Source: Candidatus Nomurabacteria bacterium (GTDB lineage Bacteria; Patescibacteriota; Minisyncoccia; Phycocordibacterales; UBA9973). Taken from it: DNA of 60,043 nucleotides. The notes below the pieces were generated by a model. It did not search any database. It had not been told where the DNA came from and saw only the letters and a program-made list of their open reading frames with translations. The position numbers and the translations under genes are program-made. Positions within the stretch are counted from its first letter, which is position 1. Every line of letters begins with the position of its first letter. Of the stretch, positions 1 through 60,043 are shown one piece after another. The stretch is from contig CALRAE010000004.1 of NCBI GenBank assembly GCA_943350445.1, positions 1 through 60,043 of the forward strand, written 5' to 3'.

Positions 1-130
1 GGTTCTGAAAAAAAGCTAGAGCCCCTACAACAATGAGAAGCACAAAAACAACCAAAAGAGTGACTCGAGCCCTTCTATGTGGATGATCGGAGAATATTTT
101 TTCAAAAGCGCTTGGAATTTGAATTGACAT
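1..130 (-). CDS. 5' part of a membrane-anchored protein running off the window (MSIQIPSAFEKIFSDHPHRRARVTLLVVFVLLIVVGALAFF...)
   Basis: Hand translation: ATG at 130, open frame, basic patch plus hydrophobic helix; TATAAT 7 nt upstream. Confidence 0.55.
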   Translation of the reverse strand, partial: MSIQIPSAFEKIFSDHPHRRARVTLLVVFVLLIVVGALAFFQN

Positions 131-354
131 TGCTACAATTATACCACTAGCCCTACTAAAAAGATAATGGCTACCTGTGGATAAGTTTCCAAATTAAAGA
201 TAATTAGATACTTTTAATGCTCCTTGCACGAAAATACGATTTATGATATATTTAGAGAGTAAAAGTCCTGTCGAAACAGGTCTTTTTTTTTAAAAAATTT
301 AATAGATAGCGTCGCGCTAAATTGACTTGCACGACGTGATTCGCAAAATCACAC

Positions 355-1518
355 ATGTTAGACTTAAAAACATTTAAATCAGCGCTAGAACAACTCGAAG
401 AGGAACGCAAGATTCCAAAAGAGAAGATATTGGATGCTATAGAACAAGCAATGGCGGCGGCCTACAAGAAAGATTACGGCAAGAAAGGCCAGATCATAAG
501 GGCTAAATTTGACTTGGAAACTGGTAAAACGGATTTTTACCAGATAAAGATAGTAGTAGATGAAACTATCGCCATCATGGATGTAGAGGATAAGAAAAAC
601 GAGAAAGACTACTTCACAAAAGATGAGGCTGATGAACGCGTGCACTTCAATGCAGAACACCACATGCTTCTCGAAGATGCTAAGAAAATAAAAAAAGGGG
701 TGGAATTAAATGACGAAGTCGTGTTCCCTCTTGAAGCTAAAGATGACTACGGACGCATCGCTGCCCAAACAGCTAAACAAGTCATTATCCAAAAGATTCG
801 TGAGGCTGAACGTACATCTATTATAGATGAATATGGCACCAAAGAAGGAGAAATCCTCGGAGGTATCGTACAGAAAGTAGAAAGAGGTAATGTCTATGTT
901 GATTTCAATCGTGCAACTGGAATATTGCCAGCTGAAGAGCAAATACCAGGAGAATTCTTCCAAAGAGGTCAAAGGATTCGTGCATACCTGTATTCCGTCG
1001 AAGACACACCAAGAGGTATCAACTTACGCCTTTCTCGAACCCACCCTAAATTTATCGAAAAGCTTTTTGCTATCGAGGCACCAGAAATCCAGAATGGAGT
1101 TGTCGAAATAAAATCAATCGCCAGAGAAGCCGGTGCTCGTTCTAAAATAGCGGTGCACTCAAATGATGAACACATCGACGCTGTGGGCTCATGTGTCGGA
1201 CAAAAAGGCACACGAGTAAACACTATTACCCAAGAATTGGGCGGTGAGAAAATAGACATCATTCCATGGTCTTCTGACCCTAAAATATTTGTCTCTAACT
1301 CTATATCTCCAGCAAAAGTCCTATCTATTGAAATCGATGAAAAAGATCATAAAGCTACACTCGAAGTCGCCAATGATCAACTTTCTCTCGCCATCGGCAA
1401 GGGTGGACAAAATGTACGCCTTGCAGCCAAACTCACTGGTTGGAGAATAGACATCAAGGGCGACAAGGTAGTTGAAGAAACTACAGAAACTCATAATGTT
1501 GAAAAAAAGGAAGAATAA
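355..1518 (+). CDS. nusA: Transcription termination/antitermination factor NusA
   Basis: GRIAAQTAKQVI, S1 domain, AREAGARSKIAV, KH motifs, AIGKGGQNVRLA. Confidence 0.98.
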   Translation: MLDLKTFKSALEQLEEERKIPKEKILDAIEQAMAAAYKKDYGKKGQIIRAKFDLETGKTDFYQIKIVVDETIAIMDVEDKKNEKDYFTKDEADERVHFNAEHHMLLEDAKKIKKGVELNDEVVFPLEAKDDYGRIAAQTAKQVIIQKIREAERTSIIDEYGTKEGEILGGIVQKVERGNVYVDFNRATGILPAEEQIPGEFFQRGQRIRAYLYSVEDTPRGINLRLSRTHPKFIEKLFAIEAPEIQNGVVEIKSIAREAGARSKIAVHSNDEHIDAVGSCVGQKGTRVNTITQELGGEKIDIIPWSSDPKIFVSNSISPAKVLSIEIDEKDHKATLEVANDQLSLAIGKGGQNVRLAAKLTGWRIDIKGDKVVEETTETHNVEKKEE

Positions 1519-1532
1519 GGTATACTTTCCCC

Positions 1533-2117
1533 ATGGCAAACATAAATCATAAACCTTCAAAATACATGCTCAACTTACTGCATGTTCTTCCGCCTTTCGT
1601 GGAGGACAAAAAAGATATAATAAATACAATTGTTGAAATAAATTCTGGTAGTATAAACAAATACGAGACCATTACTGAATCAGGACAGTTGAAGCTTGAC
1701 CGTGTGGGTTATTCTTCTCTCGCTTACCCTTTTGCTTATGGAGCAATTCCTAAAACATGGGATTATGACGGTGACCCACTCGATGTTGAGATAGTAAATG
1801 TCATCGAACCTCTTGTACTCGGCTGTCTGGTTGAAGCTCGTATAATCGGAGTAATGAAATTTGAAGATACGGGTGAAGTTGATGACAAAATCATTGCAGT
1901 TTTATCAGATGACAGAAGAAGCGACCACATAAAGTCAATCGATGACCTAGGGGAACAGTTCAAAAAAGAAACTAGTTATTTTTGGGAGCATGTTAAACAC
2001 CTCAAGAAGCCTGGTACTGGAATAAACAAGGGTTTCTTTGATAAAGCTGAAGCTATAAAGGTAATAAGAGAGTGCGAAAAGAGATATAACAACATCTATT
2101 TGAAAAATTTCGAATAG
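1533..2117 (+). CDS. ppa: Inorganic pyrophosphatase (family I)
   Basis: YPFAYGAIPKT, DGDPLD, DTGEVDDKIIAV motifs. Confidence 0.95.
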   Translation: MANINHKPSKYMLNLLHVLPPFVEDKKDIINTIVEINSGSINKYETITESGQLKLDRVGYSSLAYPFAYGAIPKTWDYDGDPLDVEIVNVIEPLVLGCLVEARIIGVMKFEDTGEVDDKIIAVLSDDRRSDHIKSIDDLGEQFKKETSYFWEHVKHLKKPGTGINKGFFDKAEAIKVIRECEKRYNNIYLKNFE

Positions 2118-2166
2118 TGCTATAATAGCAAGAGGTCAAAATTATAAATTTTAAATCATAAAAACT

Positions 2167-2895
2167 ATGAAAAAATATTTGAGTTTGTTTTTTGTTTTAG
2201 TAATAACGCTTTTTATAAGTAACCAAACAGTAAACGCATCTGAAATAGAGACGCAAGCTGAATTTAAGTATAAAAGAATAGAACTAAACGCGGAGATGAA
2301 AAATAAGAGAATAGAACTTAATGCAGAAATGAAAGAAAAAAAAGAAGAGATGAAAAAGGCAAATGAAACAATGCGAGAAGAAATGAAATCAAAGATGGAA
2401 GCCTTAAGAGAAAGTATAAAAATAGAAAAGGATGCAGCTAAAGCTAAAACAAAAGAAGCGAGAGTCACTGGACGAGAAAATGCCGTCAAAAGATTCGATG
2501 AAGCAGTTGAAAGAATTAATTCCTTGAAAGAAAAAGTTAATGCACAAATAGTAAAATTGGAGGCTAAGGGAGTGGTTATGATAGAGGCAAAAACTTTTAT
2601 TGTGACAGCTGAGACCAAACTCACCACTGCCGGCACTAAGATAGTAGAAGCAAATGCCCTACTGGCTGTATCCATAGATGAACTTTCTAAAGAAAACAAA
2701 GCAAAACTAGTGATCTTAACAAGAGAGATAAACACATTGGTTAAAGAAGCCCATAAAGCACTAAATGACGCTCTTAAATCACTAAAGGATGCAATAAAAG
2801 CAAAGAGAGAGGCAGACATTGCAGCGAGAGCAAGCACTACAACTTCTACAGGAACAAATACAACTTCAGTGAGCACAGAAGCCACAACCCAATAA
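2167..2895 (+). CDS. Secreted coiled-coil protein of unknown function
   Basis: Signal peptide (VNA/SE), long K/E/A-rich helices, duplicated KRIELNAEMK, Thr-rich tail. Confidence 0.8.
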   Translation: MKKYLSLFFVLVITLFISNQTVNASEIETQAEFKYKRIELNAEMKNKRIELNAEMKEKKEEMKKANETMREEMKSKMEALRESIKIEKDAAKAKTKEARVTGRENAVKRFDEAVERINSLKEKVNAQIVKLEAKGVVMIEAKTFIVTAETKLTTAGTKIVEANALLAVSIDELSKENKAKLVILTREINTLVKEAHKALNDALKSLKDAIKAKREADIAARASTTTSTGTNTTSVSTEATTQ

Positions 2896-2930
2896 CTTTA
2901 CAACATTATTAATCTAATATAATAAATTTT

Positions 2931-3161
2931 ATGGAACCAGAACAAAAATCAAACGGGGCATTCATCGGGCTAGTGATAATTATCATTGTACTTATCGCTG
3001 GAGGTATATATATATGGCAATCAAACAAGGCTGCCCTAGAAAAGACACAAAGTGAATCTACCGCCATTACCACCGCAGACTCTAGAGAGCTCGATGCGCT
3101 AGAACTAGATGCTAATGCTGTAGACACAAGCACGGGCGTAGATGTAAGTGGTGTAAATTAA
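2931..3161 (+). CDS. Small single-pass membrane protein
   Basis: N-terminal TM helix then acidic tail; followed by a terminator. Confidence 0.75.
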   Translation: MEPEQKSNGAFIGLVIIIIVLIAGGIYIWQSNKAALEKTQSESTAITTADSRELDALELDANAVDTSTGVDVSGVN

Positions 3162-3182
3162 GAACTAAAGTGTTGAGGAAAT

Positions 3183-3220
3183 AAAAAAGCCCCGTCACTC
3201 GCGAGTGACGGGGCTTTTTT
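3183..3220. terminator. Intrinsic terminator, bidirectional type
   Basis: aaaaaagccccgtcactc-gc-gagtgacggggctttttt. Confidence 0.9.
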
Positions 3221-3255
3221 GACAAAATACCCAAATAAATATAAACTAAAAATCT

Positions 3256-4329
3256 ATGAAAATTAAAGTTACTAAATTACCAAAAAGTGAGGTAGAGATC
3301 GAGGGAGAACTAGAAATCGATGCATTTGAAGGATATTTCAAGACAGCTCTAAAGAAACTTGGAGAAAGGGTCAATATTGATGGATTCAGAAAAGGAAAAA
3401 TTCCTGAGAATGTATTGCTTTCTAATATTCCTGAGATTAGTATTTTAGAAGAAATGGCTGAGCTTGCACTTGCAGAACACTATCCAAAAATTCTCGAAAC
3501 CGAAAAGATAGATGCCATTAGTCGCCCAGAAATATCTATTACAAAACTAGCTCGCAAAAATCCTCTCGGATTTAAAATAAAAACAGCGGTGTTGCCGAGT
3601 ATTAAGATTGCTGATTACAAAACTGCAGCTAAAAAAATAATTTCTAAAATTACCGAAGCTGAGAAAAATATTATTGTAACCGAAAAAGATATCGAAGATA
3701 CAATCATAGACATCAGGAAATCCCGTGCACCAAAGAAGCATGTAACTGAGCCACATGTCCACAAAGAAGGCGAAGAACACAAACACGATGAGGAAACTAC
3801 GGAGGTGGAGGCGTTGCCTCCGCTTGATGATGAATTTGTGAAAGCCCTCGGACCCTTCTCTGGAGTAGATGATTTTACTGCGAAACTTAAAGAAAACATC
3901 AAACTAGAAAAACAGAATCTACAAAAAGAAAAAACTAGACTGAAAATAATAGAAAAAATTATTGAAGAATCCGAGATGGATCTGCCGGAGATCCTAATAC
4001 AAGTTGAACTTGATAAAATTCTCTACAGAATGGAGTCCGACATCACTCAAATGGGTCTAAAGTTTGAGGATTATCTGAAGCACTTAAATAAAACTAAAGA
4101 AAATTTAAGGACGGAATTTAGAAATGATGCAGAAAAGAAAGCCAAATTAGCTCTTGTTTTAAATGAAATAGCCAAAATAGAAAAAATAGTGGCTGACGAA
4201 GAGCAAATCGTTAAAGAAGTTGAAGCGATAATGGAACACTACAAAGATGCAGACCCTGAAAGAGCACGGATGCATGCCGAAAATGTTCTAACCAACGAAC
4301 AAATATTTAGATTCTTGGAGAGCCAGTAG
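3256..4329 (+). CDS. tig: Trigger factor (FKBP domain reduced)
   Basis: GFRKGKIP ribosome-binding signature; C-terminal chaperone domain; near clpP. Confidence 0.95.
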   Translation: MKIKVTKLPKSEVEIEGELEIDAFEGYFKTALKKLGERVNIDGFRKGKIPENVLLSNIPEISILEEMAELALAEHYPKILETEKIDAISRPEISITKLARKNPLGFKIKTAVLPSIKIADYKTAAKKIISKITEAEKNIIVTEKDIEDTIIDIRKSRAPKKHVTEPHVHKEGEEHKHDEETTEVEALPPLDDEFVKALGPFSGVDDFTAKLKENIKLEKQNLQKEKTRLKIIEKIIEESEMDLPEILIQVELDKILYRMESDITQMGLKFEDYLKHLNKTKENLRTEFRNDAEKKAKLALVLNEIAKIEKIVADEEQIVKEVEAIMEHYKDADPERARMHAENVLTNEQIFRFLESQ

Positions 4330-4332
4330 AAA

Positions 4333-5316
4333 TTACTTATACGCCAATATTTTCGCCCGATTAGTTGAGGCGATTTTGACCATTTCATCTAGGTTGTAAT
4401 ATCGGCAGGCTTCTTGGAGGATGCGGAGTTCTATCCTCATATCTCCATTTACAAATGGCTCATAAAAGTCCGCGATGTTGTCTACTCCGAGCCCTACTAG
4501 CACTACAACTTCGAGCATCTCAGGAACATTAACAATAGAGTTGTGCACTGGAGCCTGATATTGATCAAGCTGTCTCATTGAGAGCGTAGGTGAAGGAAAG
4601 ACAGCCACTGCAATCCCAAGCTCCGCCATCTCTTTGTAGATTTTTATACGATATTATTTTGGTTGAGCAGAAACGGAGATAGTGTGAACAGCCACTGTCC
4701 TCCCCTCGTAGCCATGACGTTTAACCTCCGCAATTAATTTTTCTGTATCGCGCTCATTTGGATTATTTTATTGATCGATATGCACATGCACAGGCTTGTT
4801 TAATTTTTTAGCAATTTTAAAAAGATTATCTAAGTACTCGATATCATTGGGACGGTCTTTGGATGGAAGTCCGCCGGCGATATCCGCCTTGGCTGTTATC
4901 TCTTCATAAAGAGCAAGAGCCTCCGGATCCACCAATCCTCCAAGTGACTGAGTAACGATAAGTAATTTTATTTTATCTTTATATTCTTCTTTGACTGCCA
5001 AGGTAGCATCTATGGATTTGTGACCCACTGCGTCATATGCATCGACAAAAGTACAAGTCAGCTTACATTCCTGCTCAACAAGAAAATCCAGTGCTCGCCT
5101 TATACGAACCTTTATGTCTTCTACTGTGCTTTCTCTCTTCATGCTATCACTCATTCTCCACTTTTCTTCCATAGAGACCATAGACTTGGATAAGCCCTCA
5201 CGAGTAATAAAATAAGCCTTGTCGAAATGCGCATGACAATTCACGAATCCCCGACTTTGCTTAATCTCTGCTAACATTAGCTTTTTTAAATTCCAAGGAT
5301 TTATTTGATTAGACAT
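4333..5316 (-). pseudogene. Amidohydrolase (cytosine deaminase-like) pseudogene with two in-frame TAA stops (4768-4770, 4654-4656)
   Basis: NCHAHFDK metal motif, HVHID, LGVDNI; both ORF pieces and the spacer are in one frame. Confidence 0.8.
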
Positions 5317-6348
5317 ATTTTTGTTTTACTTCTTGGTAAGCTTCTCTAAAATTCTTGCCCGCTTTCACTAATTCTAGGGCCTCATCTGTGGCATATAGTT
5401 CAGGTGTGCAAGCAGCTTCCAAATTTTTTTTTACTTCGAGACTTTCCACCACGAGAGTGATGACTTCTACTGTATCTCGCGCAAGCTTTATGCCTTTTAT
5501 GTATGGCTCCTTGATTAATTGAAAATCTCGATTATATCCAACTGGCAAATTCCTGATGACATTTTCTATTTGATATTGGTACCCGCTAAAAATTCCGATG
5601 TTCCCCCGAATCAACTTTAAAATAGAGTAATTTTTCTTCTGAGGCATAATACTTGAGCTAGTTTTAAATGAGTCTGGAAGAGTAAAGAAATCAAATTCTT
5701 TGGTTGTAAATTTTCTATCTAAACCTAAAGTATTTTCTCCATAACCAGCTGCAGAACCGAGAGGATTCTGATCGATCACCTTTAAAACTGGATCTATAAG
5801 TACAAGACTACCCTCGAGAGCGTCATGATAAGACCCCAGCCACATACCGACCAAGCTCGGCATCGCTCTTTGCATGTGAGTATAACCAGGCATTTTTATC
5901 TTGCCGTATTTTTTTATCTGAACTTCCAAAGCAACGATCAAACCTTCTACTTGTTTTTTAATTTCCAAAAGTTTCTTTTACTGAAAAGACGAGGCATCGT
6001 TAAAGATTGGTCGTTACGAGAACGCCCTGTGTGGACTTTCTTGCCCACATCACCATATTTTTCCATGAGATATGATTCGATAGTAGTGTGTCCGTCCTCT
6101 TGAGATTTATCAATCCTGAATTTACCTGTTTTCCAGAGATTTAAGATCCCGTTGAGTCCTTTTAGTAAAATACTTAATTCTTTCGAATTAAGTATTTTTA
6201 TATTCTTCAACATTTTAGCATGGGCCATGGTGCCCTTAATATCATAAGGCAACAATCCTAAATCAAGTAAATAATCCACTCCAACAGTATAATTTTCAAC
6301 AGTTTTATTAGTCTGCACTCCCCCTTTTTTATCCCATAGTTTTTTCAT
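5309..6348 (-). pseudogene. argH: Argininosuccinate lyase pseudogene (frameshift near 5970, internal deletion, degenerate signature)
   Basis: HTGRSRNDQ, MPGYTHMQRA, PLGSAAGYG, SSIMPQKKN spread over two frames; ~345 codons vs ~450 expected. Confidence 0.88.
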
Positions 6349-6460
6349 ACTAGGTAGAATGGTCACATTTTCAAAACTACACGCAAGGTCTTTTTTAAAC
6401 AATTTTTGTGGATAAGTACGTAGGCTTGAAATACCTTTGAAAAAGGCTATAATGGAACTT

Positions 6461-7066
6461 ATGTTAATACCAACAGTTATCGAAAAATCACAATTTGGCG
6501 AAAGAGCTTATGACATATACTCACGGCTTTTACGAGAACGCATTGTATTTTTGGCTGGCCCTATCGATGACCACACAGCAAATATCGTAATCGCTCAGCT
6601 CCTTTTCCTAGAATCAGAAGACGCTAAAAAGGATATTTATCTATATATCAACTCCCCTGGCGGTTCAGTCACTTCCACTATGGCCATCGTAGACACGATT
6701 AACCATGTCCGTCCAGATGTTTCTACTTTCTGTGTCGGGCTCGCCGCTTCCGGCGGAGCGATTGTCCTTTCTGCTGGTAAGAAGGGCAAGAGATTTATCT
6801 TGCCAAATGCTGAAGTTATGATCCATCAACCACTCGGCGGAGTAGAAGGTCAAGCGACGGATATCGCCATCACAGCAAAACATATTTTGAAAACGAGAGA
6901 TAATCTAAACAAAATTCTGGCTAAACATACCGGAAAATCTCTAGCACAAATAGAAAAGGACGTAGAACGTGATTTCTTCATGGATGCAGAAGAGGCGAAA
7001 AAATACGGAATCATAGACGAAATAGTCACCAAATCAAAAGCTCCGGTCGCAAAACCTGCAAACTAG
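6461..7066 (+). CDS. clpP: ATP-dependent Clp protease proteolytic subunit
   Basis: [33 protein letters not shown]; start placed at MLIPTV. Confidence 0.97.
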
Positions 7067-7254
7067 ACATATCTCATTTCATTTGTTATACTAAATTTGT
7101 TGAAATTTAGTAATTTTTTAATTTAGTTTAGGAGAATATACCATATATTATGAAGTGTTTAAAGAGGAATTTACAATCTTTGTCAAAAATTTTCTTAAGA
7201 TAGAATAAGGGGCTTCAAATATAGTGGCGTATTCTTGTAAGCTGACAAAAGCTT

Positions 7255-8784
7255 ATGAGTACATTAATGATAATCTTAATTAGCGCAGGAGCGCTTGTTT
7301 TGGGCGTCGCAGTAGGATACTACTTGCGCGTAATAGTCGCGCTCGGCAAGAGACGATCAATCGAGATCGACATAAAGCAAATGATGGTCGGCGCGAAAGA
7401 GGAAGCGCAAAAGATTACTGATGAGGCAAAGAAAGCTTCAGAAAGTAAACTGAGTGAGCTTAAAGAAGAGGAAAAAAAGAAAAGTACAGAATGGAAAGAG
7501 AAGGAACTACGTCTTATCAAAAAAGATGAGTTTCTGGACTCTCGCCAAGTAGAGATAAACAAAGAGGTAGATAATATTAAAACAAAGGTAGAAGAAGTAA
7601 AGAAAATTCAAGAGAAAGTATTAAAAATAGAGGAGGAAAAGAGAACAGAGTTAGAAAGAGTAGCAAAATTGACCGAAGTAGAAGCAAAGGAAGAGCTTTT
7701 AAAAGATATCGAGAAGAAATATGAGGAAGATATCTTAACCAGAATCCAAAAACTAGAAAATAGTAATCATGAGAAACTAGATCGTAGAGCAAAAGACATA
7801 CTAGCTACGAGCATACAACGTCTCGCTTCAAGTACAGCTTCGGAATTGATGACAACTATCGTCTCTATTCCAAATAATGAAATAAAAGGCAAGATAATCG
7901 GGAAAGAAGGTAGAAATATACGAGCTTTTGAGCGAGCTTCCGGTGTAGAACTCATCGTGGACGATACTCCAGGATCTATCGTAATATCTTCATTTGATCC
8001 AATTCGAAGACAGGTGGCTAGACTCGCACTTGAAAACTTAATTTTGGATGGACGCATCCAGCCAGCCAAAATAGAAGAGTTGGTAGAAAAAGCGAAAGAA
8101 GAAATAAATAAAATAATTAAGGAAAAGGGCGATCAAGCAGTTTATGAGTGTGGAATATTAAACTTTGACCCGCGTATTATTGCCATTATTGGACGATTAT
8201 ATTTCCGTACAAGTTATGGGCAAAACGTACTCCAACATTCTATTGAAATGGCGCATATTGCTGGAATGCTCGCTGAAGAGCTCGGAGCAGACGTGGCAAT
8301 AGCGAAAGCTGGAGCTTTGGTGCACGACATCGGTAAAGCCCTAGATCACGAAGTACAAGGCACACATATCGAGATTGGTATGCGCATACTACAGAAATTC
8401 GGCGCTGATGAAAGAATAGTCACCGCAATGAAAAGTCACCACGAAGATTATCCTTATGAAACTATTGAATCTATCATTGTGCAAACAGCTGACTCCATCT
8501 CTGGTGGTCGCCCTGGAGCACGTCGTGACTCTGTAGAGAATTACCTCAAGAGATTACAAGAACTGGAAGCCCTAGTGAACACCTTCCCTGCTGTTGAGAA
8601 ATCATACGCTCTGCAAGCTGGACGTGAAATTCGAATATTCGTAACACCAGAAAAGATTTCTGATGCTGAAGCAAAAATAATGGCACGTGATATCGCTCTA
8701 AAAATAGAAAAGGAACTCAAATATCCAGGAGAAATTAAGGTTACAATGATTCGAGAGACAAGAATCATCGAATACGCTAGATAA
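7255..8784 (+). CDS. rny: Ribonuclease Y
   Basis: N-terminal TM, coiled coil, KH (IIGKEGRNIR), HD (HDIGKA). Confidence 0.97.
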   Translation: MSTLMIILISAGALVLGVAVGYYLRVIVALGKRRSIEIDIKQMMVGAKEEAQKITDEAKKASESKLSELKEEEKKKSTEWKEKELRLIKKDEFLDSRQVEINKEVDNIKTKVEEVKKIQEKVLKIEEEKRTELERVAKLTEVEAKEELLKDIEKKYEEDILTRIQKLENSNHEKLDRRAKDILATSIQRLASSTASELMTTIVSIPNNEIKGKIIGKEGRNIRAFERASGVELIVDDTPGSIVISSFDPIRRQVARLALENLILDGRIQPAKIEELVEKAKEEINKIIKEKGDQAVYECGILNFDPRIIAIIGRLYFRTSYGQNVLQHSIEMAHIAGMLAEELGADVAIAKAGALVHDIGKALDHEVQGTHIEIGMRILQKFGADERIVTAMKSHHEDYPYETIESIIVQTADSISGGRPGARRDSVENYLKRLQELEALVNTFPAVEKSYALQAGREIRIFVTPEKISDAEAKIMARDIALKIEKELKYPGEIKVTMIRETRIIEYAR

Positions 8785-8928
8785 AACTCGGCAATTTGTC
8801 CGCACTTGCCTTAAAAAACCCTTGGTATATAATGCAAGAAGACTACAGAGGTAGTATTTATAAGTAAACAGGTCGAAAAGAATTATAAATAACTAATTTA
8901 ATTTATCCCGCCATGGCGGGGAAAACAT

Positions 8929-9201
8929 ATGAATAAACAAGCATTAGCTGAATTGGTACACGGAAAGCTAGGTGGTACAAAGGTACAAGCTGAAGAAATT
9001 GTAGACGGTTTGTTTGGCGCTATCGTTGATACAATGAAAAAAGGAGGTGAAGTATCAATCGCTGGCTTCGGAATCTTTTCCGTAAAGCAAAGAGCTGCTC
9101 GAATGGCTCGCAATCCAAAGACTGGAGAACAAGTCAAAGTAGCTGCTAAGAAAGTTCCAAAATTCCGACCTGCAAAAGGTTTGAAGGACATGGTTGCTTA
9201 A
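8929..9201 (+). CDS. hup: DNA-binding protein HU
   Basis: MNKQAL, GFGIF, ARNPKTGE, PKFRPAK. Confidence 0.97.
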   Translation: MNKQALAELVHGKLGGTKVQAEEIVDGLFGAIVDTMKKGGEVSIAGFGIFSVKQRAARMARNPKTGEQVKVAAKKVPKFRPAKGLKDMVA

Positions 9202-9228
9202 ATATTCTTTTCGCGCGAAAAGAATGAA

Positions 9229-9260
9229 ATTAAAAAACACCCGTAAGGGTGTTTTTTAAT
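9229..9260. terminator. Bidirectional terminator between convergent hup and lexA
   Basis: attaaaaaacaccc-gtaa-gggtgttttttaat. Confidence 0.9.
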
Positions 9261-9268
9261 TATTATAT

Positions 9269-9835
9269 TTAATATTTTCTAATGACTGCCTTTAGAACTG
9301 CATTTATATTTAAGGAATGCTCTGGATATAGTGGCTGATATTTCTTATTTGCTGGTTCAAGCCAGACTTTATTTCCCTCTTTACGGAAGTACTTCATCGT
9401 AAATTCTCCATCTATCTCAGCGATGACTATTTGCATATCCTTAGCAGTATTCGCCCGCTCAACTAGAACCATATCCCCTTTCTCTATGTGCGCATCTATC
9501 ATAGAGTCTCCATCCACCTCGAGCATATAGGTCGAAGCTTTCTTTTGTATAAGCATATCATCGAGATTAACTCTCTCAAGCAATTCTTCTTCTACTGTGG
9601 CTGGCAAACCTGCAGTTATAAATCCAAGCATGGGAACTTCTCCAAAAGCTTGAGTGGGTACAAGTCTACCAAGGTGATCTTTCGCGACCATCCCAGCATC
9701 TATCAACTTCTCAACAACTCTGAATACTGCATTCTTGGATTTGAAACCGAAGAGCTTCGTCATTTCTGAATAAGACGGCATCCTCTTGTTTGCCGAATAG
9801 AAAGATTCGATTTTACTCTGGTGTTCGTTACGCAT
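9269..9835 (-). CDS. lexA: LexA repressor
   Basis: N-terminal HTH (PSYSEM..FGFKS), Ala-Gly cleavage site, GDSM serine, TMK lysine. Confidence 0.9.
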   Translation of the reverse strand: MRNEHQSKIESFYSANKRMPSYSEMTKLFGFKSKNAVFRVVEKLIDAGMVAKDHLGRLVPTQAFGEVPMLGFITAGLPATVEEELLERVNLDDMLIQKKASTYMLEVDGDSMIDAHIEKGDMVLVERANTAKDMQIVIAEIDGEFTMKYFRKEGNKVWLEPANKKYQPLYPEHSLNINAVLKAVIRKY

Positions 9836-10034
9836 AGATGCTCTTTCTAAAGAATAAGTGGATCATCTTTTGAGTAAAGCTCCTTCGAGAATGATAGCGG
9901 ACCTTTTTCAATAGAAGTTTGTGATCCCTCGCCTCTTTGAAATAAGTCTCCCCTTGGAGAATCTTCAGGTCAATTCTATTATTAATCTTTTGTATCTCCT
10001 TTTCTAACATTTTTAAATATTGTAATTGTGACAT
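9828..10034 (-). CDS. Small basic protein, first gene of the lexA operon
   Basis: 68 aa, overlaps the lexA start, downstream of the SOS-box promoter. Confidence 0.7.
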   Translation of the reverse strand: MSQLQYLKMLEKEIQKINNRIDLKILQGETYFKEARDHKLLLKKVRYHSRRSFTQKMIHLFFRKSIYA

Positions 10035-10081
10035 TTTATTTTTATTTGTTTACTAAATTGACCCGACTTGATCATGTATAT

Positions 10082-10110
10082 AGTATAAGTGAACGCTCGT
10101 TCACTGTCAA
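10082..10110 (-). promoter_or_regulatory. Sigma70 promoter TTGACA-N17-TATACT with LexA box GAAC-N4-GTTC (10091-10102) in the spacer
   Basis: Direct sequence; matches the Gram-positive-type SOS box and precedes lexA. Confidence 0.85.
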
Positions 10111-10148
10111 CAATAAACTGTGGATAACTAAAAACAGCCATAGAAAAC

Positions 10149-11729
10149 CTAGCTATTCACCTTTGGTCGATACTGTATCGCCTCGAGGATGTGGTTCGCC
10201 TCGACATCCGGAGAATTTTCGAGGTCAGCTATAGTGCGAGCAATTTTGATGACTCGATGGTAGGCACGGGCGGATAGGGCAAGACGTTCAGCGCTATCGT
10301 CTAGCACATCTCGCACGACTGTTTTGAGTTTTACCATCGTAGACAAATCTTTGGCATTCATTTCACTGTTAGTACTAATTTCTCTACCTAATTTTTTAAA
10401 TCTATTTTTCTGATTTTCCCGCGCGGTTATTACCCTCGCCTTAATCCTCTCACTCCTATCGCCGGTGCCCTCGCCCCCGAGCTTTTTATAATCAACATTG
10501 CCAACTGACACCCACAAATCAATGCGGTCCATGATCGGTCCAGATAATTTTCTTTTGTATCTATCCAAGTCAGACGGTTTACAAATGCAAGCCTTTGCTT
10601 TACTCCCAGCATTACCACAAGGACAAGGATTCATCGCTGCCACGAGAATAAAGTTCGATGGGAAGATGGCTGAGCCACGTGCACGAGAAATAGAGACGAT
10701 GTTGTCTTCGAGCGGTTGTCGCAGTGATTCTATTACACGTTTCTCAAACTCTGGAAACTCATCAAGAAAAAGAACTCCTCTGTGCGCAAGTGTCACTTCC
10801 CCCGGCTTTGGGAACGTTCCTCCTCCGATTAACGAAACATATGACGAAGTGTGATGCGGAGCACGAAATGGAGGAAAACAGATTAACTCACGGGTTAAAT
10901 TTCCCGCCACCGAGTGAATACCAGTTATTTCCAAAACTTCATCAGTATTCAAGTCCGGTAGTAATCCGGAAAAAACTCTCGCCAGCATCGTCTTGCCAGT
11001 TCCAGGCGGACCATACATGGCGATGTTGTGACCACCAGCGGCCGCTATCTCTAGCCCGCGTTTAGCGCCTTCTTGTCCACGAATATCAGAGAAGTCACCT
11101 ATCTTTGTTTCACGGGTGTAATTTATTTTTGTCTTTGGTTGAGCAATTATTTTCCTTCCCGACGCTCCGACTTTGTCGGAGGCCGGGATCCCGACTCGCT
11201 TAGACGTCGGGACATCAATATGCTCTATGACTTCTTTTAAACTACCAGCACCAAAAATCGTGATGCCTTCCACTAATGCCGCCTCAACTGCATTTTCTTT
11301 TGGCAAATAAATTTCTTTGAAGCCTTGCTTCTTGGCTTCCTGAACCAGTGGCAAAGAACCTCGAATACTTCGAAGTGTCCCATCGAGACCAAGTTCACCC
11401 AGAAAAATCTTCTTTTCTGAATTAAATTTAATATCCCCCGATGCTTTCAGGTATGCAATGGCAATAGCCAAGTCAAAAAACGGTCCTTCCTTTTTTAAAT
11501 CAGCCGGTGAAAGCGATACGATTATTTTTTGATTCTTTGCCTTTGGAGATTTGAAGCCAGAATTTTTTATGGCTCCGCTGACTCTGTCCTTGGATTCATC
11601 GACGGCTTTGTCCGGCAAGCCCACCACGTTAAAAGCATGAAGTGTGCCTTTTGTAATGTCCACCTCAATCGTCACAATAGTACCCACGAGTAGGTGCACT
11701 TGCGCTGAATATACTTTTGCAAAACTCAT
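10149..11729 (-). CDS. comM: YifB/ComM Mg-chelatase-like AAA+ ATPase
   Basis: VGLPDKAVDES, GPPGTGKT, PFRAPHH, LFLDEFPEF, AAMNPCPCG. Confidence 0.93.
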   Translation of the reverse strand: MSFAKVYSAQVHLLVGTIVTIEVDITKGTLHAFNVVGLPDKAVDESKDRVSGAIKNSGFKSPKAKNQKIIVSLSPADLKKEGPFFDLAIAIAYLKASGDIKFNSEKKIFLGELGLDGTLRSIRGSLPLVQEAKKQGFKEIYLPKENAVEAALVEGITIFGAGSLKEVIEHIDVPTSKRVGIPASDKVGASGRKIIAQPKTKINYTRETKIGDFSDIRGQEGAKRGLEIAAAGGHNIAMYGPPGTGKTMLARVFSGLLPDLNTDEVLEITGIHSVAGNLTRELICFPPFRAPHHTSSYVSLIGGGTFPKPGEVTLAHRGVLFLDEFPEFEKRVIESLRQPLEDNIVSISRARGSAIFPSNFILVAAMNPCPCGNAGSKAKACICKPSDLDRYKRKLSGPIMDRIDLWVSVGNVDYKKLGGEGTGDRSERIKARVITARENQKNRFKKLGREISTNSEMNAKDLSTMVKLKTVVRDVLDDSAERLALSARAYHRVIKIARTIADLENSPDVEANHILEAIQYRPKVNS

Positions 11730-11730
11730 A

Positions 11731-12087
11731 TTAACTTTCTAAATGTGTCTTACAAGTCAGAGCGGCAGGGTTGGCTTCTAGGCGGTCATTTTCGATATTT
11801 TTCTTACATACTTCACATTTCCCAAAAGATTCTTTATTCAAATTCTTCAGTGCTCTTAAAATATTATTTAACCGAGGCTCTAAAGTTTTCAGCATAGAAC
11901 TGCGGGCCTCAAAATCTTCAAATTTATCTGCTAGATCGTTTAGATCAGATTCTGGAAAATCAGACTTGGCTGGCATGGCTTCCCACTCACTTGTTTCTGG
12001 ATTAAGTTTACCCATATCACGAAGCTCTTCAATGAGTACATCCCGCTCTTTCTCTAATTGTTCTTTAATTTTTGCTTTGTTAGGCAT
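11731..12087 (-). CDS. TraR/DksA C4 zinc-finger protein
   Basis: GKCEVC...RLEANPAALTCKTH. Confidence 0.88.
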   Translation of the reverse strand: MPNKAKIKEQLEKERDVLIEELRDMGKLNPETSEWEAMPAKSDFPESDLNDLADKFEDFEARSSMLKTLEPRLNNILRALKNLNKESFGKCEVCKKNIENDRLEANPAALTCKTHLES

Positions 12088-12149
12088 ATTTCAATAATAA
12101 CACTTTAGGACTGGAGGGCAAGCCCAAACCCAAACTTTATGCTAAAATC

Positions 12150-13226
12150 ATGTTTACACACATGTTATACAAACACGACAATAATTACACAGTAGAAAGC
12201 GTGACTTCCGGACATCCAGACAAGGTCTGCGACCAAATTTCAGATGCTATTTTAGATGCGTATTTAGCTCTAGACCCAAAGAGTCGAGTTGCAGTTGAAA
12301 CCTTCGGCGGACACGGCAAGTTAGTCATCGGTGGTGAAGTCACCTCAAAAGGAGAAGTGGACTATGTAGAGATCGCTCGTGAAGTTTATAAAAATATTGG
12401 TTACGGAGATAAACTTGAAATATCTGCACATATCGTAACCCAATCCCCCGACATAGCTCTCGGAGTGGACACTGGAGGAGCTGGCGACCAGGGAGTAATG
12501 TACGGATTCGCAACAGACGAAACACCTGAATACTTACCAAAAGGTGTCGTCCTTGCTCACAAGCTTGCAAAAAAATTAGAAGAAGCGAGAAAGTCTGGAG
12601 AAATTGCTTGGTTGCGGCCTGATGGCAAAACACAAGTGACTTATGCTGATGGTAAATTATATACGGTCTTAGTCAGCACACAACACGCACCAGAAATTAA
12701 ATTAGAGGAAGTAAAAAAAGAAATTACAGAAAAAATTATATATCCCTTACTCTCAGAAACAGAAAAGAAAGATGTAAAAATAATCGTAAACCCGACAGGA
12801 AAATTCGTGGCTGGAGGCTTTGAAGCAGACACAGGCCTCACTGGCAGAAAAATAATGGTAGACACTTATGGTGGAATTATTCCACACGGTGGAGGATGTT
12901 TCTCTGGAAAAGATGCCACTAAAGTAGACCGTTCTGGGGCATATATGGCTCGTTTTGTAGCTAAAAATCTAGTGGCTTCCAGCTTTGGTAAGGAAGTGCT
13001 CGTGTCTGTGGCTTATGCCATCGGCATGGCTGAACCACTGATGATCGAAGCCATCAACGAAGACGGAAAAGACCTTTCTGAAATTGTTCGCAAGAATTTT
13101 GATTTCCGCCCTCTCGCCATTATTGAAAAACTTGGACTACGCAATCCGATCTTCCGCCAGACAGCCACCTACGGACACTTTGGTAAAGAGAATCTACCTT
13201 GGGAAAATATTGAGAAAATAAAGTAA
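12150..13226 (+). CDS. metK: S-adenosylmethionine synthetase
   Basis: ESVTSGHPDK, GAGDQG, GGGCFSGKD, YGHFG. Confidence 0.97.
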   Translation: MFTHMLYKHDNNYTVESVTSGHPDKVCDQISDAILDAYLALDPKSRVAVETFGGHGKLVIGGEVTSKGEVDYVEIAREVYKNIGYGDKLEISAHIVTQSPDIALGVDTGGAGDQGVMYGFATDETPEYLPKGVVLAHKLAKKLEEARKSGEIAWLRPDGKTQVTYADGKLYTVLVSTQHAPEIKLEEVKKEITEKIIYPLLSETEKKDVKIIVNPTGKFVAGGFEADTGLTGRKIMVDTYGGIIPHGGGCFSGKDATKVDRSGAYMARFVAKNLVASSFGKEVLVSVAYAIGMAEPLMIEAINEDGKDLSEIVRKNFDFRPLAIIEKLGLRNPIFRQTATYGHFGKENLPWENIEKIK

Positions 13227-13422
13227 ATTTCCTCTTATTTTAAGAAGCATCACTCGTGATCCAGATACATTAACAAAAATTCCAGATGATGCAGCTGGAC
13301 AAGAACGAATCCGCACTTTAAATAAACCAGATTTCCAAAGGCGCTTAGCAGAGCTAGCAATCAAACTGCGAAGAATAGAGAAGGTAAGGATGGCTCTCCT
13401 GGCAGAACTAAAACTATAATTT

Positions 13423-14310
13423 TTATTTTTTTATTTGACCCGAGAGAAGACGAAGTATTATCTCCCGTGCAGAATCTTCGGTATTGGTGATAATCACAGA
13501 GTCATTCTCAGCAAAGATATACATCATGACTATTTTTTTAGTTTGTTCGGTATCTTTTGTGTATAAAATACGGGCGTTTTTGTTCCCTATAATACCATCT
13601 TGGAATTCTGCAGTTAAAAGATATTTTGTATTAGAATTTATGTCCACCCCAAAGAATTCGTGCAAATTAAAGAACATTTTATTTTCCCAAGAACGCAAAG
13701 CATCAAAAATATCAGCAGTAGAACGCACCTTCAGTATTATAAAAAAATCCTTTCCATTGTTCTGCGCAGTCGACTTATTTTCGTTGTTCACAACACCTAG
13801 TAAGAAATTTTCTTTTACTAAAAGCGGGTTACTGTCTGTAATAAAGTTAGCCTTTATTAAATCAATAAACCTGCGAAGTCCAACAACTTTTTTATTTTCT
13901 GTCAGATAAGCACCCATCACTCCTCCGCTCTTTACAATTGTATTATTTACAGAATTCAAAACAGTCTTAAATATTGCATCTTTATTAAGTCCAGCAACTT
14001 CTAAAAATGTGCTTTGATCATTAAAAATAATAGGAGTAAATTGTTTCTGTAGTGCCACTGTATTATCCTCTTTATGAAAGAAGAATAGTAATAAAGTTCC
14101 GAAGCTTATCAAGATAAACAACAAACCAACTGTCATAAATATCCTGTTCTTTCTAGATTCAGGAGAGAGATTTCTCTTGTTTTCTTCATGCTCTTGCTCA
14201 CCATGAATTATTGTCTTTATCAGGCCCTCTCGATCATCTTGAATTACCTTCGCCATATCCTCAGCGTAGGTTTGGACAATTTTATTTTTTATTTCACTAT
14301 TTTTTTCCAT
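13423..14310 (-). CDS. Single-pass membrane protein of unknown function
   Basis: 295-aa ORF with one TM helix, overlapping the pnp stop. Confidence 0.8.
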   Translation of the reverse strand: MEKNSEIKNKIVQTYAEDMAKVIQDDREGLIKTIIHGEQEHEENKRNLSPESRKNRIFMTVGLLFILISFGTLLLFFFHKEDNTVALQKQFTPIIFNDQSTFLEVAGLNKDAIFKTVLNSVNNTIVKSGGVMGAYLTENKKVVGLRRFIDLIKANFITDSNPLLVKENFLLGVVNNENKSTAQNNGKDFFIILKVRSTADIFDALRSWENKMFFNLHEFFGVDINSNTKYLLTAEFQDGIIGNKNARILYTKDTEQTKKIVMMYIFAENDSVIITNTEDSAREIILRLLSGQIKK

Positions 14311-16444
14311 TAAAAAAATCTTTATCAGCTTCTTTGATTGAAAGAGCGATGCGGCCTCTTTCTCTATCTACAGATATGACTTTCACAGGGACAATCATAC
14401 CCTCCTTTATTATATCCGATACTCGTTCAACACGAAATGGGGCAAGCTCAGATATATGCACCATGCCATCAGTTGACGCATTTAGCCTTACAAATGCTCC
14501 GAAATCGGCTATTTTGACCACTTCACCCTTCAACATCTCTCCTGGCTGAAATTCATGAGTCATTTCTTCGATAATAGTCTTAGCCTTTTCTGCCGATCCA
14601 TCCTTGCCAGTCAGATATATGGTGCCATCATCCTCGATAGTTATTTCTGCACCACTTCTTTCTTTAATATCTTTAATTGTCTTACCTCCTCCACCGATGA
14701 CCATGCCGATCATGTCTGGTTTTATTTTGATGATAAGTATCTTTGGCGCATTCGCTGATATGTCTTTACGCGGAGCAGATATTTCTTTTTCAATAGTGTC
14801 TAAAATGATGAGACGAGCATTTTTTGCCTGCAACATCGCTTCACCAAGTATTTTTATCGGCACTCCTTCTACTTTTACATCGAGCTGTATCGCTGTGACA
14901 CCACTCCTTGTACCAGCAACTTTGAAATCCATATCACCGTGATGATCTTCGGGGCCCTGAATATCAGTTAGTATTTTGTATTTAAGATCTTGACTCTGCC
15001 CCTCGCCAGCTCGGGATTTCACTTCGCTCAACATCAGCCCCATCGCAATGCCTGCGACTGGCGCGACAATAGGCACACCACCATCCATGAGGGCGAGAGT
15101 CGAAGCACAAATAGAAGCTTGAGAAGTAGAACCATTTGATGCAAGTGATTCGGACACCACGCGTATGGTGTACGGAAAATCGGAAAGTTTTGGCAACACC
15201 ATCGCGAGAGCTTTTTCAGCTAGTGCGCCATGACCCACTTCTCGACGATTTGTAAATCCAGCTCTTCCTGTTTCACCAGAAGAATATGGTGGGAAATTGT
15301 AATGATGCATAAATCTTTTTTCCGCTTTCGTCTGCATTCCATCGATCATATGTCTGTCATCCGGACCCCCAAGTGTCAAAACAGAAAGGACGTGTGTACC
15401 ACCTCGATAAAATATTCCAGATCCATGTAAGACTTTTGAGACACCCCCAGCCTGGGCAAAAAGATCACGCACCTGATCCATCTTCCTCCCATCCGCTCGT
15501 TTGTTTTCTTCTATCGCTTTCTGATGCAGAATATCATTCTCTGTATCATCGAATAAATTATCTTCTAGTACAAAATCTTCTCTTTCTGGATATTTATCCG
15601 CCGCCATTTTGTTCCACACGGTGTGAAGCTCATCAATTTTTGTCTTACCTGCACCAGCAAAGATTGCGTCAGCCATTTTAGGTAAAATATTTTCGTTAAA
15701 TAATTTTACTGATTCTGGGTCTATAGTTTCTTTAGCAATAACTCTCTTGGCTTTGCCTATTTCTGCCACAATCTTTTTCTGGAAATTTTCTAGTTTAGTT
15801 ACCTCACCGCTTGCAACTTTTAAGGCCTCTTCCAACTCCCCTTCCAAAGTCTGGTGAGCTGAAGCTTCTATCATATTTATATTTCCATTTTTACCACAAA
15901 CAGTCAGGTCAAATTTATATTGAGAATCATCTTCACGAAGTTTTTGCGAAGGATTTATCTTTAGGGTCTCGTCATCATACTTGCCGATACGAACACAACC
16001 TATAGGACCATTCCAAGGAATATTTGAAACTGCGAGCGCGAGCGAAGCAGCATTCACTGCTAAAATTGTCGGATCATTATCATCTACAGAAATAACCGTC
16101 ACTATCACTTGGACGGCATGACGAATAGATTGATCAAAAAGCGGACGAAGAGTTCGGTCAATCACACGACTTGCAAGTATCGCATCCTCGCTTGGCTTGC
16201 CTTCCCTCTTCACAAATTTTGAACCAGAAATTTTACCAGAAGCGTAAAACTTTTCCATATAGTCTACTGTCAAATTAAAAAACCCAAGCCCTTTTTGTTT
16301 GTCGTGAGACATACAGACAGTCGCGAGGACTATTGTCTCACCATATTTCAACATCACTGACCCGTGAGCTTGTTCTGCTAAGTCAGTAAAAATAGCAGTT
16401 AAATTCTTTCCACCGATTTCTAAACTATATTCTTTTTTTTGCAT
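14297..16444 (-). CDS. pnp: Polyribonucleotide nucleotidyltransferase
   Basis: RREVGHGALA, SNGSTSQAS, GDMDFKVAGT, KH and S1 domains. Confidence 0.98.
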   Translation of the reverse strand: MQKKEYSLEIGGKNLTAIFTDLAEQAHGSVMLKYGETIVLATVCMSHDKQKGLGFFNLTVDYMEKFYASGKISGSKFVKREGKPSEDAILASRVIDRTLRPLFDQSIRHAVQVIVTVISVDDNDPTILAVNAASLALAVSNIPWNGPIGCVRIGKYDDETLKINPSQKLREDDSQYKFDLTVCGKNGNINMIEASAHQTLEGELEEALKVASGEVTKLENFQKKIVAEIGKAKRVIAKETIDPESVKLFNENILPKMADAIFAGAGKTKIDELHTVWNKMAADKYPEREDFVLEDNLFDDTENDILHQKAIEENKRADGRKMDQVRDLFAQAGGVSKVLHGSGIFYRGGTHVLSVLTLGGPDDRHMIDGMQTKAEKRFMHHYNFPPYSSGETGRAGFTNRREVGHGALAEKALAMVLPKLSDFPYTIRVVSESLASNGSTSQASICASTLALMDGGVPIVAPVAGIAMGLMLSEVKSRAGEGQSQDLKYKILTDIQGPEDHHGDMDFKVAGTRSGVTAIQLDVKVEGVPIKILGEAMLQAKNARLIILDTIEKEISAPRKDISANAPKILIIKIKPDMIGMVIGGGGKTIKDIKERSGAEITIEDDGTIYLTGKDGSAEKAKTIIEEMTHEFQPGEMLKGEVVKIADFGAFVRLNASTDGMVHISELAPFRVERVSDIIKEGMIVPVKVISVDRERGRIALSIKEADKDFFNGKK

Positions 16445-16595
16445 TTTGTTAGGCTCCCCTTCAGACTAAAGTATTGTTCCTGATTAACATCAGTTAGAAC
16501 AAAACTGCATGTCTGAAGATGAACGGATTAACTATTAATGTGCTTGTAATGCTAGCATTTTTAGAAGAAAAAGCAATGAAAAACCACGTTATTAA

Positions 16596-17105
16596 CTATT
16601 TCGCTCCCATCAAATACTTTCGAGGATTTTCACCGAGATCTAGGAAGTCGTCTACAACTTCGCGAAGCTTGCCTGAGGTTGATTTGCCAAATGAAACTAC
16701 TTCAACTTGGACACCGCTGGTTTGTAGATATTCCACGAGTGGCACGAAGTCTCCGTCCCCAGAAACTATTATCACTGTATCGAGGCGAGGCGACATCTTG
16801 ATAGCATCCACCGTGAGGCCCACATCCCAGTCCCCCTTTTTAGTTCCTGTATGAAAAATTTGTAAATCTTTTGTTTTAGTTTCGATGCCAAGCTTGGTCA
16901 ATGCCTCAAAGAAATTCTTTTCGTCACCCGCTTCAGTCGTAATGACGTATGCCACCGCGCGCACCAGAGCTCTGCCGGCTACTGCATCCTTTAAGACCGC
17001 ACCGAAATTCACCCGTGCCTGATATAAGTTGCGAGCACAATGGTATAAATTCTGAGTATCGATAAAAACCCCAACTCTTTGTTCTTTATGTTTTATTACT
17101 GTCAT
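16596..17105 (-). CDS. NYN-domain (LabA/DUF88) protein
   Basis: VFIDTQN, KGDWDV, VSGDGDFVP. Confidence 0.92.
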   Translation of the reverse strand: MTVIKHKEQRVGVFIDTQNLYHCARNLYQARVNFGAVLKDAVAGRALVRAVAYVITTEAGDEKNFFEALTKLGIETKTKDLQIFHTGTKKGDWDVGLTVDAIKMSPRLDTVIIVSGDGDFVPLVEYLQTSGVQVEVVSFGKSTSGKLREVVDDFLDLGENPRKYLMGAK

Positions 17106-17124
17106 ATGTATATTGTAGCATTTT

Positions 17125-17264
17125 TAAAATTTGTCGCAGGCAAAAACTCTTTCTTGGCATAACTTTTTATAAAGCAATCTATCTGGCGCTGGTGCGCCAG
17201 CGAACTGCTCGGCGCGCCCGCCTGCGCAAGGCTTTCTAAAAAGTACGCCTGCGACGAGTTTTTA
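17125..17264. repeat. Long hairpin element, family B
   Basis: Arms tgtcgcaggc/gcctgcgacg and actttttataaagc/gctttctaaaaagt; inner hairpin ctggcgc-tggt-gcgccag; core ctcggcgcgcccgcctgcg. Confidence 0.75.
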
Positions 17265-17525
17265 AACGAGTTCAATCTTCTTCATCAAAGCGTTGTAGCG
17301 AGCTTTGCTTGTTCTCTCTAAATATTTCAAATGAGTACGTCGATCAGCCACCATCTTGATGAGGCCTCGGCGAGAGTGATTATCCTTTTTATGCTTTTTT
17401 AAATGCTTCGCTAATTCATCGATTGCGGCAGAAATAACAGCCACCTGCACCTCTGGAGAGCCTGTATCCTTGTCGTGAATCTGATTTTTCTTAATAATTG
17501 TCTGCTTTTTCTTGGTTGCTAACAT
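17262..17525 (-). CDS. rpsO: 30S ribosomal protein S15
   Basis: DTGSPEVQVA, HKKDNHSRRGL. Confidence 0.97.
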   Translation of the reverse strand: MLATKKKQTIIKKNQIHDKDTGSPEVQVAVISAAIDELAKHLKKHKKDNHSRRGLIKMVADRRTHLKYLERTSKARYNALMKKIELV

Positions 17526-17644
17526 GTGCATATATTAGCATAAACCACGGAAAAATGCAAGAAGTTAGCCAAAATTTGTTGTTTAGAAAGCCTTGCGCAA
17601 GGGTTCTAAAACATTACTTTTAGTTTTTGTGTTATCATTTTAGT

Positions 17645-18448
17645 ATGAAAATAATGTCTTGGAATGTAAACGGAATACGCGCAGTGCACAAGAAGGGACT
17701 CTTTGTGCCTTTTATTGAGAAACACCAGCCAGACATCTTGTGCTTACAAGAGACCAAGGCACAGCAACATCAAAGCGAAGTTGATTTACCTGAGTATGAA
17801 GAATACTGGAATTCAGCAGAAAAAAAAGGTTACAGTGGCACAGCAATTTTTACAAAAAAATCTCTTGGAAAACCCCTTTCCGTCATGCTCGGTCTACCAG
17901 AAAAAATTGCAAAGAAATATAATCTAAAAGATGATGAATATGGCAATCCAAACACTGAAGGTCGCGTCATTGCCCTAGAATATGAAAAGTTTTATGTAGT
18001 TAGCGTCTACACTCCGAATACCAAAGACGACCTGTCTCGTATGCCACTACGTCATAAACAATGGGATCCAGCGTTTTTAGTATATATGAAGGAATTAGAA
18101 AAAAATAAACCTGTCATATTCTGTGGAGACTTGAATGTAGCCCACACAAAAGACGACCTCGCTCGCCCGAAAGAAAATGTCGGTAATAAAGGATTCACAG
18201 ATGAAGAACGTGAAGGGATACAAAATATCGTAGAAGCTGGATTTGTAGACACTTTCCGCCTATTCACCAAAGGCAACGGACACTATAGTTGGTGGAGTCA
18301 TTTTGCGAATGCCCGAGCAAGAAACATCGGCTGGAGAATTGATTATATTTTTGTCAGTTCAAAACTAGCCAAAAAAATAGAAAGCGCCAAAATCTTCCCC
18401 GAAGTCCTAGGCTCCGACCACTGCCCTGTGTCAGTAGAAATCTTCTAG
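17645..18448 (+). CDS. xth: Exodeoxyribonuclease III
   Basis: SWNVNGIRA, LQETK, GDLNVAH, GWRIDY, SDHCP. Confidence 0.96.
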   Translation: MKIMSWNVNGIRAVHKKGLFVPFIEKHQPDILCLQETKAQQHQSEVDLPEYEEYWNSAEKKGYSGTAIFTKKSLGKPLSVMLGLPEKIAKKYNLKDDEYGNPNTEGRVIALEYEKFYVVSVYTPNTKDDLSRMPLRHKQWDPAFLVYMKELEKNKPVIFCGDLNVAHTKDDLARPKENVGNKGFTDEEREGIQNIVEAGFVDTFRLFTKGNGHYSWWSHFANARARNIGWRIDYIFVSSKLAKKIESAKIFPEVLGSDHCPVSVEIF

Positions 18449-18474
18449 AAAAAGTTTCAAAGTATATAAAAAGG

Positions 18475-18519
18475 AAAACCGCTCTTGCGAACGGAATTCC
18501 GTGCTTGAGCGGTTTTTTT
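18475..18519. terminator. Terminator between convergent genes
   Basis: aaaaccgctc...gagcggtttttt. Confidence 0.7.
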
Positions 18520-19006
18520 ACTTTTGCGGATAGAAGACACGATGCCCATACCCGGCAGGCCAAACATCATCGTGGGAGAGCTTGCAGACGTGGTAGATGT
18601 CAGGCGGACCATCGTCACTCACGTCCACGAAAGCGACCAAGCCACCTTCCATCTCAAAGAAGTTGCCGTTCGGCCCGAGCTTGTCCTTGTGTTTCGTGGC
18701 GAAAACTAGAGCTTCTTCTTTGTTCTTCCAATACCGACGTTTTTCGCCGATATCTCCGAACATCTGTTGGAAGGTTGCATTCTTGGCCAACTCGTAAATG
18801 ACGATTGTGACATTGCCAAAGTTTATAACCTCTTTCGCGAACAGTCGCTTGAGGTAAACTTTTACCTCAGCAACTCCATCCACGATAGTCTGCAGAAGAT
18901 CCGCAACCTTTTCGGGATCGCGAACTCCGTCCATGACCATCTTGCAGATCATAGCCCAGAGCTTCCACAGCCGTTCGTAGACACCGACTTTCGTTTCATT
19001 ACTCAT
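18518..19006 (-). CDS. Hypothetical protein; appears more GC-rich than its neighbours
   Basis: ORF with its own promoter TTGACT-N17-TATAAT near 19111-19139; start placed at MSNETK. Confidence 0.7.
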   Translation of the reverse strand: MSNETKVGVYERLWKLWAMICKMVMDGVRDPEKVADLLQTIVDGVAEVKVYLKRLFAKEVINFGNVTIVIYELAKNATFQQMFGDIGEKRRYWKNKEEALVFATKHKDKLGPNGNFFEMEGGLVAFVDVSDDGPPDIYHVCKLSHDDVWPAGYGHRVFYPQK

Positions 19007-19247
19007 GATGTTTTGCCTTTGCTTTTGACGAACATTCACCCGTTACTCACAGGTATATTCCGAGTGCCTCGGATAGGTTGCAGGAACTCCTGCGTTGTTT
19101 ATTCATATATATTATATACCTTTTAGAGTAAAAAGTCAAGCAAAAATGGGTCATGTACACAAATTATAAGGGGGTTTTATTAAAAATAATAAATTCTCTT
19201 AAAAATTTTATTTCCAGAATTTTCAACCATGTGTTATTATTCTAACC

Positions 19248-19889
19248 ATGAATCATGCAAGATTAGACCAACTTTCAGACGGAATATTTGCAATAGTTAT
19301 GACCGTCCTCGTTTTTCAAATCGAGCTTCCACCAATATGGGGACCGATAGATAATGCTGGACTTTGGAATGAAATTGAAAAATTGTTGCCCTTACTTCTC
19401 TCCTATATCCTAAGCTTCGCCCTCCTCTTCACCTATTGGCGCGCGCATCATTTCTTTATTTCTGTATACGCGAAAAATGTAGATTCAAAATTGATAAATA
19501 TAAATGCAATCTTTCTCATGTTTATCAGCCTTGTTCCCTTTTCAGCAAGCATCCTCGGCCAATTCAGTGAAAACGAACTCTCTGTCATAATATTCGGCAC
19601 ACATATAATACTGATAGGCCTATGCCTGTATTGGATGCGCCGATATGTCATATATTCTGAACACATCCAAAATCCAGAAATAAGTAAGCATGAAATACGT
19701 GGTAGTACTGTGCGAACTATTGTCCCCGTCTTATTTGCGCTTATAGCCATACCGCTTTCTTTTGTTAGCGTAAAGCTTTCACTCACCCTATTCACATTAG
19801 CAGTGATCTTCAACCTTTCTTCCTACAGCACGAAACTTTTCGAGAAAATATTAGACGTATTTCGTCCTTCTACTTCTATTGAGAGCTAG
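19248..19889 (+). CDS. TMEM175-family (DUF1211) potassium channel
   Basis: RLDQLSDGIFAIVMT, YW..HH, six TM helices. Confidence 0.9.
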   Translation: MNHARLDQLSDGIFAIVMTVLVFQIELPPIWGPIDNAGLWNEIEKLLPLLLSYILSFALLFTYWRAHHFFISVYAKNVDSKLININAIFLMFISLVPFSASILGQFSENELSVIIFGTHIILIGLCLYWMRRYVIYSEHIQNPEISKHEIRGSTVRTIVPVLFALIAIPLSFVSVKLSLTLFTLAVIFNLSSYSTKLFEKILDVFRPSTSIES

Positions 19890-20002
19890 AATTTTTCAAC
19901 TCCTCATCTAGCCTCTTGGCCTCTACCCAAGCAAGCTCGTATATCTTTTTCATAGCGTCAGCTATTTCTGAGCTTGAAGGTTTCTTAAATAATTTTTACT
20001 TT

Positions 20003-20863
20003 TTATTTAAGTTTCTGAAATTCTTGAATGAATTGAAGTGGGCTAACGGAAGCATTGCCGACTTTGATGGCAAAATGCAGGTGCGCGCCTTGCACATCCG
20101 CTCCTTGGTCGCCCGAATAACCGACGATATCCCCTGCTTTCACATTAGATCCAGCTTGCACTAATACTTTTGAAAGATGTAAATATTTTGAAATAATACC
20201 GTCGCCATGGTCTATGACAACTGTCGGCCCCTCTAGATAGAGCGCCTTGCCTTCACCCCAAAGAACCTCACCATCAGAAATCGCATAGACTGGCGTACCG
20301 ACTTTTGCACGCAGATCTTCTCCATGATGTGTGGTCAAGTGATTGGTGTAGATTCTTGTGTAACCAAACGCACTGGTGGTTGTCATGATCGAGAGTGGGC
20401 TACGAAAGAGAGACTGCCAAATCTTGGGTTTTGCTTCTGCTGTGGCTTTTGTAAGAGCAGCCACAAGCGGGGCTTTATTTTCTAGTACTTCCGCCTGTTT
20501 TTCTTTTGGAAGAGTCTTAAACTTATAGGCTTTTTTCATCATAACTTTTGGTTGTGTACCGGTTTTTATTTTAATAACCATCTTCTCTAATTCTTTTTCC
20601 TCTTCTTTTATTAGAAGGTTGTAATTATCGCGCTTTTTATTCACATCAGCCGCGACAAGAGCGTATTTTTTACCGTTATAATTAAAAACGGGCATTTTTA
20701 CACCACCAAACAATACTGAAGTTGTGGTCGGAAAATTTATCGGATATAAAAGTACCTCTCCTTGTTTCATAGTGAGGATGGCAGCATCCACTTCACGGCT
20801 AAATCCAAAAATACACAGCAGAAAAATTATAAAGATAAAATTTCTTTTATTAGTATTACTCAT
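20003..20863 (-). CDS. Secreted M23 metallopeptidase
   Basis: Signal peptide, HHGED, YLHL, HLHF. Confidence 0.92.
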   Translation of the reverse strand: MSNTNKRNFIFIIFLLCIFGFSREVDAAILTMKQGEVLLYPINFPTTTSVLFGGVKMPVFNYNGKKYALVAADVNKKRDNYNLLIKEEEKELEKMVIKIKTGTQPKVMMKKAYKFKTLPKEKQAEVLENKAPLVAALTKATAEAKPKIWQSLFRSPLSIMTTTSAFGYTRIYTNHLTTHHGEDLRAKVGTPVYAISDGEVLWGEGKALYLEGPTVVIDHGDGIISKYLHLSKVLVQAGSNVKAGDIVGYSGDQGADVQGAHLHFAIKVGNASVSPLQFIQEFQKLK

Positions 20864-20886
20864 ACTGCTATCATATCACTTCCTTC

Positions 20887-22530
20887 TTACTTACGGACAC
20901 CGTGTTTAATATGCAATTTCGCCACTTCTTCTTCTTCGAGTTCTTCTTTTTTCTCTTTTCCTTTATCACCGAGCGCTTTGAGTTCAGCGTCAGAAAGTAA
21001 TTCAAAAGATTTCACTAATTCAGACAGGGCTTCTATTGTATTTTTCTCTGGATTCTCTAAGACAACTTCGAGGAGAGCGTTTAGCATCCATCCCATGCGT
21101 GGTCCAGGTTTGATGCCGAGATCTTTCATTAGAAAATTACCATCTATTTTAAGTTGCCCGACAGAGATCGGGTCTCTTAGGGCTTCTTCAATCATTGCGA
21201 AATATTTTCGCAGACGATACGGCGCTTCTTTCTTCTTCATCCCTACCCTATCACACTCACGAATGTTCATCAGGAGCCAAATATTTTCCACCCCGACTTT
21301 TGCAATGATTCTACGCACTGCGCTCAAAGTAATTAATTCCGTGTCAGAGAAAAACATATGATTGCGAACAAGCTTCTCCACCAGCTCAGTTTCTTTTTTA
21401 GGAAATTTGAGCCTCTCCATTATCTTTTTCGCCATTCGAGCGCCGACTACTTCATGACCATAAAAAGTATATTTTTTCTTGGAAGCAGGCACCTTCCCCG
21501 ACAAAAATTCGAGGAGTCGTGGGTCCCCTGTCCTATTGCCTCCGAGGGCGAAGGCGGGGGAATTTTTCGTCGGGGAAGGTTCTGCAAATCTCCTCGTTTT
21601 TGGTTTTCCAATATCATGAAAAAGGGCTGCGAGCCTTATCTCTAAAGGCCAATCTTTATCCGCTGCATGCTGTAGCGCATGGAGTAAATGATCCCACACG
21701 TCATAAATATGTTCACCGAGTTGTTCACAACCTATCCCCTCCTCAAGTTCTGGAATAATATTTTTAAGCAATCCAAATTTCTGCAACATCACGATTCCAG
21801 CTGCAGGATTTTTAGATATAATTATTTTTGTAAACTCATCACGAATTCTTTCTTCTGATATTTTTTTTATTAACTCAGAATTTTTCAAAATACTTTCCAT
21901 CGTTTCGTGAGAAATAGAAAAATCTAATTGGCAAGAAAAACGAACCGCACGAAGCATTCGAAGTGCATCTTCTGTAAAACGATCATCTGCATTCCCTACT
22001 GCTCTAATAGTCTTGTCCTTTATGTCCTTTAAACCGCCAAATATGTCCTTTATAGAGTTTTTCCCAGATAGGTTGAGCGCCATGGCATTTACCCTGAAAT
22101 CACGTCTCTGAAGGTCATCTTCGAGCTTTTCACTGAATTTAACCTCATCTGGATGCCTAAAGTCAGTGTATTTTGCTTCTATCCTGTATGGAGTAACCTC
22201 AACTATTAGATAGTTAGGTTCTAGTGTTTCTTGTGAAACATCACTTTTTAATGTTTCACGTGCAACATCCTCCTTTTTTGTTTCACGCGGAACGCACACC
22301 CCCACAGTCCCAAAGGTATTCTCGTATACAGTCTTTTCAAATAGCTTTATAATCTGGTCTGGTTTGGCATTCGTTGTCACATCCCAGTCCTTAGGAACCC
22401 TCTCCATTAGAAGATCTCGAACACAACCACCCACTAAATACGCCTCAAAACCCCCTTTTTCTAAGGTTTTGGTTACATGTGAAACTTCTTTAGGTATTTT
22501 TGATATTAAGTTTTGGTTTACAAGATCCAC
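20887..22530 (-). CDS. cca: CCA tRNA nucleotidyltransferase with HD domain
   Basis: YLVGGCVRD, DWDVTT, RRDFRVNA, EDALRMLRA, HDIGKP; start moved to GTG 22530 so it does not overlap the tRNA. Confidence 0.92.
   Translation of the reverse strand: MDLVNQNLISKIPKEVSHVTKTLEKGGFEAYLVGGCVRDLLMERVPKDWDVTTNAKPDQIIKLFEKTVYENTFGTVGVCVPRETKKEDVARETLKSDVSQETLEPNYLIVEVTPYRIEAKYTDFRHPDEVKFSEKLEDDLQRRDFRVNAMALNLSGKNSIKDIFGGLKDIKDKTIRAVGNADDRFTEDALRMLRAVRFSCQLDFSISHETMESILKNSELIKKISEERIRDEFTKIIISKNPAAGIVMLQKFGLLKNIIPELEEGIGCEQLGEHIYDVWDHLLHALQHAADKDWPLEIRLAALFHDIGKPKTRRFAEPSPTKNSPAFALGGNRTGDPRLLEFLSGKVPASKKKYTFYGHEVVGARMAKKIMERLKFPKKETELVEKLVRNHMFFSDTELITLSAVRRIIAKVGVENIWLLMNIRECDRVGMKKKEAPYRLRKYFAMIEEALRDPISVGQLKIDGNFLMKDLGIKPGPRMGWMLNALLEVVLENPEKNTIEALSELVKSFELLSDAELKALGDKGKEKKEELEEEEVAKLHIKHGVRK
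21491..21580. repeat. 90-nt in-frame hairpin element inside cca
   Basis: accttccccgacaaaaattc / gaatttttcgtcggggaaggt arms; encodes the PSPTKNSPAFALGGNRTGDPRLLEFLSGKV insert. Confidence 0.8.
22225..22294. promoter_or_regulatory. Three parS-like sites at 27-bp spacing inside cca
   Basis: tgtttcttgtgaaaca, tgtttcacgtgcaaca, tgtttcacgcggaacg vs consensus TGTTNCACGTGAAACA. Confidence 0.8.
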
Positions 22531-22540
22531 CTTAATTTTG

Positions 22541-22611
22541 TGCGGCCAGAGAGAATCGAACTCTCGTCTCATCCTTGGCAAGGACGTGTTCTACCACTAA
22601 ACCATGACCGC
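22541..22611 (-). tRNA. tRNA-Gly(GCC), CCA not encoded
   Basis: Cloverleaf GCGGTCA...TGGCCGCA; anticodon arm gtcct-tGCCa-aggat; GTTCGA T-loop. Confidence 0.95.
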
Positions 22612-22730
22612 AAAATTATTTTTAATCATTCAATTATATATTAAATTCAGCATATTGCAATTTTATATTCTGAGCTTATAAAATAACGTTATTTTACTAA
22701 AGATAAATATAATGTATAATTAAACATTAT

Positions 22731-22802
22731 GCACCCGTAGTGAAATGGATATCATACCCGCCTTCGAAGCGGTTGTTGGGGGTTCGAATCCCTCCGGGTG
22801 CA
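22731..22802 (+). tRNA. tRNA-Arg(TCG)
   Basis: GCACCCG...CGGGTGCA, anticodon loop ctTCGaa, GGTTCGAATCC. Confidence 0.95.
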
Positions 22803-22898
22803 CACGAAAGAGTAAATTTATTTACTCTTGTGAGGGTTTCGAAAGATTTTTTGTTATTTTACAAGATAAAATCAAAAAATACCTGGCCATGTAATGGC

Positions 22899-22918
22899 CG
22901 AATCCCTCCGGGTGCACA
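22899..22918 (+). repeat. 20-bp direct copy of the tRNA-Arg 3' end (att-like)
   Basis: cgaatccctccgggtgcaca identical to 22785-22804. Confidence 0.9.
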
Positions 22919-23117
22919 TCAGAAAGTTGTTCCAAAATTAATCATACCTGTCCTTTATTGAAACCTTATTAAATAATAGTTTTGTGTAAGAGTGTGGATA
23001 ACTATGTTGGTAATGTTTATAAAGGACATGTTTTATAATTGTCTTTTGGGGGGATTTTAACTAAAATATCTTGTGAGATAAGGATATTTTTATAAAAGAC
23101 ATCAAATATAGTACTTT

Positions 23118-23133
23118 TGTTTCACGTGAAACA
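23118..23133. promoter_or_regulatory. Perfect parS site; degenerate copies at 22471, 23144, 23250
   Basis: tgtttcacgtgaaaca is the canonical ParB-binding palindrome. Confidence 0.9.
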
Positions 23134-23185
23134 TATTTATTGCTGTTACTTGTGAAACGTTATAAAATATAGCTTTATAGTATAT

Positions 23186-23572
23186 ATGCCGAAAGTATTC
23201 ACCTCAGAAACTCAAAAAATAGGGGAAATAGGGGAGAATATAGCTGTAAAGTTTCTCATGAAACATGGTTTTGAGGTTTTAGACCGTAATTATACTAAAA
23301 AATGGGGTGAAATAGACATAGTGGCTCAAAAGGACACAAAAATTTACTTTATTGAGGTAAAAAGTATAAACGCCGAGATAGCAGGAGGGGAACATAGAGC
23401 CGAAGACAATATGCACCCGAGGAAATTGCAAAGACTAGCGCGAGTAATTCAGACATATCTTCTCTACAAGAAATGGTACGAGGGGGAATGGCAAGTTGAT
23501 TTATTGGTTATTTATTTAAATATGAAAAACAAAACTGCTCGAATAAAAGTAGTAAGTGATATTATTTTATGA
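23186..23572 (+). CDS. YraN-family (UPF0102) nuclease-like protein
   Basis: GEIGENIA, RNY...GEIDIVA, FIEVK. Confidence 0.92.
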   Translation: MPKVFTSETQKIGEIGENIAVKFLMKHGFEVLDRNYTKKWGEIDIVAQKDTKIYFIEVKSINAEIAGGEHRAEDNMHPRKLQRLARVIQTYLLYKKWYEGEWQVDLLVIYLNMKNKTARIKVVSDIIL

Positions 23573-23582
23573 TTCGAATCTG

Positions 23583-23653
23583 TGCGGGATAGGCGAATCG
23601 AACGCCTGCCAACAGTTTGGAAAACTGTAGTTCTACCACTAAACTAATCCCGC
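23583..23653 (-). tRNA. tRNA-Gly(TCC)
   Basis: GCGGGAT...ATCCCGCA; anticodon loop ttTCCaa. Confidence 0.95.
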
Positions 23654-23678
23654 TTATATAAAAACCTGTAAATAACGC

Positions 23679-23752
23679 TGGTCGGGCTGCTGGGAGTCGA
23701 ACCCAGCCTAAATGCTCCCAAAGCACTTGTACAACCGATATACTACAGCCCG
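23679..23752 (-). tRNA. tRNA-Pro(TGG), CCA encoded
   Basis: CGGGCTG...CAGCCCGACCA; loop ttTGGga. Confidence 0.93.
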
Positions 23753-23888
23753 TAGTTACGTTAACTGCGTTATTCTAACACAACAAATATAAATATTCTA
23801 GTAAAAACTAATTTTTAGTTTTTACACTCAAAAAAATTCATAGATTATCGAAATTTTAATATCTTGTGCTATTATTCAACCATAAACC

Positions 23889-24638
23889 ATGATAACCACA
23901 TACATATACACATTTGGAAGTATTCTGGTGGTCAGCCTTATTTCATTCATAGGAATTTTTACTCTTGCAATAAAAGAAGAAGTTCTTCGTAAATATATTT
24001 TTATATTCATCAGCATTGCTGTGGGCGCTCTTTTGGGCGATTCTTTTATACATTTAATTCCTGAAGCATTTGCAGATACGACTAACCAAGTTCTTACTAG
24101 TGTCCTAATAATTGCAGGAATACTTTTCTTTTTTATTCTAGAAAAATTTCTCCATTGGCACCACCACGGAGAAGACAAAGAGGACACACACATTCATCCA
24201 GTTGGAAAGTTGGTTTTGTTTTCTGATGGTGTCCACAATTTCATGGACGGCATGATCATAGCAGCGAGCTTCTTGGTGAGCATCCCTGTGGGACTAGCCA
24301 CGACTCTAGCTGTTATTTTACACGAAATACCTCAAGAAATAGGGGATTTTGCTGTGCTTTTACATTCTGGATATACAAAACAGAGGGCCCTCTGGCTTAA
24401 TTTTCTATCAGCCCTAACAGCGATTGCAGGTGCTATTGTGCTCTTTAGTCTAGGGGAGGTGGCAGAGGCATCAACATCTTGGTTTCTACCCATTGCAGCT
24501 GGTGGATTTATATATATTGCCCTTGCAGACTTGATACCTGAACTTCAAAAAACAAAAGAGGCTCGATATTCAATCATGCAGATACTCGCAGTCGTAGCTG
24601 GAGTCTTGGCGATGGTTGCTTTGACTTTTTTAGAGTAA
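23889..24638 (+). CDS. ZIP-family metal transporter
   Basis: HLIPEA, His-rich loop, DGVHNF, HEIPQEIGDF. Confidence 0.94.
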   Translation: MITTYIYTFGSILVVSLISFIGIFTLAIKEEVLRKYIFIFISIAVGALLGDSFIHLIPEAFADTTNQVLTSVLIIAGILFFFILEKFLHWHHHGEDKEDTHIHPVGKLVLFSDGVHNFMDGMIIAASFLVSIPVGLATTLAVILHEIPQEIGDFAVLLHSGYTKQRALWLNFLSALTAIAGAIVLFSLGEVAEASTSWFLPIAAGGFIYIALADLIPELQKTKEARYSIMQILAVVAGVLAMVALTFLE

Positions 24639-24736
24639 AAACATAAATAGCACAAAATTTTTTCTGTCCGAGGGATCCACCCTGTACTCAGGGAAGGGCG
24701 CAGGACAAAAAATTTTGTGCTATTTATGTTTTTACT
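24634..24736. repeat. Long hairpin element, family A (30-bp perfect arms)
   Basis: Arms 24634-24663 / 24707-24736; 37-nt core shared with 48006-48042. Confidence 0.9.
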
Positions 24737-24884
24737 TTTTAAAATTTTTAGTGGTCAGGAATAATTTTGTTTCCGTCAAAACAAAATTTTCACGACCCTG
24801 CCTCGCTTGTTTTCTTTACTAAGAAAACATAGCTGTGGCTCAAACTCAATTAGAAAAAACCCAAGCAGTTGGATTTTCTCTAAT

Positions 24885-26171
24885 TTAGTTTGCCCAACTC
24901 CAGTCAGTACCTGGATTTTTAGCGCTAAAAACTTCGAAGTGAATGTGCGGGCCAGTAGAACGTCCTGTATTACCGACATAGCCGATGATCTCACCACGAG
25001 CCACTGTTGATCCAGTCCTGGTGCCCAACCTAGACATATGCGCATAGAGGGTCTTCGTGCCATTTGGATGTTGTACGATTGCCATATTTCCATAACCTCC
25101 ACCACAACGTGTCTGCCCAACCCTACAACCAGTTTTAACTATAATAACTGTGCCGGATGCAGATGCGTATATAGGCGTACCCGTAGGCGCGCCTATATCT
25201 ATACCACGATGTCCAGGACCATGGAGACCTTGGGTTTTGTGTCCAGTAGGAACTGGGTTTATGAAAAATCCAGTAAGGTTTTGTATTGGATTAGCATCAT
25301 AATAATTCTTATCGCGAATCGGAGCGGAGCTCAAGTTTGAAGCTGGCTTGTCACCTCCTTCATCGGCCATGTCGCCACCAGGAACCATTATTTTGTCACC
25401 TATAGCTAGCTTACTATCAAATGCAATATCATTATAGAAAGCTATTTCACTCACATCTACCTTGTAAAGCTTGGCAATACTCTTTAATGTCTGCCCTTTG
25501 GCTACAGTATGCTCAAGTCCAGAAACAGGCAAAATAAAAAGCACGTCGCCTTCGACGAGCTTGTCACTTTTTTTCATATCATTCGCCCACAATATAGTAT
25601 TTGCAGAGACATCGAACATTTTGGCTATAGCAGAGATAGAATCACCCTTTCGAACCACATAGACACTAGTCTGCAGGGAAGATGGGTCCACCGCATCAGT
25701 GCCGTCTGAGACACCGAGGGGGCCTGTCGCCGGAAGCATGGCATTATCAGAGACGATATTAACATTTACACTAGTATTTATAGGCTCTTCTTTGCTTATA
25801 TCCTTTTTATTTTCCTTTTTCTCGATTACTTCTTGAAAAATAGAGGCTGAAGACACATTGGCCTGTAAAAGTGCCATAGTTTGGGAATTTTGAGGTAATT
25901 TATTATAAAGTTGAGTAGAATCTGTTGTGTTTGTTTGTGCATATGCCTCATCACCTAAAAAGGAAGATAGGAAGCCAGCGTTTGCTGGCAAGGGCTTTAT
26001 CATATAGGAAGCCGACAAGAAAAAGCCAAATAAAATGGAAAATACCAGAATAGAGCGGAATATGTTAAATAGTGATTTTATAAAACAATCTAAAGTATCG
26101 AAAGATTTCCTCTCTAACCCTTTTAAAATAAGGGTAGAATCGCAGGACGACCGAAATTGTACTGCAAACAA
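24885..26171 (-). CDS. LysM x2 plus M23 peptidoglycan endopeptidase (start uncertain)
   Basis: YVVRKGDSIS and HTVAKGQTL LysM repeats; HRGID, YAHM, STGPHIHFE. Confidence 0.92.
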   Translation of the reverse strand: MFAVQFRSSCDSTLILKGLERKSFDTLDCFIKSLFNIFRSILVFSILFGFFLSASYMIKPLPANAGFLSSFLGDEAYAQTNTTDSTQLYNKLPQNSQTMALLQANVSSASIFQEVIEKKENKKDISKEEPINTSVNVNIVSDNAMLPATGPLGVSDGTDAVDPSSLQTSVYVVRKGDSISAIAKMFDVSANTILWANDMKKSDKLVEGDVLFILPVSGLEHTVAKGQTLKSIAKLYKVDVSEIAFYNDIAFDSKLAIGDKIMVPGGDMADEGGDKPASNLSSAPIRDKNYYDANPIQNLTGFFINPVPTGHKTQGLHGPGHRGIDIGAPTGTPIYASASGTVIIVKTGCRVGQTRCGGGYGNMAIVQHPNGTKTLYAHMSRLGTRTGSTVARGEIIGYVGNTGRSTGPHIHFEVFSAKNPGTDWSWAN

Positions 26172-26395
26172 AGGTTCTCGCGACGGTTACTGTCTTCTCC
26201 ATCTTCCAGCCAGCTCATACCATACCTCTCTTCAGTGCTACCCCCATAGAATAGTTCAAAAAGGGTCAAAAGTCAATCTAGTTGGGGATAACGAGTGAAT
26301 AGCTAAAATTTGACAAGACTGTAAAAAAGGTGTATAATTGATAAATAGTCTTAAAAAAATTAGTGTTGAAAAATTAAAAACTATATAATATATTT

Positions 26396-27811
26396 ATGGA
26401 TACAGGACCACAAAATAATGAAGAGACAAATAGAATCGAAGCAGAACTAGAGGCAACGAAGTTGCAAGATGAACAAGCTAGAGCAGAAGGGAATCCACCA
26501 AGTAGTACGCCCACACCCCCTTTTTGGACAGAAACAAAGACAAAAATAGCGAAAATAACAGGCTTGACAGCGGCGACGGGTGTCGGTCTTTTCGGTGCTT
26601 ATAAAGGGACAGAAAAGGGAGCACAATTTGCAGGAGATAAGACTAGTGATTGGATGACCCCTAAAGCAAAAAATGTCCAACAAGTGCCCGCAAGACCAAA
26701 CATGAATCCTGGCTACACAAATAATGAACCAAATTTACCACTAATGGTAAATCCAGTTATAACACCCACAAATTCTACAGAATTTTCTAGAACCAATCTT
26801 CCTCCAGGCCTACCACCTTTAACACCACCATCCGTCAATACTAATAGTTTAGAAAGTGCTGTAACGGCTGCACTAGCTAGAGCAAATGCTGAATCAGCAA
26901 AGTTGAGGCAACAAGTAGAAGATGCAGCAGCCAAGCAAGCAGCACTAGAGAAAAAACATGCTGCGGCACTAGAAGAACAAGCAAAAATGTTTCGACGAGA
27001 AGTACAAATAGTACAGAATGTACAAACACCAATAGAAACAGTGGCACCAGAAAAAACCATAGAGCAAATGAAGGAGGAAAGGAGAGAAATGGAAGCACAA
27101 AAAAGAATGGCGGAAATAGAAGCAAGAAATACAGCAACAGAAGAAAATAATCGCAATGCCCCAGTAGGATACAAAATGGGATCTACAACAGAATTACCAC
27201 CACTTAGAGCTCCAGCAATGAATAAGGCTCCTACGCCAAAACCAACAGGGGTACAATTTAATACAAGGCCTGATGAAGGAGTAAAATTTAATGCCACCAT
27301 CACAGAAGCAAACAGAGAAGCAATAGTAAATGCAATACCGAGACCTCCAGTAGGAGTAAATGTCATAAGCAGAGGTATGGGTGGATACAATATAACCACT
27401 GCCCCAAATCCAGGCCCAGTAAATATTGCTACGGAAGCTCCAACCAACGTTAATGACGGAAACCCTTTCAAGTTATCACAAAAAGCACTTGAAGAAATCG
27501 AGGATATTTACGAAAGAAACTTGGTAAAAATTTTCCCTAAAAACACGCTAGGGAAGTGGATGAATATAAACAAAGAGAGCGCTTATGATTTTATGAGTAA
27601 ACCGAGAGAAAAAGTCCCGAAAGAATACGAACACATATTTACCACTGAAGAATATAAACGCCTCTGCACTTTCTTAGAGAAACTCAAGGTAACAACCGGT
27701 GAGCTTCCCAAGCTCGGTGCCTCTACTGGAAAGCCTGAAAGCATACAAGACTATATGAATAGAACGATGCAAAAAGCCGCATCACAAGGATTACTGTCTA
27801 AAATAAAATAG
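26396..27811 (+). CDS. Pro/Asn/Thr-rich hypothetical protein with coiled coil
   Basis: 471-aa ORF with promoter TTGACA-N17-TATAAT (26310-26338) and a terminator. Confidence 0.8.
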   Translation: MDTGPQNNEETNRIEAELEATKLQDEQARAEGNPPSSTPTPPFWTETKTKIAKITGLTAATGVGLFGAYKGTEKGAQFAGDKTSDWMTPKAKNVQQVPARPNMNPGYTNNEPNLPLMVNPVITPTNSTEFSRTNLPPGLPPLTPPSVNTNSLESAVTAALARANAESAKLRQQVEDAAAKQAALEKKHAAALEEQAKMFRREVQIVQNVQTPIETVAPEKTIEQMKEERREMEAQKRMAEIEARNTATEENNRNAPVGYKMGSTTELPPLRAPAMNKAPTPKPTGVQFNTRPDEGVKFNATITEANREAIVNAIPRPPVGVNVISRGMGGYNITTAPNPGPVNIATEAPTNVNDGNPFKLSQKALEEIEDIYERNLVKIFPKNTLGKWMNINKESAYDFMSKPREKVPKEYEHIFTTEEYKRLCTFLEKLKVTTGELPKLGASTGKPESIQDYMNRTMQKAASQGLLSKIK

Positions 27812-27847
27812 AAAAACAAAATATCCCGAAAGGGGTATTTTGTTTTT
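27812..27847. terminator. Intrinsic terminator
   Basis: aaaaacaaaatatccc-gaaa-ggggtattttgttttt. Confidence 0.85.
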
Positions 27848-27855
27848 ATGCTAAG

Positions 27856-29949
27856 ATGTTATCTGTGGAAGAACACTTAAAAGGATTAAATAGTGAACAA
27901 AAAATAGCAGCACTCCACAAGGATGGCCCGCTTCTTATTATTGCTGGCGCTGGCGCAGGGAAAACAAAAACTATCACGCACAGAATTGTAAATTTAATAA
28001 AAAATGGAGTCGCTCCAGAGAAAATTCTCGCCGTCACCTTTACCAACAAAGCAGCAAAAGAAATGCGAGAGAGAATCATCACAGAAATTGAGAAGAATGC
28101 AAAAGGACAAGAAAGGGTTCCTTTCGTTAGCACCTTCCACTCGCTCGGAGTTTACATTATTAAAGAAAACGCTCGACTGCTAGGGCTGACCAAGTATTTC
28201 ACTATTCTAGATGAAGGAGATGCCACAGGATTTATTAAAGACATATTAAAAGAGCTTGGAGTAGACCCAAAACAATACGATCCGAAGAAAATAAAAAGTG
28301 TAATCTCTCGCGAAAAAGGTAAATTTACCCATCTTACAGATTTTACAGAAAGGGAAGGAAACGGCTCGAACCCTTTTTCGAAAATAGTAGCACAGGTTTG
28401 GAATCTATATGAAAAACAAAAGATGAAAGAGAATTCACTCGATTTTGATGATCTACTTTTGAAAGCGACAAAACTCTTGAAAGACAACGTGGAAATCCGT
28501 AAAATGTATCAAGAAAAATGGGAGTACGTGCACATCGACGAGTATCAAGACACCAATGAGGTGCAGTATTTAATGTCGAAAATGCTAGCAGAAAAGAATA
28601 AAAATATCTGTGTGGTGGGAGATGCTGATCAAAATATTTATTCTTGGCGTGGAGCAAATCTGAAAAATATTTTAAATTTTGAAAAAGATTATCCGAATGC
28701 AAAAATAATTTTGCTCGAAGAGAATTACAGGTCGACCCAAAACATCCTAGAGGCTGCAAATGTGGTAATCAAAAAAAATAAATACCGCCCAGACAAAAAT
28801 TTATTTACAAAAAATGAAACCGGAGAGAAGATAGGATTGTACGAAGCACTCAACGAAGTAGATGAAGCAGACTTTGTAGCGACAAAGATTCTAGAAATAC
28901 GAGATGGAAGCTCCCCAGACTCTTTCTTTGCGGGGTCGCTGTCTCCGCGTGTTCGCGGAGCGCTGCCTCTCGGCTCGTCAGCCTGCGAGACACCCCTCAA
29001 AGAAAAGTCCGGAGAGCTTCCCAGCGACCCCGACAAGATAGAACCTGTTCTGCTGTCAGAAATATGCATCTTATATCGCGCGAACTTCCAATCACGAGCA
29101 CTCGAGGAAGCGATGCTCCGATACAACATCCCATACCAAGTCCTTGGTGTTAAATTCTTCGAAAGAAAAGAAATCAAAGATACTTTGGCATATTTGCGTG
29201 CAGCTTTAAACAGAGACAGCCTTTCCGATATAAAAAGAATTATAAATTTCCCAGCGCGAGGCATCGGCAAAGTCACGTTAGTAAAAATTTTTGCAAATGA
29301 AATAGAAAGCTTGCCACCCAAGGTAAGAATCAAAATAAATAGTTTCTATGAAACACTCGAAGAAATAAAGGAAAAAATTCATAGTACCAAAACAAGTGAT
29401 GTAATAAAATTCGTGGTGAAAAAGTCTGGAATTGAAGCAGAACTTTCTTCGGGGACTGAAGAAGATATAGAAAGACTTGAAAACATTAAAGAGTTAGCCA
29501 CTTTAGCACTTAAATATGATAATTTAGACGCCGGCCGTGGCATAGAAAAGCTTCTGGAAGATGCTTCACTAGCATCGGACCAGGACTCATTAATCGTGAA
29601 TGAGGAGAAATTAAAAGAAAAGAAAGAGATAAATGCAGTGAAACTTATGACTGTGCATGCTTCAAAAGGCCTCGAGTTTAAATACGTCTTTATCACTGGT
29701 CTAGAAGATGGCCTGTTCCCACATCAAAGACGAAGTGAGGACGTAAATATCGACACCGAAGAAGAGCGTAGACTATTTTATGTGGCGGTGACTCGTGCGC
29801 GAAGTAAATTATTTTTATCCTTCGCAGATTATCGGACTATTTTCGGCTCACGACAAATAAATGCTCCATCGGAATTTATTTCCGACATTCCAGCCGATTT
29901 ATTAGAGAAAGAAGGAGAGAAAGGAGGAATTAAAACTATTTACATCTAA
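27856..29949 (+). CDS. pcrA: UvrD/PcrA DNA helicase
   Basis: AGAGAGKT, TFTNKAA, DEYQDTN, VGDADQNIY, LMTVHASKGLEF, EERRLFYV. Confidence 0.96.
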   Translation: MLSVEEHLKGLNSEQKIAALHKDGPLLIIAGAGAGKTKTITHRIVNLIKNGVAPEKILAVTFTNKAAKEMRERIITEIEKNAKGQERVPFVSTFHSLGVYIIKENARLLGLTKYFTILDEGDATGFIKDILKELGVDPKQYDPKKIKSVISREKGKFTHLTDFTEREGNGSNPFSKIVAQVWNLYEKQKMKENSLDFDDLLLKATKLLKDNVEIRKMYQEKWEYVHIDEYQDTNEVQYLMSKMLAEKNKNICVVGDADQNIYSWRGANLKNILNFEKDYPNAKIILLEENYRSTQNILEAANVVIKKNKYRPDKNLFTKNETGEKIGLYEALNEVDEADFVATKILEIRDGSSPDSFFAGSLSPRVRGALPLGSSACETPLKEKSGELPSDPDKIEPVLLSEICILYRANFQSRALEEAMLRYNIPYQVLGVKFFERKEIKDTLAYLRAALNRDSLSDIKRIINFPARGIGKVTLVKIFANEIESLPPKVRIKINSFYETLEEIKEKIHSTKTSDVIKFVVKKSGIEAELSSGTEEDIERLENIKELATLALKYDNLDAGRGIEKLLEDASLASDQDSLIVNEEKLKEKKEINAVKLMTVHASKGLEFKYVFITGLEDGLFPHQRRSEDVNIDTEEERRLFYVAVTRARSKLFLSFADYRTIFGSRQINAPSEFISDIPADLLEKEGEKGGIKTIYI
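28906..29021. repeat. In-frame hairpin element (family B) inside pcrA
   Basis: ggaagctc..tctttg.gggg / cccc.caaaga..gagcttcc arms; 17 nt identical (inverted) to 46627-46643. Confidence 0.85.
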
Positions 29950-29966
29950 CATGTATAATTAGAAAT

Positions 29967-31517
29967 ATGAAAATATTTAACAAACAAATATTTTATGTGT
30001 TCAGTTCATTTCTGGCTGGATTTGCCATAATGACAATTGAGCTTATTTCTTCAAGAATAGTGGCCCCAATAATAGGATCTTCTGTTTTTACATGGACATC
30101 AGTAATAGGAATAACAATGCTGGGACTTGCTCTTGGTGGCTATATTGGCGGACAAATAGCAGACAAAAAAGAAGGCAGGGAAACACTTCCAATTATATTT
30201 CTAATTTCTTCAATACTTGTTTTCTTAATACCAATATTGGCAAAAAATACCGATTTTATTATAAATTCATCTACTTCCATATTAAAATTGAATTTATATT
30301 TATCCGTGTATCTTTTTCTATTACCGACATTCTCCATAGGACTCATTTACCCAATAATACTAAAACAATTTGTCAGCAATCTTTCATTAATTGGTAGTCG
30401 TTATGGCATACTATCGTTTGCTTGGTCAGGAGGGGGGATACTTGGTGTGTTTTTAACAGGATTTTTCTTTATATCAAATATTGGGAGCAGTGAAACACTT
30501 TGGCTTATGTCTATTGTACTGTTTTTAGTTGGAGGGATTTTTGCATTAGAAAACAAAATAAACAAAAAAACACTTTGGCTTTTTATATTAACAATAATTG
30601 TTACATCTATACTTTTTTATACAACTCAACAAAAAAAACAAAGCAAGAATATAATATTTCAAAAAGAAACAAACTATTACGATGCAAGGGTTATTGACGC
30701 ATATCTTCCACTATATGAAAATTCAAGAATTTTAATGCTAGATTTTGATTTTCACAGTATTGAATCAAAAAAAGTGGTGCAAAATTACCCAACTATATAT
30801 CCAGTTTTTGCTAATCTAAAAAGTAATATAGAGAGAATATTAGTAATAGGTGCTGGAGCATATACTCTGCCGAAATATTTTAAAAATTATTATAAAAATT
30901 CAGATATTTCAGTTGTAGAAATAGATCCTGAGATGATAAATATTGGTGAAACTTTTTTTGATCTAAAAAAATACGACATAAAAACAATTGCAGGGGATGC
31001 CAAAATAGTAATAAAGAAAAACAAAGAAAAATATGATGTAATTTTTGGTGATTCTTATAATTCATTTATTTCTGTTCCTTGGTATCTCTTAACTAAAGAA
31101 TGGAATGAGCAAGTAAAAGAAAAATTAACTGAAAACGGGGTATACGCTATAAATTTTATCGGATCTCTGAATGGAAACAAATCAGAATTTACAAAAAGTG
31201 TTTTAAATACTTTTAAAATTAGCTTCCCGAATTTTTACATCTTTGCATTCGGAGAAAATCTAGAACATGCTCAAAGTATTGTATTACTAGGAGTAAAAGG
31301 AGAGCTACCCATAAGTGAACAAGGGCTTCAACAGAAATTGTCAATTGGGGAAAACGATTTTTTGGCAAATAAAATAATTCCGGCTGCATTTTTTAAAAAT
31401 ATACCATCTATAATACTCACAGATAATTTTTCACCCATTGAAAAACTGATGGAGCCCATGATAAAAGATTATTTTCCAAAAAATCTAGCCCAGCTTAAAA
31501 AAGTATTATTACCATGA
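29967..31517 (+). CDS. Fused membrane domain / spermidine synthase-like SAM-binding protein
   Basis: ~7 TM helices then ILVIGAGAY, VVEIDPEM, YDVIFGD, ILTDNFSP. Confidence 0.88.
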   Translation: MKIFNKQIFYVFSSFLAGFAIMTIELISSRIVAPIIGSSVFTWTSVIGITMLGLALGGYIGGQIADKKEGRETLPIIFLISSILVFLIPILAKNTDFIINSSTSILKLNLYLSVYLFLLPTFSIGLIYPIILKQFVSNLSLIGSRYGILSFAWSGGGILGVFLTGFFFISNIGSSETLWLMSIVLFLVGGIFALENKINKKTLWLFILTIIVTSILFYTTQQKKQSKNIIFQKETNYYDARVIDAYLPLYENSRILMLDFDFHSIESKKVVQNYPTIYPVFANLKSNIERILVIGAGAYTLPKYFKNYYKNSDISVVEIDPEMINIGETFFDLKKYDIKTIAGDAKIVIKKNKEKYDVIFGDSYNSFISVPWYLLTKEWNEQVKEKLTENGVYAINFIGSLNGNKSEFTKSVLNTFKISFPNFYIFAFGENLEHAQSIVLLGVKGELPISEQGLQQKLSIGENDFLANKIIPAAFFKNIPSIILTDNFSPIEKLMEPMIKDYFPKNLAQLKKVLLP

Positions 31518-32383
31518 AAGCAAAAAAATCACTCGGGCAAAATTTCCTAAAATCAGAAGTCGCTCTGCGACAGATTGTGGAAGCGGGAGAAATAAAACCT
31601 GACGATATTATTTTAGAAATAGGGCCGGGAAAGGGGGCACTGACGGAGAAGCTTTTAGAGAAGGCAAAAATGGTGATAGCGGTAGAAAAAGACTATGAAC
31701 TTATTTTCTTTCTAAAAGAAAAATTCGCCGAACAAATAAAGTCGGGGGCACTTATTTTAATACAAGGAGATATTTTAGAATTTAGTGTTAACAAAACAGT
31801 TCTGGAACTTTTTTCAGGTCCTCGGTTCCCCGGGTCCCTCTCCCGGCCAGACCATGCAAAAAGCTCAGAACTGTTTTGTTATAAGCTAATCGCAAACATC
31901 CCATACAACATCACTGGTGCAATTTTGAAAAAGTTTTTAACAGAAGAAAACCAGCCAGAGAGGATGGTGCTAATGGTGCAACACGAAGTCGCGACTAGAA
32001 TTTTGGCTCGTAACGGCAAAGAAAGTATTTTATCTATCTCGGTTAAAGCATATGGCACCCCAAAAATGGTCGCAAAAGTTGATAAAAGATATTTCAGCCC
32101 AGCTCCCAAGGTGAATTCAGCAATCATTGCCATAAAAAATATTTCAAGAAAGAATTTTACAGAAAATATGGGGAGTCGCGCTTTAATGGACGGTGCGCGA
32201 CATGATTTCGCTAAATCAGAAGAAAGGTTTTGGGGAATAGTCAAAGCAGGCTTTGCCCATAAGAGAAAAAAGCTCTCTGGCAACCTAAAAGACATATGTC
32301 AAAGACCGTCTTTGACACCTTATGAAAACAAAAGAGCCGAGGATTTGTCCTTAAAAGATTGGATTATCTTAAGTAGGGGATAA
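31514..32383 (+). CDS. rsmA: 16S rRNA adenine dimethyltransferase RsmA/KsgA
   Basis: KKSLGQNFL, LEIGPGKGALT, ANIPYNIT, F.PAPKV.S. Confidence 0.96.
   Translation: MKAKKSLGQNFLKSEVALRQIVEAGEIKPDDIILEIGPGKGALTEKLLEKAKMVIAVEKDYELIFFLKEKFAEQIKSGALILIQGDILEFSVNKTVLELFSGPRFPGSLSRPDHAKSSELFCYKLIANIPYNITGAILKKFLTEENQPERMVLMVQHEVATRILARNGKESILSISVKAYGTPKMVAKVDKRYFSPAPKVNSAIIAIKNISRKNFTENMGSRALMDGARHDFAKSEERFWGIVKAGFAHKRKKLSGNLKDICQRPSLTPYENKRAEDLSLKDWIILSRG
31789..31881. repeat. 93-nt in-frame hairpin element inside rsmA
   Basis: 16-bp perfect arms taacaaaacagttctg/cagaactgttttgtta around a GC-rich core. Confidence 0.85.
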
Positions 32384-32424
32384 ACTGCTGGCAAATAAAC
32401 CTTTGTTAGTGGTACAATTAAAGG

Positions 32425-33366
32425 ATAATCAAATTAAATTGGTTCAAGTACAAAAGGATAATTTGGATCGCTTTTGCGGTAGTTTTTATTGTGCTACTTT
32501 TTCTTTACAAAACCAACTTTTTATCTAAAAATATTGAAACATACCAAAAAAATAGTAACGGGGAAGGATTAACTTATGAAAACAATACGGTGGCGGATTT
32601 AATAAATCAAGATACAGACGGTGATGGAATATTGGATTGGCAAGAGAGTTTATATGGGCTAGATCTAAACAAAAAAGAAACCACACCAGGAATACCAGAC
32701 AGCGAAGCCATAAACAAGCTGAAAATTACAGAATCAAATAGCACCAAAAAAACAAGTGAAAGCAGTCCAATTGTGGAGAATCTATCAAAGACTGACCAAT
32801 TCTCTAGAGAACTTTTTGCGACCATAGCGGCAGCCAGCCAAAATGGCACAGTAGATCAAGCCACGATAGACCAATTGGGAGCTTCTTTGGCTGAAAAAAT
32901 AAAGAACCCTGTCGTTAGAAAAGTTTATTCGATTTCCGACATGAAAATCGTAAATGATGACAGTCTGCAAGCTTTCATTAATTATAATAATGCTTTAAAC
33001 GAGATTTATGTGAAATATCCAACAGGGAATTATACAATAATCGAGGTATTGCAGAAATTTATGATTGATGAAAACAATGTTGATGCTAGTGTGCTAGTAA
33101 AACTTGATCCAATTATTAAACAAATCAATCAAGTGATAACAACGATGGTAAAGACAAGTGTGCCACAGTCCATCTCCTCTCTACATTTAAATATGATAAA
33201 TTCGCAAGAAAGATTGGTGGAAAATTTGATTGATATAAAACTTTATGATGATGACGCCATCGTAGCTTTGGGCGGTTTCAGCAAGTATGCAGAAAATGCT
33301 ACCAAATTGGACACAGACATCCATGCCCTTGGAAATACAGTTACCCAAAAATTTAAACAACAATAA
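32425..33366 (+). CDS. Membrane-anchored protein with a DTDGDG Ca-binding (thrombospondin-3-like) motif; first gene of the secretion cluster
   Basis: Frame is open back to ATA 32425, which restores a signal anchor; track ORF starts at 32491. Confidence 0.75.
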   Translation: MIKLNWFKYKRIIWIAFAVVFIVLLFLYKTNFLSKNIETYQKNSNGEGLTYENNTVADLINQDTDGDGILDWQESLYGLDLNKKETTPGIPDSEAINKLKITESNSTKKTSESSPIVENLSKTDQFSRELFATIAAASQNGTVDQATIDQLGASLAEKIKNPVVRKVYSISDMKIVNDDSLQAFINYNNALNEIYVKYPTGNYTIIEVLQKFMIDENNVDASVLVKLDPIIKQINQVITTMVKTSVPQSISSLHLNMINSQERLVENLIDIKLYDDDAIVALGGFSKYAENATKLDTDIHALGNTVTQKFKQQ

Positions 33367-33414
33367 GATTGAAACTTCACTGCCAAATGAATACAAGGTA
33401 TAATAGATAATAAA

Positions 33415-35967
33415 ATGATAGCTAAAAATAAAACAATAAAATCCATTTCTGCACTTTTGGTTATGTCCATACTGATGCCGTCTTTTATTGTATTTTTTAG
33501 TCCAAAAAAAGCAGAAGCTACACTCCCGGTTGTAGACTATGCATTAAATGCCGCACTAAATCCTCCAACATGGACAACCAAAGCTCTTACTGCCATAGGT
33601 GTACCCTCAACGCTAACAAACACCCTTACTAATAGTAAGAGTTTTATAATGACCCTTCTGCGTGAGGTCTTGAAAATAGCCGCCAAAAGAGTCTTGGCAA
33701 GAATGACCCAAGCCACCATAAACTGGATCAATTCTGATTTTCATGGATCACCACTTTTTTTAACAAATCCCAGCTCTTTCTTTAGGGATATAGCCAAATC
33801 GGAAATCAGAAATCTGGTAGATATGATCGGCTACGATTCTTTTAAATATCCTTTTGGTCAACAGATCGCATTGAATATAATAAACAGCTACAAAAGACAG
33901 CTCGCAGATAATGCGCAATATAGTTTGAGTAAAGTAATAAATGATCCAGACCTTTTGAAACGCTACAGAAATGACTTCAATTATGGAGGGTGGAATGGAT
34001 TCTTGGTAAATACACAATACCCACAAAATAATTATATCGGATTTGAATCGACGATAATGTCAAACCTCGCAAGGAAGCTGGAAGGGACAGTACAAGCGCC
34101 AGCGCAAAAAATGCAAGGCCTCCTTCAGCAAGGTATGGGCTTCCTGTCTCCACAAACATGTCCAACAAACCCTGCATACAATAATGGCATAAATGAGTTT
34201 GTGAGACCGAGCTTTACGCCACAAAAGTTTGACTTTAAAGAACCGACAATATCCAACCCAGTACCTCGTAATGAGGACGGGGGAGAGGAACCAAGTGAAG
34301 CATGGACAACTCAACAACAACAATACGAAGCAGAGAAACAAAGAGCATATGACGCATATCAAACATCATGGAACACACAAGTGAGTGCCGACTCAGCTAA
34401 ATGGACTGAGACAAATACTTGCCCGGGTGGCTTAAAATCCACCACCCCTGGTGCAGTAGCGGCAAACCAAGTATTTAGCGCGCTCAATGTTCCTTTTCTA
34501 TCGACAGCTCTCGATGGGGCACTAGGAAACAGCTTGGCTGCTATATTTGATGCTTTGATAAATCACTTTATAGATAAAGGCTTGAATGGGCTTGCAGAAA
34601 CCATAAGTCCATCACCTTCAAATGACAACTGGAGTTATGATGGAAATAGTTTAAGTGGCACAAACACAACTTCTGGAGGAGTAAGCACTTTACGAATTCC
34701 GCAAAATGTCTCAGCTACCGTCGGTCAAATAACCAACACCATGATATCTGGTGGCACAGGACCTTATACGATTGTAAGCAGTGCTAATCAAAACCAACCC
34801 CAACCAAATACATCAATAGCAACTGTCCAAATATCAAATTCTGGGTCTGCTGGTCCCAAGCTCACGGTTACTGGTATCACTCCGGGTCAAACTTTTGTTG
34901 TAATAAAAGATTCATCGAGCGTGGTACAAACGGCTAGAGTTGATATCACGATATATGCCGTCGGGGCTTTGGTAGTTATTCCGCACAACATTTCAACCAA
35001 CCTAACTATTCCAATCACTGCGACCATATCTGGTGGCCAAGAACCTTATGTAATACAAAGACCCCCAAATGAAGCAGTAGCCATAGTAGCTTTTGCAGGC
35101 TCGAATCTGATTGTAAACGGTGTTGGAAGAGGAAACACCTTTATTGTAATAGAAGATTCATCTACCCCAATTAAAAAAACCACCACTGTACAAATTGCAA
35201 TAACTGGACCTGATGATCTAAACATCCCAGAAAACATTACAGCAAATGTCGGTCAGGTGACGAGTGTGCCTATATTGGGTGGTCTAGGACCCTATCGTAT
35301 TACCGACCAACAAGATGTAAGAATAGCGACCGGCCAAGTTTTCAACGCTTTTCAAGATACCCCAGCTACTCTAAAAATCACGGGTATCAAAGAAGGTGTC
35401 ACAGTAATTATGATCCAAGATTCATCTTCTCCAGTAAAAATTATGAGTACAAGCATCACAGTCATTGATGCCAAAACTTTATTAGTTACTCCACCAAATG
35501 TTTCAGCTAATATTGACCAGACAACCAACATGACCATCTCTGGCGGTATGGCACCTTACGCTATAGAAACCATACCAGACAGCACGATAGCAACCGCCCA
35601 AATTTCAGGCCCAAACCTCACAGTCGCTGGTAAAGCAACAGGACAAACAACTATGATAATCAAAGATTCATCGACCCCTACACCCAAAACTATTACTGTT
35701 CTGATCACCATAGGAGCTTTAAGTGTCGTACAGAATGTCACAGTAAATGCCAATGAATCACGCAACATAACCATAACAGGTGGCACAAAACCTTATAGTA
35801 TAGAAACTCCACCAAACACGACGGTGGCAACTGTACAGATTTCCACGACACCCCAAAACTCAAATATAATCACAATCACCGGTAAGGCAAAAGGGCAAAC
35901 AGGAATAGTGGTGAAGGATTCTTCAACGCCACCAAAAAGCACTGGTATTCAGATTACGGTGAATTAG
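33415..35967 (+). CDS. Large exported protein: helical N-domain plus five Ig-like repeats
   Basis: Signal peptide (AEA/TLPVVD); five repeats of ISGG..PY...IATVQI...G.T...IKDSS. Confidence 0.85.
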   Translation: MIAKNKTIKSISALLVMSILMPSFIVFFSPKKAEATLPVVDYALNAALNPPTWTTKALTAIGVPSTLTNTLTNSKSFIMTLLREVLKIAAKRVLARMTQATINWINSDFHGSPLFLTNPSSFFRDIAKSEIRNLVDMIGYDSFKYPFGQQIALNIINSYKRQLADNAQYSLSKVINDPDLLKRYRNDFNYGGWNGFLVNTQYPQNNYIGFESTIMSNLARKLEGTVQAPAQKMQGLLQQGMGFLSPQTCPTNPAYNNGINEFVRPSFTPQKFDFKEPTISNPVPRNEDGGEEPSEAWTTQQQQYEAEKQRAYDAYQTSWNTQVSADSAKWTETNTCPGGLKSTTPGAVAANQVFSALNVPFLSTALDGALGNSLAAIFDALINHFIDKGLNGLAETISPSPSNDNWSYDGNSLSGTNTTSGGVSTLRIPQNVSATVGQITNTMISGGTGPYTIVSSANQNQPQPNTSIATVQISNSGSAGPKLTVTGITPGQTFVVIKDSSSVVQTARVDITIYAVGALVVIPHNISTNLTIPITATISGGQEPYVIQRPPNEAVAIVAFAGSNLIVNGVGRGNTFIVIEDSSTPIKKTTTVQIAITGPDDLNIPENITANVGQVTSVPILGGLGPYRITDQQDVRIATGQVFNAFQDTPATLKITGIKEGVTVIMIQDSSSPVKIMSTSITVIDAKTLLVTPPNVSANIDQTTNMTISGGMAPYAIETIPDSTIATAQISGPNLTVAGKATGQTTMIIKDSSTPTPKTITVLITIGALSVVQNVTVNANESRNITITGGTKPYSIETPPNTTVATVQISTTPQNSNIITITGKAKGQTGIVVKDSSTPPKSTGIQITVN

Positions 35968-36000
35968 AGAGTAGTTTTAAAGTTCATAAAGTGAATTAAA

Positions 36001-36384
36001 ATGAAAGATTTTATTAACTGGCATAAAATAAAAAATAATATAGAGGGAAAAAGGCAGAGACTTAATTTTCAGATTCGCGACATATTATTTTGTTCAATTG
36101 GAGAGAATGTTGGTTTTGAACAAGACGGAAGAGGTCAAGAATTTTTACGACCAGTTGTTATCATTAAAAAATTCAATAAGGAAGTATTTTGGGGAGTGCC
36201 GCTTACTCATACAGAAAAAAAGGGGAAATATTATTTTAGTTTTAATTTAAATAATGAAGTAAGCGTCGCGATTCTCTCGCAGTTGAAGTTATTTGATGCA
36301 AAAAGAATAAAATACAAAATAGGCATGATAAACGAGAAAGATTTTGATATCCTCAAAGAAAAAATCAGGCAATTGCTTGCCTGA
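36001..36384 (+). CDS. PemK/MazF-like toxin (orphan)
   Basis: GENVGFEQDG...RPVVIIKK...GVPLT...ILSQLKLFDAKRI pattern. Confidence 0.82.
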   Translation: MKDFINWHKIKNNIEGKRQRLNFQIRDILFCSIGENVGFEQDGRGQEFLRPVVIIKKFNKEVFWGVPLTHTEKKGKYYFSFNLNNEVSVAILSQLKLFDAKRIKYKIGMINEKDFDILKEKIRQLLA

Positions 36385-36436
36385 TTTTTTCTTTGTTTAC
36401 CTCCACTTTCGTGGAGGAGGGCCGAAGCCATTTGTA
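36355..36436 (-). ncRNA. Candidate ~80-nt convergent structured RNA (putative antitoxin)
   Basis: Upstream promoter; hairpins with UUCG, GAAA and GCAA loops on the minus strand; U-tract end. Confidence 0.6.
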
Positions 36437-36441
36437 AGTAA

Positions 36442-36469
36442 AGTATAGCAAACCGGAAATAAATGTCAA
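36442..36469 (-). promoter_or_regulatory. Sigma70 promoter TTGACA-N16-TATACT with extended -10 TG
   Basis: Direct sequence. Confidence 0.75.
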
Positions 36470-36539
36470 ATAGGATAAAATAGTGCTAAAATATAAACGG
36501 GTTTCAAAGTAAAAAGTTCATAAAGTTTTTTTAGTAAAA

Positions 36540-38921
36540 ATGAGCAAAACAATTACCAAACTAATCCCATACTTCCTAGTACTCATCATCATGGTCGGGC
36601 TCTTTGCTCCGATGGTGCAAGTGTATGCGCAAGAGGCAGGAGCCCCAGTAAACCCACCAGCAGGAGGAGCACCAGCGGCGGGTGGAACGCCACCAGCTGT
36701 TCAGCCGCCAGCAACGAATGCTCCACCTGCTGCGGGGACACCAGCAACACCCAAACAAACATTAACATTAACAACAACTGGAGGCTCTGCACTAGCGGAC
36801 AACAATGGAAGTTGTTTAAATCTCGTTACAGGAAACGTGGAAGATTGTCTAGTAAAAATAACTTATTATTTATTTTACGTTCTTCCATCTTTATTGCTTA
36901 CTTTAGTAGCAAAATTATTTAACATACTTTTATCTCTTACATTAAGTAGCCCATTGTATAATGCTTCTTTTGTTGCTGAATCGTGGACAGTTGTTCGAGA
37001 CCTTTCAAATATTTTCTTTATACTTATCTTGCTCTATGTAGCTATTCAAACAATCTTGGGGCTAGGTCACGAAACTAAAAAAATAATAGTTCAGGTGATA
37101 GTCATGGCATTATTGATAAACTTTTCGATGTTCTTCGCTAAAGTAGTTATCGACAGTTCTAATATTCTGGCGTTAGTTTTTTACAATAAAATTGACTCGA
37201 AAACAAATGATTACATACCATCCACTAATGTTAACAAAATAGGAGTGCAAGAAAAAGATTTTACGGGGGCAATGGTGTCCGCTTTTGACCCCACTAGATT
37301 AATGACTGCAGAATTCTTTAAGAAAGCCAAGGAAAAAACCCAGTCAGTGGGTGTAGGCACATTAGGCACTGCTGGTTATGTAGCAGGAGGGGCATATATA
37401 GGAAGTGCCTTTTTCCCAATAGTGGGAACAGCAATAGGGGCTGGTGTTGGATATGGAGTATCCAAAGTAGTGGGTTTATTTATAACTACCGACAAAGTTC
37501 CACCAGGATTGATGATTGGAATTATTATTAGTGCTGGATTAGTGATGTTTTTTGCCGCATATTGCTTTTTCGTAGCTGGCATGAGTTTTTTGAGCAGATT
37601 GATTGAGCTTTGGATATTGATTATCTTTTCTCCTTTTGCTTTTATGTCTTTTACATTACCAAAATTAAGTGGGATTCCTAGTATAGGTTGGGATGAATGG
37701 TTAAAACGTTTACTGAAACTTTCATTCATGGCACCAGTATTTATGTTCTTCTTGTATTTAATATTTAAATTAATAAATACAAACCTATTTCAGACTTTCA
37801 TGGACAGAACCTATGACAATCAAGGAACACTTGAAGCAATGGTACTCATAATATTGCCATCATTAGTAATATTGATTCTTCTTAACAGGGCGACAAAATT
37901 TGCCAAGGATGCGTCAGGAGAGTTGGGAGGAATGGTAATAGGTGCAGGAAAAATGGCTGCAGGACTCGCTGTCGGTGGGGCAGCTCTGGGTGGGGCAGCT
38001 CTGTTGAGGGGTAGTGTTGGAGCCTTCATGAAAGGAGCATCAACTGGGGATACAGCAGCTAATAGAATAGCAGCAAATAGTAATATACTTAATAATCCTA
38101 CTGCAAGCAAAATAGCTAAAATGAAAGCCGGAATAGACCTAGGTGCAGGAAAAATGGCGCAGTTGGGAATAGGAAGATTTACTTCTGAAAATATACAGAA
38201 CTGGGTAGGTAGTAAAATAAATGACGATCAAACACACGTAGAAGGCGCAGCTCACGCAAGACACACATTAGATGAAACTGCAAACACACTTTACCAAGGA
38301 AGGAGTTATGAGAAACTTTCTGGGCCTGAAAGAATTAAGGTTCAAAATAGAATTGATCAAGATATTTTAACAAGAAACAAAATTCCAATACAAGTTCCAG
38401 TAAGAGGTGCAAATAATCAACCAGTGATGCAAAATGGTCAACCAGTACTGCAAGCTTATGACTATGGAAATAAACAAAAATTCTCAGAATTAAGTGACGA
38501 CGCTAAAACAGCTTTAACTGCTAGTTTAACTACTATGACACCAACACAAAGAGCTGCAATATCTCATGGCTCTATACAAACAATCACAGAGTCAAAAATC
38601 AAGCAGGGTGTGGTTAGTACTCTAATGCAAGCTTCGAGAACTGGAAGCTATGACGTCAGAAATATCGCCAAACTCATAGCAAGTGAACAAAGCACTGGTT
38701 TTAATAAGCTTACTATTGGCTTAATGGCTGCTGTAGCCATGGGCATGCGTGGTGGACTTAAAACAGCGGAAATAAATCACGGTGAAGGACAAGGAAGCTT
38801 CTTTAAAGACTTGGGGAACACTCTTACAGATGCGCTGAAGAGTGCTAAAATAAGTGTTGATCTTTCTCATGTTGGTGAAGAAAAGAAAGAAGATGGAAAG
38901 GGTGGCGGAGGACATCATTAG
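36540..38921 (+). CDS. VirB6/TrbL-like polytopic membrane protein
   Basis: W.VVRDLSN, ALLINFS, R..ELW.L.IFSP.AF, multiple TMs, Gly/Ala-rich tail. Confidence 0.75.
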   Translation: MSKTITKLIPYFLVLIIMVGLFAPMVQVYAQEAGAPVNPPAGGAPAAGGTPPAVQPPATNAPPAAGTPATPKQTLTLTTTGGSALADNNGSCLNLVTGNVEDCLVKITYYLFYVLPSLLLTLVAKLFNILLSLTLSSPLYNASFVAESWTVVRDLSNIFFILILLYVAIQTILGLGHETKKIIVQVIVMALLINFSMFFAKVVIDSSNILALVFYNKIDSKTNDYIPSTNVNKIGVQEKDFTGAMVSAFDPTRLMTAEFFKKAKEKTQSVGVGTLGTAGYVAGGAYIGSAFFPIVGTAIGAGVGYGVSKVVGLFITTDKVPPGLMIGIIISAGLVMFFAAYCFFVAGMSFLSRLIELWILIIFSPFAFMSFTLPKLSGIPSIGWDEWLKRLLKLSFMAPVFMFFLYLIFKLINTNLFQTFMDRTYDNQGTLEAMVLIILPSLVILILLNRATKFAKDASGELGGMVIGAGKMAAGLAVGGAALGGAALLRGSVGAFMKGASTGDTAANRIAANSNILNNPTASKIAKMKAGIDLGAGKMAQLGIGRFTSENIQNWVGSKINDDQTHVEGAAHARHTLDETANTLYQGRSYEKLSGPERIKVQNRIDQDILTRNKIPIQVPVRGANNQPVMQNGQPVLQAYDYGNKQKFSELSDDAKTALTASLTTMTPTQRAAISHGSIQTITESKIKQGVVSTLMQASRTGSYDVRNIAKLIASEQSTGFNKLTIGLMAAVAMGMRGGLKTAEINHGEGQGSFFKDLGNTLTDALKSAKISVDLSHVGEEKKEDGKGGGGHH

Positions 38922-38945
38922 GAATAGTGAGAAGTTAAACACAAA

Positions 38946-40025
38946 ATGGATAAAATAGAATTACAACAAAAAATAGCTTTATATTATTCAAAACTTCCAC
39001 CGAGTGTGCAGGTGTTGTTTTCTAGTATGAAATGGCTCGAAACTCTCAGGATAATCAGCCGAAAATATGGTCTAAATGACAAGCAGACAGAGACCTTGGG
39101 CACAGAGACGACCTTGGTGTTGCTTGGTATCATCCACCCTGTGGAATATGAAGAAGTTTTAACCAAAGAATTAGGATTGTCGACAGACTCCACAGACAGA
39201 ATGCTAGTGGAAATAGAAGAATCAATCTTGAAAACTATCCGCCCGCAACTCTCTCAGGCTTTTGAGGCTAATAAGAGTGCAGAATCAGGGGAGGCGCCCT
39301 ATGTGGGCTCAGATTTAGACCCACGTTTCGATAAACTGCCAACAGAAATCAAAAATATAATTAAAGAATCAAATTATCAGGAGACACTCTACAATGCTGG
39401 CAAGGAATACAATCTAAATGTGGCACAGATGGGCATCCTAGAAACAGCCGTCACTGATCTAACAGTTGGCTCTATCAAGCCCGATGCTTTTGAAAATTTT
39501 CTAAAAGCCAATCTAGGGATAGCGCCAGAAACAGTGAGAAAATTGGTAAATGAGCTCAACGATCAAATATTTAAAAAAATACGAGAGGCTTTAGTCAGAA
39601 ACACTGAAAGGAAAGAGGTGCTCGAAAGAGATCGAGACACAACTAAACAAGAAGAGGCTTTAATTTTTGAAAATAAAAGGGATACAGCCATACTAAATGA
39701 GCACGGCATCGAGATTGTGCCCGAAAAATTAGAGATCACAGGAAGACAGCAACCAGTAATAAACAAAGAAGAAATACTTAAAAAAGTGGAAGAAATTAAA
39801 ATTGTCCCAATACAGAAAGCTTTTGTTCAAACCAACACACCAAAAACAGAAACCTCAACAGTGAGTGAAAAAAGGGTTGACATGATATTGTCCCAAAAAT
39901 TGGCTGGTTCTATAAAGATCGGGGCAGCAGAAACGAGCCATTCATTACCAAACTTACAGTCTTCATCTTCAAGTGGAAAGAGTTTGGGTGGTAAAGCAGA
40001 CCCGTACCGAGAAATACCGGAGTAA
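38946..40025 (+). CDS. Conserved hypothetical protein of the secretion cluster
   Basis: Two ~100-aa internal repeats; C-terminal DPYREIPE. Confidence 0.75.
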   Translation: MDKIELQQKIALYYSKLPPSVQVLFSSMKWLETLRIISRKYGLNDKQTETLGTETTLVLLGIIHPVEYEEVLTKELGLSTDSTDRMLVEIEESILKTIRPQLSQAFEANKSAESGEAPYVGSDLDPRFDKLPTEIKNIIKESNYQETLYNAGKEYNLNVAQMGILETAVTDLTVGSIKPDAFENFLKANLGIAPETVRKLVNELNDQIFKKIREALVRNTERKEVLERDRDTTKQEEALIFENKRDTAILNEHGIEIVPEKLEITGRQQPVINKEEILKKVEEIKIVPIQKAFVQTNTPKTETSTVSEKRVDMILSQKLAGSIKIGAAETSHSLPNLQSSSSSGKSLGGKADPYREIPE

Positions 40026-40086
40026 ATGTTCTATAATGAAGTAGCTGGTTGATAATTCGTAATTATTAATTTGTAATTCATAATCC

Positions 40087-40512
40087 ATGCAGTTTAAGGT
40101 TCCACAATTTTTAGAAATAGAAGACAAGATATTCGGCCCATTCACTTTCAAAGAGTTCGTCTATTTGGCGGGTGGAGCTGGCTTGTGTTTTATAATTTAT
40201 AAACTACTTGGACTCACCTTGGGCGCCATACCCATTTTGGCTGTAGCGGGACTGTCTATCGCACTTGCACGATACAGACCCAACAATAAACCTTTCATTG
40301 AAATGATCGAGGCAGGATTTGGTTATCTTATTCAAAGTAAGCTGTATATTTGGAAAAGACGCAAGAATAAGGTTAATACAAAAGAGCAAGAAAGAGAGAA
40401 TGCGGAAAGGATAATAAATAGAGACACAGTAAGACTAGGAGGAAATAAGTTGAGAGATTTGGCTTGGAGTTTAGATGTACTTGATTTAAATAAACAGGGA
40501 AGAAATAAATAA
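40087..40512 (+). CDS. PrgI-family (VirB3-like) protein
   Basis: QFKVPQFLEIEDKIFGPFTFKEF plus two TMs. Confidence 0.88.
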   Translation: MQFKVPQFLEIEDKIFGPFTFKEFVYLAGGAGLCFIIYKLLGLTLGAIPILAVAGLSIALARYRPNNKPFIEMIEAGFGYLIQSKLYIWKRRKNKVNTKEQERENAERIINRDTVRLGGNKLRDLAWSLDVLDLNKQGRNK

Positions 40513-40513
40513 T

Positions 40514-41152
40514 ATGGCATTAAACGCAAAAGCAACTCAAGAGTTTGTCCCGATCAAGGAAGTACGCGATGGAATAATCGTGCTAAAAGACGGCAGTCTA
40601 AGGGCTATTGTGCTTGCTAATTCAGTAAACTTATCACTGAAGTCAAGCGACGAACAAAAAGCAACGATACTGCAATTCCAAAGCTTTCTTAATACATTAG
40701 ATTTCACTATACAGATATCAGTACAAAGTAGAAGGCTAGACATCCGACCATATCTTTTACTTTTAGAAAGCAGAATGAAGATACAAAACGAACCATTACT
40801 CAAGTTACAAACCAAAGAGTACATCGAATTCATTCGGAATTTCACCGAATCAGTCAGCATAATGACAAAAAGTTTTTTTGTGGTGGTGCCGTATACTCAC
40901 ACTGTCTTTAAATCAAATTCGAGCCTATTCAAAAGATTTTTTTCAAGAAGAAATAAAGAAGAGGCAGAAATAGCAAAACAGGAAGATTTCGAAGAAAAGA
41001 GGTCCCAGCTCGAAGAGAGGGTGAGCGTGATCCAACAAGGACTGAGCCGTTGTGGCATAAAATCAGCCCAGCTCGGCACGGAAGAAGTCGTAGAAGTATT
41101 TTATAAAGTCTTCAATCCAGGAGAAGTAGAAGGCAAGATTAAATTAGAATAA
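40514..41152 (+). CDS. VirB4-associated protein (TraC/VirB4 N-terminal-like)
   Basis: TQEFVPIKEVRDG, NLSLKS.DEQ, FLNTLDF; lies between prgI and virB4. Confidence 0.75.
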   Translation: MALNAKATQEFVPIKEVRDGIIVLKDGSLRAIVLANSVNLSLKSSDEQKATILQFQSFLNTLDFTIQISVQSRRLDIRPYLLLLESRMKIQNEPLLKLQTKEYIEFIRNFTESVSIMTKSFFVVVPYTHTVFKSNSSLFKRFFSRRNKEEAEIAKQEDFEEKRSQLEERVSVIQQGLSRCGIKSAQLGTEEVVEVFYKVFNPGEVEGKIKLE

Positions 41153-41155
41153 GTA

Positions 41156-41193
41156 AGCTAGGCAAGACCTAACATGTTAGGTCTTGCCTAGCT
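41156..41193. repeat. Perfect 38-bp palindrome
   Basis: agctaggcaagacctaacatgttaggtcttgcctagct. Confidence 0.9.
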
Positions 41194-41205
41194 CGCAACA
41201 AAATT

Positions 41206-43068
41206 ATGGGATTTTTTGATAAATTATTTAAAAAGAAAAATACGGGACTTAATGGAAGTGCATATTCTTCTCTGGAAACACGCGCCTCTATTTTAGCCGT
41301 TCAACCAGAACAAATATATGAATCAGCCAGCCTAGAACTCCAGGATGTCATATCTCCATCTGCCCTCAAGATCGAACCAAAATCCTTAAACCTAGGGGAT
41401 AAAATAGCTCGTACCTTTTTCATAATATCTTACCCGCGATACTTAAGCGATAATTGGTTGTCTCCAATAATTAACTTAGATAAAGTTTTTGATATTTCAA
41501 TTTTTGTGCATCCGATAGATACTTCCGTAATACTCCGACAATTTCAAAAAAAGGTAGCAGAAATACAGAGCCAGATAAATGCACGCGAAGGGAAGGGAAT
41601 GGTGCGTGATCCAATACTCGACACTTCATACCAAGATTTGGAAGGTCTGCGTGATAATCTAAGTCAATCACAGGAAAAAATGTTTGACGTTGGTATTTAC
41701 ATTACTATCTATGCAGATAATGATTTAGAGCTCTTCAAAATAGAGAGCGAGATCAAGTCAATGCTCGAATCAAAACTCATATATATAAAGCCAGCGCTTT
41801 TCCAACAAGAAGATGGATTTAAGAGTGTTATACCTATTAATACCGACCTACTAAATATCCACCAGAAGTTGAATTCTGAGCCTCTTTCGAGTGTTTTCCC
41901 ATTTATTTCTTTTGACCTAACTTCAGACAAGGGAATACTCTATGGTATCAACAGACATAATTCTAGTTTGGTTATCTTTGATCGATTTTCTCTTGAGAAC
42001 TACAACTCTGTAACTTTTGCAAAGTCTGGTTCGGGTAAATCCTACGCCATAAAACTAGAAATCTTGAGATCTTTGATGTTTGATATCGATGTCATCGTCA
42101 TAGATCCAGAAAAAGAATATGAATTCTTGGCAGAAGCTATCGGTGGAAGATATTTCAACATTTCTCTTTCTTCATACCACCACATGAACCCTTTTGACCT
42201 GCCGATACCGCGTGAAGATGAAACAGCAGAAGACGTCTTGCGATCAAACATTATCAACCTTGTGGGACTTTTCCGATTGATGTTGGGTGGGCTCACACCA
42301 GAAGAGGATTCGATGGTGGACCGAGCAATTTCAGAGACTTATGCGATAAAAGACATTACCCCAGAATCAGATTTCTCAAATATTGAACCTCCACTTCTTT
42401 CTGATTTTGAAATGGTGCTGACAGGTATGGACGGCAGTGATTCTGTAGTGCAACGTTTGGCTAAATATACTCGCGGCTCTTGGTCAACATTTTTAAATCG
42501 ACCAAGTAACGTGGATATAAACAAAAAATTTGTTGTTTTTTCTGTTCGTGATATGGAAGACGAACTAAAACCAGTGGCAATGTACATTATTATGCATTTC
42601 ATCTGGAATGCGATACGCAAGAACCTCAAAAAGCGCCTGCTAATTGTCGATGAAGCTTGGTGGATGATGAAATCAGAAGATACTGCGTCTTTCCTATATT
42701 CTATTGCCAAAAGAGGCAGAAAATACTATCTGGGACTTGCCACCATCACCCAAGATGCGGCAGACTTTATGAAATCCCCATATGGTGTACCTATAGTTAC
42801 AAACTCTTCTATTCAGCTACTCCTAAAACAATCACCTACAACTATTGATGTTTTACAAAAAACCTTTAACCTAACTGATGAGGAGAAATATTTACTTTTA
42901 GAGTCAGGAGTAGGGGAAGGGATATTTTTCGCCGGTTTGAAACATGTCGCCATCAAAATCATTGCATCTTATACTGAAGATCAGATCATCACCTCGGATC
43001 CTTCACAAATACTATCAAACAGAAAAGCAAAGGAAGAGCAGGAGGCGGCACAGACAGAGAAAAAGTAG
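41206..43068 (+). CDS. VirB4-like ATPase
   Basis: Walker A AKSGSGKS, IDPEKEY, Walker B IVDEAW, KRGRKY, TQD. Confidence 0.9.
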   Translation: MGFFDKLFKKKNTGLNGSAYSSLETRASILAVQPEQIYESASLELQDVISPSALKIEPKSLNLGDKIARTFFIISYPRYLSDNWLSPIINLDKVFDISIFVHPIDTSVILRQFQKKVAEIQSQINAREGKGMVRDPILDTSYQDLEGLRDNLSQSQEKMFDVGIYITIYADNDLELFKIESEIKSMLESKLIYIKPALFQQEDGFKSVIPINTDLLNIHQKLNSEPLSSVFPFISFDLTSDKGILYGINRHNSSLVIFDRFSLENYNSVTFAKSGSGKSYAIKLEILRSLMFDIDVIVIDPEKEYEFLAEAIGGRYFNISLSSYHHMNPFDLPIPREDETAEDVLRSNIINLVGLFRLMLGGLTPEEDSMVDRAISETYAIKDITPESDFSNIEPPLLSDFEMVLTGMDGSDSVVQRLAKYTRGSWSTFLNRPSNVDINKKFVVFSVRDMEDELKPVAMYIIMHFIWNAIRKNLKKRLLIVDEAWWMMKSEDTASFLYSIAKRGRKYYLGLATITQDAADFMKSPYGVPIVTNSSIQLLLKQSPTTIDVLQKTFNLTDEEKYLLLESGVGEGIFFAGLKHVAIKIIASYTEDQIITSDPSQILSNRKAKEEQEAAQTEKK

Positions 43069-43157
43069 AATTTAAGGACGGTTCTTAAGAGAGTTTCCCA
43101 AAGAACCGTCCTTGTTGAGAGCTTTAGAAAGTAATGTAATTAGAGTATAATTAAATT

Positions 43158-44144
43158 ATGCGATTAAAATTCTTAACATTATATTTAATCACCATATTTG
43201 CAGTATTTGGATTAATTCCTATACAAAAGGCAGACGCTACTCCTACTGATAGCATCTTGGTTAGCATGGTGCCTCCGAATCCAAATCCTAACGCAAATGT
43301 AACCATAACCCTAAAAAGCTATGCGTATAATTTAGACAGCGCCCAAATATCTTGGTCAATAGCTGGCAAAGTTATCATTTCAGAAATTGGGAAAAAATCA
43401 TTTTCCACCACCGCGCCTGCGGCTGGAGGGGAGATAAATGTGGTAGCCACGTTATACTTACCAGACGGACCCATCGAGAAAAATATATTAATACAGCCTT
43501 CTGTAATGATATTACTATGGCAAGCCATGGACTCTTATGTCCCGCCTTTCTATAAGGGCAAGGCTCTACCGACAGCTGATAGTGAAGTGAGGGTGACTGC
43601 TATGCCAGAAATAAGAACCGGCTCTCTGTTAAGTGATCCAAAAAATATGATCTACTCTTGGAAAAAAGATTATACGAACAATGTAGATGGCTCTGGTTAC
43701 GGAAAAAATTCTTTTAGTTATGTTGGTGATTATTTAGACGATTCAAACAATGTATCCGTCATCGCTTCAACTATAGACCAAAAGTTTTCCTCCGAGGAAA
43801 ACATATACATAGGCATATCAACGCCAAAAATATTGTTTTATAAAAACGACAACAAGCTAGGGACAATTTGGGAACAAACACTTCTAAATGAGCACAAAAT
43901 AGAGGGGAGTGAGGTAGTGCAAGTAGTGCCTTATTTTATTTCACCAAAACAACTGCTGAATCCACTTTTAGTGTGGGACTGGTTCATCAATGATGAAAGA
44001 GTAAATTTGGCAAGCTTTAGGAAAAACCTAATGCCACTGCAAGCACAGAGTGGAGTCTCTGGAAGATCGAAGCTCAAGCTTGAAATTACAAATAAGTATA
44101 AAATTTTCCAGACGGCTAATAATGAGATAGAAATAAGTTTTTAA
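43158..44144 (+). CDS. Exported beta-rich (Ig-like) protein
   Basis: Signal peptide; P.NPNP, W.A.DSYVPPFYKGKALP. Confidence 0.8.
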   Translation: MRLKFLTLYLITIFAVFGLIPIQKADATPTDSILVSMVPPNPNPNANVTITLKSYAYNLDSAQISWSIAGKVIISEIGKKSFSTTAPAAGGEINVVATLYLPDGPIEKNILIQPSVMILLWQAMDSYVPPFYKGKALPTADSEVRVTAMPEIRTGSLLSDPKNMIYSWKKDYTNNVDGSGYGKNSFSYVGDYLDDSNNVSVIASTIDQKFSSEENIYIGISTPKILFYKNDNKLGTIWEQTLLNEHKIEGSEVVQVVPYFISPKQLLNPLLVWDWFINDERVNLASFRKNLMPLQAQSGVSGRSKLKLEITNKYKIFQTANNEIEISF

Positions 44145-44147
44145 AAT

Positions 44148-45233
44148 ATGAAATACGTAAAATACATTCTTATACTTGTTGCATTAATCGGATTTTTTGT
44201 GCCGATGATAAAAGTGGATGCCCAAGCTGCTCCACAGGGAACTTGTACTTACAATTATATTGTAAGGGGGACAGTTAGAAACACACCAACAGAAATAGAA
44301 ACTGAAGCGGCTTGTAGGGCAAGACCATCGCCAATATCTTGGACAACTTGTATGTACACAGCAAACAACCGTAGTAACAGTAGACTCGAAGCTCCAAGTG
44401 ACACTGAAACGCGATGTAAAACACGATTAGGCGGAACATGGACATCAATATCATTAAATGGAACGACCCCGAGTACAGGAGGGGGGGCTGGCGGAGTAAC
44501 GGCTCCTGTAAATTCTACATACCAATTTTTGGCTCCACTGCCTTGCGAGCCAAGTAAAGATGCAGGATGTGACCCAACTACAAAGACTCTCAAGACCTTT
44601 GATGCCACTAGCGGCTTGGTTGCATATCTAAACTTAATGATAAAGATATTCATCGGCTTGTGTGCAGTTTTAGCCGTAGTGATGATAGTGGTAGGAGGTA
44701 TGGAGTATATGACGAGTGAGCTCGCCCACACCAAAGAATCCGGCAAGGAGAGGATTGAACATGCACTACTGGGCCTCATCATAGCCCTAGGTGCCTATGC
44801 GCTTCTTTTTACGATAAATCCCGATCTGCTCAAATCAGATATAAAACCAACATCGACAAATGTCACCCTACCCGCATCACAAGGAGATCTTATTGTTAAT
44901 AATAAACAACCAGAAACAATAGGAAGTTGTTCTTATAAAATTGAAAATATAAATTTTACCATAAACGATAGCAAAGAACTGTGTGATAGATTAAAGGGGA
45001 CATGGACAGCAAATACATCTGGTGGAAATAGTCAGCCGCCAGAAACAAATAGCCGGCCTGCTACTGGAGCTACAACACAAGGAAGTTGGTACTTCAAACC
45101 TCAAAGTCCTAGTGGAATGAATATAATTGCTGGACCTTTTACGACTCAAGAAGAATGTATACAAAGAGAAACGACAGACGGTTATCCGATAATAAAACCG
45201 TGCACTCAGTCTAATGGAACACCAAACTGGTAA
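44148..45233 (+). CDS. TrbC/VirB2-like pilin-domain protein with Cys-rich flanks
   Basis: AVLAVVMIVVGGMEYMTS...GKERI..ALLGLIIAL..Y.LL.TINPDL. Confidence 0.82.
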   Translation: MKYVKYILILVALIGFFVPMIKVDAQAAPQGTCTYNYIVRGTVRNTPTEIETEAACRARPSPISWTTCMYTANNRSNSRLEAPSDTETRCKTRLGGTWTSISLNGTTPSTGGGAGGVTAPVNSTYQFLAPLPCEPSKDAGCDPTTKTLKTFDATSGLVAYLNLMIKIFIGLCAVLAVVMIVVGGMEYMTSELAHTKESGKERIEHALLGLIIALGAYALLFTINPDLLKSDIKPTSTNVTLPASQGDLIVNNKQPETIGSCSYKIENINFTINDSKELCDRLKGTWTANTSGGNSQPPETNSRPATGATTQGSWYFKPQSPSGMNIIAGPFTTQEECIQRETTDGYPIIKPCTQSNGTPNW

Positions 45234-45237
45234 TTTT

Positions 45238-46590
45238 ATGTCAAAAAGAAATTTTATACTTTTAATAATAATTCTGGTCATCGTAATAATTGCTGTTTTA
45301 GGATTTCTGTATCTACGAAAAGACACAACCACCCCGACAGATCCTGGCATAGGGACAAACTTTTTCTCACAATTTAATCCTTTTGGAACAAAGCCCACAC
45401 CTCCAGTCACCAAGCCTCCAGTAGATGTCTCTGGATACCAGCCACCGACTGCACCAGAACAAACCAAACTAATGAAGGTTTCTAGTATGCCTGTAGCTGG
45501 ATTCACTGTATTCACTAAAGAAAGGCTCAAGGACGTACCCGTAGCCCCCCTCCTTGTGGAGGAGGGGGTTCCGGGTGGTGAAACTCCTACCACACCGACA
45601 GCAAAAAAATCGACAAAAGTTACCCCGACTGCACCACTCACTGAATTCGTCTTGGCTTTGAGGTATGTGGCAAGATCTAACGGTAACATCTACCAAACAT
45701 TTGTAGATAAAATCCAAGAAAGAAAATTCTCTAAAACTGTAATCCCAAAAGTGTATGATGCTTATTTTGGCAACCGCGGGAATTCTGTAGTTATGCGATA
45801 TTTAAAATCTAATGATGAGACGATAGAAACCTTCGTTGGAGCTTTACCAAAAGAATTACTAGGAGGGGACACAACCATAAACAACGAAGTTAAAGGCTCC
45901 TTTTTGCCAAATAATGTAAAAGATGCCAGCGTATCGCCTGATGGTTCAAAAATTTTCTACTTGTTTGAGGATGAAAATGGTGTTGTGGGAACAATTTTAA
46001 ATTTTACAGACAACAAGAAAACTCAAATTTTTGATTCTCCTTTTACTGAATGGTTGTCAGTTTGGCCAAATAGTAGCCTGATAAATCTTACAACCAAACC
46101 TTCTGCGAATATCCCTGGATATGTTTATACGATGAATTCGAGCGGAAGCAATTTAAGTAAAATCTTGGGCGACATCAACGGACTCACGACTTTAGGTGGC
46201 CCAAATAGTAAATCGATCCTCTACGGCGATGATAAACTGTCTTTGAATATTTACAATATTGACAAAAGAAGCTCAGAGAAACTAGGATTAAAAACACTTC
46301 CAGAAAAATGTGTCTGGAATAAAACAGGGGACTTTATATATTGTGCTGTACCGATAACGGTTGAAGGAAATTTATATCCAGACGCTTGGTATCAAGGGGT
46401 AACAACTTTTGATGATCAATTTTGGAAAATAGATGTAAAAACTGGCAACACTACAACAATCTTGGACCCAGTAGATGAAAAAGGTGGGACAGCCATAGAT
46501 GGAACCAAACTCACCCTAGATGAAAACGAAAATTACCTATTTTTCGTAAACAAAAAAGATTCTTTTCTTTGGAAGCTGGATCTTAAGTAA
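45238..46590 (+). CDS. Membrane-anchored beta-propeller-like protein
   Basis: Signal anchor from MSKRNF, Pro/Thr linker, SPDGSKIFY TolB/WD40-like blades. Confidence 0.8.
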   Translation: MSKRNFILLIIILVIVIIAVLGFLYLRKDTTTPTDPGIGTNFFSQFNPFGTKPTPPVTKPPVDVSGYQPPTAPEQTKLMKVSSMPVAGFTVFTKERLKDVPVAPLLVEEGVPGGETPTTPTAKKSTKVTPTAPLTEFVLALRYVARSNGNIYQTFVDKIQERKFSKTVIPKVYDAYFGNRGNSVVMRYLKSNDETIETFVGALPKELLGGDTTINNEVKGSFLPNNVKDASVSPDGSKIFYLFEDENGVVGTILNFTDNKKTQIFDSPFTEWLSVWPNSSLINLTTKPSANIPGYVYTMNSSGSNLSKILGDINGLTTLGGPNSKSILYGDDKLSLNIYNIDKRSSEKLGLKTLPEKCVWNKTGDFIYCAVPITVEGNLYPDAWYQGVTTFDDQFWKIDVKTGNTTTILDPVDEKGGTAIDGTKLTLDENENYLFFVNKKDSFLWKLDLK

Positions 46591-46706
46591 AAAAAATTAA
46601 GAAATAAACTTTTGAAGGGGTTTCGTAGGCTGACGAGCCGAGAACTTCAGAATTTTTCAAGCTTCGAAAAATTCGTACCGGAAAAAGTTTGATTTCTTAA
46701 TTTTTT
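46591..46706. repeat. Long hairpin element, family B, filling the gap between two convergent stop codons
   Basis: Arms aaaaaattaagaaataaactttt / aaaagtttgatttcttaatttttt; core cgtaggctgacgagccgag. Confidence 0.85.
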
Positions 46707-47187
46707 AAATAGAGCCCGTATATTTTATCACCACTCGGCGAGAAAGGCCCATACCTGTTGACTCAGTTTTAAGATCTGTCGCACCAGAGAGGAATTCGTG
46801 TACAATACGACGTTCAAAAGCTGACATCGGATCAACTTCAATGCTTGATTTGAAATATCGTGCCCTTTCTCCCATCATGTGAGCCACGGCTCGGACGTTT
46901 TCTACACGCTTTTTTTGAAAACCATTAATATCAATTAAAATATTGGAGGAATTAGATTCTGGATCTTTTACTTTATCTGTTATATCAACCTCAATCATTC
47001 TACGAACAAGATGATTTAGGGCGTACAAAGCTTCACCATCATGACCTATAAAAAAGTGCGGTTCATTGACCTCGACTGAGAACCAGGTGCTGTCTGCACC
47101 ATCAGGAGTAATGACAATATCTTTTACCACAACCCCAGTTTTCTCAACCAACTCTTTTATTAAATTTTGTATCTTTGACTTATCCAT
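46705..47187 (-). CDS. jag: Jag/KhpB-like KH-R3H RNA-binding protein
   Basis: IGHDGEALYAL, PMSAFERRIVH; follows yidC. Confidence 0.88.
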   Translation of the reverse strand: MDKSKIQNLIKELVEKTGVVVKDIVITPDGADSTWFSVEVNEPHFFIGHDGEALYALNHLVRRMIEVDITDKVKDPESNSSNILIDINGFQKKRVENVRAVAHMMGERARYFKSSIEVDPMSAFERRIVHEFLSGATDLKTESTGMGLSRRVVIKYTGSI

Positions 47188-47189
47188 AT

Positions 47190-47939
47190 CTACTTTTTAC
47201 TAATTAAAACCTCAACTTCCTTATCTAAAACCTTCTTTTCGGTCCTATTAACATAAATCTGCTGGCCTACAGAGAAAATATTACTCGTTATCCAATATAA
47301 TGCAACTGCACCAGAAATACTGTAAGCAATCCAAGTAATGAGAATTGGGAAAACATACTTCATCTGCATCTGCATGCTTTTAGTGAAACTCTCTTGAAAA
47401 GATCCACCAGGAGTAGCAGAAACTGTAGGTTTTGGCATAAAATGTGCTTGAAGATATTGCGACACACCCGCCAAGAGCGCCAAAAGTAAACTTTTAGCAC
47501 CTAAATCTATAAAGCCCAGGAAAATCATGTTTGTTTCTGTTGGTATGTGAATAAAGGAATAGAGTAGGCTTCCATCGAAAGCAATACCTTTGAAAAATAC
47601 ATAGTAAAGAGCAAAAATAATAGGGATCTGGATTAAAACTAAAAGGCAACCGGAAAAAGGATTGGTTTTGTGTTTTTTGTAAAGTTCAAAGGTTAACCTC
47701 GCTTGTTCTTCTTTACTAGCTCCACTTTTCTTAATTTTATCAATTTCTGGAGCAAGCATCGTCATTGCTGCCTGATTTTTGATAGATTTCTGAGAAAAAG
47801 GGAAGAGGAGAAGTTTAACTAAAATAGTAAGTATTATTACTGATAGACCAATGTCGCCACCCGGTATAACTGAAACTAAAAAAGCCAATGCGTTTATTAG
47901 AGGTTTATATAAAAAGACATTCCAAATATCATGAATCAT
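47190..47939 (-). CDS. yidC: Membrane protein insertase YidC
   Basis: NPFSGCL..LIQIPI, LYWITSN. Confidence 0.95.
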   Translation of the reverse strand: MIHDIWNVFLYKPLINALAFLVSVIPGGDIGLSVIILTILVKLLLFPFSQKSIKNQAAMTMLAPEIDKIKKSGASKEEQARLTFELYKKHKTNPFSGCLLVLIQIPIIFALYYVFFKGIAFDGSLLYSFIHIPTETNMIFLGFIDLGAKSLLLALLAGVSQYLQAHFMPKPTVSATPGGSFQESFTKSMQMQMKYVFPILITWIAYSISGAVALYWITSNIFSVGQQIYVNRTEKKVLDKEVEVLISKK

Positions 47940-47973
47940 AGTCCAATTCTATATGAAAATGCGAGAAAATGCG

Positions 47974-48073
47974 AGAAAATGTACAATTGCACAAATTTTA
48001 CACTTCCGAGGGTCCCACTCGGTAATCCGAGAAGGGCGCAGGAATGTAAAATTTGTGCAATTGTACATTTTCT
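47974..48073. repeat. Long hairpin element, family A (29-bp perfect arms)
   Basis: Arms 47974-48002 / 48045-48073; core 48006-48042. Confidence 0.9.
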
Positions 48074-48288
48074 TAAAGAAGTGGGTCAATATGATTTTTT
48101 TGCCATGGGTGGCAATGCAAAATTCTGCGAAAACCTAAATAAGAACCTTTGAGTAACCCATATTTTTCTATGGCTTGTTTGGTATATTCAGAACAAGTAG
48201 GATAAAACACGCAAGTAGGTTTCAGAATTGGACTAATTCTTTTCTGATAAAAATTAATTAATTTTACTGAAAATATTTTTAATTTCAT
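48073..48288 (-). CDS. yidD: Membrane protein insertion efficiency factor YidD
   Basis: [25 protein letters not shown]. Confidence 0.93.
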
Positions 48289-48577
48289 TAGAAAGTATTA
48301 AAATGTCATCTTGATATTTTTTAAAAACCAAAACACCTGTAATTCCAAGAGGGGATAGCTGAATATTTTTCTCTAAAACCTTATATCCAAGCCTTCTGAG
48401 TAAATTCCTTTTGACTGCAAGTTTGACCACACTTTTAGATGCTAAACAGGAAATTTTCACTTCTTTGGTATTGTTCTTTATATAACGAAAAGATAGATTT
48501 GGAGAATTTAAAATTCTACCTTCTTTAAAGATTTGTTCTACTTCTTTAGTAAGTGCTCTATTCTTTTTAGGCAACAT
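48254..48577 (-). CDS. rnpA: RNase P protein
   Basis: [16 protein letters not shown]; synteny. Confidence 0.9.
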
Positions 48578-48610
48578 AACAAGACCCTTATAAGAGAGGG
48601 TTAAGAACAA

Positions 48611-48745
48611 TTAGACGCTAAGCTTCTTTCGGCCTTTTTGGCGTCTCCTTTTTAAGACTTGTTTACCAGTCTTAATTCTAGATCGAACCAAAAATCCATG
48701 GCTTCGAGCTCTTTTCCTTTTTTTAGGTTTATATGTAAATGACAT
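48611..48745 (-). CDS. rpmH: 50S ribosomal protein L34 (absent from the ORF track)
   Basis: [44 protein letters not shown]. Confidence 0.96.
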
Positions 48746-48779
48746 GTGATACAGTCTATAATATTATCGAGAATAAATC

Positions 48780-48905
48780 AAATTCACCTCAACCTTCGCC
48801 CTCTCCTGACAGGAGAGGGGCGGGGAGAGGTTATTTATCCACAGCTTATCAACATAGTTAATAAGTTTCCACAAGTTTTATTTAAAAGCTAAATAGTATA
48901 ATATG
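48780..48905. other. oriC part 1: DnaA boxes upstream of dnaA
   Basis: ttatccaca 48835-48843, ttatcaaca 48846-48854, tttccaca near 48866. Confidence 0.75.
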
Positions 48906-48910
48906 GAGCA

Positions 48911-50266
48911 ATGAATCTGAAACAACTTTGGAAAAACTGTCTAGTAGAAATAGAGGCAGGTATGTCAAAAGCAAATTTCAGCACTTGGTTTAAAAATACA
49001 GCTATTATAAAGGAGGATACGGGCATTATTTATATTGGGGTACCAAATGAATTTGTACGTGATTGGCTCATAAATAAATACCACAAACTCATTACTAAAA
49101 CTATTGCGAGCGCATATGAGAATATGCGTGCAGTAGAATATACTATTTCTAAAGTGGAAAATATGGGGGATGTGGATAAAGAAGAAGCACCAATAACTAG
49201 TGAAGCTCGCGTAAACAAAGAATTACCCCTTAAGGATCTATATATAAGCCCGGAGGACAACTTAAACCCAAAGTACCACTTTAACTCTTTTATCGTCGGA
49301 GGATTCAACGAGCTAGCTTATGCGGCTTCCCAGGCGATAATAGACAATCCGGGAACTAAATACAACCCATTTTTTATTTACGGGGGTACTGGACTTGGTA
49401 AAACTCACCTAATCCAAGCAGTGGGAAACTCAATAAAAGATAAATACCCAAACAAAAAGGCCCATTATATGACTTTGGAGAAGTTTGCAACCGATTTTAT
49501 AAGCTCACTGCAAAGCAATAAGGCAAATTCTTTTAAAGAAAAGTATCGAAAGTATGATCTACTGATCATAGATGACATACAATTCATTGGAAAAATGGAG
49601 AAAATTCAAGAAGAGCTTTTCCACACATTTAACACATTCCACGAAAACAACAAACAGATTATTTTTTCCTCTGATAAGCACCCAAATTACATACCAGAGC
49701 TAGCGGATCGCTTAAAATCTCGTTTTGCAGCTGGAATGATTGTGGATATATCCCAACCTGAATATGAATCTCGTCTTGCAATTTTAAAGGTAAAATTACA
49801 AGAACAAAATATTGATTTTGATAAGGAAATCGTAGAATACATAGCTTCTGCTGTTGATGGTAACATCCGCGAGCTTGAAGGAAGTTTAAACACACTAGTT
49901 TGCCAATATCGCTTGAAAAATAAGCCTTTAACTTTAGCAGAGGTTAAAAACTTACTAAAAAACAATATGCGACCAAAGAAAAATATGGCCATAAAAGATA
50001 TTGTTAAAATAGTAAGTGAACATTACAAGCTCGAAGAGGCATCCGTTTATGAAAAAACCAGAAAGAAAGAAATTGTGAAAGCAAGACAAGTAGTAATGTA
50101 TCTACTTCGAGAAGATTTCAATGTCTCTTACCCCTTAATTGGACAAAAGCTTGGTGGAAAAGATCATACAACAGTAATCCACTCTTGTTTAAAGATTAAA
50201 AACGATCTGAAAAACGACCCACAACTTTTACAAGAATTAGAGCAAATAAGAATTATGTTTAAGTAG
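48911..50266 (+). CDS. dnaA: Replication initiator DnaA
   Basis: YNPFFIYGGTGLGKTHL, DDIQF, QEELFHTFN, DHTTVIH. Confidence 0.98.
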   Translation: MNLKQLWKNCLVEIEAGMSKANFSTWFKNTAIIKEDTGIIYIGVPNEFVRDWLINKYHKLITKTIASAYENMRAVEYTISKVENMGDVDKEEAPITSEARVNKELPLKDLYISPEDNLNPKYHFNSFIVGGFNELAYAASQAIIDNPGTKYNPFFIYGGTGLGKTHLIQAVGNSIKDKYPNKKAHYMTLEKFATDFISSLQSNKANSFKEKYRKYDLLIIDDIQFIGKMEKIQEELFHTFNTFHENNKQIIFSSDKHPNYIPELADRLKSRFAAGMIVDISQPEYESRLAILKVKLQEQNIDFDKEIVEYIASAVDGNIRELEGSLNTLVCQYRLKNKPLTLAEVKNLLKNNMRPKKNMAIKDIVKIVSEHYKLEEASVYEKTRKKEIVKARQVVMYLLREDFNVSYPLIGQKLGGKDHTTVIHSCLKIKNDLKNDPQLLQELEQIRIMFK

Positions 50267-50396
50267 TTAGAAGTTATTAGACTTAAATTAAATTAGAAAC
50301 AACATAAATAACTTTATAAATTAATAATATCCTGAGTTATACACTTATCAACACACTTAATAATATTAATAAATTAAATATAAACAATATAAACAC
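50267..50396. other. oriC part 2: AT-rich dnaA-dnaN spacer with DnaA-box-like sites
   Basis: ttatacact and ttatcaaca near 50337-50353; very AT-rich. Confidence 0.6.
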
Positions 50397-51494
50397 ATGA
50401 AACTAGAATGCAAAATAGAAGAAATTAAAAATAGAATTTCTCAAGTGGAGAAAATAACTGGTAAAAATCTAACACTACCCGTTTTAAACTCTATACTTCT
50501 GATTGCTTCTGGTAAGTCATTAAAACTCAGAGCCACCAACCTAAGTCTGGGTATAGAAGTAGAAATTCCAACCAAAGTAGAAAAAGAGGGTATTGTGGCT
50601 ATTTCTGGAGCTATTTTGAATGGAATTTTCTCTAATGTTTTTCAAAATGAAAATGTCCTTTTGGAAAGCATGGATGGTAATTTATTTATTCAAACAAAGA
50701 AAAGTAAAATAAAACTAAAAGGTCAACCACACGATGATTTTCCAACGATCCCAAGGGTTGTGGGTGTAAGTTTTGACATAGATTCTAAAAAATTAATAGA
50801 TGGTATAAAGTCTGTTTGTTATAGTTCTTCAGTTTCTGATATAAAGCCCGAGATTTCAAGTGTTTTTATTTATACCGATGAAGACAGTCTAGTTTTTGTT
50901 TCCACGGATTCATTTAGATTGGCTGAGAAAAAAATAAAAGTGAAAGGATTTCCGGAAATTTCTGGCATACTTATTCCTTTTAAAAATATTGCTGAGATAC
51001 TTCGGGTATTCGGGGAATCCCCATCTTTAATAACAGTATGTTTTAATAAAAACCAAATCTCTTTTTCAGCAGAAAATATATATTTAACTTCACGCATTAT
51101 AGATGGAATCTTTCCGGATTATCGTCAAATTATTCCTAAAAATTCTACCACCAACGCAGTATTACTTAAACAAGACTTATTAAACTCTCTTAAGCTTTCA
51201 AATATTTTCTCAGATAAATTTAATCAAGTAAATCTTAAAATATCACCAAAGGAAAAGGTTTTCGAACTTTCTTCTGCTCACAATGATATTGGGGAAAATA
51301 AAACATATGTAGATGCTGCAATGACTGGAGAATCCATTGAGCTTGGCTTTAACTACAAGTATTTTCTAGATTGCTTTCAATCAATAACCACAGATAGTAT
51401 ATCCATAAGACTCTCTGGTTCACTAAGTCCACTTGTTATATCACCAGTTTCTGACACTTCCTTTATTTATCTTATAATGCCGATGAATAGATAA
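50397..51494 (+). CDS. dnaN: DNA polymerase III beta clamp
   Basis: ATNL, STDSFRLA, G.FPDY, LIMPM. Confidence 0.97.
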   Translation: MKLECKIEEIKNRISQVEKITGKNLTLPVLNSILLIASGKSLKLRATNLSLGIEVEIPTKVEKEGIVAISGAILNGIFSNVFQNENVLLESMDGNLFIQTKKSKIKLKGQPHDDFPTIPRVVGVSFDIDSKKLIDGIKSVCYSSSVSDIKPEISSVFIYTDEDSLVFVSTDSFRLAEKKIKVKGFPEISGILIPFKNIAEILRVFGESPSLITVCFNKNQISFSAENIYLTSRIIDGIFPDYRQIIPKNSTTNAVLLKQDLLNSLKLSNIFSDKFNQVNLKISPKEKVFELSSAHNDIGENKTYVDAAMTGESIELGFNYKYFLDCFQSITTDSISIRLSGSLSPLVISPVSDTSFIYLIMPMNR

Positions 51495-51496
51495 AG

Positions 51497-54013
51497 CTAT
51501 TGTTGTACTATAAATGTCATACTAGTTTCATTTCTATTATAAACACTATCGTAAGCCACTATTTTCAATTCGTTTTCTCTTTTTAAGTTGTCTAGATCTT
51601 TAGGAATAAATGAAAATGAAAATGGATACTGAGATGTCCCAAGATAAGTTTCATTTATAAACACGTCTACTTTAAGAAGGGGATAAGGTCCTGAGCTTGT
51701 AATTTTTAGAGTTATTTTTTGATTCGATGAATAAATATTTTTTATATTTGGTTCGATAATTGATACAACAGGTTTTAGAGCTACTATATGTATATCATCT
51801 AACATGGTCGGTCTATTATTTTCTGTGATTATTACATATTTTGCACTATTTTGTGCCCACCATGCTTGTATGGGTGTCTCCCAGTGTTCAAACTGTGAAT
51901 CACTTGATGGATTTGTTGGTGTTGGTCCAGTTGGATTTTTCTTGTCCACCCAATAAAGAATCGAATGCACATTAGTTATTACTTTCTCCATAGTTGTTTC
52001 CTTTGGTGTATTTTCAGTTGCTAATTTACCAGAAATTTTATCTATAAAGAAATTATCATTCCCTTGCCAGATTCCACGAAGTACCGGCTTTATTATTTTT
52101 GGATCAATTTCAAGGTTTGGTTTTTCAAATTTATCATCTGGTAGGGTTTTCAGTGCTTCATTTATAAATTTATTCCATATTGGTCCTGCCACAGCAGCTC
52201 CACCCTTTTTCATAGGTGTATTTTCATTATTACCAGCCCACACACCTACTGCAATCGAAGGATTATAACCCACAGTCCAAGCATCTCTGTTGCTGTTTGT
52301 GGTTCCAGTTTTTACAGCGACATCTTTTCCAGGTATATAAAGCACTGAATGAAATCCAAAAGTTGGTTGACGAGCTTTTTCATCCGAAAGAATATCAGTT
52401 ACAGTAAGTGCTGTGTTTTTTGATAATACTTCTTGGGGGTGTGGGCTAAATTCTTCTAAAATTTTACCATTTCCGTCTTCCACCTTTAATATTCCAGTAT
52501 GAGGATTCCTGACTCCACTATTCCCAAAAACCCCATAAGCTGAAGTTATATCAAGTAACGATACTTCGCCACCCCCTATAACTAGAGTTAGTCCATAGAG
52601 TCCAGTTTCACCCAGAGTGGTTATGCCCATGTCTTGAGCTGTTTTGAGTGATTCTGGCAGTCCCGCTAAATAAAAAAGTTTTATTGCTGGTATGTTGATT
52701 GATTGTGCTAATGCATCCCGCAGAGCTATTGGACCACGGAATTTGCCATCGTAATTATCGGGCATGTAACAATTCTTCGGGTCTCGTCCAGGCAGTGCTT
52801 TGCTATAAGCGTCACAGGTGCTCTGAAATTCTGTAGGTAGATCAAAGAGTACTGTGTCAGGTGTAAACCCCTTGTTGAAGGCTGTAGCGTAAATAAATGG
52901 CTTGAAAGAGGAACCTGGTTGTCTCGATGCAGTTGCTATGTTGAAGTTTCCATCTATTTCTTTATCAAAATAATTTCGAGAACCCACCATTGTTAATATT
53001 TGTCCTGTTTTTGGGTCTATCGCTACCAAGCTGGCGTTTTTTCCATTCCAATCTTTCTCGTTTTGCAAAGCGCCGTCTTTTACGATTTGCTCACCCTTTT
53101 GTTGCAGATTGTAATCAAGCGTTGTGGTTACTTTTAGTCCACCTTTTTCTACCATTTCTTTACCGTACTTTTGCTCTAAGTAATCTTTAATAAAGAAAAC
53201 AAAATGAGGTGCTCTTATTCCACCCATGGCCTGTGGAACAAAAGTTACCATTTCCCTTTTTGCGTTATCGTAATCTTCTTTTGAAATAAATTTGAGTTCC
53301 AACATTCTGGAAAGTACCAAATTTTTTCTAGCCTCCAACTTGTCCTTATTTTTTCCGTACGGAGACAGGGTGGTTGGTGATTGAGGAATTGAAGCCAGAC
53401 AGGCCGCCTCTGCGAGTGTCAAATCAAGCGGTTCTTTCCCGAAATAAGTATTACTTGCTTCTTTTATCCCATATATAGTTCCCCCATAGGGCGCTTCATT
53501 TAGATAATATTCTAAAATTTTTTCTTTCGGGATAGAATTATCAATTTTAATTGACAACACCCATTCTTTTATTTTTCTGGTGTAAGATTTTTCTGAAGTT
53601 AGGAGGGTATTTTTTACTAGTTGTTGGGTTATAGTAGAACCGCCTTGCGTACGTCCTGTGCTGAAAAAATTAGATAGCACTGCACGAATAATTGCGGTGA
53701 ATTTTATTCCGCCATGGTTGTAAAATTCTGAGTCTTCAATCGCCACTGTGGCATTTTTTATATTTATACCCATCAAATCTCCAGAGATGTCTGTTCTTTT
53801 TGTATCCTGGTGTATGTCGTAAAGCAAAACTTTACCTGTTTTGTCATATATTTTAGTTGAGTTACTAACTATTCTACCTTCAAATGAATGAAAGTCTGGA
53901 ATCTTTAAAGATGAAAGCCAAATAATAACTATTCCCACAATTAAAGCCATACTGCCAGCAGTAAATAATATTATATTTTTCCAAAATCTACGATTTTGGT
54001 GTAATTTTTTCAT
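51497..54013 (-). CDS. Class A penicillin-binding protein (PBP1A type)
   Basis: EDSEFY.H.G, GGSTITQQL, RQPGSSFKP, KTGTT; start placed at MKKLHQ. Confidence 0.95.
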   Translation of the reverse strand: MKKLHQNRRFWKNIILFTAGSMALIVGIVIIWLSSLKIPDFHSFEGRIVSNSTKIYDKTGKVLLYDIHQDTKRTDISGDLMGINIKNATVAIEDSEFYNHGGIKFTAIIRAVLSNFFSTGRTQGGSTITQQLVKNTLLTSEKSYTRKIKEWVLSIKIDNSIPKEKILEYYLNEAPYGGTIYGIKEASNTYFGKEPLDLTLAEAACLASIPQSPTTLSPYGKNKDKLEARKNLVLSRMLELKFISKEDYDNAKREMVTFVPQAMGGIRAPHFVFFIKDYLEQKYGKEMVEKGGLKVTTTLDYNLQQKGEQIVKDGALQNEKDWNGKNASLVAIDPKTGQILTMVGSRNYFDKEIDGNFNIATASRQPGSSFKPFIYATAFNKGFTPDTVLFDLPTEFQSTCDAYSKALPGRDPKNCYMPDNYDGKFRGPIALRDALAQSINIPAIKLFYLAGLPESLKTAQDMGITTLGETGLYGLTLVIGGGEVSLLDITSAYGVFGNSGVRNPHTGILKVEDGNGKILEEFSPHPQEVLSKNTALTVTDILSDEKARQPTFGFHSVLYIPGKDVAVKTGTTNSNRDAWTVGYNPSIAVGVWAGNNENTPMKKGGAAVAGPIWNKFINEALKTLPDDKFEKPNLEIDPKIIKPVLRGIWQGNDNFFIDKISGKLATENTPKETTMEKVITNVHSILYWVDKKNPTGPTPTNPSSDSQFEHWETPIQAWWAQNSAKYVIITENNRPTMLDDIHIVALKPVVSIIEPNIKNIYSSNQKITLKITSSGPYPLLKVDVFINETYLGTSQYPFSFSFIPKDLDNLKRENELKIVAYDSVYNRNETSMTFIVQQ

Positions 54014-54051
54014 TCTTTCAATTATAGCAGTAAATATGTTAGAATCCGAGT

Positions 54052-55272
54052 ATGAAATTGGTGAAACAAGAAGACCTCCGCAGTGGCGGGGCAAGTAAAA
54101 TTGAAGAGTTGCTTACTAGAGGAGTTGATAAAATATATCCTTCTAAAGAAGCGCTAGAAAAAGAGTTGTTTTCTGGTAAGAAATTAAAATTATATCAAGG
54201 TTTTGATCCTACGGGTATCAAATTACACCTTGGCCATATGGTGGGTTTTCGTAAGCATAGACAATGGCAAGACCTTGGCCATGAAGTTATTTTTCTCATT
54301 GGTGATGGGACTGGTCAAGCAGGAGATCCAACTGGGAAAAAGCAAACACGAGAGAAATTCTTTACTCAAGAAGAATTGCGTGCTAATTCCAAAGATTATC
54401 TTTCTCAGGCTTCTAAAATAGTTCGTTTCGATGGTCTAAATCCTATTAAAATACTTTACAATAGTGATTGGTTAAATAAATTAACCTTGGTGGATATTTT
54501 AAATATAGCTCAAAATTTTTCTGTCCAGCAACTCATCGAGCGAGATATGTTTCAAGAGCGTTTAAAAGCAGGGGAGTCTATAAATTTGCGTGAATTCCTA
54601 TACCCACTTCTTCAGGGCTATGATTCTGTTGCTATGGATGTCGACCTAGAGTTGGGTGGTTCTGATCAGACCTTTAATATGCTCACTGGACGTACTCTAA
54701 TGAAGAGCATGAAAAATAAAGAAAAGTTTGTGATGACTACACCCCTTCTTTCTGATTCTAAGGGTGTGAAGATAGGAAAAAGTGAAGGTAATGTAATTGG
54801 GCTGACTGATGCTCCAAATGATCTATTTGGTAAGATAATGTCGTTGGGGGATGATGCTATTATTCCGATGTTTACATTACTTACGGATGTTCCAATAGAG
54901 GAAATAAATAAATTTGACCTTAAAAAAGATGCGATGAGTTTAAAGAAACAAGTGGCTTCAATTATAATAACTCAGCTACATGATGAAGCTTCAGCCAAGT
55001 CAGCTGCAGACAGTTTTGCTAGTACTTTTCAAAAGAAAGAAATTCCCAATAAAATGCAGGAAGTAAAAGCTAAAGCAGGGGAGTTTCTGAGTGAGGTATT
55101 AGTCAAAAACAAAATTTTATCTTCAAAGAGTGAGTGGAGAAGGTTGGTTGCGGGGAATGCTATCCATGATCTGTCTATAAATAAAACTATCACTGATGTA
55201 GATTTAAAAATTTCCCAAGATCTGACTCTCAAAATAGGTAAGAAAAAGTTTATAAAAGTAATACTAAATTAA
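54052..55272 (+). CDS. tyrS: Tyrosine--tRNA ligase
   Basis: GFDPTG..LHLGH, YPLLQGYD, GGSDQ, KIGKS, S4 domain. Confidence 0.97.
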   Translation: MKLVKQEDLRSGGASKIEELLTRGVDKIYPSKEALEKELFSGKKLKLYQGFDPTGIKLHLGHMVGFRKHRQWQDLGHEVIFLIGDGTGQAGDPTGKKQTREKFFTQEELRANSKDYLSQASKIVRFDGLNPIKILYNSDWLNKLTLVDILNIAQNFSVQQLIERDMFQERLKAGESINLREFLYPLLQGYDSVAMDVDLELGGSDQTFNMLTGRTLMKSMKNKEKFVMTTPLLSDSKGVKIGKSEGNVIGLTDAPNDLFGKIMSLGDDAIIPMFTLLTDVPIEEINKFDLKKDAMSLKKQVASIIITQLHDEASAKSAADSFASTFQKKEIPNKMQEVKAKAGEFLSEVLVKNKILSSKSEWRRLVAGNAIHDLSINKTITDVDLKISQDLTLKIGKKKFIKVILN

Positions 55273-55298
55273 AACACCCCGTTCGGGGTGTTTTAATT
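55267..55298. terminator. Bidirectional terminator
   Basis: aattaaaacacccc-gttc-ggggtgttttaatt. Confidence 0.9.
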
Positions 55299-55436
55299 TT
55301 AGTGGAATCTATTTTCTGGATCGTCATCATCATCTCCCACAGGGAGGTCTGGCATATCTTCTGGGTCTACCGGTTCATCATCATCAGCTCCCATTTTAAA
55401 ATTGGCTCCTATTTCTTCATTTTCGTCATTACTCAT
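55299..55436 (-). CDS. 45-aa highly acidic microprotein (absent from the ORF track)
   Basis: MSNDENEEIGANFKMGADDDEPVDPEDMPDLPVGDDDDDPENRFH, ending at the terminator. Confidence 0.7.
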   Translation of the reverse strand: MSNDENEEIGANFKMGADDDEPVDPEDMPDLPVGDDDDDPENRFH

Positions 55437-55523
55437 ATATATTTTGAATTATTATTAATTTCTTACTTTGTACCAAAATATAAAAAGCTTCGCAATAGCA
55501 AAAAGACTTCTAGTGTGGATAAC

Positions 55524-55644
55524 TATCAAAAAAGATAGAAAATACTTTTTAAAACCATTGCGACCAGCTATCGAGCCGAGTATAGCAAAATGCGAGCACG
55601 CATTTATGTGCGGTTTTTAAAAATACTTTCTATCTTTTTTGATA
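55524..55644. repeat. Long hairpin element, family B, overlapping the ruvC stop
   Basis: Arms tatcaaaaaagatagaaa.. / ..tttctatcttttttgata; core cgagccgag plus inner hairpin aaatgcg-agca-cgcattt. Confidence 0.8.
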
Positions 55645-56109
55645 CGCAAAGGCAGTAAGTGCTATAGCAACAGCATCTAATTCATCGTCTGACTTTTTAG
55701 AATTATCTATTTCCACCAATATTTTTACCATTTTGATCATTTGCTCTTTGTTGGCTCTGCCATAGCCAGTTGTTGCTATCTTGATCTGTGGTGGAGAAGC
55801 TTCAAAAACTTTCAGTCCAGCTTGCGCAGCTTCATAGATGACCACACCCCTAGCTTCAGCCACATGCATGACTGTTTTTTGGTTGGTTGTTAAAAACAAA
55901 GTTTCGATTGCCAGAACTTCTGGTTTGTATTTTTTTATTATTTTTTGCACCTCTTCACCAATTAGATTTAATCGTTCAGAAAATTCTAACTTTGCAGAAG
56001 TTTTAAAACATTTGGAAAAAATAACTTTCTCACGTTTGTCATTTTTATTTTTCTCTAATATAGCCACCCCTAGTCTTTCAAACCCGGGATCGATTCCTAA
56101 AATGCGCAT
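55630..56109 (-). CDS. ruvC: Holliday junction resolvase RuvC
   Basis: ILGIDPG, AIETLF, EARGV, GYGRA.K, DELDAVAIA. Confidence 0.96.
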   Translation of the reverse strand: MRILGIDPGFERLGVAILEKNKNDKREKVIFSKCFKTSAKLEFSERLNLIGEEVQKIIKKYKPEVLAIETLFLTTNQKTVMHVAEARGVVIYEAAQAGLKVFEASPPQIKIATTGYGRANKEQMIKMVKILVEIDNSKKSDDELDAVAIALTAFAYQKR

Positions 56110-56235
56110 AAGTGTAAAGTTATAAAGTTCATAAAGTTATAAAGTAAATTATACCTTGAATCACTCTATTTTTACTACTTTAGAAACTTTCCACTTTTTA
56201 CTTTATAACTAACCTAGTTATCCACAGAGTTTTTA

Positions 56236-56264
56236 TTGACCTTGTGCTTATATAGGAATACGAT
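56236..56264 (+). promoter_or_regulatory. Sigma70 promoter TTGACC-N17-TACGAT with a DnaA box at 56218-56226
   Basis: Direct sequence; no credible CDS downstream. Confidence 0.65.
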
Positions 56265-56267
56265 TGA

Positions 56268-56446
56268 AAGAGTTGCTCTAGTTTGCAATCTTGGCTGCAA
56301 CTTGGGTGACCGCTACAGTGCCACTACAAAGGTGGGGTAGTAAACCACCAAGCTTAGCTTGGTAAAAAGGAGGTTAATAAAAGTCGAACGAGTACTCAAT
56401 TCATGGTTGGTAGGGGATGCATCGGCATCGCATCTCCTACCAGCCA
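56268..56446 (+). ncRNA. 6S-like RNA candidate
   Basis: End pairing gagttgctc/gagtactc, central unpaired region, long apical stem, then a 17-bp hairpin. Confidence 0.5.
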
Positions 56447-56576
56447 GATTTTCAGAATCGCCCCGTGCCCCGGCCCTGGGACCCCGCTTGGGGGTCCCAG
56501 GGCTCCATCAAGTCGCTGACGACTTATTCTTTATAGAAAAGTTCCAGCGACTTTTCTTTTGGCATTTTTTTAAAAT

Positions 56577-57599
56577 TTAGAGTAATTTTTCTTTTTTTTC
56601 TTTAAAATCAAAATCTAGATGGTCGTAAGCTTTTTTTGTCGCCACGCGTCCACGAGCTGTACGTTCGAGGAGTCCAAGCTGGAGCAAGTATGGCTCAATG
56701 ACTTCTTCTACTGTGGCTTCTTCTTCAGACATCGCCGCCGCCATCGTCTTGAGTCCGACTGGTCCGCCATTAAATTTTTCAATAAGTATTTCCAAGAATT
56801 TTCTATCAGAAGCATTGAGTCCGATGTCATCTACCGCCAGCATGTTTAGGGCCTCTTTTACTATTTTATGGTCTAGGCTTTTTTTGTTGTCTTTCTTGCT
56901 CACCTGAGCAAAATCACGAGCTCTTTTTAGAAAGTAGTTTGCAGTGCGGGGAGTAAACCGGCTTCTCTTGGCAATCTCTGCGAGCGCATCAGGCTCCAAA
57001 GTTATGTCTAAAAGTTTCCCTGATCTCTCGATGATTTTTGCTATCTCTTCATTGGAATAAAATTCCAAACGGAAGACTCCACCAGAAAACCGAGAACGAA
57101 GGGGAGAGGAGACAAGAGCTACGCGAGTCGTCGCTGCTATCAGTGTAAAAGGTGGCAAGTCGAGCTGAATGGTTCTAGCTGAGGGTCCCTTGCCGATGAT
57201 TATATCCAGAACCCCAGACTCCATAGCTGGGTACAGTATTTCTTCCACCATTTTGTTGAGTCTGTGTATTTCATCTATAAAAAGTATGTCTCCAGGGGCA
57301 AGGTTGGTCAAAATAGAAGCCAAATCACCGACTTTTTCAATAGCAGGGCCAGAAGTTATCTTCATCTGCCTGCCTGTTTCTTTGGCTATGAGGTGCGCCA
57401 GGGTTGTTTTGCCTAATCCAGGTGGGCCATAAAATAGGATGTGTTCAGGGATGTGTCCACGCTCTTCCGCTGCCCGTAATAATATTTTAACATTGTCTTT
57501 TATGTGTTTTTGTCCGATGTATTCATCCCAGCGGGTAGGGCGCAGTGTTTGGTCTAGGACGACATCTTCAGTTTTTTCCTTGGTTTTTGAGCTTGACAT
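56577..57599 (-). CDS. ruvB: Holliday junction helicase RuvB
   Basis: LRP..WDEYIGQ, GPPGLGKTT, FIDEIHRL, GGPVGL. Confidence 0.97.
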   Translation of the reverse strand: MSSSKTKEKTEDVVLDQTLRPTRWDEYIGQKHIKDNVKILLRAAEERGHIPEHILFYGPPGLGKTTLAHLIAKETGRQMKITSGPAIEKVGDLASILTNLAPGDILFIDEIHRLNKMVEEILYPAMESGVLDIIIGKGPSARTIQLDLPPFTLIAATTRVALVSSPLRSRFSGGVFRLEFYSNEEIAKIIERSGKLLDITLEPDALAEIAKRSRFTPRTANYFLKRARDFAQVSKKDNKKSLDHKIVKEALNMLAVDDIGLNASDRKFLEILIEKFNGGPVGLKTMAAAMSEEEATVEEVIEPYLLQLGLLERTARGRVATKKAYDHLDFDFKEKKEKLL

Positions 57600-58038
57600 T
57601 GGTATTACAATATGCTATACTATCCAAATAGTAGGTTTATTAACAGACTATGCACATGGCTATACACATTATAGCATTTGCTTTGTTTTCTTTATAGTAA
57701 AATAGTTTTAGAGGTTCTTTGCAAGAAGGCATTAATCTCTAAGCAATCAGCCACCGGTTATACGGATTTGCATAGGACGTTCTGGCGCTTTAATTAGTTG
57801 CTGGGTCTATCCTCTAATAATTTGTTACTCTTGGAGCCTAGCTTCAAAAGGATTGTTTAGAGATTAGTGCTTTTTTCTTTTAGTTTTCACAAGAGTCGTT
57901 CTTGCGAATTACTTTATAAGTCAAATACTAGCGAGAACTGTTCTAGCTAGTCTAATTTTTGTTTTTTAATCTCTGCTAACTTGATTACAGAATTAAAATC
58001 AGTCTTAGAAACAAGACCAGACTCGGAAATAAATTTCT

Positions 58039-58545
58039 TTAGTTGCTCTTCTCCTTACTCATACCCTTAGCGAATGAATCGGGGGCGGAGGTGGTCTTGG
58101 TGCCTTTGGGTAAAGTTACAGCGTTTACTTTTGGTTTAGTTTGTGGTATAATGGGGGATATGATATTTTTAGTAACAGTTGTAGCAGTAGTCTTAATAGG
58201 GATAGCTTGGGATTCTTTTACTGGAAGACGTTGAAATGGTTTTTCATCTGGCAATCTTTGTGCTGGTAATTTAGGAGGAATATAATTACTTTCTTTAGGA
58301 TTTGGATATGATTTTCCTACTGGTAATTTAGGAGGAGTATAACTAGCTGTTTTACTTAATAATTCATTTACTTTCTTTAATACTTCAGGGTTATCAGTTA
58401 AATCACTAACCATTCTCATTTTTAAAGCACTACCAAGTTGATTATTTGTTATTATATCTGCAATTTGAGCACCAACTTCTTGACCAACTAGCCCTGTAAA
58501 AAATCCTCCAGTAGAACCTACTACTCCACCAATGACTCTACCGCC
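58039..58545 (-). pseudogene. Start-less 3' fragment of an unrelated gene with a duplicated Y(T/I)PPKLP motif
   Basis: Open frame joined out of frame to the upstream gene; A/T-ending codons. Confidence 0.4.
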
Positions 58546-58796
58546 CAGCCAATGTTTGAAGACCAAGCATAACCTGCTAGGGTGCCATCAGCATTTTTAT
58601 TCACACCATAATTAGATGTTGCTGGTTGGATGCCAGGGGTACTCGGGTCTTGATCATCAGTAGAATTGAAACTAATCCAACCGATATTCTCTGACCAAGC
58701 CCAACCGGACATGTTGTGTGCACTCCCTGCCAAAGCCACAAAAGACGAAAGGAGGAATGCGAGTGTAAAAAATATTTTTAAAAAAGATTTTTTCAT
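58521..58796 (-). pseudogene. Truncated secreted protein with GWAWS.NIGWISF repeats
   Basis: Signal peptide; second repeat breaks at NIGW and stops 7 codons later. Confidence 0.6.
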
Positions 58797-58930
58797 CCCG
58801 TATTTAGAAGCAGATCGCGACTAGCTCGCGCGTCTGATATTTTATCTTGTTAATTTTTTTAATGCCTGATTTCATATCTTTATATTTAACTTTTTTCGCA
58901 AGAACGGTTCTTGCGAAACTCCTTTAGCCC

Positions 58931-60043
58931 TTATAGCCCTACAAATTTGAAACCGGTTTGATTGCTCAAATTTCCTTTTGTTGTACAAGACGCCATTGCG
59001 GCAGAATAAGAGTCAGAAGTATGATCGGTACTTATATAAGCGCCGGTAGTTGGGTGAAAAGAAATCGTCTGATGCCCTCCGCCGACATCAGCAAAAGTAG
59101 CATATGCAAGTCGTCCCGGAGATCCCCACGATACAGTGCTTACCCCTAAAGCATAGAGGACGATCTTACTCTCTCCCGCCTGACAAAGAATCGCATCTGG
59201 AATATTTGCTCCGAGCATGCCTGAGCCGGTAGCCCCAGCCCCCCAGCCCACCCTACCTGTACCACCAGTACTACACCCAACCACCCTACTGATCACAAAA
59301 CCTCCGCCGCCGCCATTCCCCCCAGAAGTATTCCCGGTATTACCATTAGATATACCACCATCACCACCCTTACCCACGTTAGATGTTGTATTAGGAGCCA
59401 ATGGACCTGGAGCAGAAGCTTGATAATAACCCGCTGCCGGTCCGTCATTTCCAGGAAGTGTTTCTGAGCCTGTACCCACAACCCCTCCTGTGCCTCCGTA
59501 TGGAGCTGGCCCACCAGGACCACCACCCCCGCCTTTTGCAACAACCCTCATTGAACCATTAAGAGTAAATATAGTATCGGAACCATTACCACCAGCAGCA
59601 CCTCCTTGATGCCAACCACCACCAACGGCCCCACCTGCACCACCTGCACCAACAGTTACAGAATATGAAGTTCCTGGAGACACTGTAAATACTGAGGAGC
59701 TATAACCCCCTGAACCGCCGCCGCCGCCAGAATTTGTGTTATCCACCATACCTCCTCCTCCACCACCCCCTCCACCCCATGCCTCAACTTTTACAGAAGT
59801 AACTCCGGAAGGAGCTGTCCAAGAAGTGCCGTTTGTAATAGTAGATATAACTGTATAGGTCGGGGTACACGAAGGTACTACCCACCCCACCCTTCCCGTA
59901 TTCTCACCAATAGCAGTAAGGACAGACCCAGCAGGTATACCAGTAACAGTCCCATCAGACTTTGTCACTGTCAGATCTGGAGTAATCAATCTCATTAGAG
60001 TAAGTATGCCTGACTTTATTTGAGGATATGATGCAACACCTAC
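58931..60043 (-). CDS. 3' part of a large glycine-rich-domain protein starting beyond the window
   Basis: WTAPSGVTSVKVEAWGGGGGGG, YSVTVGAGG motifs; frame open to the window edge. Confidence 0.8.
   Translation of the reverse strand, partial: VGVASYPQIKSGILTLMRLITPDLTVTKSDGTVTGIPAGSVLTAIGENTGRVGWVVPSCTPTYTVISTITNGTSWTAPSGVTSVKVEAWGGGGGGGGGMVDNTNSGGGGGSGGYSSSVFTVSPGTSYSVTVGAGGAGGAVGGGWHQGGAAGGNGSDTIFTLNGSMRVVAKGGGGGPGGPAPYGGTGGVVGTGSETLPGNDGPAAGYYQASAPGPLAPNTTSNVGKGGDGGISNGNTGNTSGGNGGGGGFVISRVVGCSTGGTGRVGWGAGATGSGMLGANIPDAILCQAGESKIVLYALGVSTVSWGSPGRLAYATFADVGGGHQTISFHPTTGAYISTDHTSDSYSAAMASCTTKGNLSNQTGFKFVGL

What the first reader, a model, noticed from the sequence alone, without database searches (positions are those of the whole stretch)
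11157..31881. Hairpin elements inserted in-frame in core housekeeping genes (Rickettsia RPE-like)
Seen: GC-rich inverted-repeat blocks coincide with peptides that interrupt conserved proteins: comM 11157-11212 (VPTSKRVGIPASDKVGASG), cca 21491-21580 (90 nt, just after HDIGKP), pcrA 28906-29021 (~39 aa, before ILYRAN) and rsmA 31789-31881 (93 nt, before ANIPY). All keep the frame. Known: such coding palindromes are described in Rickettsia and a few other taxa. Inference: the elements add surface loops, or are removed at RNA level.
Basis: partly seen in the sequence, partly recalled or inferred. Interest (0 to 1): 0.8.

Follow-up and report, generated by a model that had tools for sequence, protein, structure and literature searches.

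The report
In-frame hairpin repeats in CPR genes
A tiny-genome lake bacterium of the Candidate Phyla Radiation carries families of small GC-rich hairpin repeats, about half of them sitting in frame inside essential genes as extra protein loops, much like the palindromic elements of Rickettsia but built differently.

Summary
All four hairpins exist at the stated coordinates and fold far better than shuffles. Three (cca, pcrA, rsmA) are clear insertions relative to most orthologues. The comM one lies in a length-variable linker and is not a clean indel.

The organism is a 617-kb Patescibacteria (Paceibacterota/Nomurabacteria-like) genome. The elements belong to at least seven repeat families. 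Each copy has a conserved GC-rich unit of about 55-120 nt, closed by a short A/T-rich inverted repeat. That unit sits inside a longer palindrome whose arms differ at every locus.

In this genome 12-13 of the 26 copies in families A-D lie inside genes, and all of those are in frame. None of the 13 copies between genes splits a gene. Family A occurs in 30 of 101 genomes of the genus and family B in 42 of 101.

The same protein loops carry different families in sister species. Arms covary between orthologous copies. An AlphaFold model places the RsmA insert in a low-confidence loop.

Best reading: selfish, translated, RPE-like mini-palindromes whose stems are made or maintained by fold-back copying. 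Abundant Y1 (RAYT-like) transposase genes are an unproven candidate mobiliser. Removal at RNA level is not supported, but no RNA data were available.

The parts
11157..11212 (-). Family F double hairpin inside the comM linker (peptide VPTSKRVGIPASDKVGASG). comM ORF is 10149-11729 (-).
   Evidence: Fold z -5.8. Orthologous copies in comM of G100 and G110, and similar units at non-comM loci in G005, G055 and G062. The linker length is variable, so there is no clean indel.
21489..21582 (-). Family B element in cca (ORF 20887-22581, -), in the HD domain between HDIGKP..RRFA and SKKKYTFYGHE. Conserved unit 21503-21568; outer arms are locus-specific.
   Evidence: Absent in 16 of 23 orthologues. Orthologous copies with covarying arms in 5 other species.
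28906..29047 (+). Family C element in pcrA/uvrD-type helicase (ORF 27856-29949, +), before ILYRAN. Conserved unit 28923-29009; two overlapping arm pairs.
   Evidence: About 47 extra aa against 7 of 10 orthologues. Second copy in tgt (C2:47130), same frame. Orthologous copy in G013 pcrA.
31789..31881 (+). Family A element in rsmA (ORF 31514-32383, +), between GDILEF and YKLIANIPY. Conserved unit 31806-31864; 16-bp perfect locus-specific arms.
   Evidence: Absent in 12 of 19 orthologues. Low-pLDDT loop in the model.
24626..24744 (.). Family D element between convergent ORFs 23889-24638 (+) and 24885-26171 (-). Unit 24657-24715; arms about 34-38 bp.
   Evidence: (I1). G013 has a family G element at the orthologous site.
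47974..48073 (.). Family D element between genes. Unit 47995-48053; 29-31 bp perfect arms.
   Evidence: (I3).
17122..17266 (.). Family G element between genes. Its left arm is an imperfect inverted copy of the element's own conserved right end.
   Evidence: I15. A 120-nt stretch is 95.8% identical to a copy at a non-orthologous site in G013; sequences. A related strain's contig replaces 17120-17272 with 35 other letters.
46591..46706 (.). Probable further element between convergent ORFs. 23-bp arms; the spacer holds a 17-mer shared with the family C core.
   Evidence: I6; 17-mer hit 46627-46643; nhmmer E 0.01, weak.

Best explanation
These are copies of small, selfish palindromic repeats, at least seven families in this Paceibacterota-like genus. 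The conserved unit is a GC-rich imperfect hairpin of about 55-120 nt closed by a short A/T-rich inverted repeat (family A: CTTTTTATCA...core...ATTCTAAAAAG). Units land both between genes and inside genes. Inside genes, only copies that keep the frame in tolerant loops survive. They are then transcribed and translated as extra, probably disordered, G/P/S/R-rich loops, as with Rickettsia RPEs. Around each unit the DNA is palindromic for a further 10-34 bp, with a sequence unique to the locus. I infer that these arms are produced and kept complementary by fold-back (template-switch) copying of one side onto the other, so the hairpin extends itself and mutations in one arm are copied to the other. 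The same permissive sites are occupied again and again by different families in sister species. Shown: repeat families, architecture, in-frame state, indel status, arm covariation, site recurrence, and cores more conserved than their flanks. Inferred: translation of the insert, the fold-back origin of the arms, and mobility on single-stranded DNA. Speculative: mobilisation by the RAYT-like Y1 HUH transposases that are abundant in the genus.
For: Organism: record titles of the best PcrA relatives. Completeness 99.6%. Core versus arms: own-genome blastn matches only the cores. Family A copies in G000 and in 12 other genomes share a 37-nt core plus A/T closure, but each has its own stem. Census by nhmmer: A 11, B 6, C 2 (+1 weak), D 7 copies. 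Coding status: 12 of these 26 lie well inside ORFs and 1 at an uncertain 5' end. All are open in frame. The 5 between-gene copies that exactly fill gaps between co-directional ORFs are flanked by complete, unrelated genes. Insert-bearing orthologues are all read through in one frame: rsmA 5 plus 2 intermediate, cca 7, ligA 9, mnmA 13, pcrA 2. Distribution: family A in 30 of 101 genus genomes, with 0 hits for the reversed control, and in 0 of 297 genomes of other genera of the class. Family B in 42 of 101. Arm covariation: in six orthologous cca copies the arm helix is 95.8% paired, and 6 of 20 pairs changed on both sides. 4 of 500 shuffles reach that, and slid controls give 0-3. The G000 and G013 mnmA copies show the same pattern by eye. 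Fold-back: the left arm of the window's family G element is an inverted copy of the element's own conserved right end, and the G013 copy lacks it. Mobility: the family G unit is 95.8% identical between G000 and G013 at non-orthologous sites, while flanking genes are 72-80% identical. Site recurrence: G013 has family C in rsmA, family E in cca and family D in ligA, where G000 has A, B and A. G108 has family A in rsmA and twice in pcrA. Loop location. Y1 genes: two in G000, above the Pfam cut-off, and in 79 of 101 genus genomes with up to 14 matches each.
Against: No RNA or protein data, so translation of the inserts is inferred from frame conservation only (one search listed no RNA holder). The origin of the arms is unresolved. 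In ligA and cca the extra length relative to empty orthologues roughly equals the core plus both arms. Arms at the same site also differ completely between G000 and G013. So they are not simply converted native flanks. In rsmA and mnmA the extra length is close to the unit alone. The link to Y1 is weak. The two G000 genes are not flanked by cores. G013 and G108 carry elements but gave no Y1 match at E 1e-10. 26 of 30 family A-positive genomes have a Y1 match, against 53 of 71 family A-negative genomes. The RAYT NCBIfam model scores 34-39 bits, below its cut-off of 80. Strong core conservation and covarying arms could equally reflect function. My expectation that intergenic arms are longer was not borne out by an MFE-based count (median 28.5 pairs coding versus 21.5 intergenic, p 0.10). 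Gapless arm lengths do lean that way.
Confidence: 0.68

Rival explanations
1. The conserved cores are functional structured motifs, on RNA or DNA, selected at each locus. They could be a protein-binding handle on a stable hairpin, acting as terminator, mRNA stabiliser or processing site between genes, and tolerated or used for translation pausing inside genes.
For: Cores are much better conserved than the flanks (95.8% against 72-80%). In mnmA, G000 and G013 differ at 2 of about 53 core positions but at about 4 of 22 arm positions. Stems are kept by compensatory change. There is covariation inside the family A inner stem, CCGGG/CCCGG to CTGGG/CCCAG. Between-gene copies sit tightly at gene ends, some between convergent genes, with A/T runs at the stem base.
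Against: Many orthologous sites are empty in sister species, and different families replace one another at one site. That fits dispensable, interchangeable elements. No Rfam family matched. Core-internal helices did not covary in the cca set (helices 5 and 6). Copy numbers vary from 0 to more than 8 per genome.
Confidence: 0.17
2. The elements are removed or skipped after transcription, by an intron-like or RNase III plus ligase route or by translational bypassing as for the byp elements of Magnusiomyces, so the proteins lack the inserts.
For: Each element is a very stable hairpin that brings its two borders together. Bypassing of palindromic inserts is known in a yeast mitochondrion (mentioned in PMC6649704, discussion section read).
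Against: Every genic copy examined is a multiple of three in length and stop-free. That covers 12-13 copies in G000 and 36 clearly insert-bearing orthologues plus 2 intermediate rsmA ones across five genes. Removal would not demand this. No copy with a broken frame was found splitting a gene. RtcB and the tRNA-intron endonuclease were not found in G000, while control genomes were positive.
Confidence: 0.05
3. These are not mobile elements at all. They are variable loops that drifted into palindromes locally, or metagenome assembly artefacts.
For: comM is only a variable linker with little net length change. The genome is a MAG of 15 contigs.
Against: Near-identical cores occur at unrelated loci and in dozens of independently assembled genomes. 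Contigs of other runs reproduce the cca and pcrA element regions without differences: record 11 of X4 covers 21188-21750, and record 23 of X5 covers 28677-29333.
Confidence: 0.03

Closest known systems
Rickettsia palindromic elements (RPEs)
   Same: Multi-family palindromic repeats. A large share are inserted in frame in unrelated housekeeping genes, each family encoding a conserved peptide, in a small reduced genome. The insert is predicted to lie outside the fold core. RPE features are taken from passages of PMC10969869.
   Different: RPEs are about 150 bp according to the review passage. That they are conserved along their whole length is recalled, not from a call. Here only a 55-120-nt unit is conserved and the outer 10-34-bp arms are unique to each locus. 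Arms are kept complementary, whereas RPEs were described as losing repeat identity (PMC6649704 discussion). The host is a CPR bacterium, not an alphaproteobacterium. Sequence relatedness to RPEs was not tested.
Coding palindromes in Nematomorpha mitochondrial genes (PMC6649704)
   Same: Locus-specific, near-perfect inverted repeats inside translated genes. Active maintenance by template switching or repeat conversion was proposed (discussion section read).
   Different: Those have no shared repeated core, and both arms encode conserved native protein. Here a mobile conserved core sits at the tip and the hairpin is mostly extra sequence.
REP/REPIN elements with RAYT (Y1 HUH) transposases; IS200/IS605 and their miniature derivatives
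   Same: Short GC-rich imperfect hairpins in many copies. Y1_Tnp genes are present, and their best NCBIfam match is the REP-associated tyrosine transposase. A single-strand hairpin mechanism would suit hairpin units. REPIN and RAYT papers were seen only as search listing and abstract starts (PMC3116915, PMC5581495, PMC6006769).
   Different: REPs are extragenic; half of these are genic. In REPINs the conserved part is the stem, while here it is the tip. RAYTs are typically single-copy (PMC5581495 abstract start); here there are up to 14 matches per genome. No cores flank the Y1 genes in G000.
Classical bacterial MITEs (ERIC, Correia, Nezha and others)
   Same: Small non-autonomous repeats with terminal inverted repeats, sometimes giving in-frame fusions (PMC10969869 passage).
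   Different: No direct target-site duplication was noticed. The flanks form inverted, not direct, repeats. No parent IS with matching ends was identified.

Membership tests
Rickettsia palindromic elements (RPE) | Multi-copy palindromic repeat families | tested here: met
   nhmmer finds A 11, B 6, C 2, D 7 copies in G000. Hairpin folds.
Rickettsia palindromic elements (RPE) | Frequent in-frame insertion in unrelated ORFs, with a family-specific peptide | tested here: met
   12-13 of 26 copies are genic and in frame. Family B gives KNSPxFALGDKRTGD in pheS, mnmA, cca and leuS. Family C uses the same frame in tgt and pcrA.
Rickettsia palindromic elements (RPE) | Whole element (about 100-150 bp) conserved between copies | tested here: not met
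   Only the 55-120-nt unit is shared. Outer arms share nothing between copies (matches mostly span query positions 19-83 of 102).
Rickettsia palindromic elements (RPE) | Sequence homology to described RPE families, or occurrence in Rickettsiales | not tested
   No RPE sequences were at hand. The host is Patescibacteria. No Rfam hit.
REP/REPIN-RAYT system | RAYT-type Y1 transposase encoded | tested here: inconclusive
   PF01797 scores 32.5 and 28.3 bits, above the cut-off of 23. NF047646 scores 34.5 and 39 bits, below the cut-off of 80.
REP/REPIN-RAYT system | Repeats flank the RAYT gene; RAYT is single-copy | tested here: not met
   No cores in the flanks of either G000 gene. Up to 14 matches per genome in the genus.
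REP/REPIN-RAYT system | Extragenic location | tested here: not met
   About half of the copies lie inside ORFs.
Classical MITE | Terminal inverted repeats plus direct target-site duplication | tested here: inconclusive
   Short A/T-rich closures act as terminal inverted repeats. The flanks are inverted repeats. Direct duplications were not searched for systematically.
Translational-bypass (byp-like) or intron-like inserts | The insert interrupts the frame and must be skipped or removed | tested here: not met
   All genic copies are in frame and stop-free. RtcB and EndA were not found.
Nematomorpha-type coding palindromes | Both arms encode conserved native protein; no shared core | tested here: not met
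   The hairpins are extra relative to empty orthologues and carry repeated cores.

The most novel reading that the evidence does not exclude
This is a new class of self-extending hairpin elements in CPR bacteria. A small GC-rich unit moves as single-stranded DNA, possibly through the expanded RAYT-like Y1 HUH transposases. It lands preferentially where a palindrome already exists or existed, which would explain why the same protein loops and intergenic spots are re-used by different families. It then grows and proof-reads its own stem by fold-back copying. The result continually rewrites surface loops of essential proteins in genomes otherwise thought to be minimal and static.
Probability: 0.3. 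Interest if true: 0.8.

Novelty: new variant of a known kind. Interest (0 to 1): 0.66.

Why it matters
Coding palindromic repeats have been a curiosity of Rickettsia and a few organelles. Here the same phenomenon appears in an unrelated reduced lineage, a 617-kb CPR genome. It comes with a distinct architecture (conserved tip, locus-specific stem) and with repeated re-use of the same loops in DNA ligase, PcrA, CCA-adding enzyme, RsmA, MnmA and others across sister species. That gives a natural system for asking three things: how palindromes arise and are maintained in coding DNA, how much insertion essential enzymes tolerate, and whether Y1 HUH enzymes drive this. It also matters in practice. 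Such inserts inflate protein lengths and can mislead annotation and alignment of CPR genomes. I found no paper describing this in the held library.

Tried and rejected
RNA evidence: the look-up of sequencing runs listed no RNA holder, so whether the inserts stay in the mRNA is untested.

DNA contigs of four lake-metagenome runs: one X4 contig joins 21474 to 21599 across the cca element ("between: not known"). One X3 contig replaces 17120-17272 with 35 letters. Neither gave exact empty-site borders.

Captured-spacer idea (arms copied from phage DNA): two long arms gave 0 exact matches in IMG/VR. This is a weak test, using exact matches for two arms only.

Arms copied from elsewhere in the genome: no other matches in G000.

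Known RNA families: none at gathering score over the whole window. With E up to 1 over 21400-32000, none hit the cca, pcrA or rsmA elements. The only sub-threshold hits were spurious plant miRNA and IRES models on the 24626-24744 hairpin.

Longer arms in intergenic copies: not supported by the MFE pair count.

Co-occurrence of Y1 genes with family A: no clear association.

Native hairpins at empty mnmA sites: some AT-rich weak hairpins were seen but were not tested against controls.

Supplements of papers were not consulted.

The counts over 101 genus genomes include one genome flagged as unpublished (G071). It contributes one row to each tally and nothing else.


Full report
**The observation.**
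The window is contig C4 of a 616,971-bp, 15-contig genome with 38% G+C, scored 99.6% complete. Pfam confirms the four host genes:
- comM-type Mg-chelatase ATPase, 10149-11729 (-)
- CCA-adding enzyme with HD domain, 20887-22581 (-)
- UvrD/PcrA helicase, 27856-29949 (+)
- RsmA, 31514-32383 (+)

All four stretches fold much better than dinucleotide shuffles, with z from -3.5 to -6.9 and 0 of 200 shuffles as good. Genome-wide there are 55 hairpins with arms of at least 12 exact bp and a 20-130-nt spacer, against 3-11 in ten shuffles.

**The organism.**
The closest PcrA relatives are MAGs titled Candidatus Paceibacterota and Nomurabacteria, at 71-74% identity. The host is therefore a Candidate Phyla Radiation (Patescibacteria) bacterium. 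DNA runs holding the sequence are lake-water metagenomes.

**Are they insertions?**
I aligned orthologues from up to 30 relatives.
- RsmA: 12 of 19 have an 8-13-aa linker between DILxF and YKIIANIPY, where the window has 32 aa. Five have other long inserts at the same place and two are intermediate.
- CCA: 16 of 23 have no insert between HDIGKPxxRR and KKYTFYGHE, and 7 have other inserts there.
- PcrA: 7 of 10 lack the roughly 47 extra residues. L001 and L002 have their own inserts there.
- ComM is different. The element lies in a linker of roughly 14-23 aa in most of the 23 orthologues (shorter in a few), and is 22 aa here, so no clean indel can be called.

The same double hairpin is nonetheless present in comM of G100 and G110. 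Similar units occur at unrelated loci in G005, G055 and G062.

**What the elements are.**
Searching each element against its own genome matched only the central GC-rich part. Family A (rsmA type) has 11 copies, B (cca type) 6, C (pcrA type) 2 plus a weak one, and D 7. Families E, F and G were seen in relatives, in comM and at 17122-17266.

In every family A copy, in this genome and in 12 other genomes, a 37-nt core and a short T-rich/A-rich closure are conserved. A further stem of roughly 10-25 bp has a different sequence at each locus. Family B behaves the same way: most of its matches in other genomes span only positions 19-83 of the 102-nt query.

This tip-conserved, stem-unique layout is the main structural difference from RPEs, REPINs and ordinary MITEs.

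**Coding copies.**
Of the 26 copies in families A-D, 12 lie well inside long ORFs and one lies at an uncertain 5' end. The named hosts, identified from their sequences or by Pfam, are:
- PheS
- Tgt
- MnmA
- CCA-adding enzyme
- PcrA
- RsmA
- a HolB-like protein
- LigA
- LeuRS

Three more ORFs also carry copies. All are open in frame, and copies of one family in different genes often use the same frame (KNSPxFALGDKRTGD four times). Other frames and the opposite orientation are also used in relatives.

The other 13 copies sit in short intergenic gaps. The five that exactly fill gaps between co-directional ORFs are flanked by complete, unrelated genes. So I found no copy that breaks a gene.

Across five genes, 36 clearly insert-bearing orthologues, plus two intermediate rsmA ones, are each read through in one frame. 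RtcB and the tRNA-intron endonuclease were not found.

This pattern is what selection on a translated insert predicts. It is not what removal at RNA level predicts. No RNA run was available to test this directly.

An AlphaFold model of RsmA has mean pLDDT 86.4. Confidence drops to 53-55 over residues 101-120, between strands 80-84 and 124-128. That is consistent with a flexible surface loop just ahead of the NIPY motif.

**Distribution and mobility.**
- Family A (up to 3 mismatches) occurs in 30 of 101 sampled genomes of the genus, with no hits to the reversed control.
- It occurs in none of 297 genomes from other genera of the class.
- Family B occurs in 42 of 101.
- A 120-nt family G unit is 95.8% identical between G000 and its nearest relative G013 at non-orthologous sites. 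Neighbouring genes are 72-80% identical.
- The family C core in pcrA is 93.5% identical to the copy in G013's rsmA.

**Recurrent use of the same sites.**
G013 is 78-93% identical in these proteins.

| Gene | G000 | G013 |
|---|---|---|
| rsmA | family A | family C |
| cca | family B | family E |
| ligA | family A | family D |
| mnmA | family B | family B |
| pcrA | family C | family C |

In rsmA, cca and ligA the arms are also entirely different.

G006 has family A in cca. G108 has family A in rsmA and twice in pcrA. The ligA zinc-finger loop is occupied in 9 of 23 relatives and the mnmA loop in 13 of 22. Intergenic sites behave alike.

Two explanations remain open. Either few sites tolerate insertion, or occupied and once-occupied sites attract new elements.

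**The arms.**
Six species share an orthologous family B copy in cca. Its arm helix is 95.8% paired, and 6 of 20 pairs changed on both sides. Only 4 of 500 shuffles reach that, and slid controls give 0-3. The G000/G013 mnmA pair shows several compensated differences in the arms and only 2 differences in about 53 core positions.

So the arms are inherited and kept complementary. They are not hypervariable, which means each new copy must acquire its arms at or soon after insertion.

One case shows how this can happen. The window's family G copy has a left arm that is an imperfect inverted copy of the element's own conserved right end, and the G013 copy lacks it.

I therefore favour fold-back or template-switch copying, the mechanism discussed for quasi-palindrome correction and for the nematomorph coding palindromes (PMC6649704, discussion read).

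The length bookkeeping is not uniform. In rsmA and mnmA the extra length is close to the unit alone. In cca and ligA it is close to unit plus arms. The origin of the first arm in those cases is unexplained.

**A possible mobiliser.**
G000 encodes two diverged Y1_Tnp proteins (211 and 227 aa) with the HUH motif. Their only NCBIfam match is the REP-associated tyrosine transposase, below its cut-off. The family is in 79 of 101 genus genomes, with up to 14 matches each.

Y1 enzymes act on hairpins in single-stranded DNA, which would suit these units. That statement rests on established knowledge of IS200/IS605 and RAYTs; the papers were seen only as listings.

The evidence here is against a tight link:
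- No cores flank the G000 genes.
- Some element-bearing genomes gave no match.
- There is no clear co-occurrence with family A.

**Verdict.**
The finding is real and mostly as described. It is best filed as a new variant of the coding palindromic repeat known from Rickettsia, in a new phylum and with a distinctive architecture and site behaviour. I found no description of it in the held literature.

Noticed in passing
G000 C13:164-847 (+) and C5:11617-12240 (-); loci L216 and L215: Two RAYT-like Y1 HUH transposase genes sit in a 617-kb genome. A short fragment resembling the N-terminus of a third lies just upstream of the C13 copy. The family is expanded to as many as 14 matches in sister genomes.
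   Followed up: partly
window 55524-55644, 57723-57876, 56021-56140, 54772-54896: Further long inverted repeats (arms 25-33 nt, spacers 55-102 nt) listed by the repeat finder. They were not assigned to a family.
   Followed up: no
window 22541-23752: Cluster of four tRNA genes just beside cca. The cca ORF as listed overlaps the first tRNA by about 40 nt, so its true start is probably downstream of 22581.
   Followed up: no
L246 (G000 C9:21795-23455): The release-factor ORF next to a family A copy matches only positions 95-194 of the PCRF domain. This could mean a prfB-type frameshift or a short N-terminus.
   Followed up: no
L245 (G108 C2:105500-112500): In G108 rsmA and pcrA are adjacent and together hold three family A copies. 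The neighbouring 708-aa ORF has no Pfam family.
   Followed up: partly
L088 (G008 rsmA): This RsmA orthologue has a second small insert (PSGLTPWVR) after FLSGEN, a different site from the window's.
   Followed up: no
L244 (G013 C2:27990-28140): At the site orthologous to window 17122-17266, G013 has a 25-bp perfect hairpin with a 28-nt loop that is not GC-rich. It is a palindrome without a recognisable core.
   Followed up: no

Follow-up and report, generated by a model that had tools for sequence, protein, structure and literature searches.

Four long hairpins lie within one short stretch of a Candidatus Nomurabacteria genome, and the question they raise is whether they are unrelated structures of the host, copies of a functional RNA, or copies of one mobile element. 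The window analyzed here is the whole stretch of 60,043 nucleotides from contig CALRAE010000004.1 of this ultra-small lake bacterium, in which an earlier note had proposed four related hairpin elements (family B) built around a CTCGGC core. CPR bacteria have tiny, streamlined genomes. We conclude that family B probably represents small, non-autonomous palindromic mobile elements (MITE), RPE-like in character, in the Candidatus Nomurabacteria lineage (Patescibacteria/CPR).

On re-reading all four sites in the window, CTCGGC starts at 17208 and 28969 on the forward strand and at 46642 and 55580 on the reverse strand; each site reads as the earlier note had written it, and the four are copies of one family. 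The proposed order of arm, inner hairpin, 7-8 nt, CTCGGC hairpin and arm is kept in every copy, with a common layout (4/4) of arms, a short closing helix, a variable hairpin (H1), 7-8 nt and a conserved hairpin (H2), the latter having a 4-bp stem, the loop CGNN and CTC in front; the three other copies in the genome have this spacing as well. The window holds one representative of each of four subfamilies, B1 to B4, and family B elements measure about 115-145 bp, at most 160 bp, and have no coding capacity of their own. The gene contexts were checked by Pfam, which agrees with the placement originally noted, three copies at gene 3' ends (rpsO, jag and ruvC) and one in frame in pcrA. The features are as follows.

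17122-17266, forward strand: B4 element, between rpsO (S15; 17262-17531, reverse strand) and an NYN-domain gene (16596-17105, reverse strand)
17122-17141 and 17247-17266: outer arms of the B4 element
17183-17200, forward strand: H1 of B4, followed by the linker (17201-17207) and the H2 word from 17208
28906-29021, forward strand: B2 element, in frame in the UvrD/PcrA ORF (pcrA, 27856-29949, forward strand)
28943-28960, forward strand: H1 of B2, followed by the linker (28961-28968) and the H2 word from 28969
28927-28998, forward strand: match to the B2 model, in pcrA
29022-29055, forward strand: remnant of an older B2 copy in opposite orientation (core end and right arm), immediately after the intact pcrA element
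46591-46706, reverse strand: B1 element, filling the spacer between convergent stop codons
45214-46590, forward strand, and 46705-47187, reverse strand: neighbours of B1, a 458-aa ORF and jag (R3H)
54052-55272, forward strand: tyrS, upstream of B3, with a separate, ordinary terminator-like hairpin at 55266-55299
55524-55644, reverse strand: B3 element, at the ruvC 3' end

The B4 element (17122-17266) is antisense relative to both rpsO and the NYN gene, and the right arm of B3 overlaps the final 15 nt of ruvC (55630-56109, reverse strand). Within pcrA, the translation of the B2 element reads ..GSLSPRVRGALPLGSSACET.., and the adjoining remnant is homologous to the right end of reverse-oriented copies found at the same pcrA site in relatives.

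The suggestion that CTCGGC is tied to long hairpins held for a longer word only. The bare hexamer occurs 17 times in the window against 11.1 expected, with 13 of the 17 outside elements; it is thus unspecific, and the signal is carried only by the 14-nt H2 word CTCGGCNCGNNNGC. This word has four exact matches in the window and seven in the 617-kb genome (G000), all seven within long hairpins and at the same relative place. With one mismatch allowed, the window contains five occurrences against 0.65 expected, a count reached in none of 100 shuffles. Long-armed elements of all families number about 33 in G000.

A model built from pcrA-type (B2) cores alone was used across subfamilies. It aligned end to end with the rpsO-type (B4) copy (33.2 bits), with two of three B1 loci (23.5 and 19.4 bits) and with the window's ruvC-type (B3) copy (16.5 bits); the window jag copy (L003) gave a local H2 match only (17.5 bits), and the genome's other ruvC-type copy reached a non-significant 6.3 bits. 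These alignments indicate an architecture common to B1-B4.

The B2 subfamily is widespread. Its 72-nt core is present in 83 of 101 genus genomes (a tally that takes in the unpublished genome G071), at 1-12 copies each, and at least 118 exact B2 stretches occur in named Nomurabacteria/Paceibacterota MAGs and two Kaiserbacteria MAGs. The covariation check that the earlier note had asked for gave a strong signal: among 14 cores, pairing is 95.9% and 11 of 21 pairs show double changes, and among 86 distinct cores the values are 96.9% and 14 of 21, with none of 500 shuffles as high in either case. All three helices (H1, H2 and the closing helix) covary strongly, and the bases of the junction and loops are invariant. 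Compensatory change maintains the helices.

Most B2 copies (119/129) lie inside ORFs of at least 120 codons, and 45 of 72 host ORFs are TsaD, TGT or PcrA. B2 is GC-rich and stays open through the ORF in either orientation, with 64 sense and 55 antisense copies among the 119. A single sense frame accounts for 59 of them, a single antisense frame for 50 and other frames for 10; the two dominant frames, one per strand, mean that the nucleotides are conserved whichever way they are read. The favoured frames differ from those expected of an exact in-place flip of the core, a possible source of the two orientations. As is characteristic of coding palindromes, these are in-frame, stop-free inserts in conserved ORFs, missing from orthologues: 15 of the 18 pcrA loci examined in the genus are filled, all 12 genomes from other families of the order have the site empty, and 30 tgt loci comprise 25 long inserts, one short insert and four empty sites.

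In the presence/absence comparison that the earlier note had asked for, whole elements, including both arms, are missing at some orthologous sites. The closest relative, G013, has neither the jag 3' copy (B1) nor the element at C1:29859, and both arms are gone as well. Empty jag and tgt sites have neither arm and the net insert is as long as the whole element, which rules out, for these two copies, an origin in which one arm is native flank and the other its fold-back copy. Separately, one AT-rich resemblance bearing on the fold-back idea was seen, too weak to count. Contigs from four DNA runs over 16800-36799 revealed no presence/absence polymorphism and no joint that removes an element, and one 657-nt contig spans the pcrA copy unchanged.

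The arms were described in the earlier note as unrelated, which is correct for their outer part, unique to each copy, but not for the inner 10-20 nt, which are conserved within a subfamily. Identity is 0.90 in the core and declines outward through the arms from 0.53 to 0.46 to 0.33. Nonetheless, the arms still pair over a median of 30 bp, compared with 10.5 after flank swapping, and orthologous arms carry compensated differences (G000 vs G013; L066 vs L067). It is unusual for the internal core to be the conserved part and for the inverted-repeat arms to drift, with compensation, around it.

Evidence for mobility comes from a burst in G113, in which about 10 recent copies have identical arms of 27 nt and CA-type ends of 5 nt; the terminal inverted repeats thus travel with the element. 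Exact flanking direct repeats of these copies measure 10, 10, 7, 7, 5, 5 and 3 nt (null mean 3.4; probability of at least 8 nt, 0.006). No flanking repeats beyond the null were found in 33 G000 elements (mean 4.4 vs 4.2), so the evidence for a putative target-site duplication comes from one genome. Elements insert as whole units, arms included, and fresh copies have identical arms and direct repeats of about 10 bp. The direction of the core relative to the 5-nt ends is mixed in G113, two copies against two. An autonomous element with matching ends was not found in this genome, where all arm pairs are about 115 bp apart. As a mobilizer, an IS4/5-type transposase was rejected: PF01609 is absent from the burst genome G113, and likewise from G000 and G013, bearing in mind that MAGs may lack repeats, and the sole IS4/5-like ORF, in G072, has ends unrelated to family B.

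Collectively, these data are consistent with elements that would spread as DNA by means of a trans-acting transposase. The two arms may co-evolve once inserted, such that complementarity is kept as the sequence drifts. The host potentially filters genic B2 copies, GC-rich and open through the ORF, to the two frames that would give harmless Gly/Ser/Pro/Ala-rich loops. In a genome that elsewhere discards spare DNA, copies trapped in essential genes would survive longest. The AT-rich subfamilies B1, B3 and B4, with their stop codons, would survive only in the few bases between genes, and this confinement may be why they are found at gene 3' ends.

Some observations fit a mobile palindrome less readily. 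Resident in-frame copies are more conserved than expected of a neutral loop, which counts against the preferred reading. In addition, seven B1-type copies each in G000 and G007 are nearly identical in the core, but the outer arm is unique in every case, so copying followed by drift fits only if selection or gene conversion preserves the cores. Different cores can also occupy one site in sister species, even with 97% identical flanks; at C1:28865, G000 and G013 have orthologous arms and H1 with different H2 modules, and in B1 and B4 variants H2 is replaced by other inserts. Such findings may reflect a core that is a selected, structure-read module in the essential-gene copies and moves between the tips of existing hairpins, an explanation that we consider rather unlikely. 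H2 and neighbouring modules would then be exchanged as the arms persist, and new elements would land inside old ones; movement would be guided by DNA or RNA shape instead of terminal sequence, through an enzyme not yet recognized. If true, shape-guided movement would explain the conserved core and free arms, the differing cores in sisters and the unique B1 outer arms.

Alternatively, the core could be a functional structured RNA, either a cis-regulator, a protein-binding site or a new self-cleaving ribozyme on a three-way junction, with the arms serving to present it. The strong covariation in all three helices, the invariant junction and loop bases, the architecture shared by B1-B4 and a core conserved beyond its surroundings are all as such an RNA would have them. 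The near-even orientation relative to host genes is not, however, and intergenic copies are similarly indifferent, occurring sense, antisense and between convergent or divergent genes. Moreover, self-cleavage of essential mRNAs (pcrA, tgt, tsaD) at sense-strand copies would do harm, and fresh copies with flanking repeats behave like transposed DNA. An Rfam match is also absent: a search of the window with Rfam 15, including the small ribozymes, returned only tRNAs at the gathering score, and E-values up to 10 added nothing beyond generic miRNA-precursor hairpin models. Hammerhead, twister, pistol and HDV-like ribozymes were compared by eye on both strands with general consensus sequences, and the junction words did not fit. 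A functional RNA is accordingly very unlikely.

Much the same small likelihood attaches to a REP/REPIN-like origin, in which the two Y1 (HUH) tyrosine transposases of the genome would spread the elements on single-stranded DNA hairpins, as proposed for RAYT/REPs. Two PF01797 genes in G000 exceed the Pfam cut-off and have the HUH and Tyr motifs, with a weak likeness to the REP-associated tyrosine transposase model (34-39 bits vs a cut-off of 80), and the core is built of small hairpins whose single-stranded feet are conserved. REPs, too, are described at gene 3' ends and inside genes for repair and tRNA enzymes (PMC3733652). Yet the Y1 genes have their own short flanking palindromes; in G000 this palindrome occurs four times, all at that locus, and homologues at 27 loci repeat the pattern, with none of the A-D or B cores next to them. 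Other palindromes around the Y1 genes thus leave these transposases unsupported as mobilizers. Furthermore, the GTAG or CGTC tag is missing at the stem foot (the H2 foot is CTC, and CGTC appears only as the H2 loop), and Y1 transposition proceeds without duplication, whereas the burst copies show repeats of about 10 bp.

Slightest of all is the chance that the long hairpins are host structures (terminators or mRNA-stabilizing stems) in which only apical modules (H2, about 19 nt) move or swap, for although the H2 exchange at C1:28865, the B1 and B4 replacements, an extra nested hairpin inside the core of some G113 copies and intergenic copies adjoining stop codons agree with it, coding copies could not serve as terminators, whole elements are gained, lost and copied along with their arms, and a terminator scan, blind to loops longer than 8 nt, flags no element as a whole, with tyrS having its own ordinary terminator.

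As probable mobile palindromes, these elements have consequences for both host and data. Palindromic inserts number in the dozens in this lineage, and several are read through in essential tRNA-modification and DNA-repair enzymes. The lineage is also a natural test bed for studying how a genome tolerates long hairpins, maintains their pairing and exchanges them. In practical terms, such hairpins break metagenome assemblies and give spurious-looking loops in marker proteins: contigs from the source run (X1) stop at the B4 hairpin and at a family-C hairpin near 31.8 kb, and the A, D and B2 hairpins are internal to intact X1 contigs. Among the papers listed by full-text literature searches, none joined CPR terms with those for MITE, REPIN/RAYT or palindromic elements, which is not proof that they are unpublished.

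Among known systems, the GC clusters of yeast mitochondria are comparable embedded elements. Long inverted repeats are likewise read through in protein-coding mitochondrial genes of Nematomorpha, according to passages of PMC6649704. Both cases are organellar, unlike family B, the Nematomorpha account in those passages describes no conserved three-helix core, and no relatedness is implied. With REP/REPIN-RAYT systems, family B shares short hairpins at gene 3' ends and between convergent genes, and Y1 genes in the genome. REPs are defined in passages of PMC3733652 by an unpaired GTAG or CGTC tag at one end of a 20-40 bp palindrome and sometimes lie inside repair-enzyme, tRNA-synthetase and pseudouridine-synthase genes (PMC3733652). 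Family B differs in having no such terminal tag, in its flanking repeats and in the low copy number of B2 (1-12 per genome).

Similarly to the MITEs Correia, ERIC and RUP, family B elements are small and dispersed, without an ORF, and have terminal inverted repeats and, in fresh copies, flanking repeats. A typical MITE conserves its terminal repeats, which are recognized by a transposase, and varies in its interior. Family B reverses this, with a conserved interior and variable arms, and a partner IS was not found by long-range arm pairs or PF01609. By description, as opposed to sequence, family B resembles the RPE of Rickettsia, palindromes of about 100-150 bp whose predicted hairpin is conserved and which are translated as extra loops. 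How frequently RPE lie in frame is described in passages of PMC10969869. Both are in-frame palindromes in unrelated housekeeping genes of a reduced genome, but family B belongs to a different phylum (CPR), conserves its core as the arms drift, uses both orientations about equally and has flanking direct repeats in one burst. Taken together, family B would join the Rickettsia elements as a second, independent example of selfish palindromes that shape the proteins of reduced genomes.

The earlier note had grouped four window hairpins by a CTCGGC core, and all four sites match the sequence exactly as written there, with gene neighbours that are borne out by Pfam (S15, NYN, UvrD/PcrA, R3H/Jag, TyrRS and RuvC). 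The bare hexamer carries no information on the elements: it occurs 17 times in the window, against 11.1 expected, and 13 of these lie outside elements. As a marker it did not stand, but the longer word CTCGGCNCGNNNGC did, being over-represented in the window, with four exact matches and, at up to one mismatch, five against 0.65 expected, a count reached in 0 of 100 shuffles. Genome-wide (616,971 bp, 15 contigs) there are seven exact matches, and all seven copies have the same fold, with the fixed internal order and spacing proposed from the window. Outer arms, near-perfect and about 25-35 bp long, enclose a short closing helix and then an inner hairpin of variable sequence (H1), followed by a linker of 7-8 nt, the trinucleotide CTC, the conserved 4-bp hairpin (H2) with loop CGNN and a tail containing GCG. 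Rfam at gathering score returned only tRNAs in the window, leaving the elements without a match, and at E-values up to 10 only generic miRNA-precursor hairpins.

An inverted-repeat census of the source genome (G000) gave about 33 long-armed elements assignable to families, and placed the H2 word in four contexts, here treated as subfamilies.

Subfamilies of family B in the source genome
B1, jag type, AT-rich: three copies, plus four variants with another module replacing H2
B2, pcrA type, GC-rich: two copies, the second lying in frame within tgt
B3, ruvC type: two copies
B4, rpsO type: one copy, plus four variants in which a long AT hairpin takes the place of H2

A covariance model built from 14 B2 cores only aligned end to end with B4 (33.2 bits) and with two of three B1 loci (23.5 and 19.4 bits); on the window jag copy, a B1 element (L003), it matched locally over H2 only (17.5 bits). 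Of the B3 copies, one also aligned end to end (16.5 bits) and the other was not significant (6.3 bits). Since a B2-only model aligns with other subfamilies, the grouping of the four window copies as one family reflects an architecture common to them.

Families A, C and D have the design of family B with different cores. Family A elements (window 24626-24744 and 47974-48073, with three further genome copies in reverse orientation) have near-perfect arms of 34-38 nt; the core that these enclose is about 40 nt long and includes a small hairpin of its own and a GGGCGCAGG tail. Family C has eight genome copies, including 31789-31881, in frame in a 289-aa ORF (31514-32383), and is also found at the insertion sites of pcrA and tgt in other species; a family D element (21489-21582) lies inside a 564-aa ORF (20887-22581). 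A further GC-rich nested-hairpin family is in frame within jag in three species (L056/G045, L057/G044, L058/G048); in another three (L039, L050, L051) it lies downstream of that gene. The window also holds a bare, coreless hairpin at 41156-41193, which directly follows an ORF ending at 41152 and forms a perfect palindrome of 38 bp with a 17-bp stem and a 4-nt loop, and an inverted repeat assigned to no family at 57723-57876, whose 26-nt arms, 85% complementary, stand 102 nt apart.

The B2 core fold is under selection. Across the 14 B2 cores, pairing is kept in 95.9% of cells and both sides have changed in 11 of 21 pairs; 0 of 500 shuffles attained any of four measures, and pairing fell to 35-50% when partners were slid. 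The covariation check suggested in the earlier note came out strongly. Between the tgt and pcrA copies themselves, each of the two small hairpins shows strand swaps around an unchanged loop. Among 106 B2-model matches (86 distinct), 96.9% of cells are paired and double changes affect 14 of 21 pairs (267 cells; 0 of 500 shuffles), in an alignment fitted to the model and hence biased toward structure. In two B2 copies of another genome (G113), L296 and L300, H1 and H2 are separated by an additional nested hairpin, about 30 nt long.

Presence and absence across relatives revealed both filled and empty sites. In pcrA, the insertion site lies just before the LYRANFQSR block and holds an in-frame long-armed hairpin in 15 of 18 genus loci examined (B2 forward in four, B2 reversed in four, other cores in seven); two genus loci and the single outgroup locus are without one, and in other families of the order the matches to either side of the site adjoin, no more than 27 nt apart (12 of 12 genomes). 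Of 30 tgt loci, four are empty and one contains a short insert; the other 25 contain long inserts (141-228 nt between anchors) of several families, B2 in four. Most distinct B2 copies (119 of 129) lie within ORFs of at least 120 codons, the other ten being without a long ORF; 59 of the 119 are read in one sense frame (GSLSP..ALPLGSSACET), 50 in one antisense frame (GVSQADEPRGSA..) and 10 in other frames. Because conservation of the B2 nucleotides does not depend on the direction of reading, the constraint acts on the nucleic acid, and the host appears to tolerate mainly two benign translations.

A domain scan of 72 of 109 host ORFs, each genome contributing its top match or a few of its top matches, so that the sample is not random, found TsaD (16), TGT (15), UvrD/PcrA (14), class-I tRNA synthetases (6), MnmA, UvrB and Fmt (2 each), nine other families once each, and six ORFs without a family. 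The bias of this non-random sample to tRNA and DNA enzymes resembles that reported for intragenic REPs (PMC3733652). Relatives also have synthetase ORFs with additional, complete domains mid-protein, a NUDIX Pfam domain in LeuRS (L093, L112) and His_Phos_1 in Ile/Val-type class-I synthetases (L211, L226).

Family B elements probably move as DNA, arms travelling too: the jag 3' copy and the copy at C1:29859 of the source genome are absent, both arms included, from its closest relative (G013). In G113, about ten B2 copies have common 27-nt arms and 5-nt ends starting CA, the complete ones measuring 123-126 bp and lying in short spacers at gene ends. Unique sequence immediately outside these burst copies is directly repeated, exactly over 10, 10, 7, 7, 5, 5 and 3 nt (null mean 3.4; P(≥8) = 0.006), and both 7-nt repeats extend to 10 nt with one mismatch. 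Judged from sequence, these repeats appear to be a MITE signature with a putative duplication of about 10 bp. Intact forward B2 adjoins the stump of an older reversed B2 in the source genome's pcrA, which indicates that new elements land in or beside old ones.

Core identity is 0.90 over 40 B2 copies, and arm identity drops with distance from the core, to 0.53 at 1-10 nt, 0.46 at 11-20 nt and 0.33 at 21-30 nt. Pairing between the flanks is nevertheless kept, at a median of 30 pairs versus 10.5 with the right flank swapped among copies, and arm differences between orthologous copies are matched (G000 versus G013 at C1:28865; L066 versus L067). Several observations, the adjoining B2 copies in pcrA among them, would allow modules to be exchanged at the tips of hairpins, or the core to be under selection. 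Among seven B1-type elements of the source genome and seven of G007, cores and inner arms are closely alike, but each outer arm is unique. At C1:65856, within flanks about 97% identical, the source genome has B1 and G013 a family A element with other arms; at C1:28865, arms and H1 are orthologous and H2 is swapped for another hairpin. No flanking repeats were seen at 33 elements of the source genome, and no partner transposase was found: the arm pairs of G113 are all spaced by about 115 bp, a search for PF01609 came up empty in G113, G000 and G013, and an IS4/5-like ORF in G072 has different ends.

A REP/RAYT mechanism is argued against by the flanking repeats of the elements together with the Y1 genes' own palindromes, which lack the B core. 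Two genes of the source genome belong to PF01797 and show the HUH and Tyr motifs (C5, L090:1279-1914, minus strand; C13, L091:164-847, plus strand), both far below the RAYT equivalog cut-off and each bracketed by its own short palindrome, which has four occurrences at one locus only; homologues in 27 named loci have the same habit with other palindromes, and no family B core stands beside any of these genes. The C13 gene also lies between the two copies of a 20-nt direct repeat containing a small palindrome, and upstream of it there is a truncated copy of its 5' end.

The B2 model matches 83 of 101 sampled genus genomes, a tally that counts the unpublished genome G071, with 1-12 copies each. 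Exact search with a degenerate 36-nt pattern found at least 118 stretches, those among the matches listed coming from two Kaiserbacteria and from MAGs that bear the label Candidatus Nomurabacteria, Paceibacterota or Patescibacteria. Window DNA was also found in lake-water metagenomes, in which run contigs break at a cluster of four tRNA genes (22541-23752), at the B4 hairpin and at the family C hairpin near 31.8 kb.

Among known systems, the closest are bacterial MITEs and Rickettsia palindromic elements, which are likewise in-frame palindromes of a reduced genome (PMC10969869). Family B shares several defining traits with these two systems and differs from both in that its conserved part is the folded interior, not the ends.

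Follow-up and report, generated by a model that had tools for sequence, protein, structure and literature searches.

A genus-specific family of palindromic hairpin repeats with a conserved core in Candidatus Nomurabacteria

We studied two long hairpins in a 60,043-nt stretch of Candidatus Nomurabacteria DNA (the window) and found that they belong to a multi-copy family, named family A, restricted to a single genus of Candidatus Nomurabacteria. The constraint on these elements is on the nucleic acid, not on the peptide, and on one strand only, which points to a folded single strand, an RNA or ssDNA hairpin, as the selected form. The explanation we favour, with about even confidence, is that family A is a palindromic repeat comparable to the Rickettsia palindromic elements (RPE): non-autonomous, selected for its structure and equipped with a conserved recognition core.

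The window copies and their relatives

The coordinates of both copies are given in Table 1. As described in an earlier sequence-only reading, perfect arms of 30 and 29 bp enclose a 37-nt core, and the inner stems (CCCTG/CAGGG in copy 1, CTCGG/CCGAG in copy 2) are separated by two compensatory pair changes. The spacers between the arms measure 43 nt in copy 1 and 42 nt in copy 2. The shared 37-nt core pattern matched twice in the window and never in 100 shuffles. Predicted folding energies were -54.0 kcal/mol (z -11.5) for copy 1 and -60.9 kcal/mol (z -15.0) for copy 2, values that none of 200 shuffles equalled.

Table 1 Positions of the family A copies and their parts in the window
Feature	Position	Strand	Remarks
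Copy 1, whole hairpin, 103 nt	24634..24736	+	83.1-bit match to covariance model R1 at 24646-24726
Copy 1, 5' arm	24634..24663	+	30 bp, perfect pairing
Copy 1, core, 37 nt	24668..24704	+	CCGAGGGATCCA, inner hairpin CCCTG-TACT-CAGGG, then AAGGGCGCAGG
Copy 1, 3' arm	24707..24736	+	30 bp, perfect pairing
Copy 2, whole hairpin, 100 nt	47974..48073	+	75.4-bit match to covariance model R1 at 47985-48064
Copy 2, 5' arm	47974..48002	+	29 nt, 100% complementary to the 3' arm
Copy 2, core, 37 nt	48006..48042	+	CCGAGGGTCCCA, inner hairpin CTCGG-TAAT-CCGAG, then AAGGGCGCAGG
Copy 2, 3' arm	48045..48073	+	Ends on the first base of the yidD stop complement

Both copies abut a stop codon, in agreement with the same reading. 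Copy 1 lies between the ZIP transporter gene (23889-24638, + strand), whose stop codon is overlapped by its arm, and a convergent M23/LysM peptidase gene on the negative strand; together with its subfamily, it has an A-run before the hairpin and a T-run after it, between convergent genes. Copy 2 occupies the yidD/yidC gap of the rnpA-yidD-yidC-jag operon, antisense to the operon, and its arm reaches to the stop codon of yidD (48073-48288, - strand).

The arms of the two copies had been taken as unrelated; their perfect pairing was confirmed, their unrelatedness was not, since both contain an AATTTT...AAAATT tract and share the sequence GCACAAA(A)TTTT beside the core. The 5' arm of copy 1 has a locus-specific distal part, a middle part common to its subfamily and a proximal AAAATTTTTT tract. 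Moreover, the arms of copy 1, AATAGCAYAAA(A)TTTTTTCTGT (3 or 4 A), were found in four further copies at unrelated loci of two other genomes, and are therefore part of the repeated unit.

A covariance-model scan of related genomes gave 289 matches in 95 of the 151 genomes of the genus (74 of 113 among the high-quality ones), so the family goes well beyond the two copies first noticed. Seven copies, including both of the window, are in the 617-kb source genome (G000), and copy number ranged from 0 to 17 across species of the genus. Among the other genera of the order, one of 149 genomes had a match, a weak variant of 28-43 bits. The median element length in the 99 copies measured was 87 nt (range 74-113 nt). 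The scan against Rfam 15, which might have assigned the core to a known family, did not do so: only four tRNAs reached the gathering threshold in the whole window, nothing was near gathering around both copies or for the core alone (best 38.6 vs 100 bits), and the sub-threshold matches around the copies, to miRNA and other models, were driven by the hairpin.

Structure, covariation and conservation

Read on the strand carrying CCGAGGG, the outer stem of the element is A/T-rich and 12-32 bp long; its sequence drifts and its pairing stays. Inside this stem there is a family-wide conserved AAUUUU/AAAAUU tract (AATTTT...AAAATT as DNA) with a bulge on its 5' side and, next to it, two to four covarying pairs. 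In the near-invariant, GC-rich core, the strands GAGGGNCCCAC and GAAGGGCGCAG pair in a short G-C helix between internal loops, and a variable hairpin caps the structure. The core includes the short palindrome GGGTCCC and is asymmetric overall.

In the covariance model 95.8% of 2434 cells were paired, compared with 78.0% in shuffles, and 17 of the 24 pairs had changes on both sides; none of 500 shuffles reached any of these measures. When the partners were slid as a control, pairing was at most 61%. Of the arm pairs, 1744 were Watson-Crick; the others comprised 84 G·U, read on the core strand, 10 A·C and 29 of other kinds. The excess of G·U over A·C implies that one specific strand is constrained; by class, the G·U:A·C counts were 56:6 in copies antisense to an ORF, 23:3 in intergenic copies and 4:1 in copies in the sense of an ORF.

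Mean pairwise identity was calculated for 32 copies at seven orthologous intragenic sites. It was 94.5% for the core, 82% for the proximal arms, 69% for the inner hairpin, 68% for the host flanks and 51% for the distal arms, which also differ between subfamilies. The many copies, the strong covariation, a core that is kept while the distal arms drift and the lack of an Rfam match bear out the proposal, made from the two copies, of a structure-selected non-autonomous element.

Sites, orientation and candidate partners

Examination of 99 copies placed 54 in frame within long ORFs and 45 in intergenic or other positions, a distribution that contradicts the narrower suggestion of a motif specific to 3' ends. 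The intergenic copies often touch a stop codon, and in 17 cases a minus-strand gene ends -12 to +16 nt from the model match; when terminator features were checked, copy 2 and the 54 intragenic copies turned out to be unable to terminate host transcripts. The intragenic copies use all three frames and both orientations; in the source genome their hosts are the genes of Dus, UvrC, DNA pol III delta' and an FAD-linked oxidase, and the inserts add 25-40 residues to annotated proteins. Eighteen of 25 Dus orthologues carry the insert, all with the frame kept, and the other seven are empty. In a structure model of Dus the insert is the only long stretch of low confidence (pLDDT < 50, residues 248-272), located between the barrel and the C-terminal helices.

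Orientation relative to the host gene was strongly biased, with 46 antisense and 8 sense copies among the 54 intragenic ones; between co-directional genes, 10 intergenic copies were antisense and 3 sense. Stop codons do not explain this bias, because the host frame stays open in 34 of the 46 antisense copies when the element is flipped. The sense copies persist in genes such as Dus, across three species. No conserved promoter travels with the element; the sequence common to the copies ends at the arms.

Many copies occupy the same orthologous sites across species. The search for empty sites, advised along with the first description, was also successful, not only in Dus. In the closest relative, G013, the yidD-yidC spacer is empty and lacks 103 nt corresponding to 47970..48072 (+) of the window, with a left edge made ambiguous by a 10-nt tandem duplication, TGCGAGAAAA (47960-47969 and 47970-47979); conversely, for one G013 copy the source genome offers an empty site, at C6:3418. 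No clear target-site duplication was found in these two filled/empty pairs, the only ones identified: the yidD-yidC repeat is a 10-nt tandem on the left side only, and the C6:3418 pair has at best an imperfect 6-nt repeat. Besides, four of six G013 sites compared with the source genome hold a quite different hairpin family, which argues against a locus-specific need for the family A core.

RAYT-like Y1 HUH proteins are the obvious candidate partner, though nothing links them to family A. The source genome has two Y1_Tnp genes, and one or more occur in 109 of the 151 genus genomes, the maximum being 14; the best NCBIfam match of the proteins was REP_Tyr_transpos at 34-39 bits, below the cut-off of 80. 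The connection with HUH/RAYT nucleases that had been suspected from the two hairpins was not upheld. A test of family A against any Y1 gene gave no significant co-occurrence (2x2 counts 73/22/36/20; p = 0.13 at an odds ratio of 1.84, with no correction for kinship); Y1 genes are absent from 22 of the 95 genomes that carry family A, and G013 and G070, with 9 and 13 copies respectively, gave no Y1 match. The 14 Y1 loci examined showed neither a family A match nor a recurrent flanking hairpin. The only TnpB-like signal in the source genome scored 18.3 bits against a cut-off of 26.3. An IS200/IS605-type single-strand element (PATE) would have strand-specific subterminal hairpins and a Y1 TnpA encoded in it or acting on it; family A shows strand-specific pairing (84 G·U vs 10 A·C), and no link with the enzyme emerged. 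In IS200/IS605-type ssDNA transposition, the active strand should lie on the template of the lagging strand, in the sense orientation of co-directional genes; family A is biased the other way, to antisense.

Related systems and possible explanations

RPE of 105-146 bp are described in 19 reading frames, with one host protein that is translated and active (PMC2229807). Family A resembles the RPE and the Wolbachia protein-coding palindromic repeats in being made of small, long stem-loops that are confined to one reduced-genome lineage, are present both between genes (45 copies here) and in frame inside conserved protein genes (54 here), and have no transposase of their own. It differs from the RPE in its inverted conservation, i.e., a core at 94.5% identity and distal arms at 51%, kept only as pairs; the strand-specificity of the wobble pairs and the 46:8 antisense bias are also set beside the RPE, which were compared by description.

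REP/REPIN sequences are short repeats that form hairpins and that a Y1 HUH enzyme is believed to process in single-stranded form (as described in PMC3333891, PMC2817692 and PMC3116915). Family A likewise consists of short hairpins, and its genus carries many RAYT-like Y1 genes. REPs are extragenic, whereas more than half of family A is intragenic (54/99), and the conserved part is the arms in REPINs but the core in family A. A GTAG/CGTC tag was present at any given palindrome end in 1-4 of the 99 copies, the same as in control windows 60 nt away; family A does not co-occur significantly with Y1 genes and flanked none of the Y1 loci examined.

The Correia/NEMIS, ERIC, RUP and YPAL MITEs are described as non-autonomous elements of 100-200 bp with long stem-loop transcripts and some in-frame ORF fusions (PMC2229807), all traits that recall family A. 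Nevertheless, what defines a MITE is its conserved terminal inverted repeats, which stem from a parent IS, together with target-site duplications, whereas in family A the termini are the least conserved part, no parent IS with such ends was found and the two filled/empty pairs show no clear duplication. The GC-rich palindromic clusters and double-hairpin elements of fungal mitochondrial DNA are GC-rich structured cores in A/T-rich genomes, with many copies that are sometimes within coding regions; they belong to another domain of life and have other sequences. Their likeness is a lead only.

If family A is an RPE-like repeat, its elements may have come to rest wherever some 90 extra bases are tolerated in a dense genome with 89% coding sequence, such as right after stop codons or in linkers and loops of housekeeping proteins, where they would be translated in frame. 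The core would most likely be a recognition module for a factor acting in trans to propagate or maintain the element. Mobility would go through a single-strand intermediate; since the same sites are filled across species and the core is far better conserved than would be expected of a decaying selfish insert, a host function fits these data at least as well as mobility does. A bolder version, which we put forward only tentatively, is that the cores are functional single-stranded modules under purifying selection, and that family A and its sister families are REPIN-like, vertically inherited replicators, largely within coding sequence and read from the strand that opposes the host mRNA, whether as antisense RNAs with an activity of their own or as ssDNA substrates of RAYT-like Y1 enzymes, with the families competing for a few permissive sites.

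Clearly less probable than an RPE-like repeat is a multi-copy structured RNA that serves the host and is under purifying selection at each locus, the intragenic copies being functional too; the intergenic copies would act as a 3'-end element (bidirectional terminator, stabiliser or processing site) and the antisense copies as cis-antisense RNA. The core that beats host coding DNA at orthologous sites (94.5% vs 68%), the G·U pairs tolerated on one strand as in RNA, and the occupation of the same sites in many species speak for it, as do the many intergenic copies at stop codons and the copy 1-type members with a 5' A-run and a 3' T-run between convergent genes. Nonetheless, 46 of the 54 intragenic copies lie antisense to the sole transcript in evidence and come with no conserved promoter, sites can be empty in close relatives or, in four of six cases in G013, hold another hairpin family, and copy number goes from 0 to 17 within one genus.

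The long variable closing stem, the invariant internal-loop core and the variable peripheral hairpin would also suit an element carried by RNA, with a core that acts as a small motif for catalysis or processing, e.g., a new self-cleaving ribozyme in a long P1-like stem. Selection against such an element in the sense orientation of mRNAs would then produce the avoidance of that orientation within transcripts (46:8 and 10:3), which stops do not explain. We consider this improbable: no ribozyme or other family in Rfam 15 matched, even with the core alone at E up to 10, the eight sense copies persist in three species, and no reverse transcriptase was found in the source genome. Still less probable is a double-stranded DNA site, palindromic or cruciform, bound by a nucleoid, partition or restriction-modification protein, with the hairpin as a by-product of two-fold symmetry. 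The GGGTCCC palindrome and the perfect or near-perfect inverted repeats could be read in that way, but the core as a whole is asymmetric, compensatory changes keep the pairing while the arm sequence is free, neither of which a duplex site needs, and the 84:10 asymmetry between G·U and A·C is meaningless in duplex DNA. Chance similarity or an assembly artefact is refuted: although public contigs tend to break at the copy 1 hairpin (one record stops at 24722 and another starts at 24634), there were no matches in 100 shuffles, the 289 matches come from 95 independently assembled genomes, and ORFs run on through 54 copies.

Genomes of the candidate phyla radiation (CPR) are among the smallest and densest known, and repeats that last inside their essential genes therefore need explaining. 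The conservation pattern of family A, an invariant core that outlasts host coding sequence and stems that are free in sequence yet paired, together with strand-asymmetric pairing and an orientation bias relative to transcription, is apparently unreported for bacterial MITEs in the literature surveyed. On a practical level, the annotation of CPR metagenome-assembled genomes has to deal with the extra residues in proteins and with assemblies broken at palindromes. Should the core prove to be a module for recognition or catalysis, it would represent a structured nucleic-acid motif that is new and has no counterpart in Rfam 15; and the genus, with several competing hairpin families and many Y1 HUH paralogues, would be a natural system for studying the persistence of replicators.

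Family A in the window and across the genus

Both hairpins in the window proved to have the form described from the sequence alone, with arms around a core of shared length. Copy 1 had perfect arms of 30 bp with 43 nt between them and copy 2 perfect arms of 29 bp with 42 nt between them, their folding energies being -54.0 kcal/mol (z -11.5) and -60.9 kcal/mol (z -15.0), respectively. The 37-nt core pattern gave two matches in the window and none in 100 dinucleotide-preserving shuffles. The two inner stems differed by two compensatory pair changes and each copy touched a stop codon, as the sequence-only reading had it: the arm of copy 1 overlaps the stop of a ZIP transporter gene and that of copy 2 ends on the stop of yidD. 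The arms, which it had taken as unrelated, share the tract adjoining the core, and those of copy 1 recur in four copies at unrelated loci of two other genomes. Copy 2 lies within an origin-type gene cluster; the cumulative GC-skew minimum of the window is near 24-26 kb, unlike the position of this cluster. Other long hairpins with GC-rich cores, belonging to different families, were present in the window, none of them at the Rfam gathering score. One core, that of 21491-21580, resembles family A (GUGGGUCCCC ... CCGAGGGCGAAGG), and a module, GGCTGACGAGCCGAG, is common to the 28916-type core (reverse complement) and the 46591-type core.

Features of the window and of other contigs (C) of the same genome
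Feature	Position	Strand	Remark
Copy 1	24634-24736	+
Copy 1 core	24668-24704	+	fits 37-nt pattern common to both copies
Copy 2	47974-48073	+	between yidD and yidC
Copy 2 core	48006-48042	+	fits 37-nt pattern common to both copies
ZIP transporter gene	23889-24638	+
Origin-type cluster	46705-50263		jag/R3H, yidC, yidD, rnpA, dnaA
jag/R3H	46705-47187	-
yidC	47190-47939	-
yidD	48073-48288	-
rnpA	48254-48610	-
dnaA	48911-50263	+	~850 nt from copy 2
Four-tRNA cluster	22541-23752	both
Long ORF, 471 aa	26396-27811	+	no Pfam family at E <= 0.001
Long ORF, 458 aa	45214-46590	+	no Pfam family at E <= 0.0001
CCA-adding/poly(A) polymerase-type gene	20887-22581	-
Hairpin, other family	17122-17266
Hairpin, other family	21491-21580		in frame in CCA-adding/poly(A) polymerase-type gene
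Hairpin, other family	28916-29047		in frame in long + ORF
Hairpin, other family	31789-31881		in frame in long + ORF
Hairpin, other family	46591-46706		between convergent 458-aa ORF and jag
Hairpin, other family	55524-55644
Different-family hairpins at four family A sites of G013	C12:4858-4979, C3:49276-49395, C2:47080-47236, C1 ~65850-65960		G013 loci L017, L019, L020, L021
Y1 gene	C5:11836-12057 (L274 1279-1914)	-
Y1 gene	C13:365-586 (L275 164-847)	+

In the whole genome carrying the window (G000; 616,971 bases, 15 contigs) the strict core pattern matched only the two window copies. A looser pattern added a third copy there and, among 36 other genomes of the genus, 18 copies spread over 8, with no match in 24 genomes of other families. 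A covariance model (R1) built from the alignment of these 21 sequences (A1) found seven copies in G000, two of them with a variant core, GG-UGUGGGUCCCA...GAAGGGUCAAG-CC, and 289 matches across the genus, where 95 of 151 genomes were positive with 1 to 17 matches each (74 positive among the 113 of high quality). A draw of 149 genomes from other genera of the order contained one with weak matches (28-43 bits) and a further variant core. Public records matching the exact pattern were titled as Candidatus Nomurabacteria or Paceibacterota MAGs; pattern matches in GC-rich genomes (Streptomyces and Bradyrhizobium among them) had long gaps and were taken as probable chance. Four exact pattern matches in viral contigs were not confirmed by the covariance model, and BLAST of copy 1 against 50,697 phage and 72,556 plasmid records found no match. 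When the window was compared with Rfam 15, only tRNAs reached gathering thresholds; the weaker matches were all hairpin-driven chance ones, also when the core was searched alone. Literature searches on palindromic elements or MITEs of CPR/Patescibacteria brought up no description of such elements, nor did those on Nomurabacteria/Parcubacteria with hairpins, IS200 or repeats; the text searched of PMC6006769 does not mention Parcubacteria, Patescibacteria or candidate phyla.

Contigs of related lake-water public assemblies stop or start at the copy 1 hairpin (24634-24722). Among contigs of four DNA runs aligned to 21400-41399 no joint skipping copy 1 was seen, the contigs merely ending at the hairpin; the pieces of 79-94 nt that they skip are not hairpins. 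Palindromes such as copy 1 may fragment assemblies of these genomes.

Anatomy, pairing and constraint

Alignment of 103 covariance model matches to the model (A2) gave the following order, 5' to 3' on the core strand, i.e., the one with CCGAGGG: distal stem, AAUUUU, a bulge or small internal loop of 1-5 nt, two to four covarying pairs ending in CC, GAGGGNCCCAC, a variable hairpin, GAAGGGCGCA, GG plus its partners, AAAAUU and the distal stem. The variable hairpin has either 4-6 bp closed by a UACU/UAAU-type loop, or a GAA loop, or 17-25 nt of inserted sequence, and whole hairpins are 74-113 nt long (median 87 nt). Pairing held in 95.8% of 2434 cells, compared with 78.0% in shuffles, and both-side changes occurred at 17 of 24 pairs, figures in which the structure is favoured by the fitting of A2 to the model. 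None of 500 shuffles reached any measure, and partners slid out of register paired at 61% or less. The outer and inner stems covary massively; the short core G-C helix is simply invariant.

For 32 copies at seven orthologous sites inside genes, mean pairwise identity was 94.5% in the core, 82% in the proximal arms, 69% in the inner hairpin, 68% in the host flanks (60 nt each side) and 51% in the distal arms, which remain paired despite this divergence. Since the core is more conserved than the host flanks and the distal arms still pair, the constraint is on nucleotides and pairing, not on an encoded peptide. Arm pairs were Watson-Crick in 1744 cases, G·U on the core strand in 84, A·C in 10 and other in 29, where A·C on the core strand equals G·U on the other and neither wobble type had an advantage in the scoring. 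The G·U : A·C counts were 56:6 in ORF-antisense, 23:3 in intergenic and 4:1 in ORF-sense copies, cells that count sequences rather than independent events, some wobble positions being inherited within subfamilies. In these sequence comparisons the constraint on family A is strand-specific. Transcription-linked deamination was rejected, by inference, as the source of the G·U excess: on the coding strand it would be expected to leave wobble on the mRNA strand, the opposite of the pattern, and the excess is present in intergenic copies too.

Location, orientation and changing occupants

Locations were surveyed for 99 copies, the last four of the 103 matches being left out as weak and of other families. 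Long open frames spanned 54 of them (antisense to the core in 46 cases, sense in 8), so that the family is not specific to 3' ends, as one earlier suggestion had it, and the other 45 were intergenic or other; stop-codon contact was common among the intergenic copies. All three reading frames were used in each orientation, so no single peptide is selected. In G000 the host genes were Dus, with a sense copy, and three with antisense copies: UvrC, DNA pol III delta' and an FAD-linked oxidase. Intergenic copies between co-directional genes were antisense in 10 cases versus sense in 3. Stop codons were rejected as the cause of the 46:8 bias, given mean open frames of 1.30 sense versus 1.69 antisense and 34 of the 46 antisense copies that remain open when flipped. 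Splicing or bypass of intragenic copies was likewise rejected, since reading stays in frame and free of stops in the 54 copies as well as in each of the 18 Dus alleles with an insert. With respect to replication, the core strand in G000 was opposite to the G-rich, gene-rich strand in four copies, the same in one and ambiguous in two, and seven copies are too few to tell replication from transcription as the orientation reference.

The empty orthologous sites looked for on the earlier suggestion do exist. In the closest relative (G013, Dus 90% identical) the yidD-yidC spacer is empty; that of G000 has 103 extra nt (47970-48072) adjoining a 10-nt tandem duplication, and the more distant G084 (locus L118) has at this place a family A copy with different arms. 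Six G013 copies were compared with G000, which had one empty site (C6:3418), one copy of the same family (Dus) and, in the same place at the remaining four, a hairpin from another family whose arms differed. From these comparisons, sites fill, empty and change occupant. Given the 89% coding density of G000, the changing occupants are read as heavy insertion pressure on a few permissive places. Resident hairpins may also themselves be targeted. Swapping of core cassettes within resident arms was rejected because the arms differ too at the four different-family sites. An origin of the arms by inverted copying of flanking target sequence was not supported: the empty yidD-yidC site shares only ~7 nt with the copy 2 arm and the same arms are found again between unrelated loci.

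The Dus insertion site follows the GNPWLF motif and was compared in 25 orthologues, 5 of 30 loci (L064, L075, L078, L080 and L084) having failed the motif filter. Seven were empty, one of these alleles coming from unpublished G083, and 18 carried an in-frame insert of 21-120 nt. Family A accounted for three sense inserts and one antisense insert with a long inner hairpin (L066, G015), which could represent core inversion between inverted-repeat arms or an independent insertion; among the other 14 are plain near-perfect palindromes and two alleles whose core is of another family. Across species this linker (loci L060-L077) holds many different in-frame palindromes, core-less ones having, for example, stems of 22 bp (L069) and 21 bp (L073). 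In some the loop resembles what is left of an A/T tract or of a core from another family, which points to possible loss of the core with survival of the arms. In an AlphaFold model of the G000 Dus (23-sequence alignment, mean pLDDT 82.5) the insert falls within residues 248-272, the single long stretch of low confidence, which is located between the barrel and the C-terminal helices.

Candidate partners and the nature of the element

A search of G000 found no reverse transcriptase match and only sub-threshold TnpB-like signal; RNase III is encoded. Two genes for Y1_Tnp (HUH) nucleases (Y1), of 211 aa (on C5) and 227 aa (on C13), had as best NCBIfam match the REP-associated tyrosine transposase, below cut-off. 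A short fragment upstream of the Y1 gene on C13 reads like a second Y1 N-terminus. RAYT-like Y1 genes of ~210-250 aa were present in 109 of 151 genomes of the genus (at least one each, up to 14), an expansion striking for such small genomes (up to 14 in ~0.7 Mb, 2 in 617-kb G000). The proposed co-occurrence of family A with HUH/RAYT nucleases found no significant support: the 2x2 table (73/22/36/20) gave an odds ratio of 1.84 and p = 0.13, uncorrected for kinship. Three genomes (G083, G146 and G154) were flagged as unpublished, and without them family A was in 93 and Y1 in 106 of 148. Two genomes, G013 (9 copies) and G070 (13 copies), have family A without any Y1 match. The 14 Y1 loci examined, of ~430 Y1 matches, showed no family A match and no recurrent flanking hairpin, and the tags GTAG and CGTC stood at no more than 4 of 99 family A ends, as often as in the control.

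The main rival explanation is an RNA that serves the host, which draws real support from the core being conserved above host genes and from the long-lived orthologous sites. A ribozyme core would be a further, unlikely reading, for which the comparison with Rfam 15 gave no matching family. The earlier proposal of a structure-selected non-autonomous element stood as to multiple copies, covariation and a conserved core, and not as to the HUH/RAYT link. Family A resembles the Rickettsia palindromic elements (RPE), as described in PMC2229807, in being placed both between genes and in frame inside genes; it appears to differ from RPE in its inverted conservation, high in the core and low in the arms, in a pairing particular to one strand, in its bias of orientation and in the competition of sister families for shared sites. 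The best-supported reading is that family A is a non-autonomous, structure-selected palindromic repeat which would act through a single-strand form, either RNA or ssDNA, and a putative partner.

Follow-up and report, generated by a model that had tools for sequence, protein, structure and literature searches.

Two families of hairpin repeats, here called A and B, carry the same short blocks of letters around a GG/CC helix in the stretch of DNA that we analysed (60,043 nucleotides; the window). The first-pass annotation took them for circular permutations of one motif, that is, for one fold under selection that might be recognised as single-stranded DNA or might process itself. Are A and B indeed one fold opened at two different points, or do they share something smaller?

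Copies of the hairpin repeats and their sites

The letters on which the permutation had been proposed were found as described. Family A reads arm-CC-GAG...CGCA-GG-arm at 24668–24704 and 48006–48042, and family B reads CGCA-GGC-loop-GCC-GAG at 28969–28987 (minus strand), 46624–46642 and 17208–17226. Folding confirmed the places given to the GG/CC helix, which forms the base of the outer arm in A and a small internal hairpin, capped by GACG, in B. The second hairpin, placed about 7 nt from CCGAG in both families, begins 7 nt past it in both window copies of A and in the B copies at 46624 and 17208, and 8 nt past it in the B copy within pcrA.

Copy 1 of family A (24626–24744, plus strand) lies between the convergent genes of a ZIP transporter and an M23 peptidase. 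Its 38-nt arms (24626–24663 and 24707–24744) are 92% complementary, and the left one shares 13 nt with the 3' end of the ZIP gene. The core (24668–24704, plus strand) reads CCGAG-GGATCCA-[CCCTG TACT CAGGG]-AAGGG-CGCAGG, with CCGAG at 24668–24672 and CGCAGG at 24699–24704. Copy 2 (47974–48073, plus strand; core at 48006–48042), with perfect 29-nt arms at 47974–48002 and 48045–48073, is placed between yidD and yidC and runs antisense to their operon. In the closest relative, G413, this site is without the element, which makes a clean filled/empty pair; in this one pair, no direct repeat surrounds the element, and a tandem 10-mer is present on one side only. Seven copies of A were found in the genome, four of them inside long ORFs, and 11 copies of B. 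Family A is present in 15 and family B in 30 of the 36 genomes of the same genus, and by these counts each family greatly exceeds what chance would give.

The B copy of the GC-rich subtype (28906–29021, minus strand; module CGCAGGCTGACGAGCCGAG at 28969–28987) is in frame inside pcrA/uvrD and antisense to it. This gene (27856–29949, plus strand) encodes a protein of 697 aa, in which the domains UvrD-helicase and UvrD_C are recognised, and all seven orthologs from other genera have an empty insertion site (21 nt). Comparison of relatives showed that this one site holds different repeat families in both orientations; among the 22 same-genus orthologs, the B motif strand is sense in at least six and antisense in five. 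The site also carries an extra arm-like piece (CAGCGACCCCGAC..., 29022–29047), which forms an 81% inverted repeat with 28916–28941 and looks like the remnant of a second or flipped copy. A copy of the AT-rich three-way-junction subtype (46588–46709, plus strand; module CGTAGGCTGACGAGCCGAG, CGTAGG..., at 46624–46642) occupies the gap between the convergent stop codons of an unknown ORF and of jag. The site downstream of jag is filled in 4 of 29 cases, with both orientations seen. The copy of the third subtype (17122–17266, minus strand; module CGCAGGCGGGCGCGCCGAG at 17208–17226) is intergenic. Among the DNA contigs of six lake-water sequencing runs, four were compared with the window and had its sequence unchanged, with no joint, loss or inversion at the elements; copies related to the pcrA-type element, in either orientation, were present on two other contigs.

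Altogether, the genome holds at least five families of hairpin repeats, with about 30 copies. Family C, which is palindromic, is in frame in rsmA/ksgA (31786–31884, minus strand) and has CC-GAG beside a GG:CC helix, with a single U as the facing loop strand. Family D is in frame in cca (21489–21582, plus strand); it contains GGGTCCC and CCGAGGG, and its CCGA sits in the apical loop. Family E (55524–55644, plus strand) is intergenic and contains AGCTATCGAGCCGAG, a relative of the capped hairpin of B. The genes with in-frame elements are dus, uvrC, an FAD oxidase gene, a holB-like gene, pcrA, rsmA and cca. CCGAG was found in all five families and is the commonest GC-rich 5-mer of the elements (32 inside versus 599 outside).

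Comparison of families A and B

Searched in 401 genomes of the order, a strict A pattern matched only in the window's own genome, and covariance models were therefore needed. Because the models used to collect the aligned sets had been built on the motif, these sets (31 of the 56 A matches listed, 34 of about 198 for B) are biased towards it. An exact 19-mer of B occurred in at least 122 genome-contig stretches, nearly all from Patescibacteria-type records, with titles naming Nomurabacteria, Paceibacterota, Zambryskibacteria, Kaiserbacteria, Minisyncoccia and similar groups. Two non-CPR records (L156 and L214) had the 19-mer without the build of the element, which is about the chance expectation. 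Among viral contigs, a 16-mer was present in three and the build of the element in none.

Covariation in A and in B exceeded that of all 500 shuffles, which bears out the proposal that folded elements are under selection. In 28 of 31 A copies and 32 of 34 B copies, the motif strand folded more stably than the complementary strand, and the helices of A held 44 G-U pairs versus 3 A-C pairs. Such a strand-specific fold fits single-strand recognition, and the suggestion that the elements are recognised as ssDNA is consistent with it.

The further idea of a single common fold fared less well, since the cores proved private to each family and alignment gave no signal for the two window copies of A. 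After permutation, the window copies of A aligned to B no better than shuffles did, their scores in eight comparisons being reached by 181–425 of 500 shuffles. The permuted form of a third A copy, on contig C8, scored above shuffles against two AT-rich B copies (2/500 and 9/500); in unpermuted form, the corresponding figures were 15/500 for one AT-rich B copy and 86/500 for the other. In the larger alignments, CGCA and GAG should stay next to the same helix in both families. This was so for B, with GAG kept in 33 of 34 aligned copies, but not for A, in which both blocks were kept in only 18 of 31 copies and the remainder still had the A core. This A-specific core, GGTCCCR...GAAGGG, was kept in at least 26 of the 31. 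The best-kept letters of each family (GGTCCCR and GAAGGG in A; GGCTGACGAGCC, GGCYGACGRGCC and an AGCA loop in B) have no counterpart in the other. Furthermore, some A variants read CGTA-GG...GGGT-AAAG, which is the order of B without permutation, so that one or the other resemblance has to be a coincidence. In 1.1 Mb with 35 A and 89 B matches, there was no hybrid in which an A core and a B hairpin stood within 250 nt of each other.

The letters common to A and B number 11. By a rough estimate, made by inference rather than by a computed test, this is modestly beyond chance, at about 0.1–0.5% for the pair; over the approximately ten family pairs of the genome, the chance of such sharing would, again roughly, be a few percent. 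Together with the same G:C helix and the same 7-nt spacing, the 11 letters are somewhat above the chance expectation, which leaves room for shared ancestry or a shared binding protein.

At the level of topology, a permutation can be drawn for A and B (helix, loop, helix, hairpin); B, when permuted, would have one helix more than A.

A probable purine internal loop beside a G:C helix

The 5' strand of the B loop read CGCA in 20 of the 34 aligned copies, CG-A in 7, CGTA in 3, CGGA in 2, and CACA and CATA in one each, the third letter of CGNA being C, T, G or absent. Seven copies are plain CGAG...CGAG, and the others have one extra letter on the 5' strand. The closing C:G pair was kept in all 33 distinct rows and was replaced by U:A in two B copies that had been located by synteny instead of by the motif. 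The loop letters stayed fixed while the helices on both sides covaried, including at the orthologous pcrA site and in both orientations, and beta pairs 1 and 2 were paired in 117 and 118 of 119 Patescibacteria loci, respectively. Fixed loop letters amid covarying helices suggest recognition and not stability alone.

Tandem sheared G.A mismatches, with 5'-YGAR-3' on both strands, are stable in DNA and in RNA and are twofold symmetric. In B, 5'-GA-3' faces 5'-GA-3' between Watson-Crick pairs, as in that motif, and from its sequence we infer that the loop C-G(Y)A-G across from C-GA-G forms a tandem G.A mismatch in which a bulged pyrimidine is optional. Family A is unlike this, as its covariation-supported register gives a 4x3 loop, and the tandem G.A register is 6.6 kcal/mol worse than the supported one. 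We also weighed kink-turn and sarcin-ricin readings of the loop; its strand order would not suit a standard k-turn. A d(C-GNA-G) mini-hairpin was rejected for B, the middle letter being absent in 7 of 34 copies.

We therefore consider it probable that A and B are separate families of Patescibacteria non-coding hairpin repeats and that their common motif is a small purine internal loop beside a G:C helix rather than a permuted fold. Each element has a structured core that is conserved and strand-specific, and long arms on both sides of it that differ freely in sequence yet remain paired. Copies stand just past stop codons, in many cases between convergent genes at places that hold plain terminator-like hairpins in relatives, or in frame at surface-tolerant spots of housekeeping genes. 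Either orientation occurs at one site. The elements are presumably mobile, and the intergenic copies may serve as terminators. The pseudo-twofold loop C-GA-G / C-G(Y)A-G would read alike from the capped or the open end of a hairpin, and this near-twofold symmetry would produce the look of circular permutation without any rearrangement of the fold. More generally, short symmetric loop motifs may imitate circular permutation, which calls for caution. The purine loop by the G:C helix is the sole feature common to A and B, is kept across the phylum in B and offers a concrete target for binding or nicking; knowing which letters are truly common narrows the search for the mover of the elements.

Other explanations and comparison with known repeats

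We considered the possibility that one trans-acting protein binds or cuts a folded single strand (ssDNA or RNA) at the GAG/CG(Y)A loop next to the G:C helix, with A and B as functional permutations of one handle. In a variant of this reading, a circular single-stranded intermediate would possibly be opened at different points. The invariance of the loop letters between covarying helices, the strand specificity of the fold and the presence of CCGAG in all five families are consistent with such a module. So is the equal spacing to the next hairpin in A and B; in B, GAG is followed by it after 7–9 nt in 108 of 115 Patescibacteria loci with the 19-mer and a detectable hairpin. The copy numbers of A and B were also correlated, though weakly, across 37 genomes in which kin are not independent (rho 0.37, p 0.02). 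Yet about a third of the A copies lack the loop letters while having the A core, the supported register of A contains a different loop, and no candidate protein was found. Moreover, A occurs without B in 2 of the 37 genomes and B without A in 17. We thus regard this explanation as possible, if unlikely.

It is improbable, to our mind, that all the families are cis-acting handles of one undescribed Patescibacteria mobilisation system whose substrate is a folded single strand. In that case, the purine loop by the G:C helix would be bound or cut, and a circular single-stranded intermediate (junction CGCA-GG|CC-GAG) would be opened or re-inserted at different points. If true, this reading would make the families genuine circular permutations, produced by the mechanism itself.

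Could the elements be REP/REPIN-like sequences moved by the RAYT-like Y1 HUH transposases of the genome, CGTAG plus a hairpin corresponding to GTAG plus a palindrome? The 617-kb genome has two intact PF01797 genes (C5:11836–12057 and C13:365–586), which score 33.3 and 30.0 bits where the cut-off is 23; their ORFs span 211 and 227 aa and contain the motif NHFH(I/L)L. Their sole NCBIfam match is the REP-associated tyrosine transposase (REP_Tyr_transpos), at 34.5 and 39 bits and under the cut-off of 80. Within the genus, this gene family reaches 12 copies per genome, and 3 of 34 B copies show C-GTAG-GC-hairpin. Across the 37 genomes, however, the number of RAYT-like genes did not follow the copy number of B (Spearman rho -0.04) or A (0.05). 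No RAYT-like match was found in G431, with 27 matches for B, or in G413, with 14 for B and 9 for A; G414 lacks B but has 12 RAYT-like matches, and B occurs without any RAYT-like match in 5 of the 37 genomes. Thirteen RAYT-like genes had no A or B motif in the 350 nt to either side. Many copies are genic (four of the seven A copies and the pcrA copy of B are inside long ORFs), and conservation in A and B resides in the core and not in the arms. According to excerpts of four papers, REPs are extragenic, the palindrome itself is conserved, and a RAYT gene usually exists in one copy, with its own REPs at its sides (PMC2817692, PMC3337134, PMC3116915, PMC5581495). As far as these excerpts go, the likeness lies in hairpin repeats that often follow genes, RAYT-like Y1 HUH genes in the genome, G-T-A-G by a GC hairpin in some B copies and a strand-specific fold; the difference lies in the lack of RAYT flanking and of co-variation in number, in divergent RAYT-like genes that number up to 12 in a genome and in the many genic copies. 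An excerpt of a 2026 preprint mentioned RAYT only beside an archaeal rbcL. We judge this origin to be quite improbable.

MITEs have terminal inverted repeats in common with an autonomous IS and are bordered by target-site duplications. A search of the 99.6%-complete genome revealed no parent element for A or B; DUF559 and RT were not found, and TnpB gave only a weak match below the cut-off. For the GIY-YIG ssDNA nucleases called Ssn, the NTS measures about 30 nt, its palindrome is fixed, and SRM/NTS repeats flank the ssn genes (PMC11893778). In both systems the hairpin repeats are dispersed and have conserved flanks that are oriented and not palindromic; those of Ssn are recognised as ssDNA (PMC11893778). 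The sole small GIY-YIG gene of the present genome encodes 79 aa (C8:22754–22993) and lies about 1.5 kb from the closest copy of A. We take its product to be YhbQ-like.

The self-processing envisaged at the outset is disfavoured. On sequence grounds, a circularly permuted self-cleaving ribozyme of the hammerhead or twister type, or another structured RNA, would agree with the compact strand-specific core, the covarying helices and the fixed loops, but it is very improbable. With gathering thresholds, Rfam matched only four tRNAs in the whole window, and permissive searches of 24600–24760, 46570–46730 and 28890–29060 returned miRNA-type long hairpins and others far below thresholds. The motif strand is sense or antisense in pcrA, as described above, and is mixed among other host genes (sense in dus; antisense in uvrC, the holB-like gene and the oxidase gene); an efficient ribozyme would cleave mRNAs that are essential, and a role as RNA would require a single orientation. 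Among the permuted small ribozymes (hammerhead types I–III, twister P1/P3/P5), each form retains the catalytic core in full. The helices of A and B can likewise be drawn with a moved open end, but only the 11 letters are common, and there is no conserved core in both. The B cap CUGACGAG, presumably close to a hammerhead box, is the tip of a covarying hairpin and not a junction, and a hammerhead was rejected.

A full-text literature search for in-frame palindromic repeats of Patescibacteria or the Candidate Phyla Radiation gave nothing relevant as judged by title, and structured palindromic repeats that occupy essential genes in frame, here in the smallest of bacterial genomes, seem to be undescribed for Patescibacteria. 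The Rickettsia palindromic elements (RPEs) are, in an excerpted account, about 100–150 bp long, belong to several families of a reduced genome and occur in frame in unrelated housekeeping genes and between genes, with no transposase of their own (PMC10969869). Families A, B and the others resemble them, on that account, as palindromic repeats of about 100–150 bp in frame in unrelated genes and between genes; they too form several families in a reduced genome and have no transposase that belongs to them. By analogy, the likeness would concern the mode of action only, not sequence homology. Unlike what the excerpt describes for RPEs, which belong to another phylum, the present elements have freely varying arms around a core whose structure, which is a stacked hairpin in A and a three-way junction in B, is conserved across much of Patescibacteria, and the pcrA site carries different families in both orientations.

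Palindromic families of the genome

An inverted-repeat census of the host genome (617 kb, 38% G+C, 15 contigs; the window is contig C4) gave about 30 elements in five families, A to E, with three subtypes in B. All five families contain CCGAG, which is the commonest GC-rich 5-mer in the elements, with 32 occurrences in 6.3 kb as compared with 599 in the remaining 611 kb. In the window it is shared by family C in rsmA (31786-31884), family D in cca (21489-21582) and the intergenic family E (55524-55644). GGGTCCC is common to families A, C and D, a sequence likeness that hints at modular descent among families.

Both family A copies of the window are on the plus strand. Copy 1 (24626-24744) is a 38-nt inverted repeat, 92% complementary, around the core CCGAG-GGATCCA-[CCCTG TACT CAGGG]-AAGGG-CGCAGG; its left arm extends 13 nt into the ZIP gene. 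Copy 2 (47974-48073) has perfect 29-nt arms and is 74% identical to copy 1. A tandem 10-mer (AAAATGCGAG twice, then AAAATG; 47956-47981) adjoins its left arm, and the outermost 7 nt of its right arm are an inverted copy of the native left flank, as though copying of that flank had lengthened the arm. Family B is found as a 116-nt palindrome (28906-29021, minus strand), through which pcrA/uvrD (27856-29949, 697 aa) runs in frame; its module at 28969-28987 reads CGCAGGCTGACGAGCCGAG. Two related copies occupy 46588-46709 and 17122-17266.

The first-pass annotation had written family A as arm-CC-GAG...CGCA-GG-arm and family B as CGCA-GGC-loop-GCC-GAG, with the GG/CC helix placed differently and a second hairpin about 7 nt from CCGAG. 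This observation is right: the letters of the window copies and the two positions of the helix are as described, and the hairpin comes 7-8 nt after CCGAG in both families.

A covariance model of family A (R1, built from three copies) found 7 copies in the genome and had matches in 15/36 genomes of the same genus and in 1/24 belonging to other genera of this order. Across 401 genomes of the order, the strict family A pattern was confined to the genome of the window itself. The 51-nt model of family B (R2, built from five copies) found 11 copies in the genome and matched 30/36 same-genus genomes and 4/24 others. A species-representative genome collection has the exact family B 19-mer in at least 122 stretches, as against about 4 expected by chance; among the matches listed, nearly all the record titles name Patescibacteria lineages. 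Flanking sequence was sufficient at 119 of these loci. Of the two base pairs adjoining the module, one forms in 117 and the other in 118 of them, with GC/UA/CG exchanges. A second hairpin was detected in 115 of the 119; among these 115, the distance from GAG to the hairpin is 7-9 nt in 108, and the hairpin loop reads AGCA in 79 and AGTA in 14. Because of this spread, the paired flanks and the regularly placed second hairpin, we conclude that family B is a phylum-wide three-way junction, in which the loops are fixed and the helices are free.

Departures from the usual B module were also observed. Three copies in the genome (C1:29859-29977, C3:44079-44203 and C8:36402-36517) have the capped hairpin GGC-GA-GC-GACG-GC-GA-GCC, in which the tandem GA lies 2 bp from the GACG loop instead of 4 and the bulged letter is missing. 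In long B-type composites (C10:9500-9651, C11:5351-5506, C5:35324-35483, C5:46805-46963 and others) a roughly 45-nt AT-rich hairpin stands in place of the GACG cap; CC-GAG is changed to CGAC-GAG and CGCAGG is retained.

Relationship between families A and B

We considered the possibility, raised in the first-pass annotation, that the two families are circular permutations of one fold under selection, with CGCA and GAG conserved next to the same helix. The larger alignments comprised 31 family A matches with loci returned, of 56 listed, and 34 family B matches of about 198. In family B the motif is retained: CCGAG is present in 33/34 copies, and the 5' strand reads CGCA in 20, CG-A in 7, CGTA in 3, CGGA in 2 and CACA and CATA in one each. 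The cap loop is GACG in 27/34. Two copies located by synteny rather than by motif read U-GA-[helix]-GA-A, the closing C:G now being U:A. Family A does not follow. CGAGG and CGCAG are each present in 21/31 copies and both in 18/31; the core GNCCCR...GAAGGG is kept in at least 26/31 under the strict pattern, the others being one letter off. In low-scoring A copies the 5' strand carries GTG, GTA or TGA and the 3' strand CAA, TAA or AAA; several of these copies read CGTA-GG...GGGT-AAAG, which is the order of family B, unpermuted. Since the main form of A resembles B when permuted and the variant form resembles it unpermuted, at least one of the two resemblances must be coincidental.

Direct alignment was done by cutting A at the hairpin tip, swapping the halves and aligning the product to four B copies, with 500 shuffles. 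For the two window copies (8 comparisons), 181-425 of the 500 shuffles did as well or better. A third A copy, on contig C8, gave high scores against both AT-rich B copies when permuted (equalled by 2 and 9 of 500 shuffles) and against one of them when unpermuted (15/500, as compared with 86/500 for the other), for which we offer no explanation. The most conserved letters are the inner helix and linkers in A and the capped hairpin and second hairpin loop in B, and neither set has a counterpart in the other family. Permuted B runs helix, loop, helix, then two helices, where A has one helix. Furthermore, the register of A backed by covariation (G19:C46, where G-U and A-U exchanges occur) gives a 4x3 loop, and imposing the pairing of B on A is 6.6 kcal/mol less favourable under RNA parameters. 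The 1.1 Mb of DNA examined contained 35 A cores and 89 B hairpins, and no A core lay within 250 nt of a B hairpin. Support for a single permuted fold ends at the small symmetric loop.

The family B loop and the folded strand

The loop of family B consists of C-G(Y)A-G across from C-GA-G, flanked by Watson-Crick pairs, and in 7/34 copies both strands are CGAG. CGAG opposite CGAG is the signature of tandem sheared G.A mismatches, and the B loop would be such a mismatch with an optional bulged pyrimidine. Being nearly twofold symmetric, it would read alike from the capped and open sides, and this symmetry would account for the impression of permutation. The C-GNA-G mini-hairpin proposed earlier fails in the 7/34 B copies that lack the middle letter.

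In alignments fitted to the R1 and R2 models, and so leaning towards the modelled structure, 94.8% of the family A cells pair, with both sides changing in 10/14 pairs, and 99.1% of the family B cells pair, with covariation in 4/7 pairs; neither covariation score was reached by any of 500 shuffles. The loop letters are constant while the flanking helices covary. At the orthologous pcrA site this is true of either orientation, the peptides there being different. The nucleic acid is therefore under selection, possibly for its recognition and not for stability alone. In 28/31 A and 32/34 B copies the fold of the motif strand is more stable than that of the complementary strand, the difference being about 6 kcal/mol under RNA parameters and about 3 under DNA parameters, and family A helices hold 44 G-U as against 3 A-C pairs. 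The working form is thus one particular single strand, these indications sharing the same conserved features and related copies and not being independent proof. The element may be recognized as a single strand.

Self-processing and candidate enzymes

Self-processing, also suggested in the first-pass annotation, is unlikely: sense-strand copies in essential genes argue against efficient self-cleavage, Rfam contains no relevant match for A or B, and CUGACGAG in family B is a hairpin tip and not a junction.

The genome encodes two RAYT-like Y1 HUH proteins of 211 and 227 aa (contig C5, L006:1279-1914, minus; contig C13, L007:164-847, plus), and relatives up to 12. They are unlikely to be the movers of A and B. 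Their number does not follow that of the repeats in 37 genomes (rho 0.05 for A, -0.04 for B), one genome (G431) has 27 B matches and no RAYT-like gene, and none of 13 RAYT-like genes has an A or B motif within 350 nt. The proteins (about 210-230 aa, YYHxYNRG...NHFH(I/L)L...YIHLNP) are divergent (30-57% identity); a genome has up to 12 matches, and some copies contain stop codons. RAYTs are described as single-copy, so a family that is multi-copy in these 0.5-0.9-Mb genomes is unusual.

No reverse transcriptase or DUF559 was found in the genome, and TnpB gave a weak match below the cut-off. GIY-YIG is present as a domain of uvrC and as one stand-alone 79-aa gene (C8:22754-22993; L139:955-1194, minus), which adjoins a tRNA gene and lies about 1.5 kb from the family A copy in dus. 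The protein may be YhbQ-like. Small GIY-YIG nucleases (Ssn) can own such repeats, according to PMC11893778; no link between this gene and A or B was established.

Insertion sites

Four of the seven A copies are in frame within genes (dus, uvrC, an FAD-linked oxidase gene and a holB-like gene); genic copies of other families are B in pcrA, C in rsmA and D in cca. In their way of working the elements resemble the Rickettsia palindromic elements, as portrayed in PMC10969869, but they differ from that portrayal in having a conserved core with free arms. We found no description of such elements for this phylum by full-text search.

All seven orthologs from other genera have an empty pcrA site (21 nt). 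Among 22 same-genus orthologs, B is antisense in 5 and sense in 6 (5 by pattern, L094 by eye); 2 are short (24 and 45 nt) and 9 have other sequence, including other families. This PcrA surface site (28906-29047; orthologs L080-L101) is a hot spot: within one genus it holds B either way round, other repeat families, two consecutive elements (L091) or almost nothing. Its arms are nearly wholly different between species, with pairing kept.

The gap after jag holds B in 4/29 genomes, two per orientation, and elsewhere often plain terminator-like hairpins. The yidD-yidC gap, which holds A in the window, is 9 nt in the closest relative (84% YidC identity); therefore, the arms of this copy arrived together with the core. 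Intergenic copies have T runs at their ends and occupy the space between convergent stop codons, which makes a terminator role plausible. In the rnpA-yidD-yidC regions of relatives (L114, L115 and L119), other, unrelated long palindromes lie in the same intergenic spots, which seem to collect many kinds of hairpin element.
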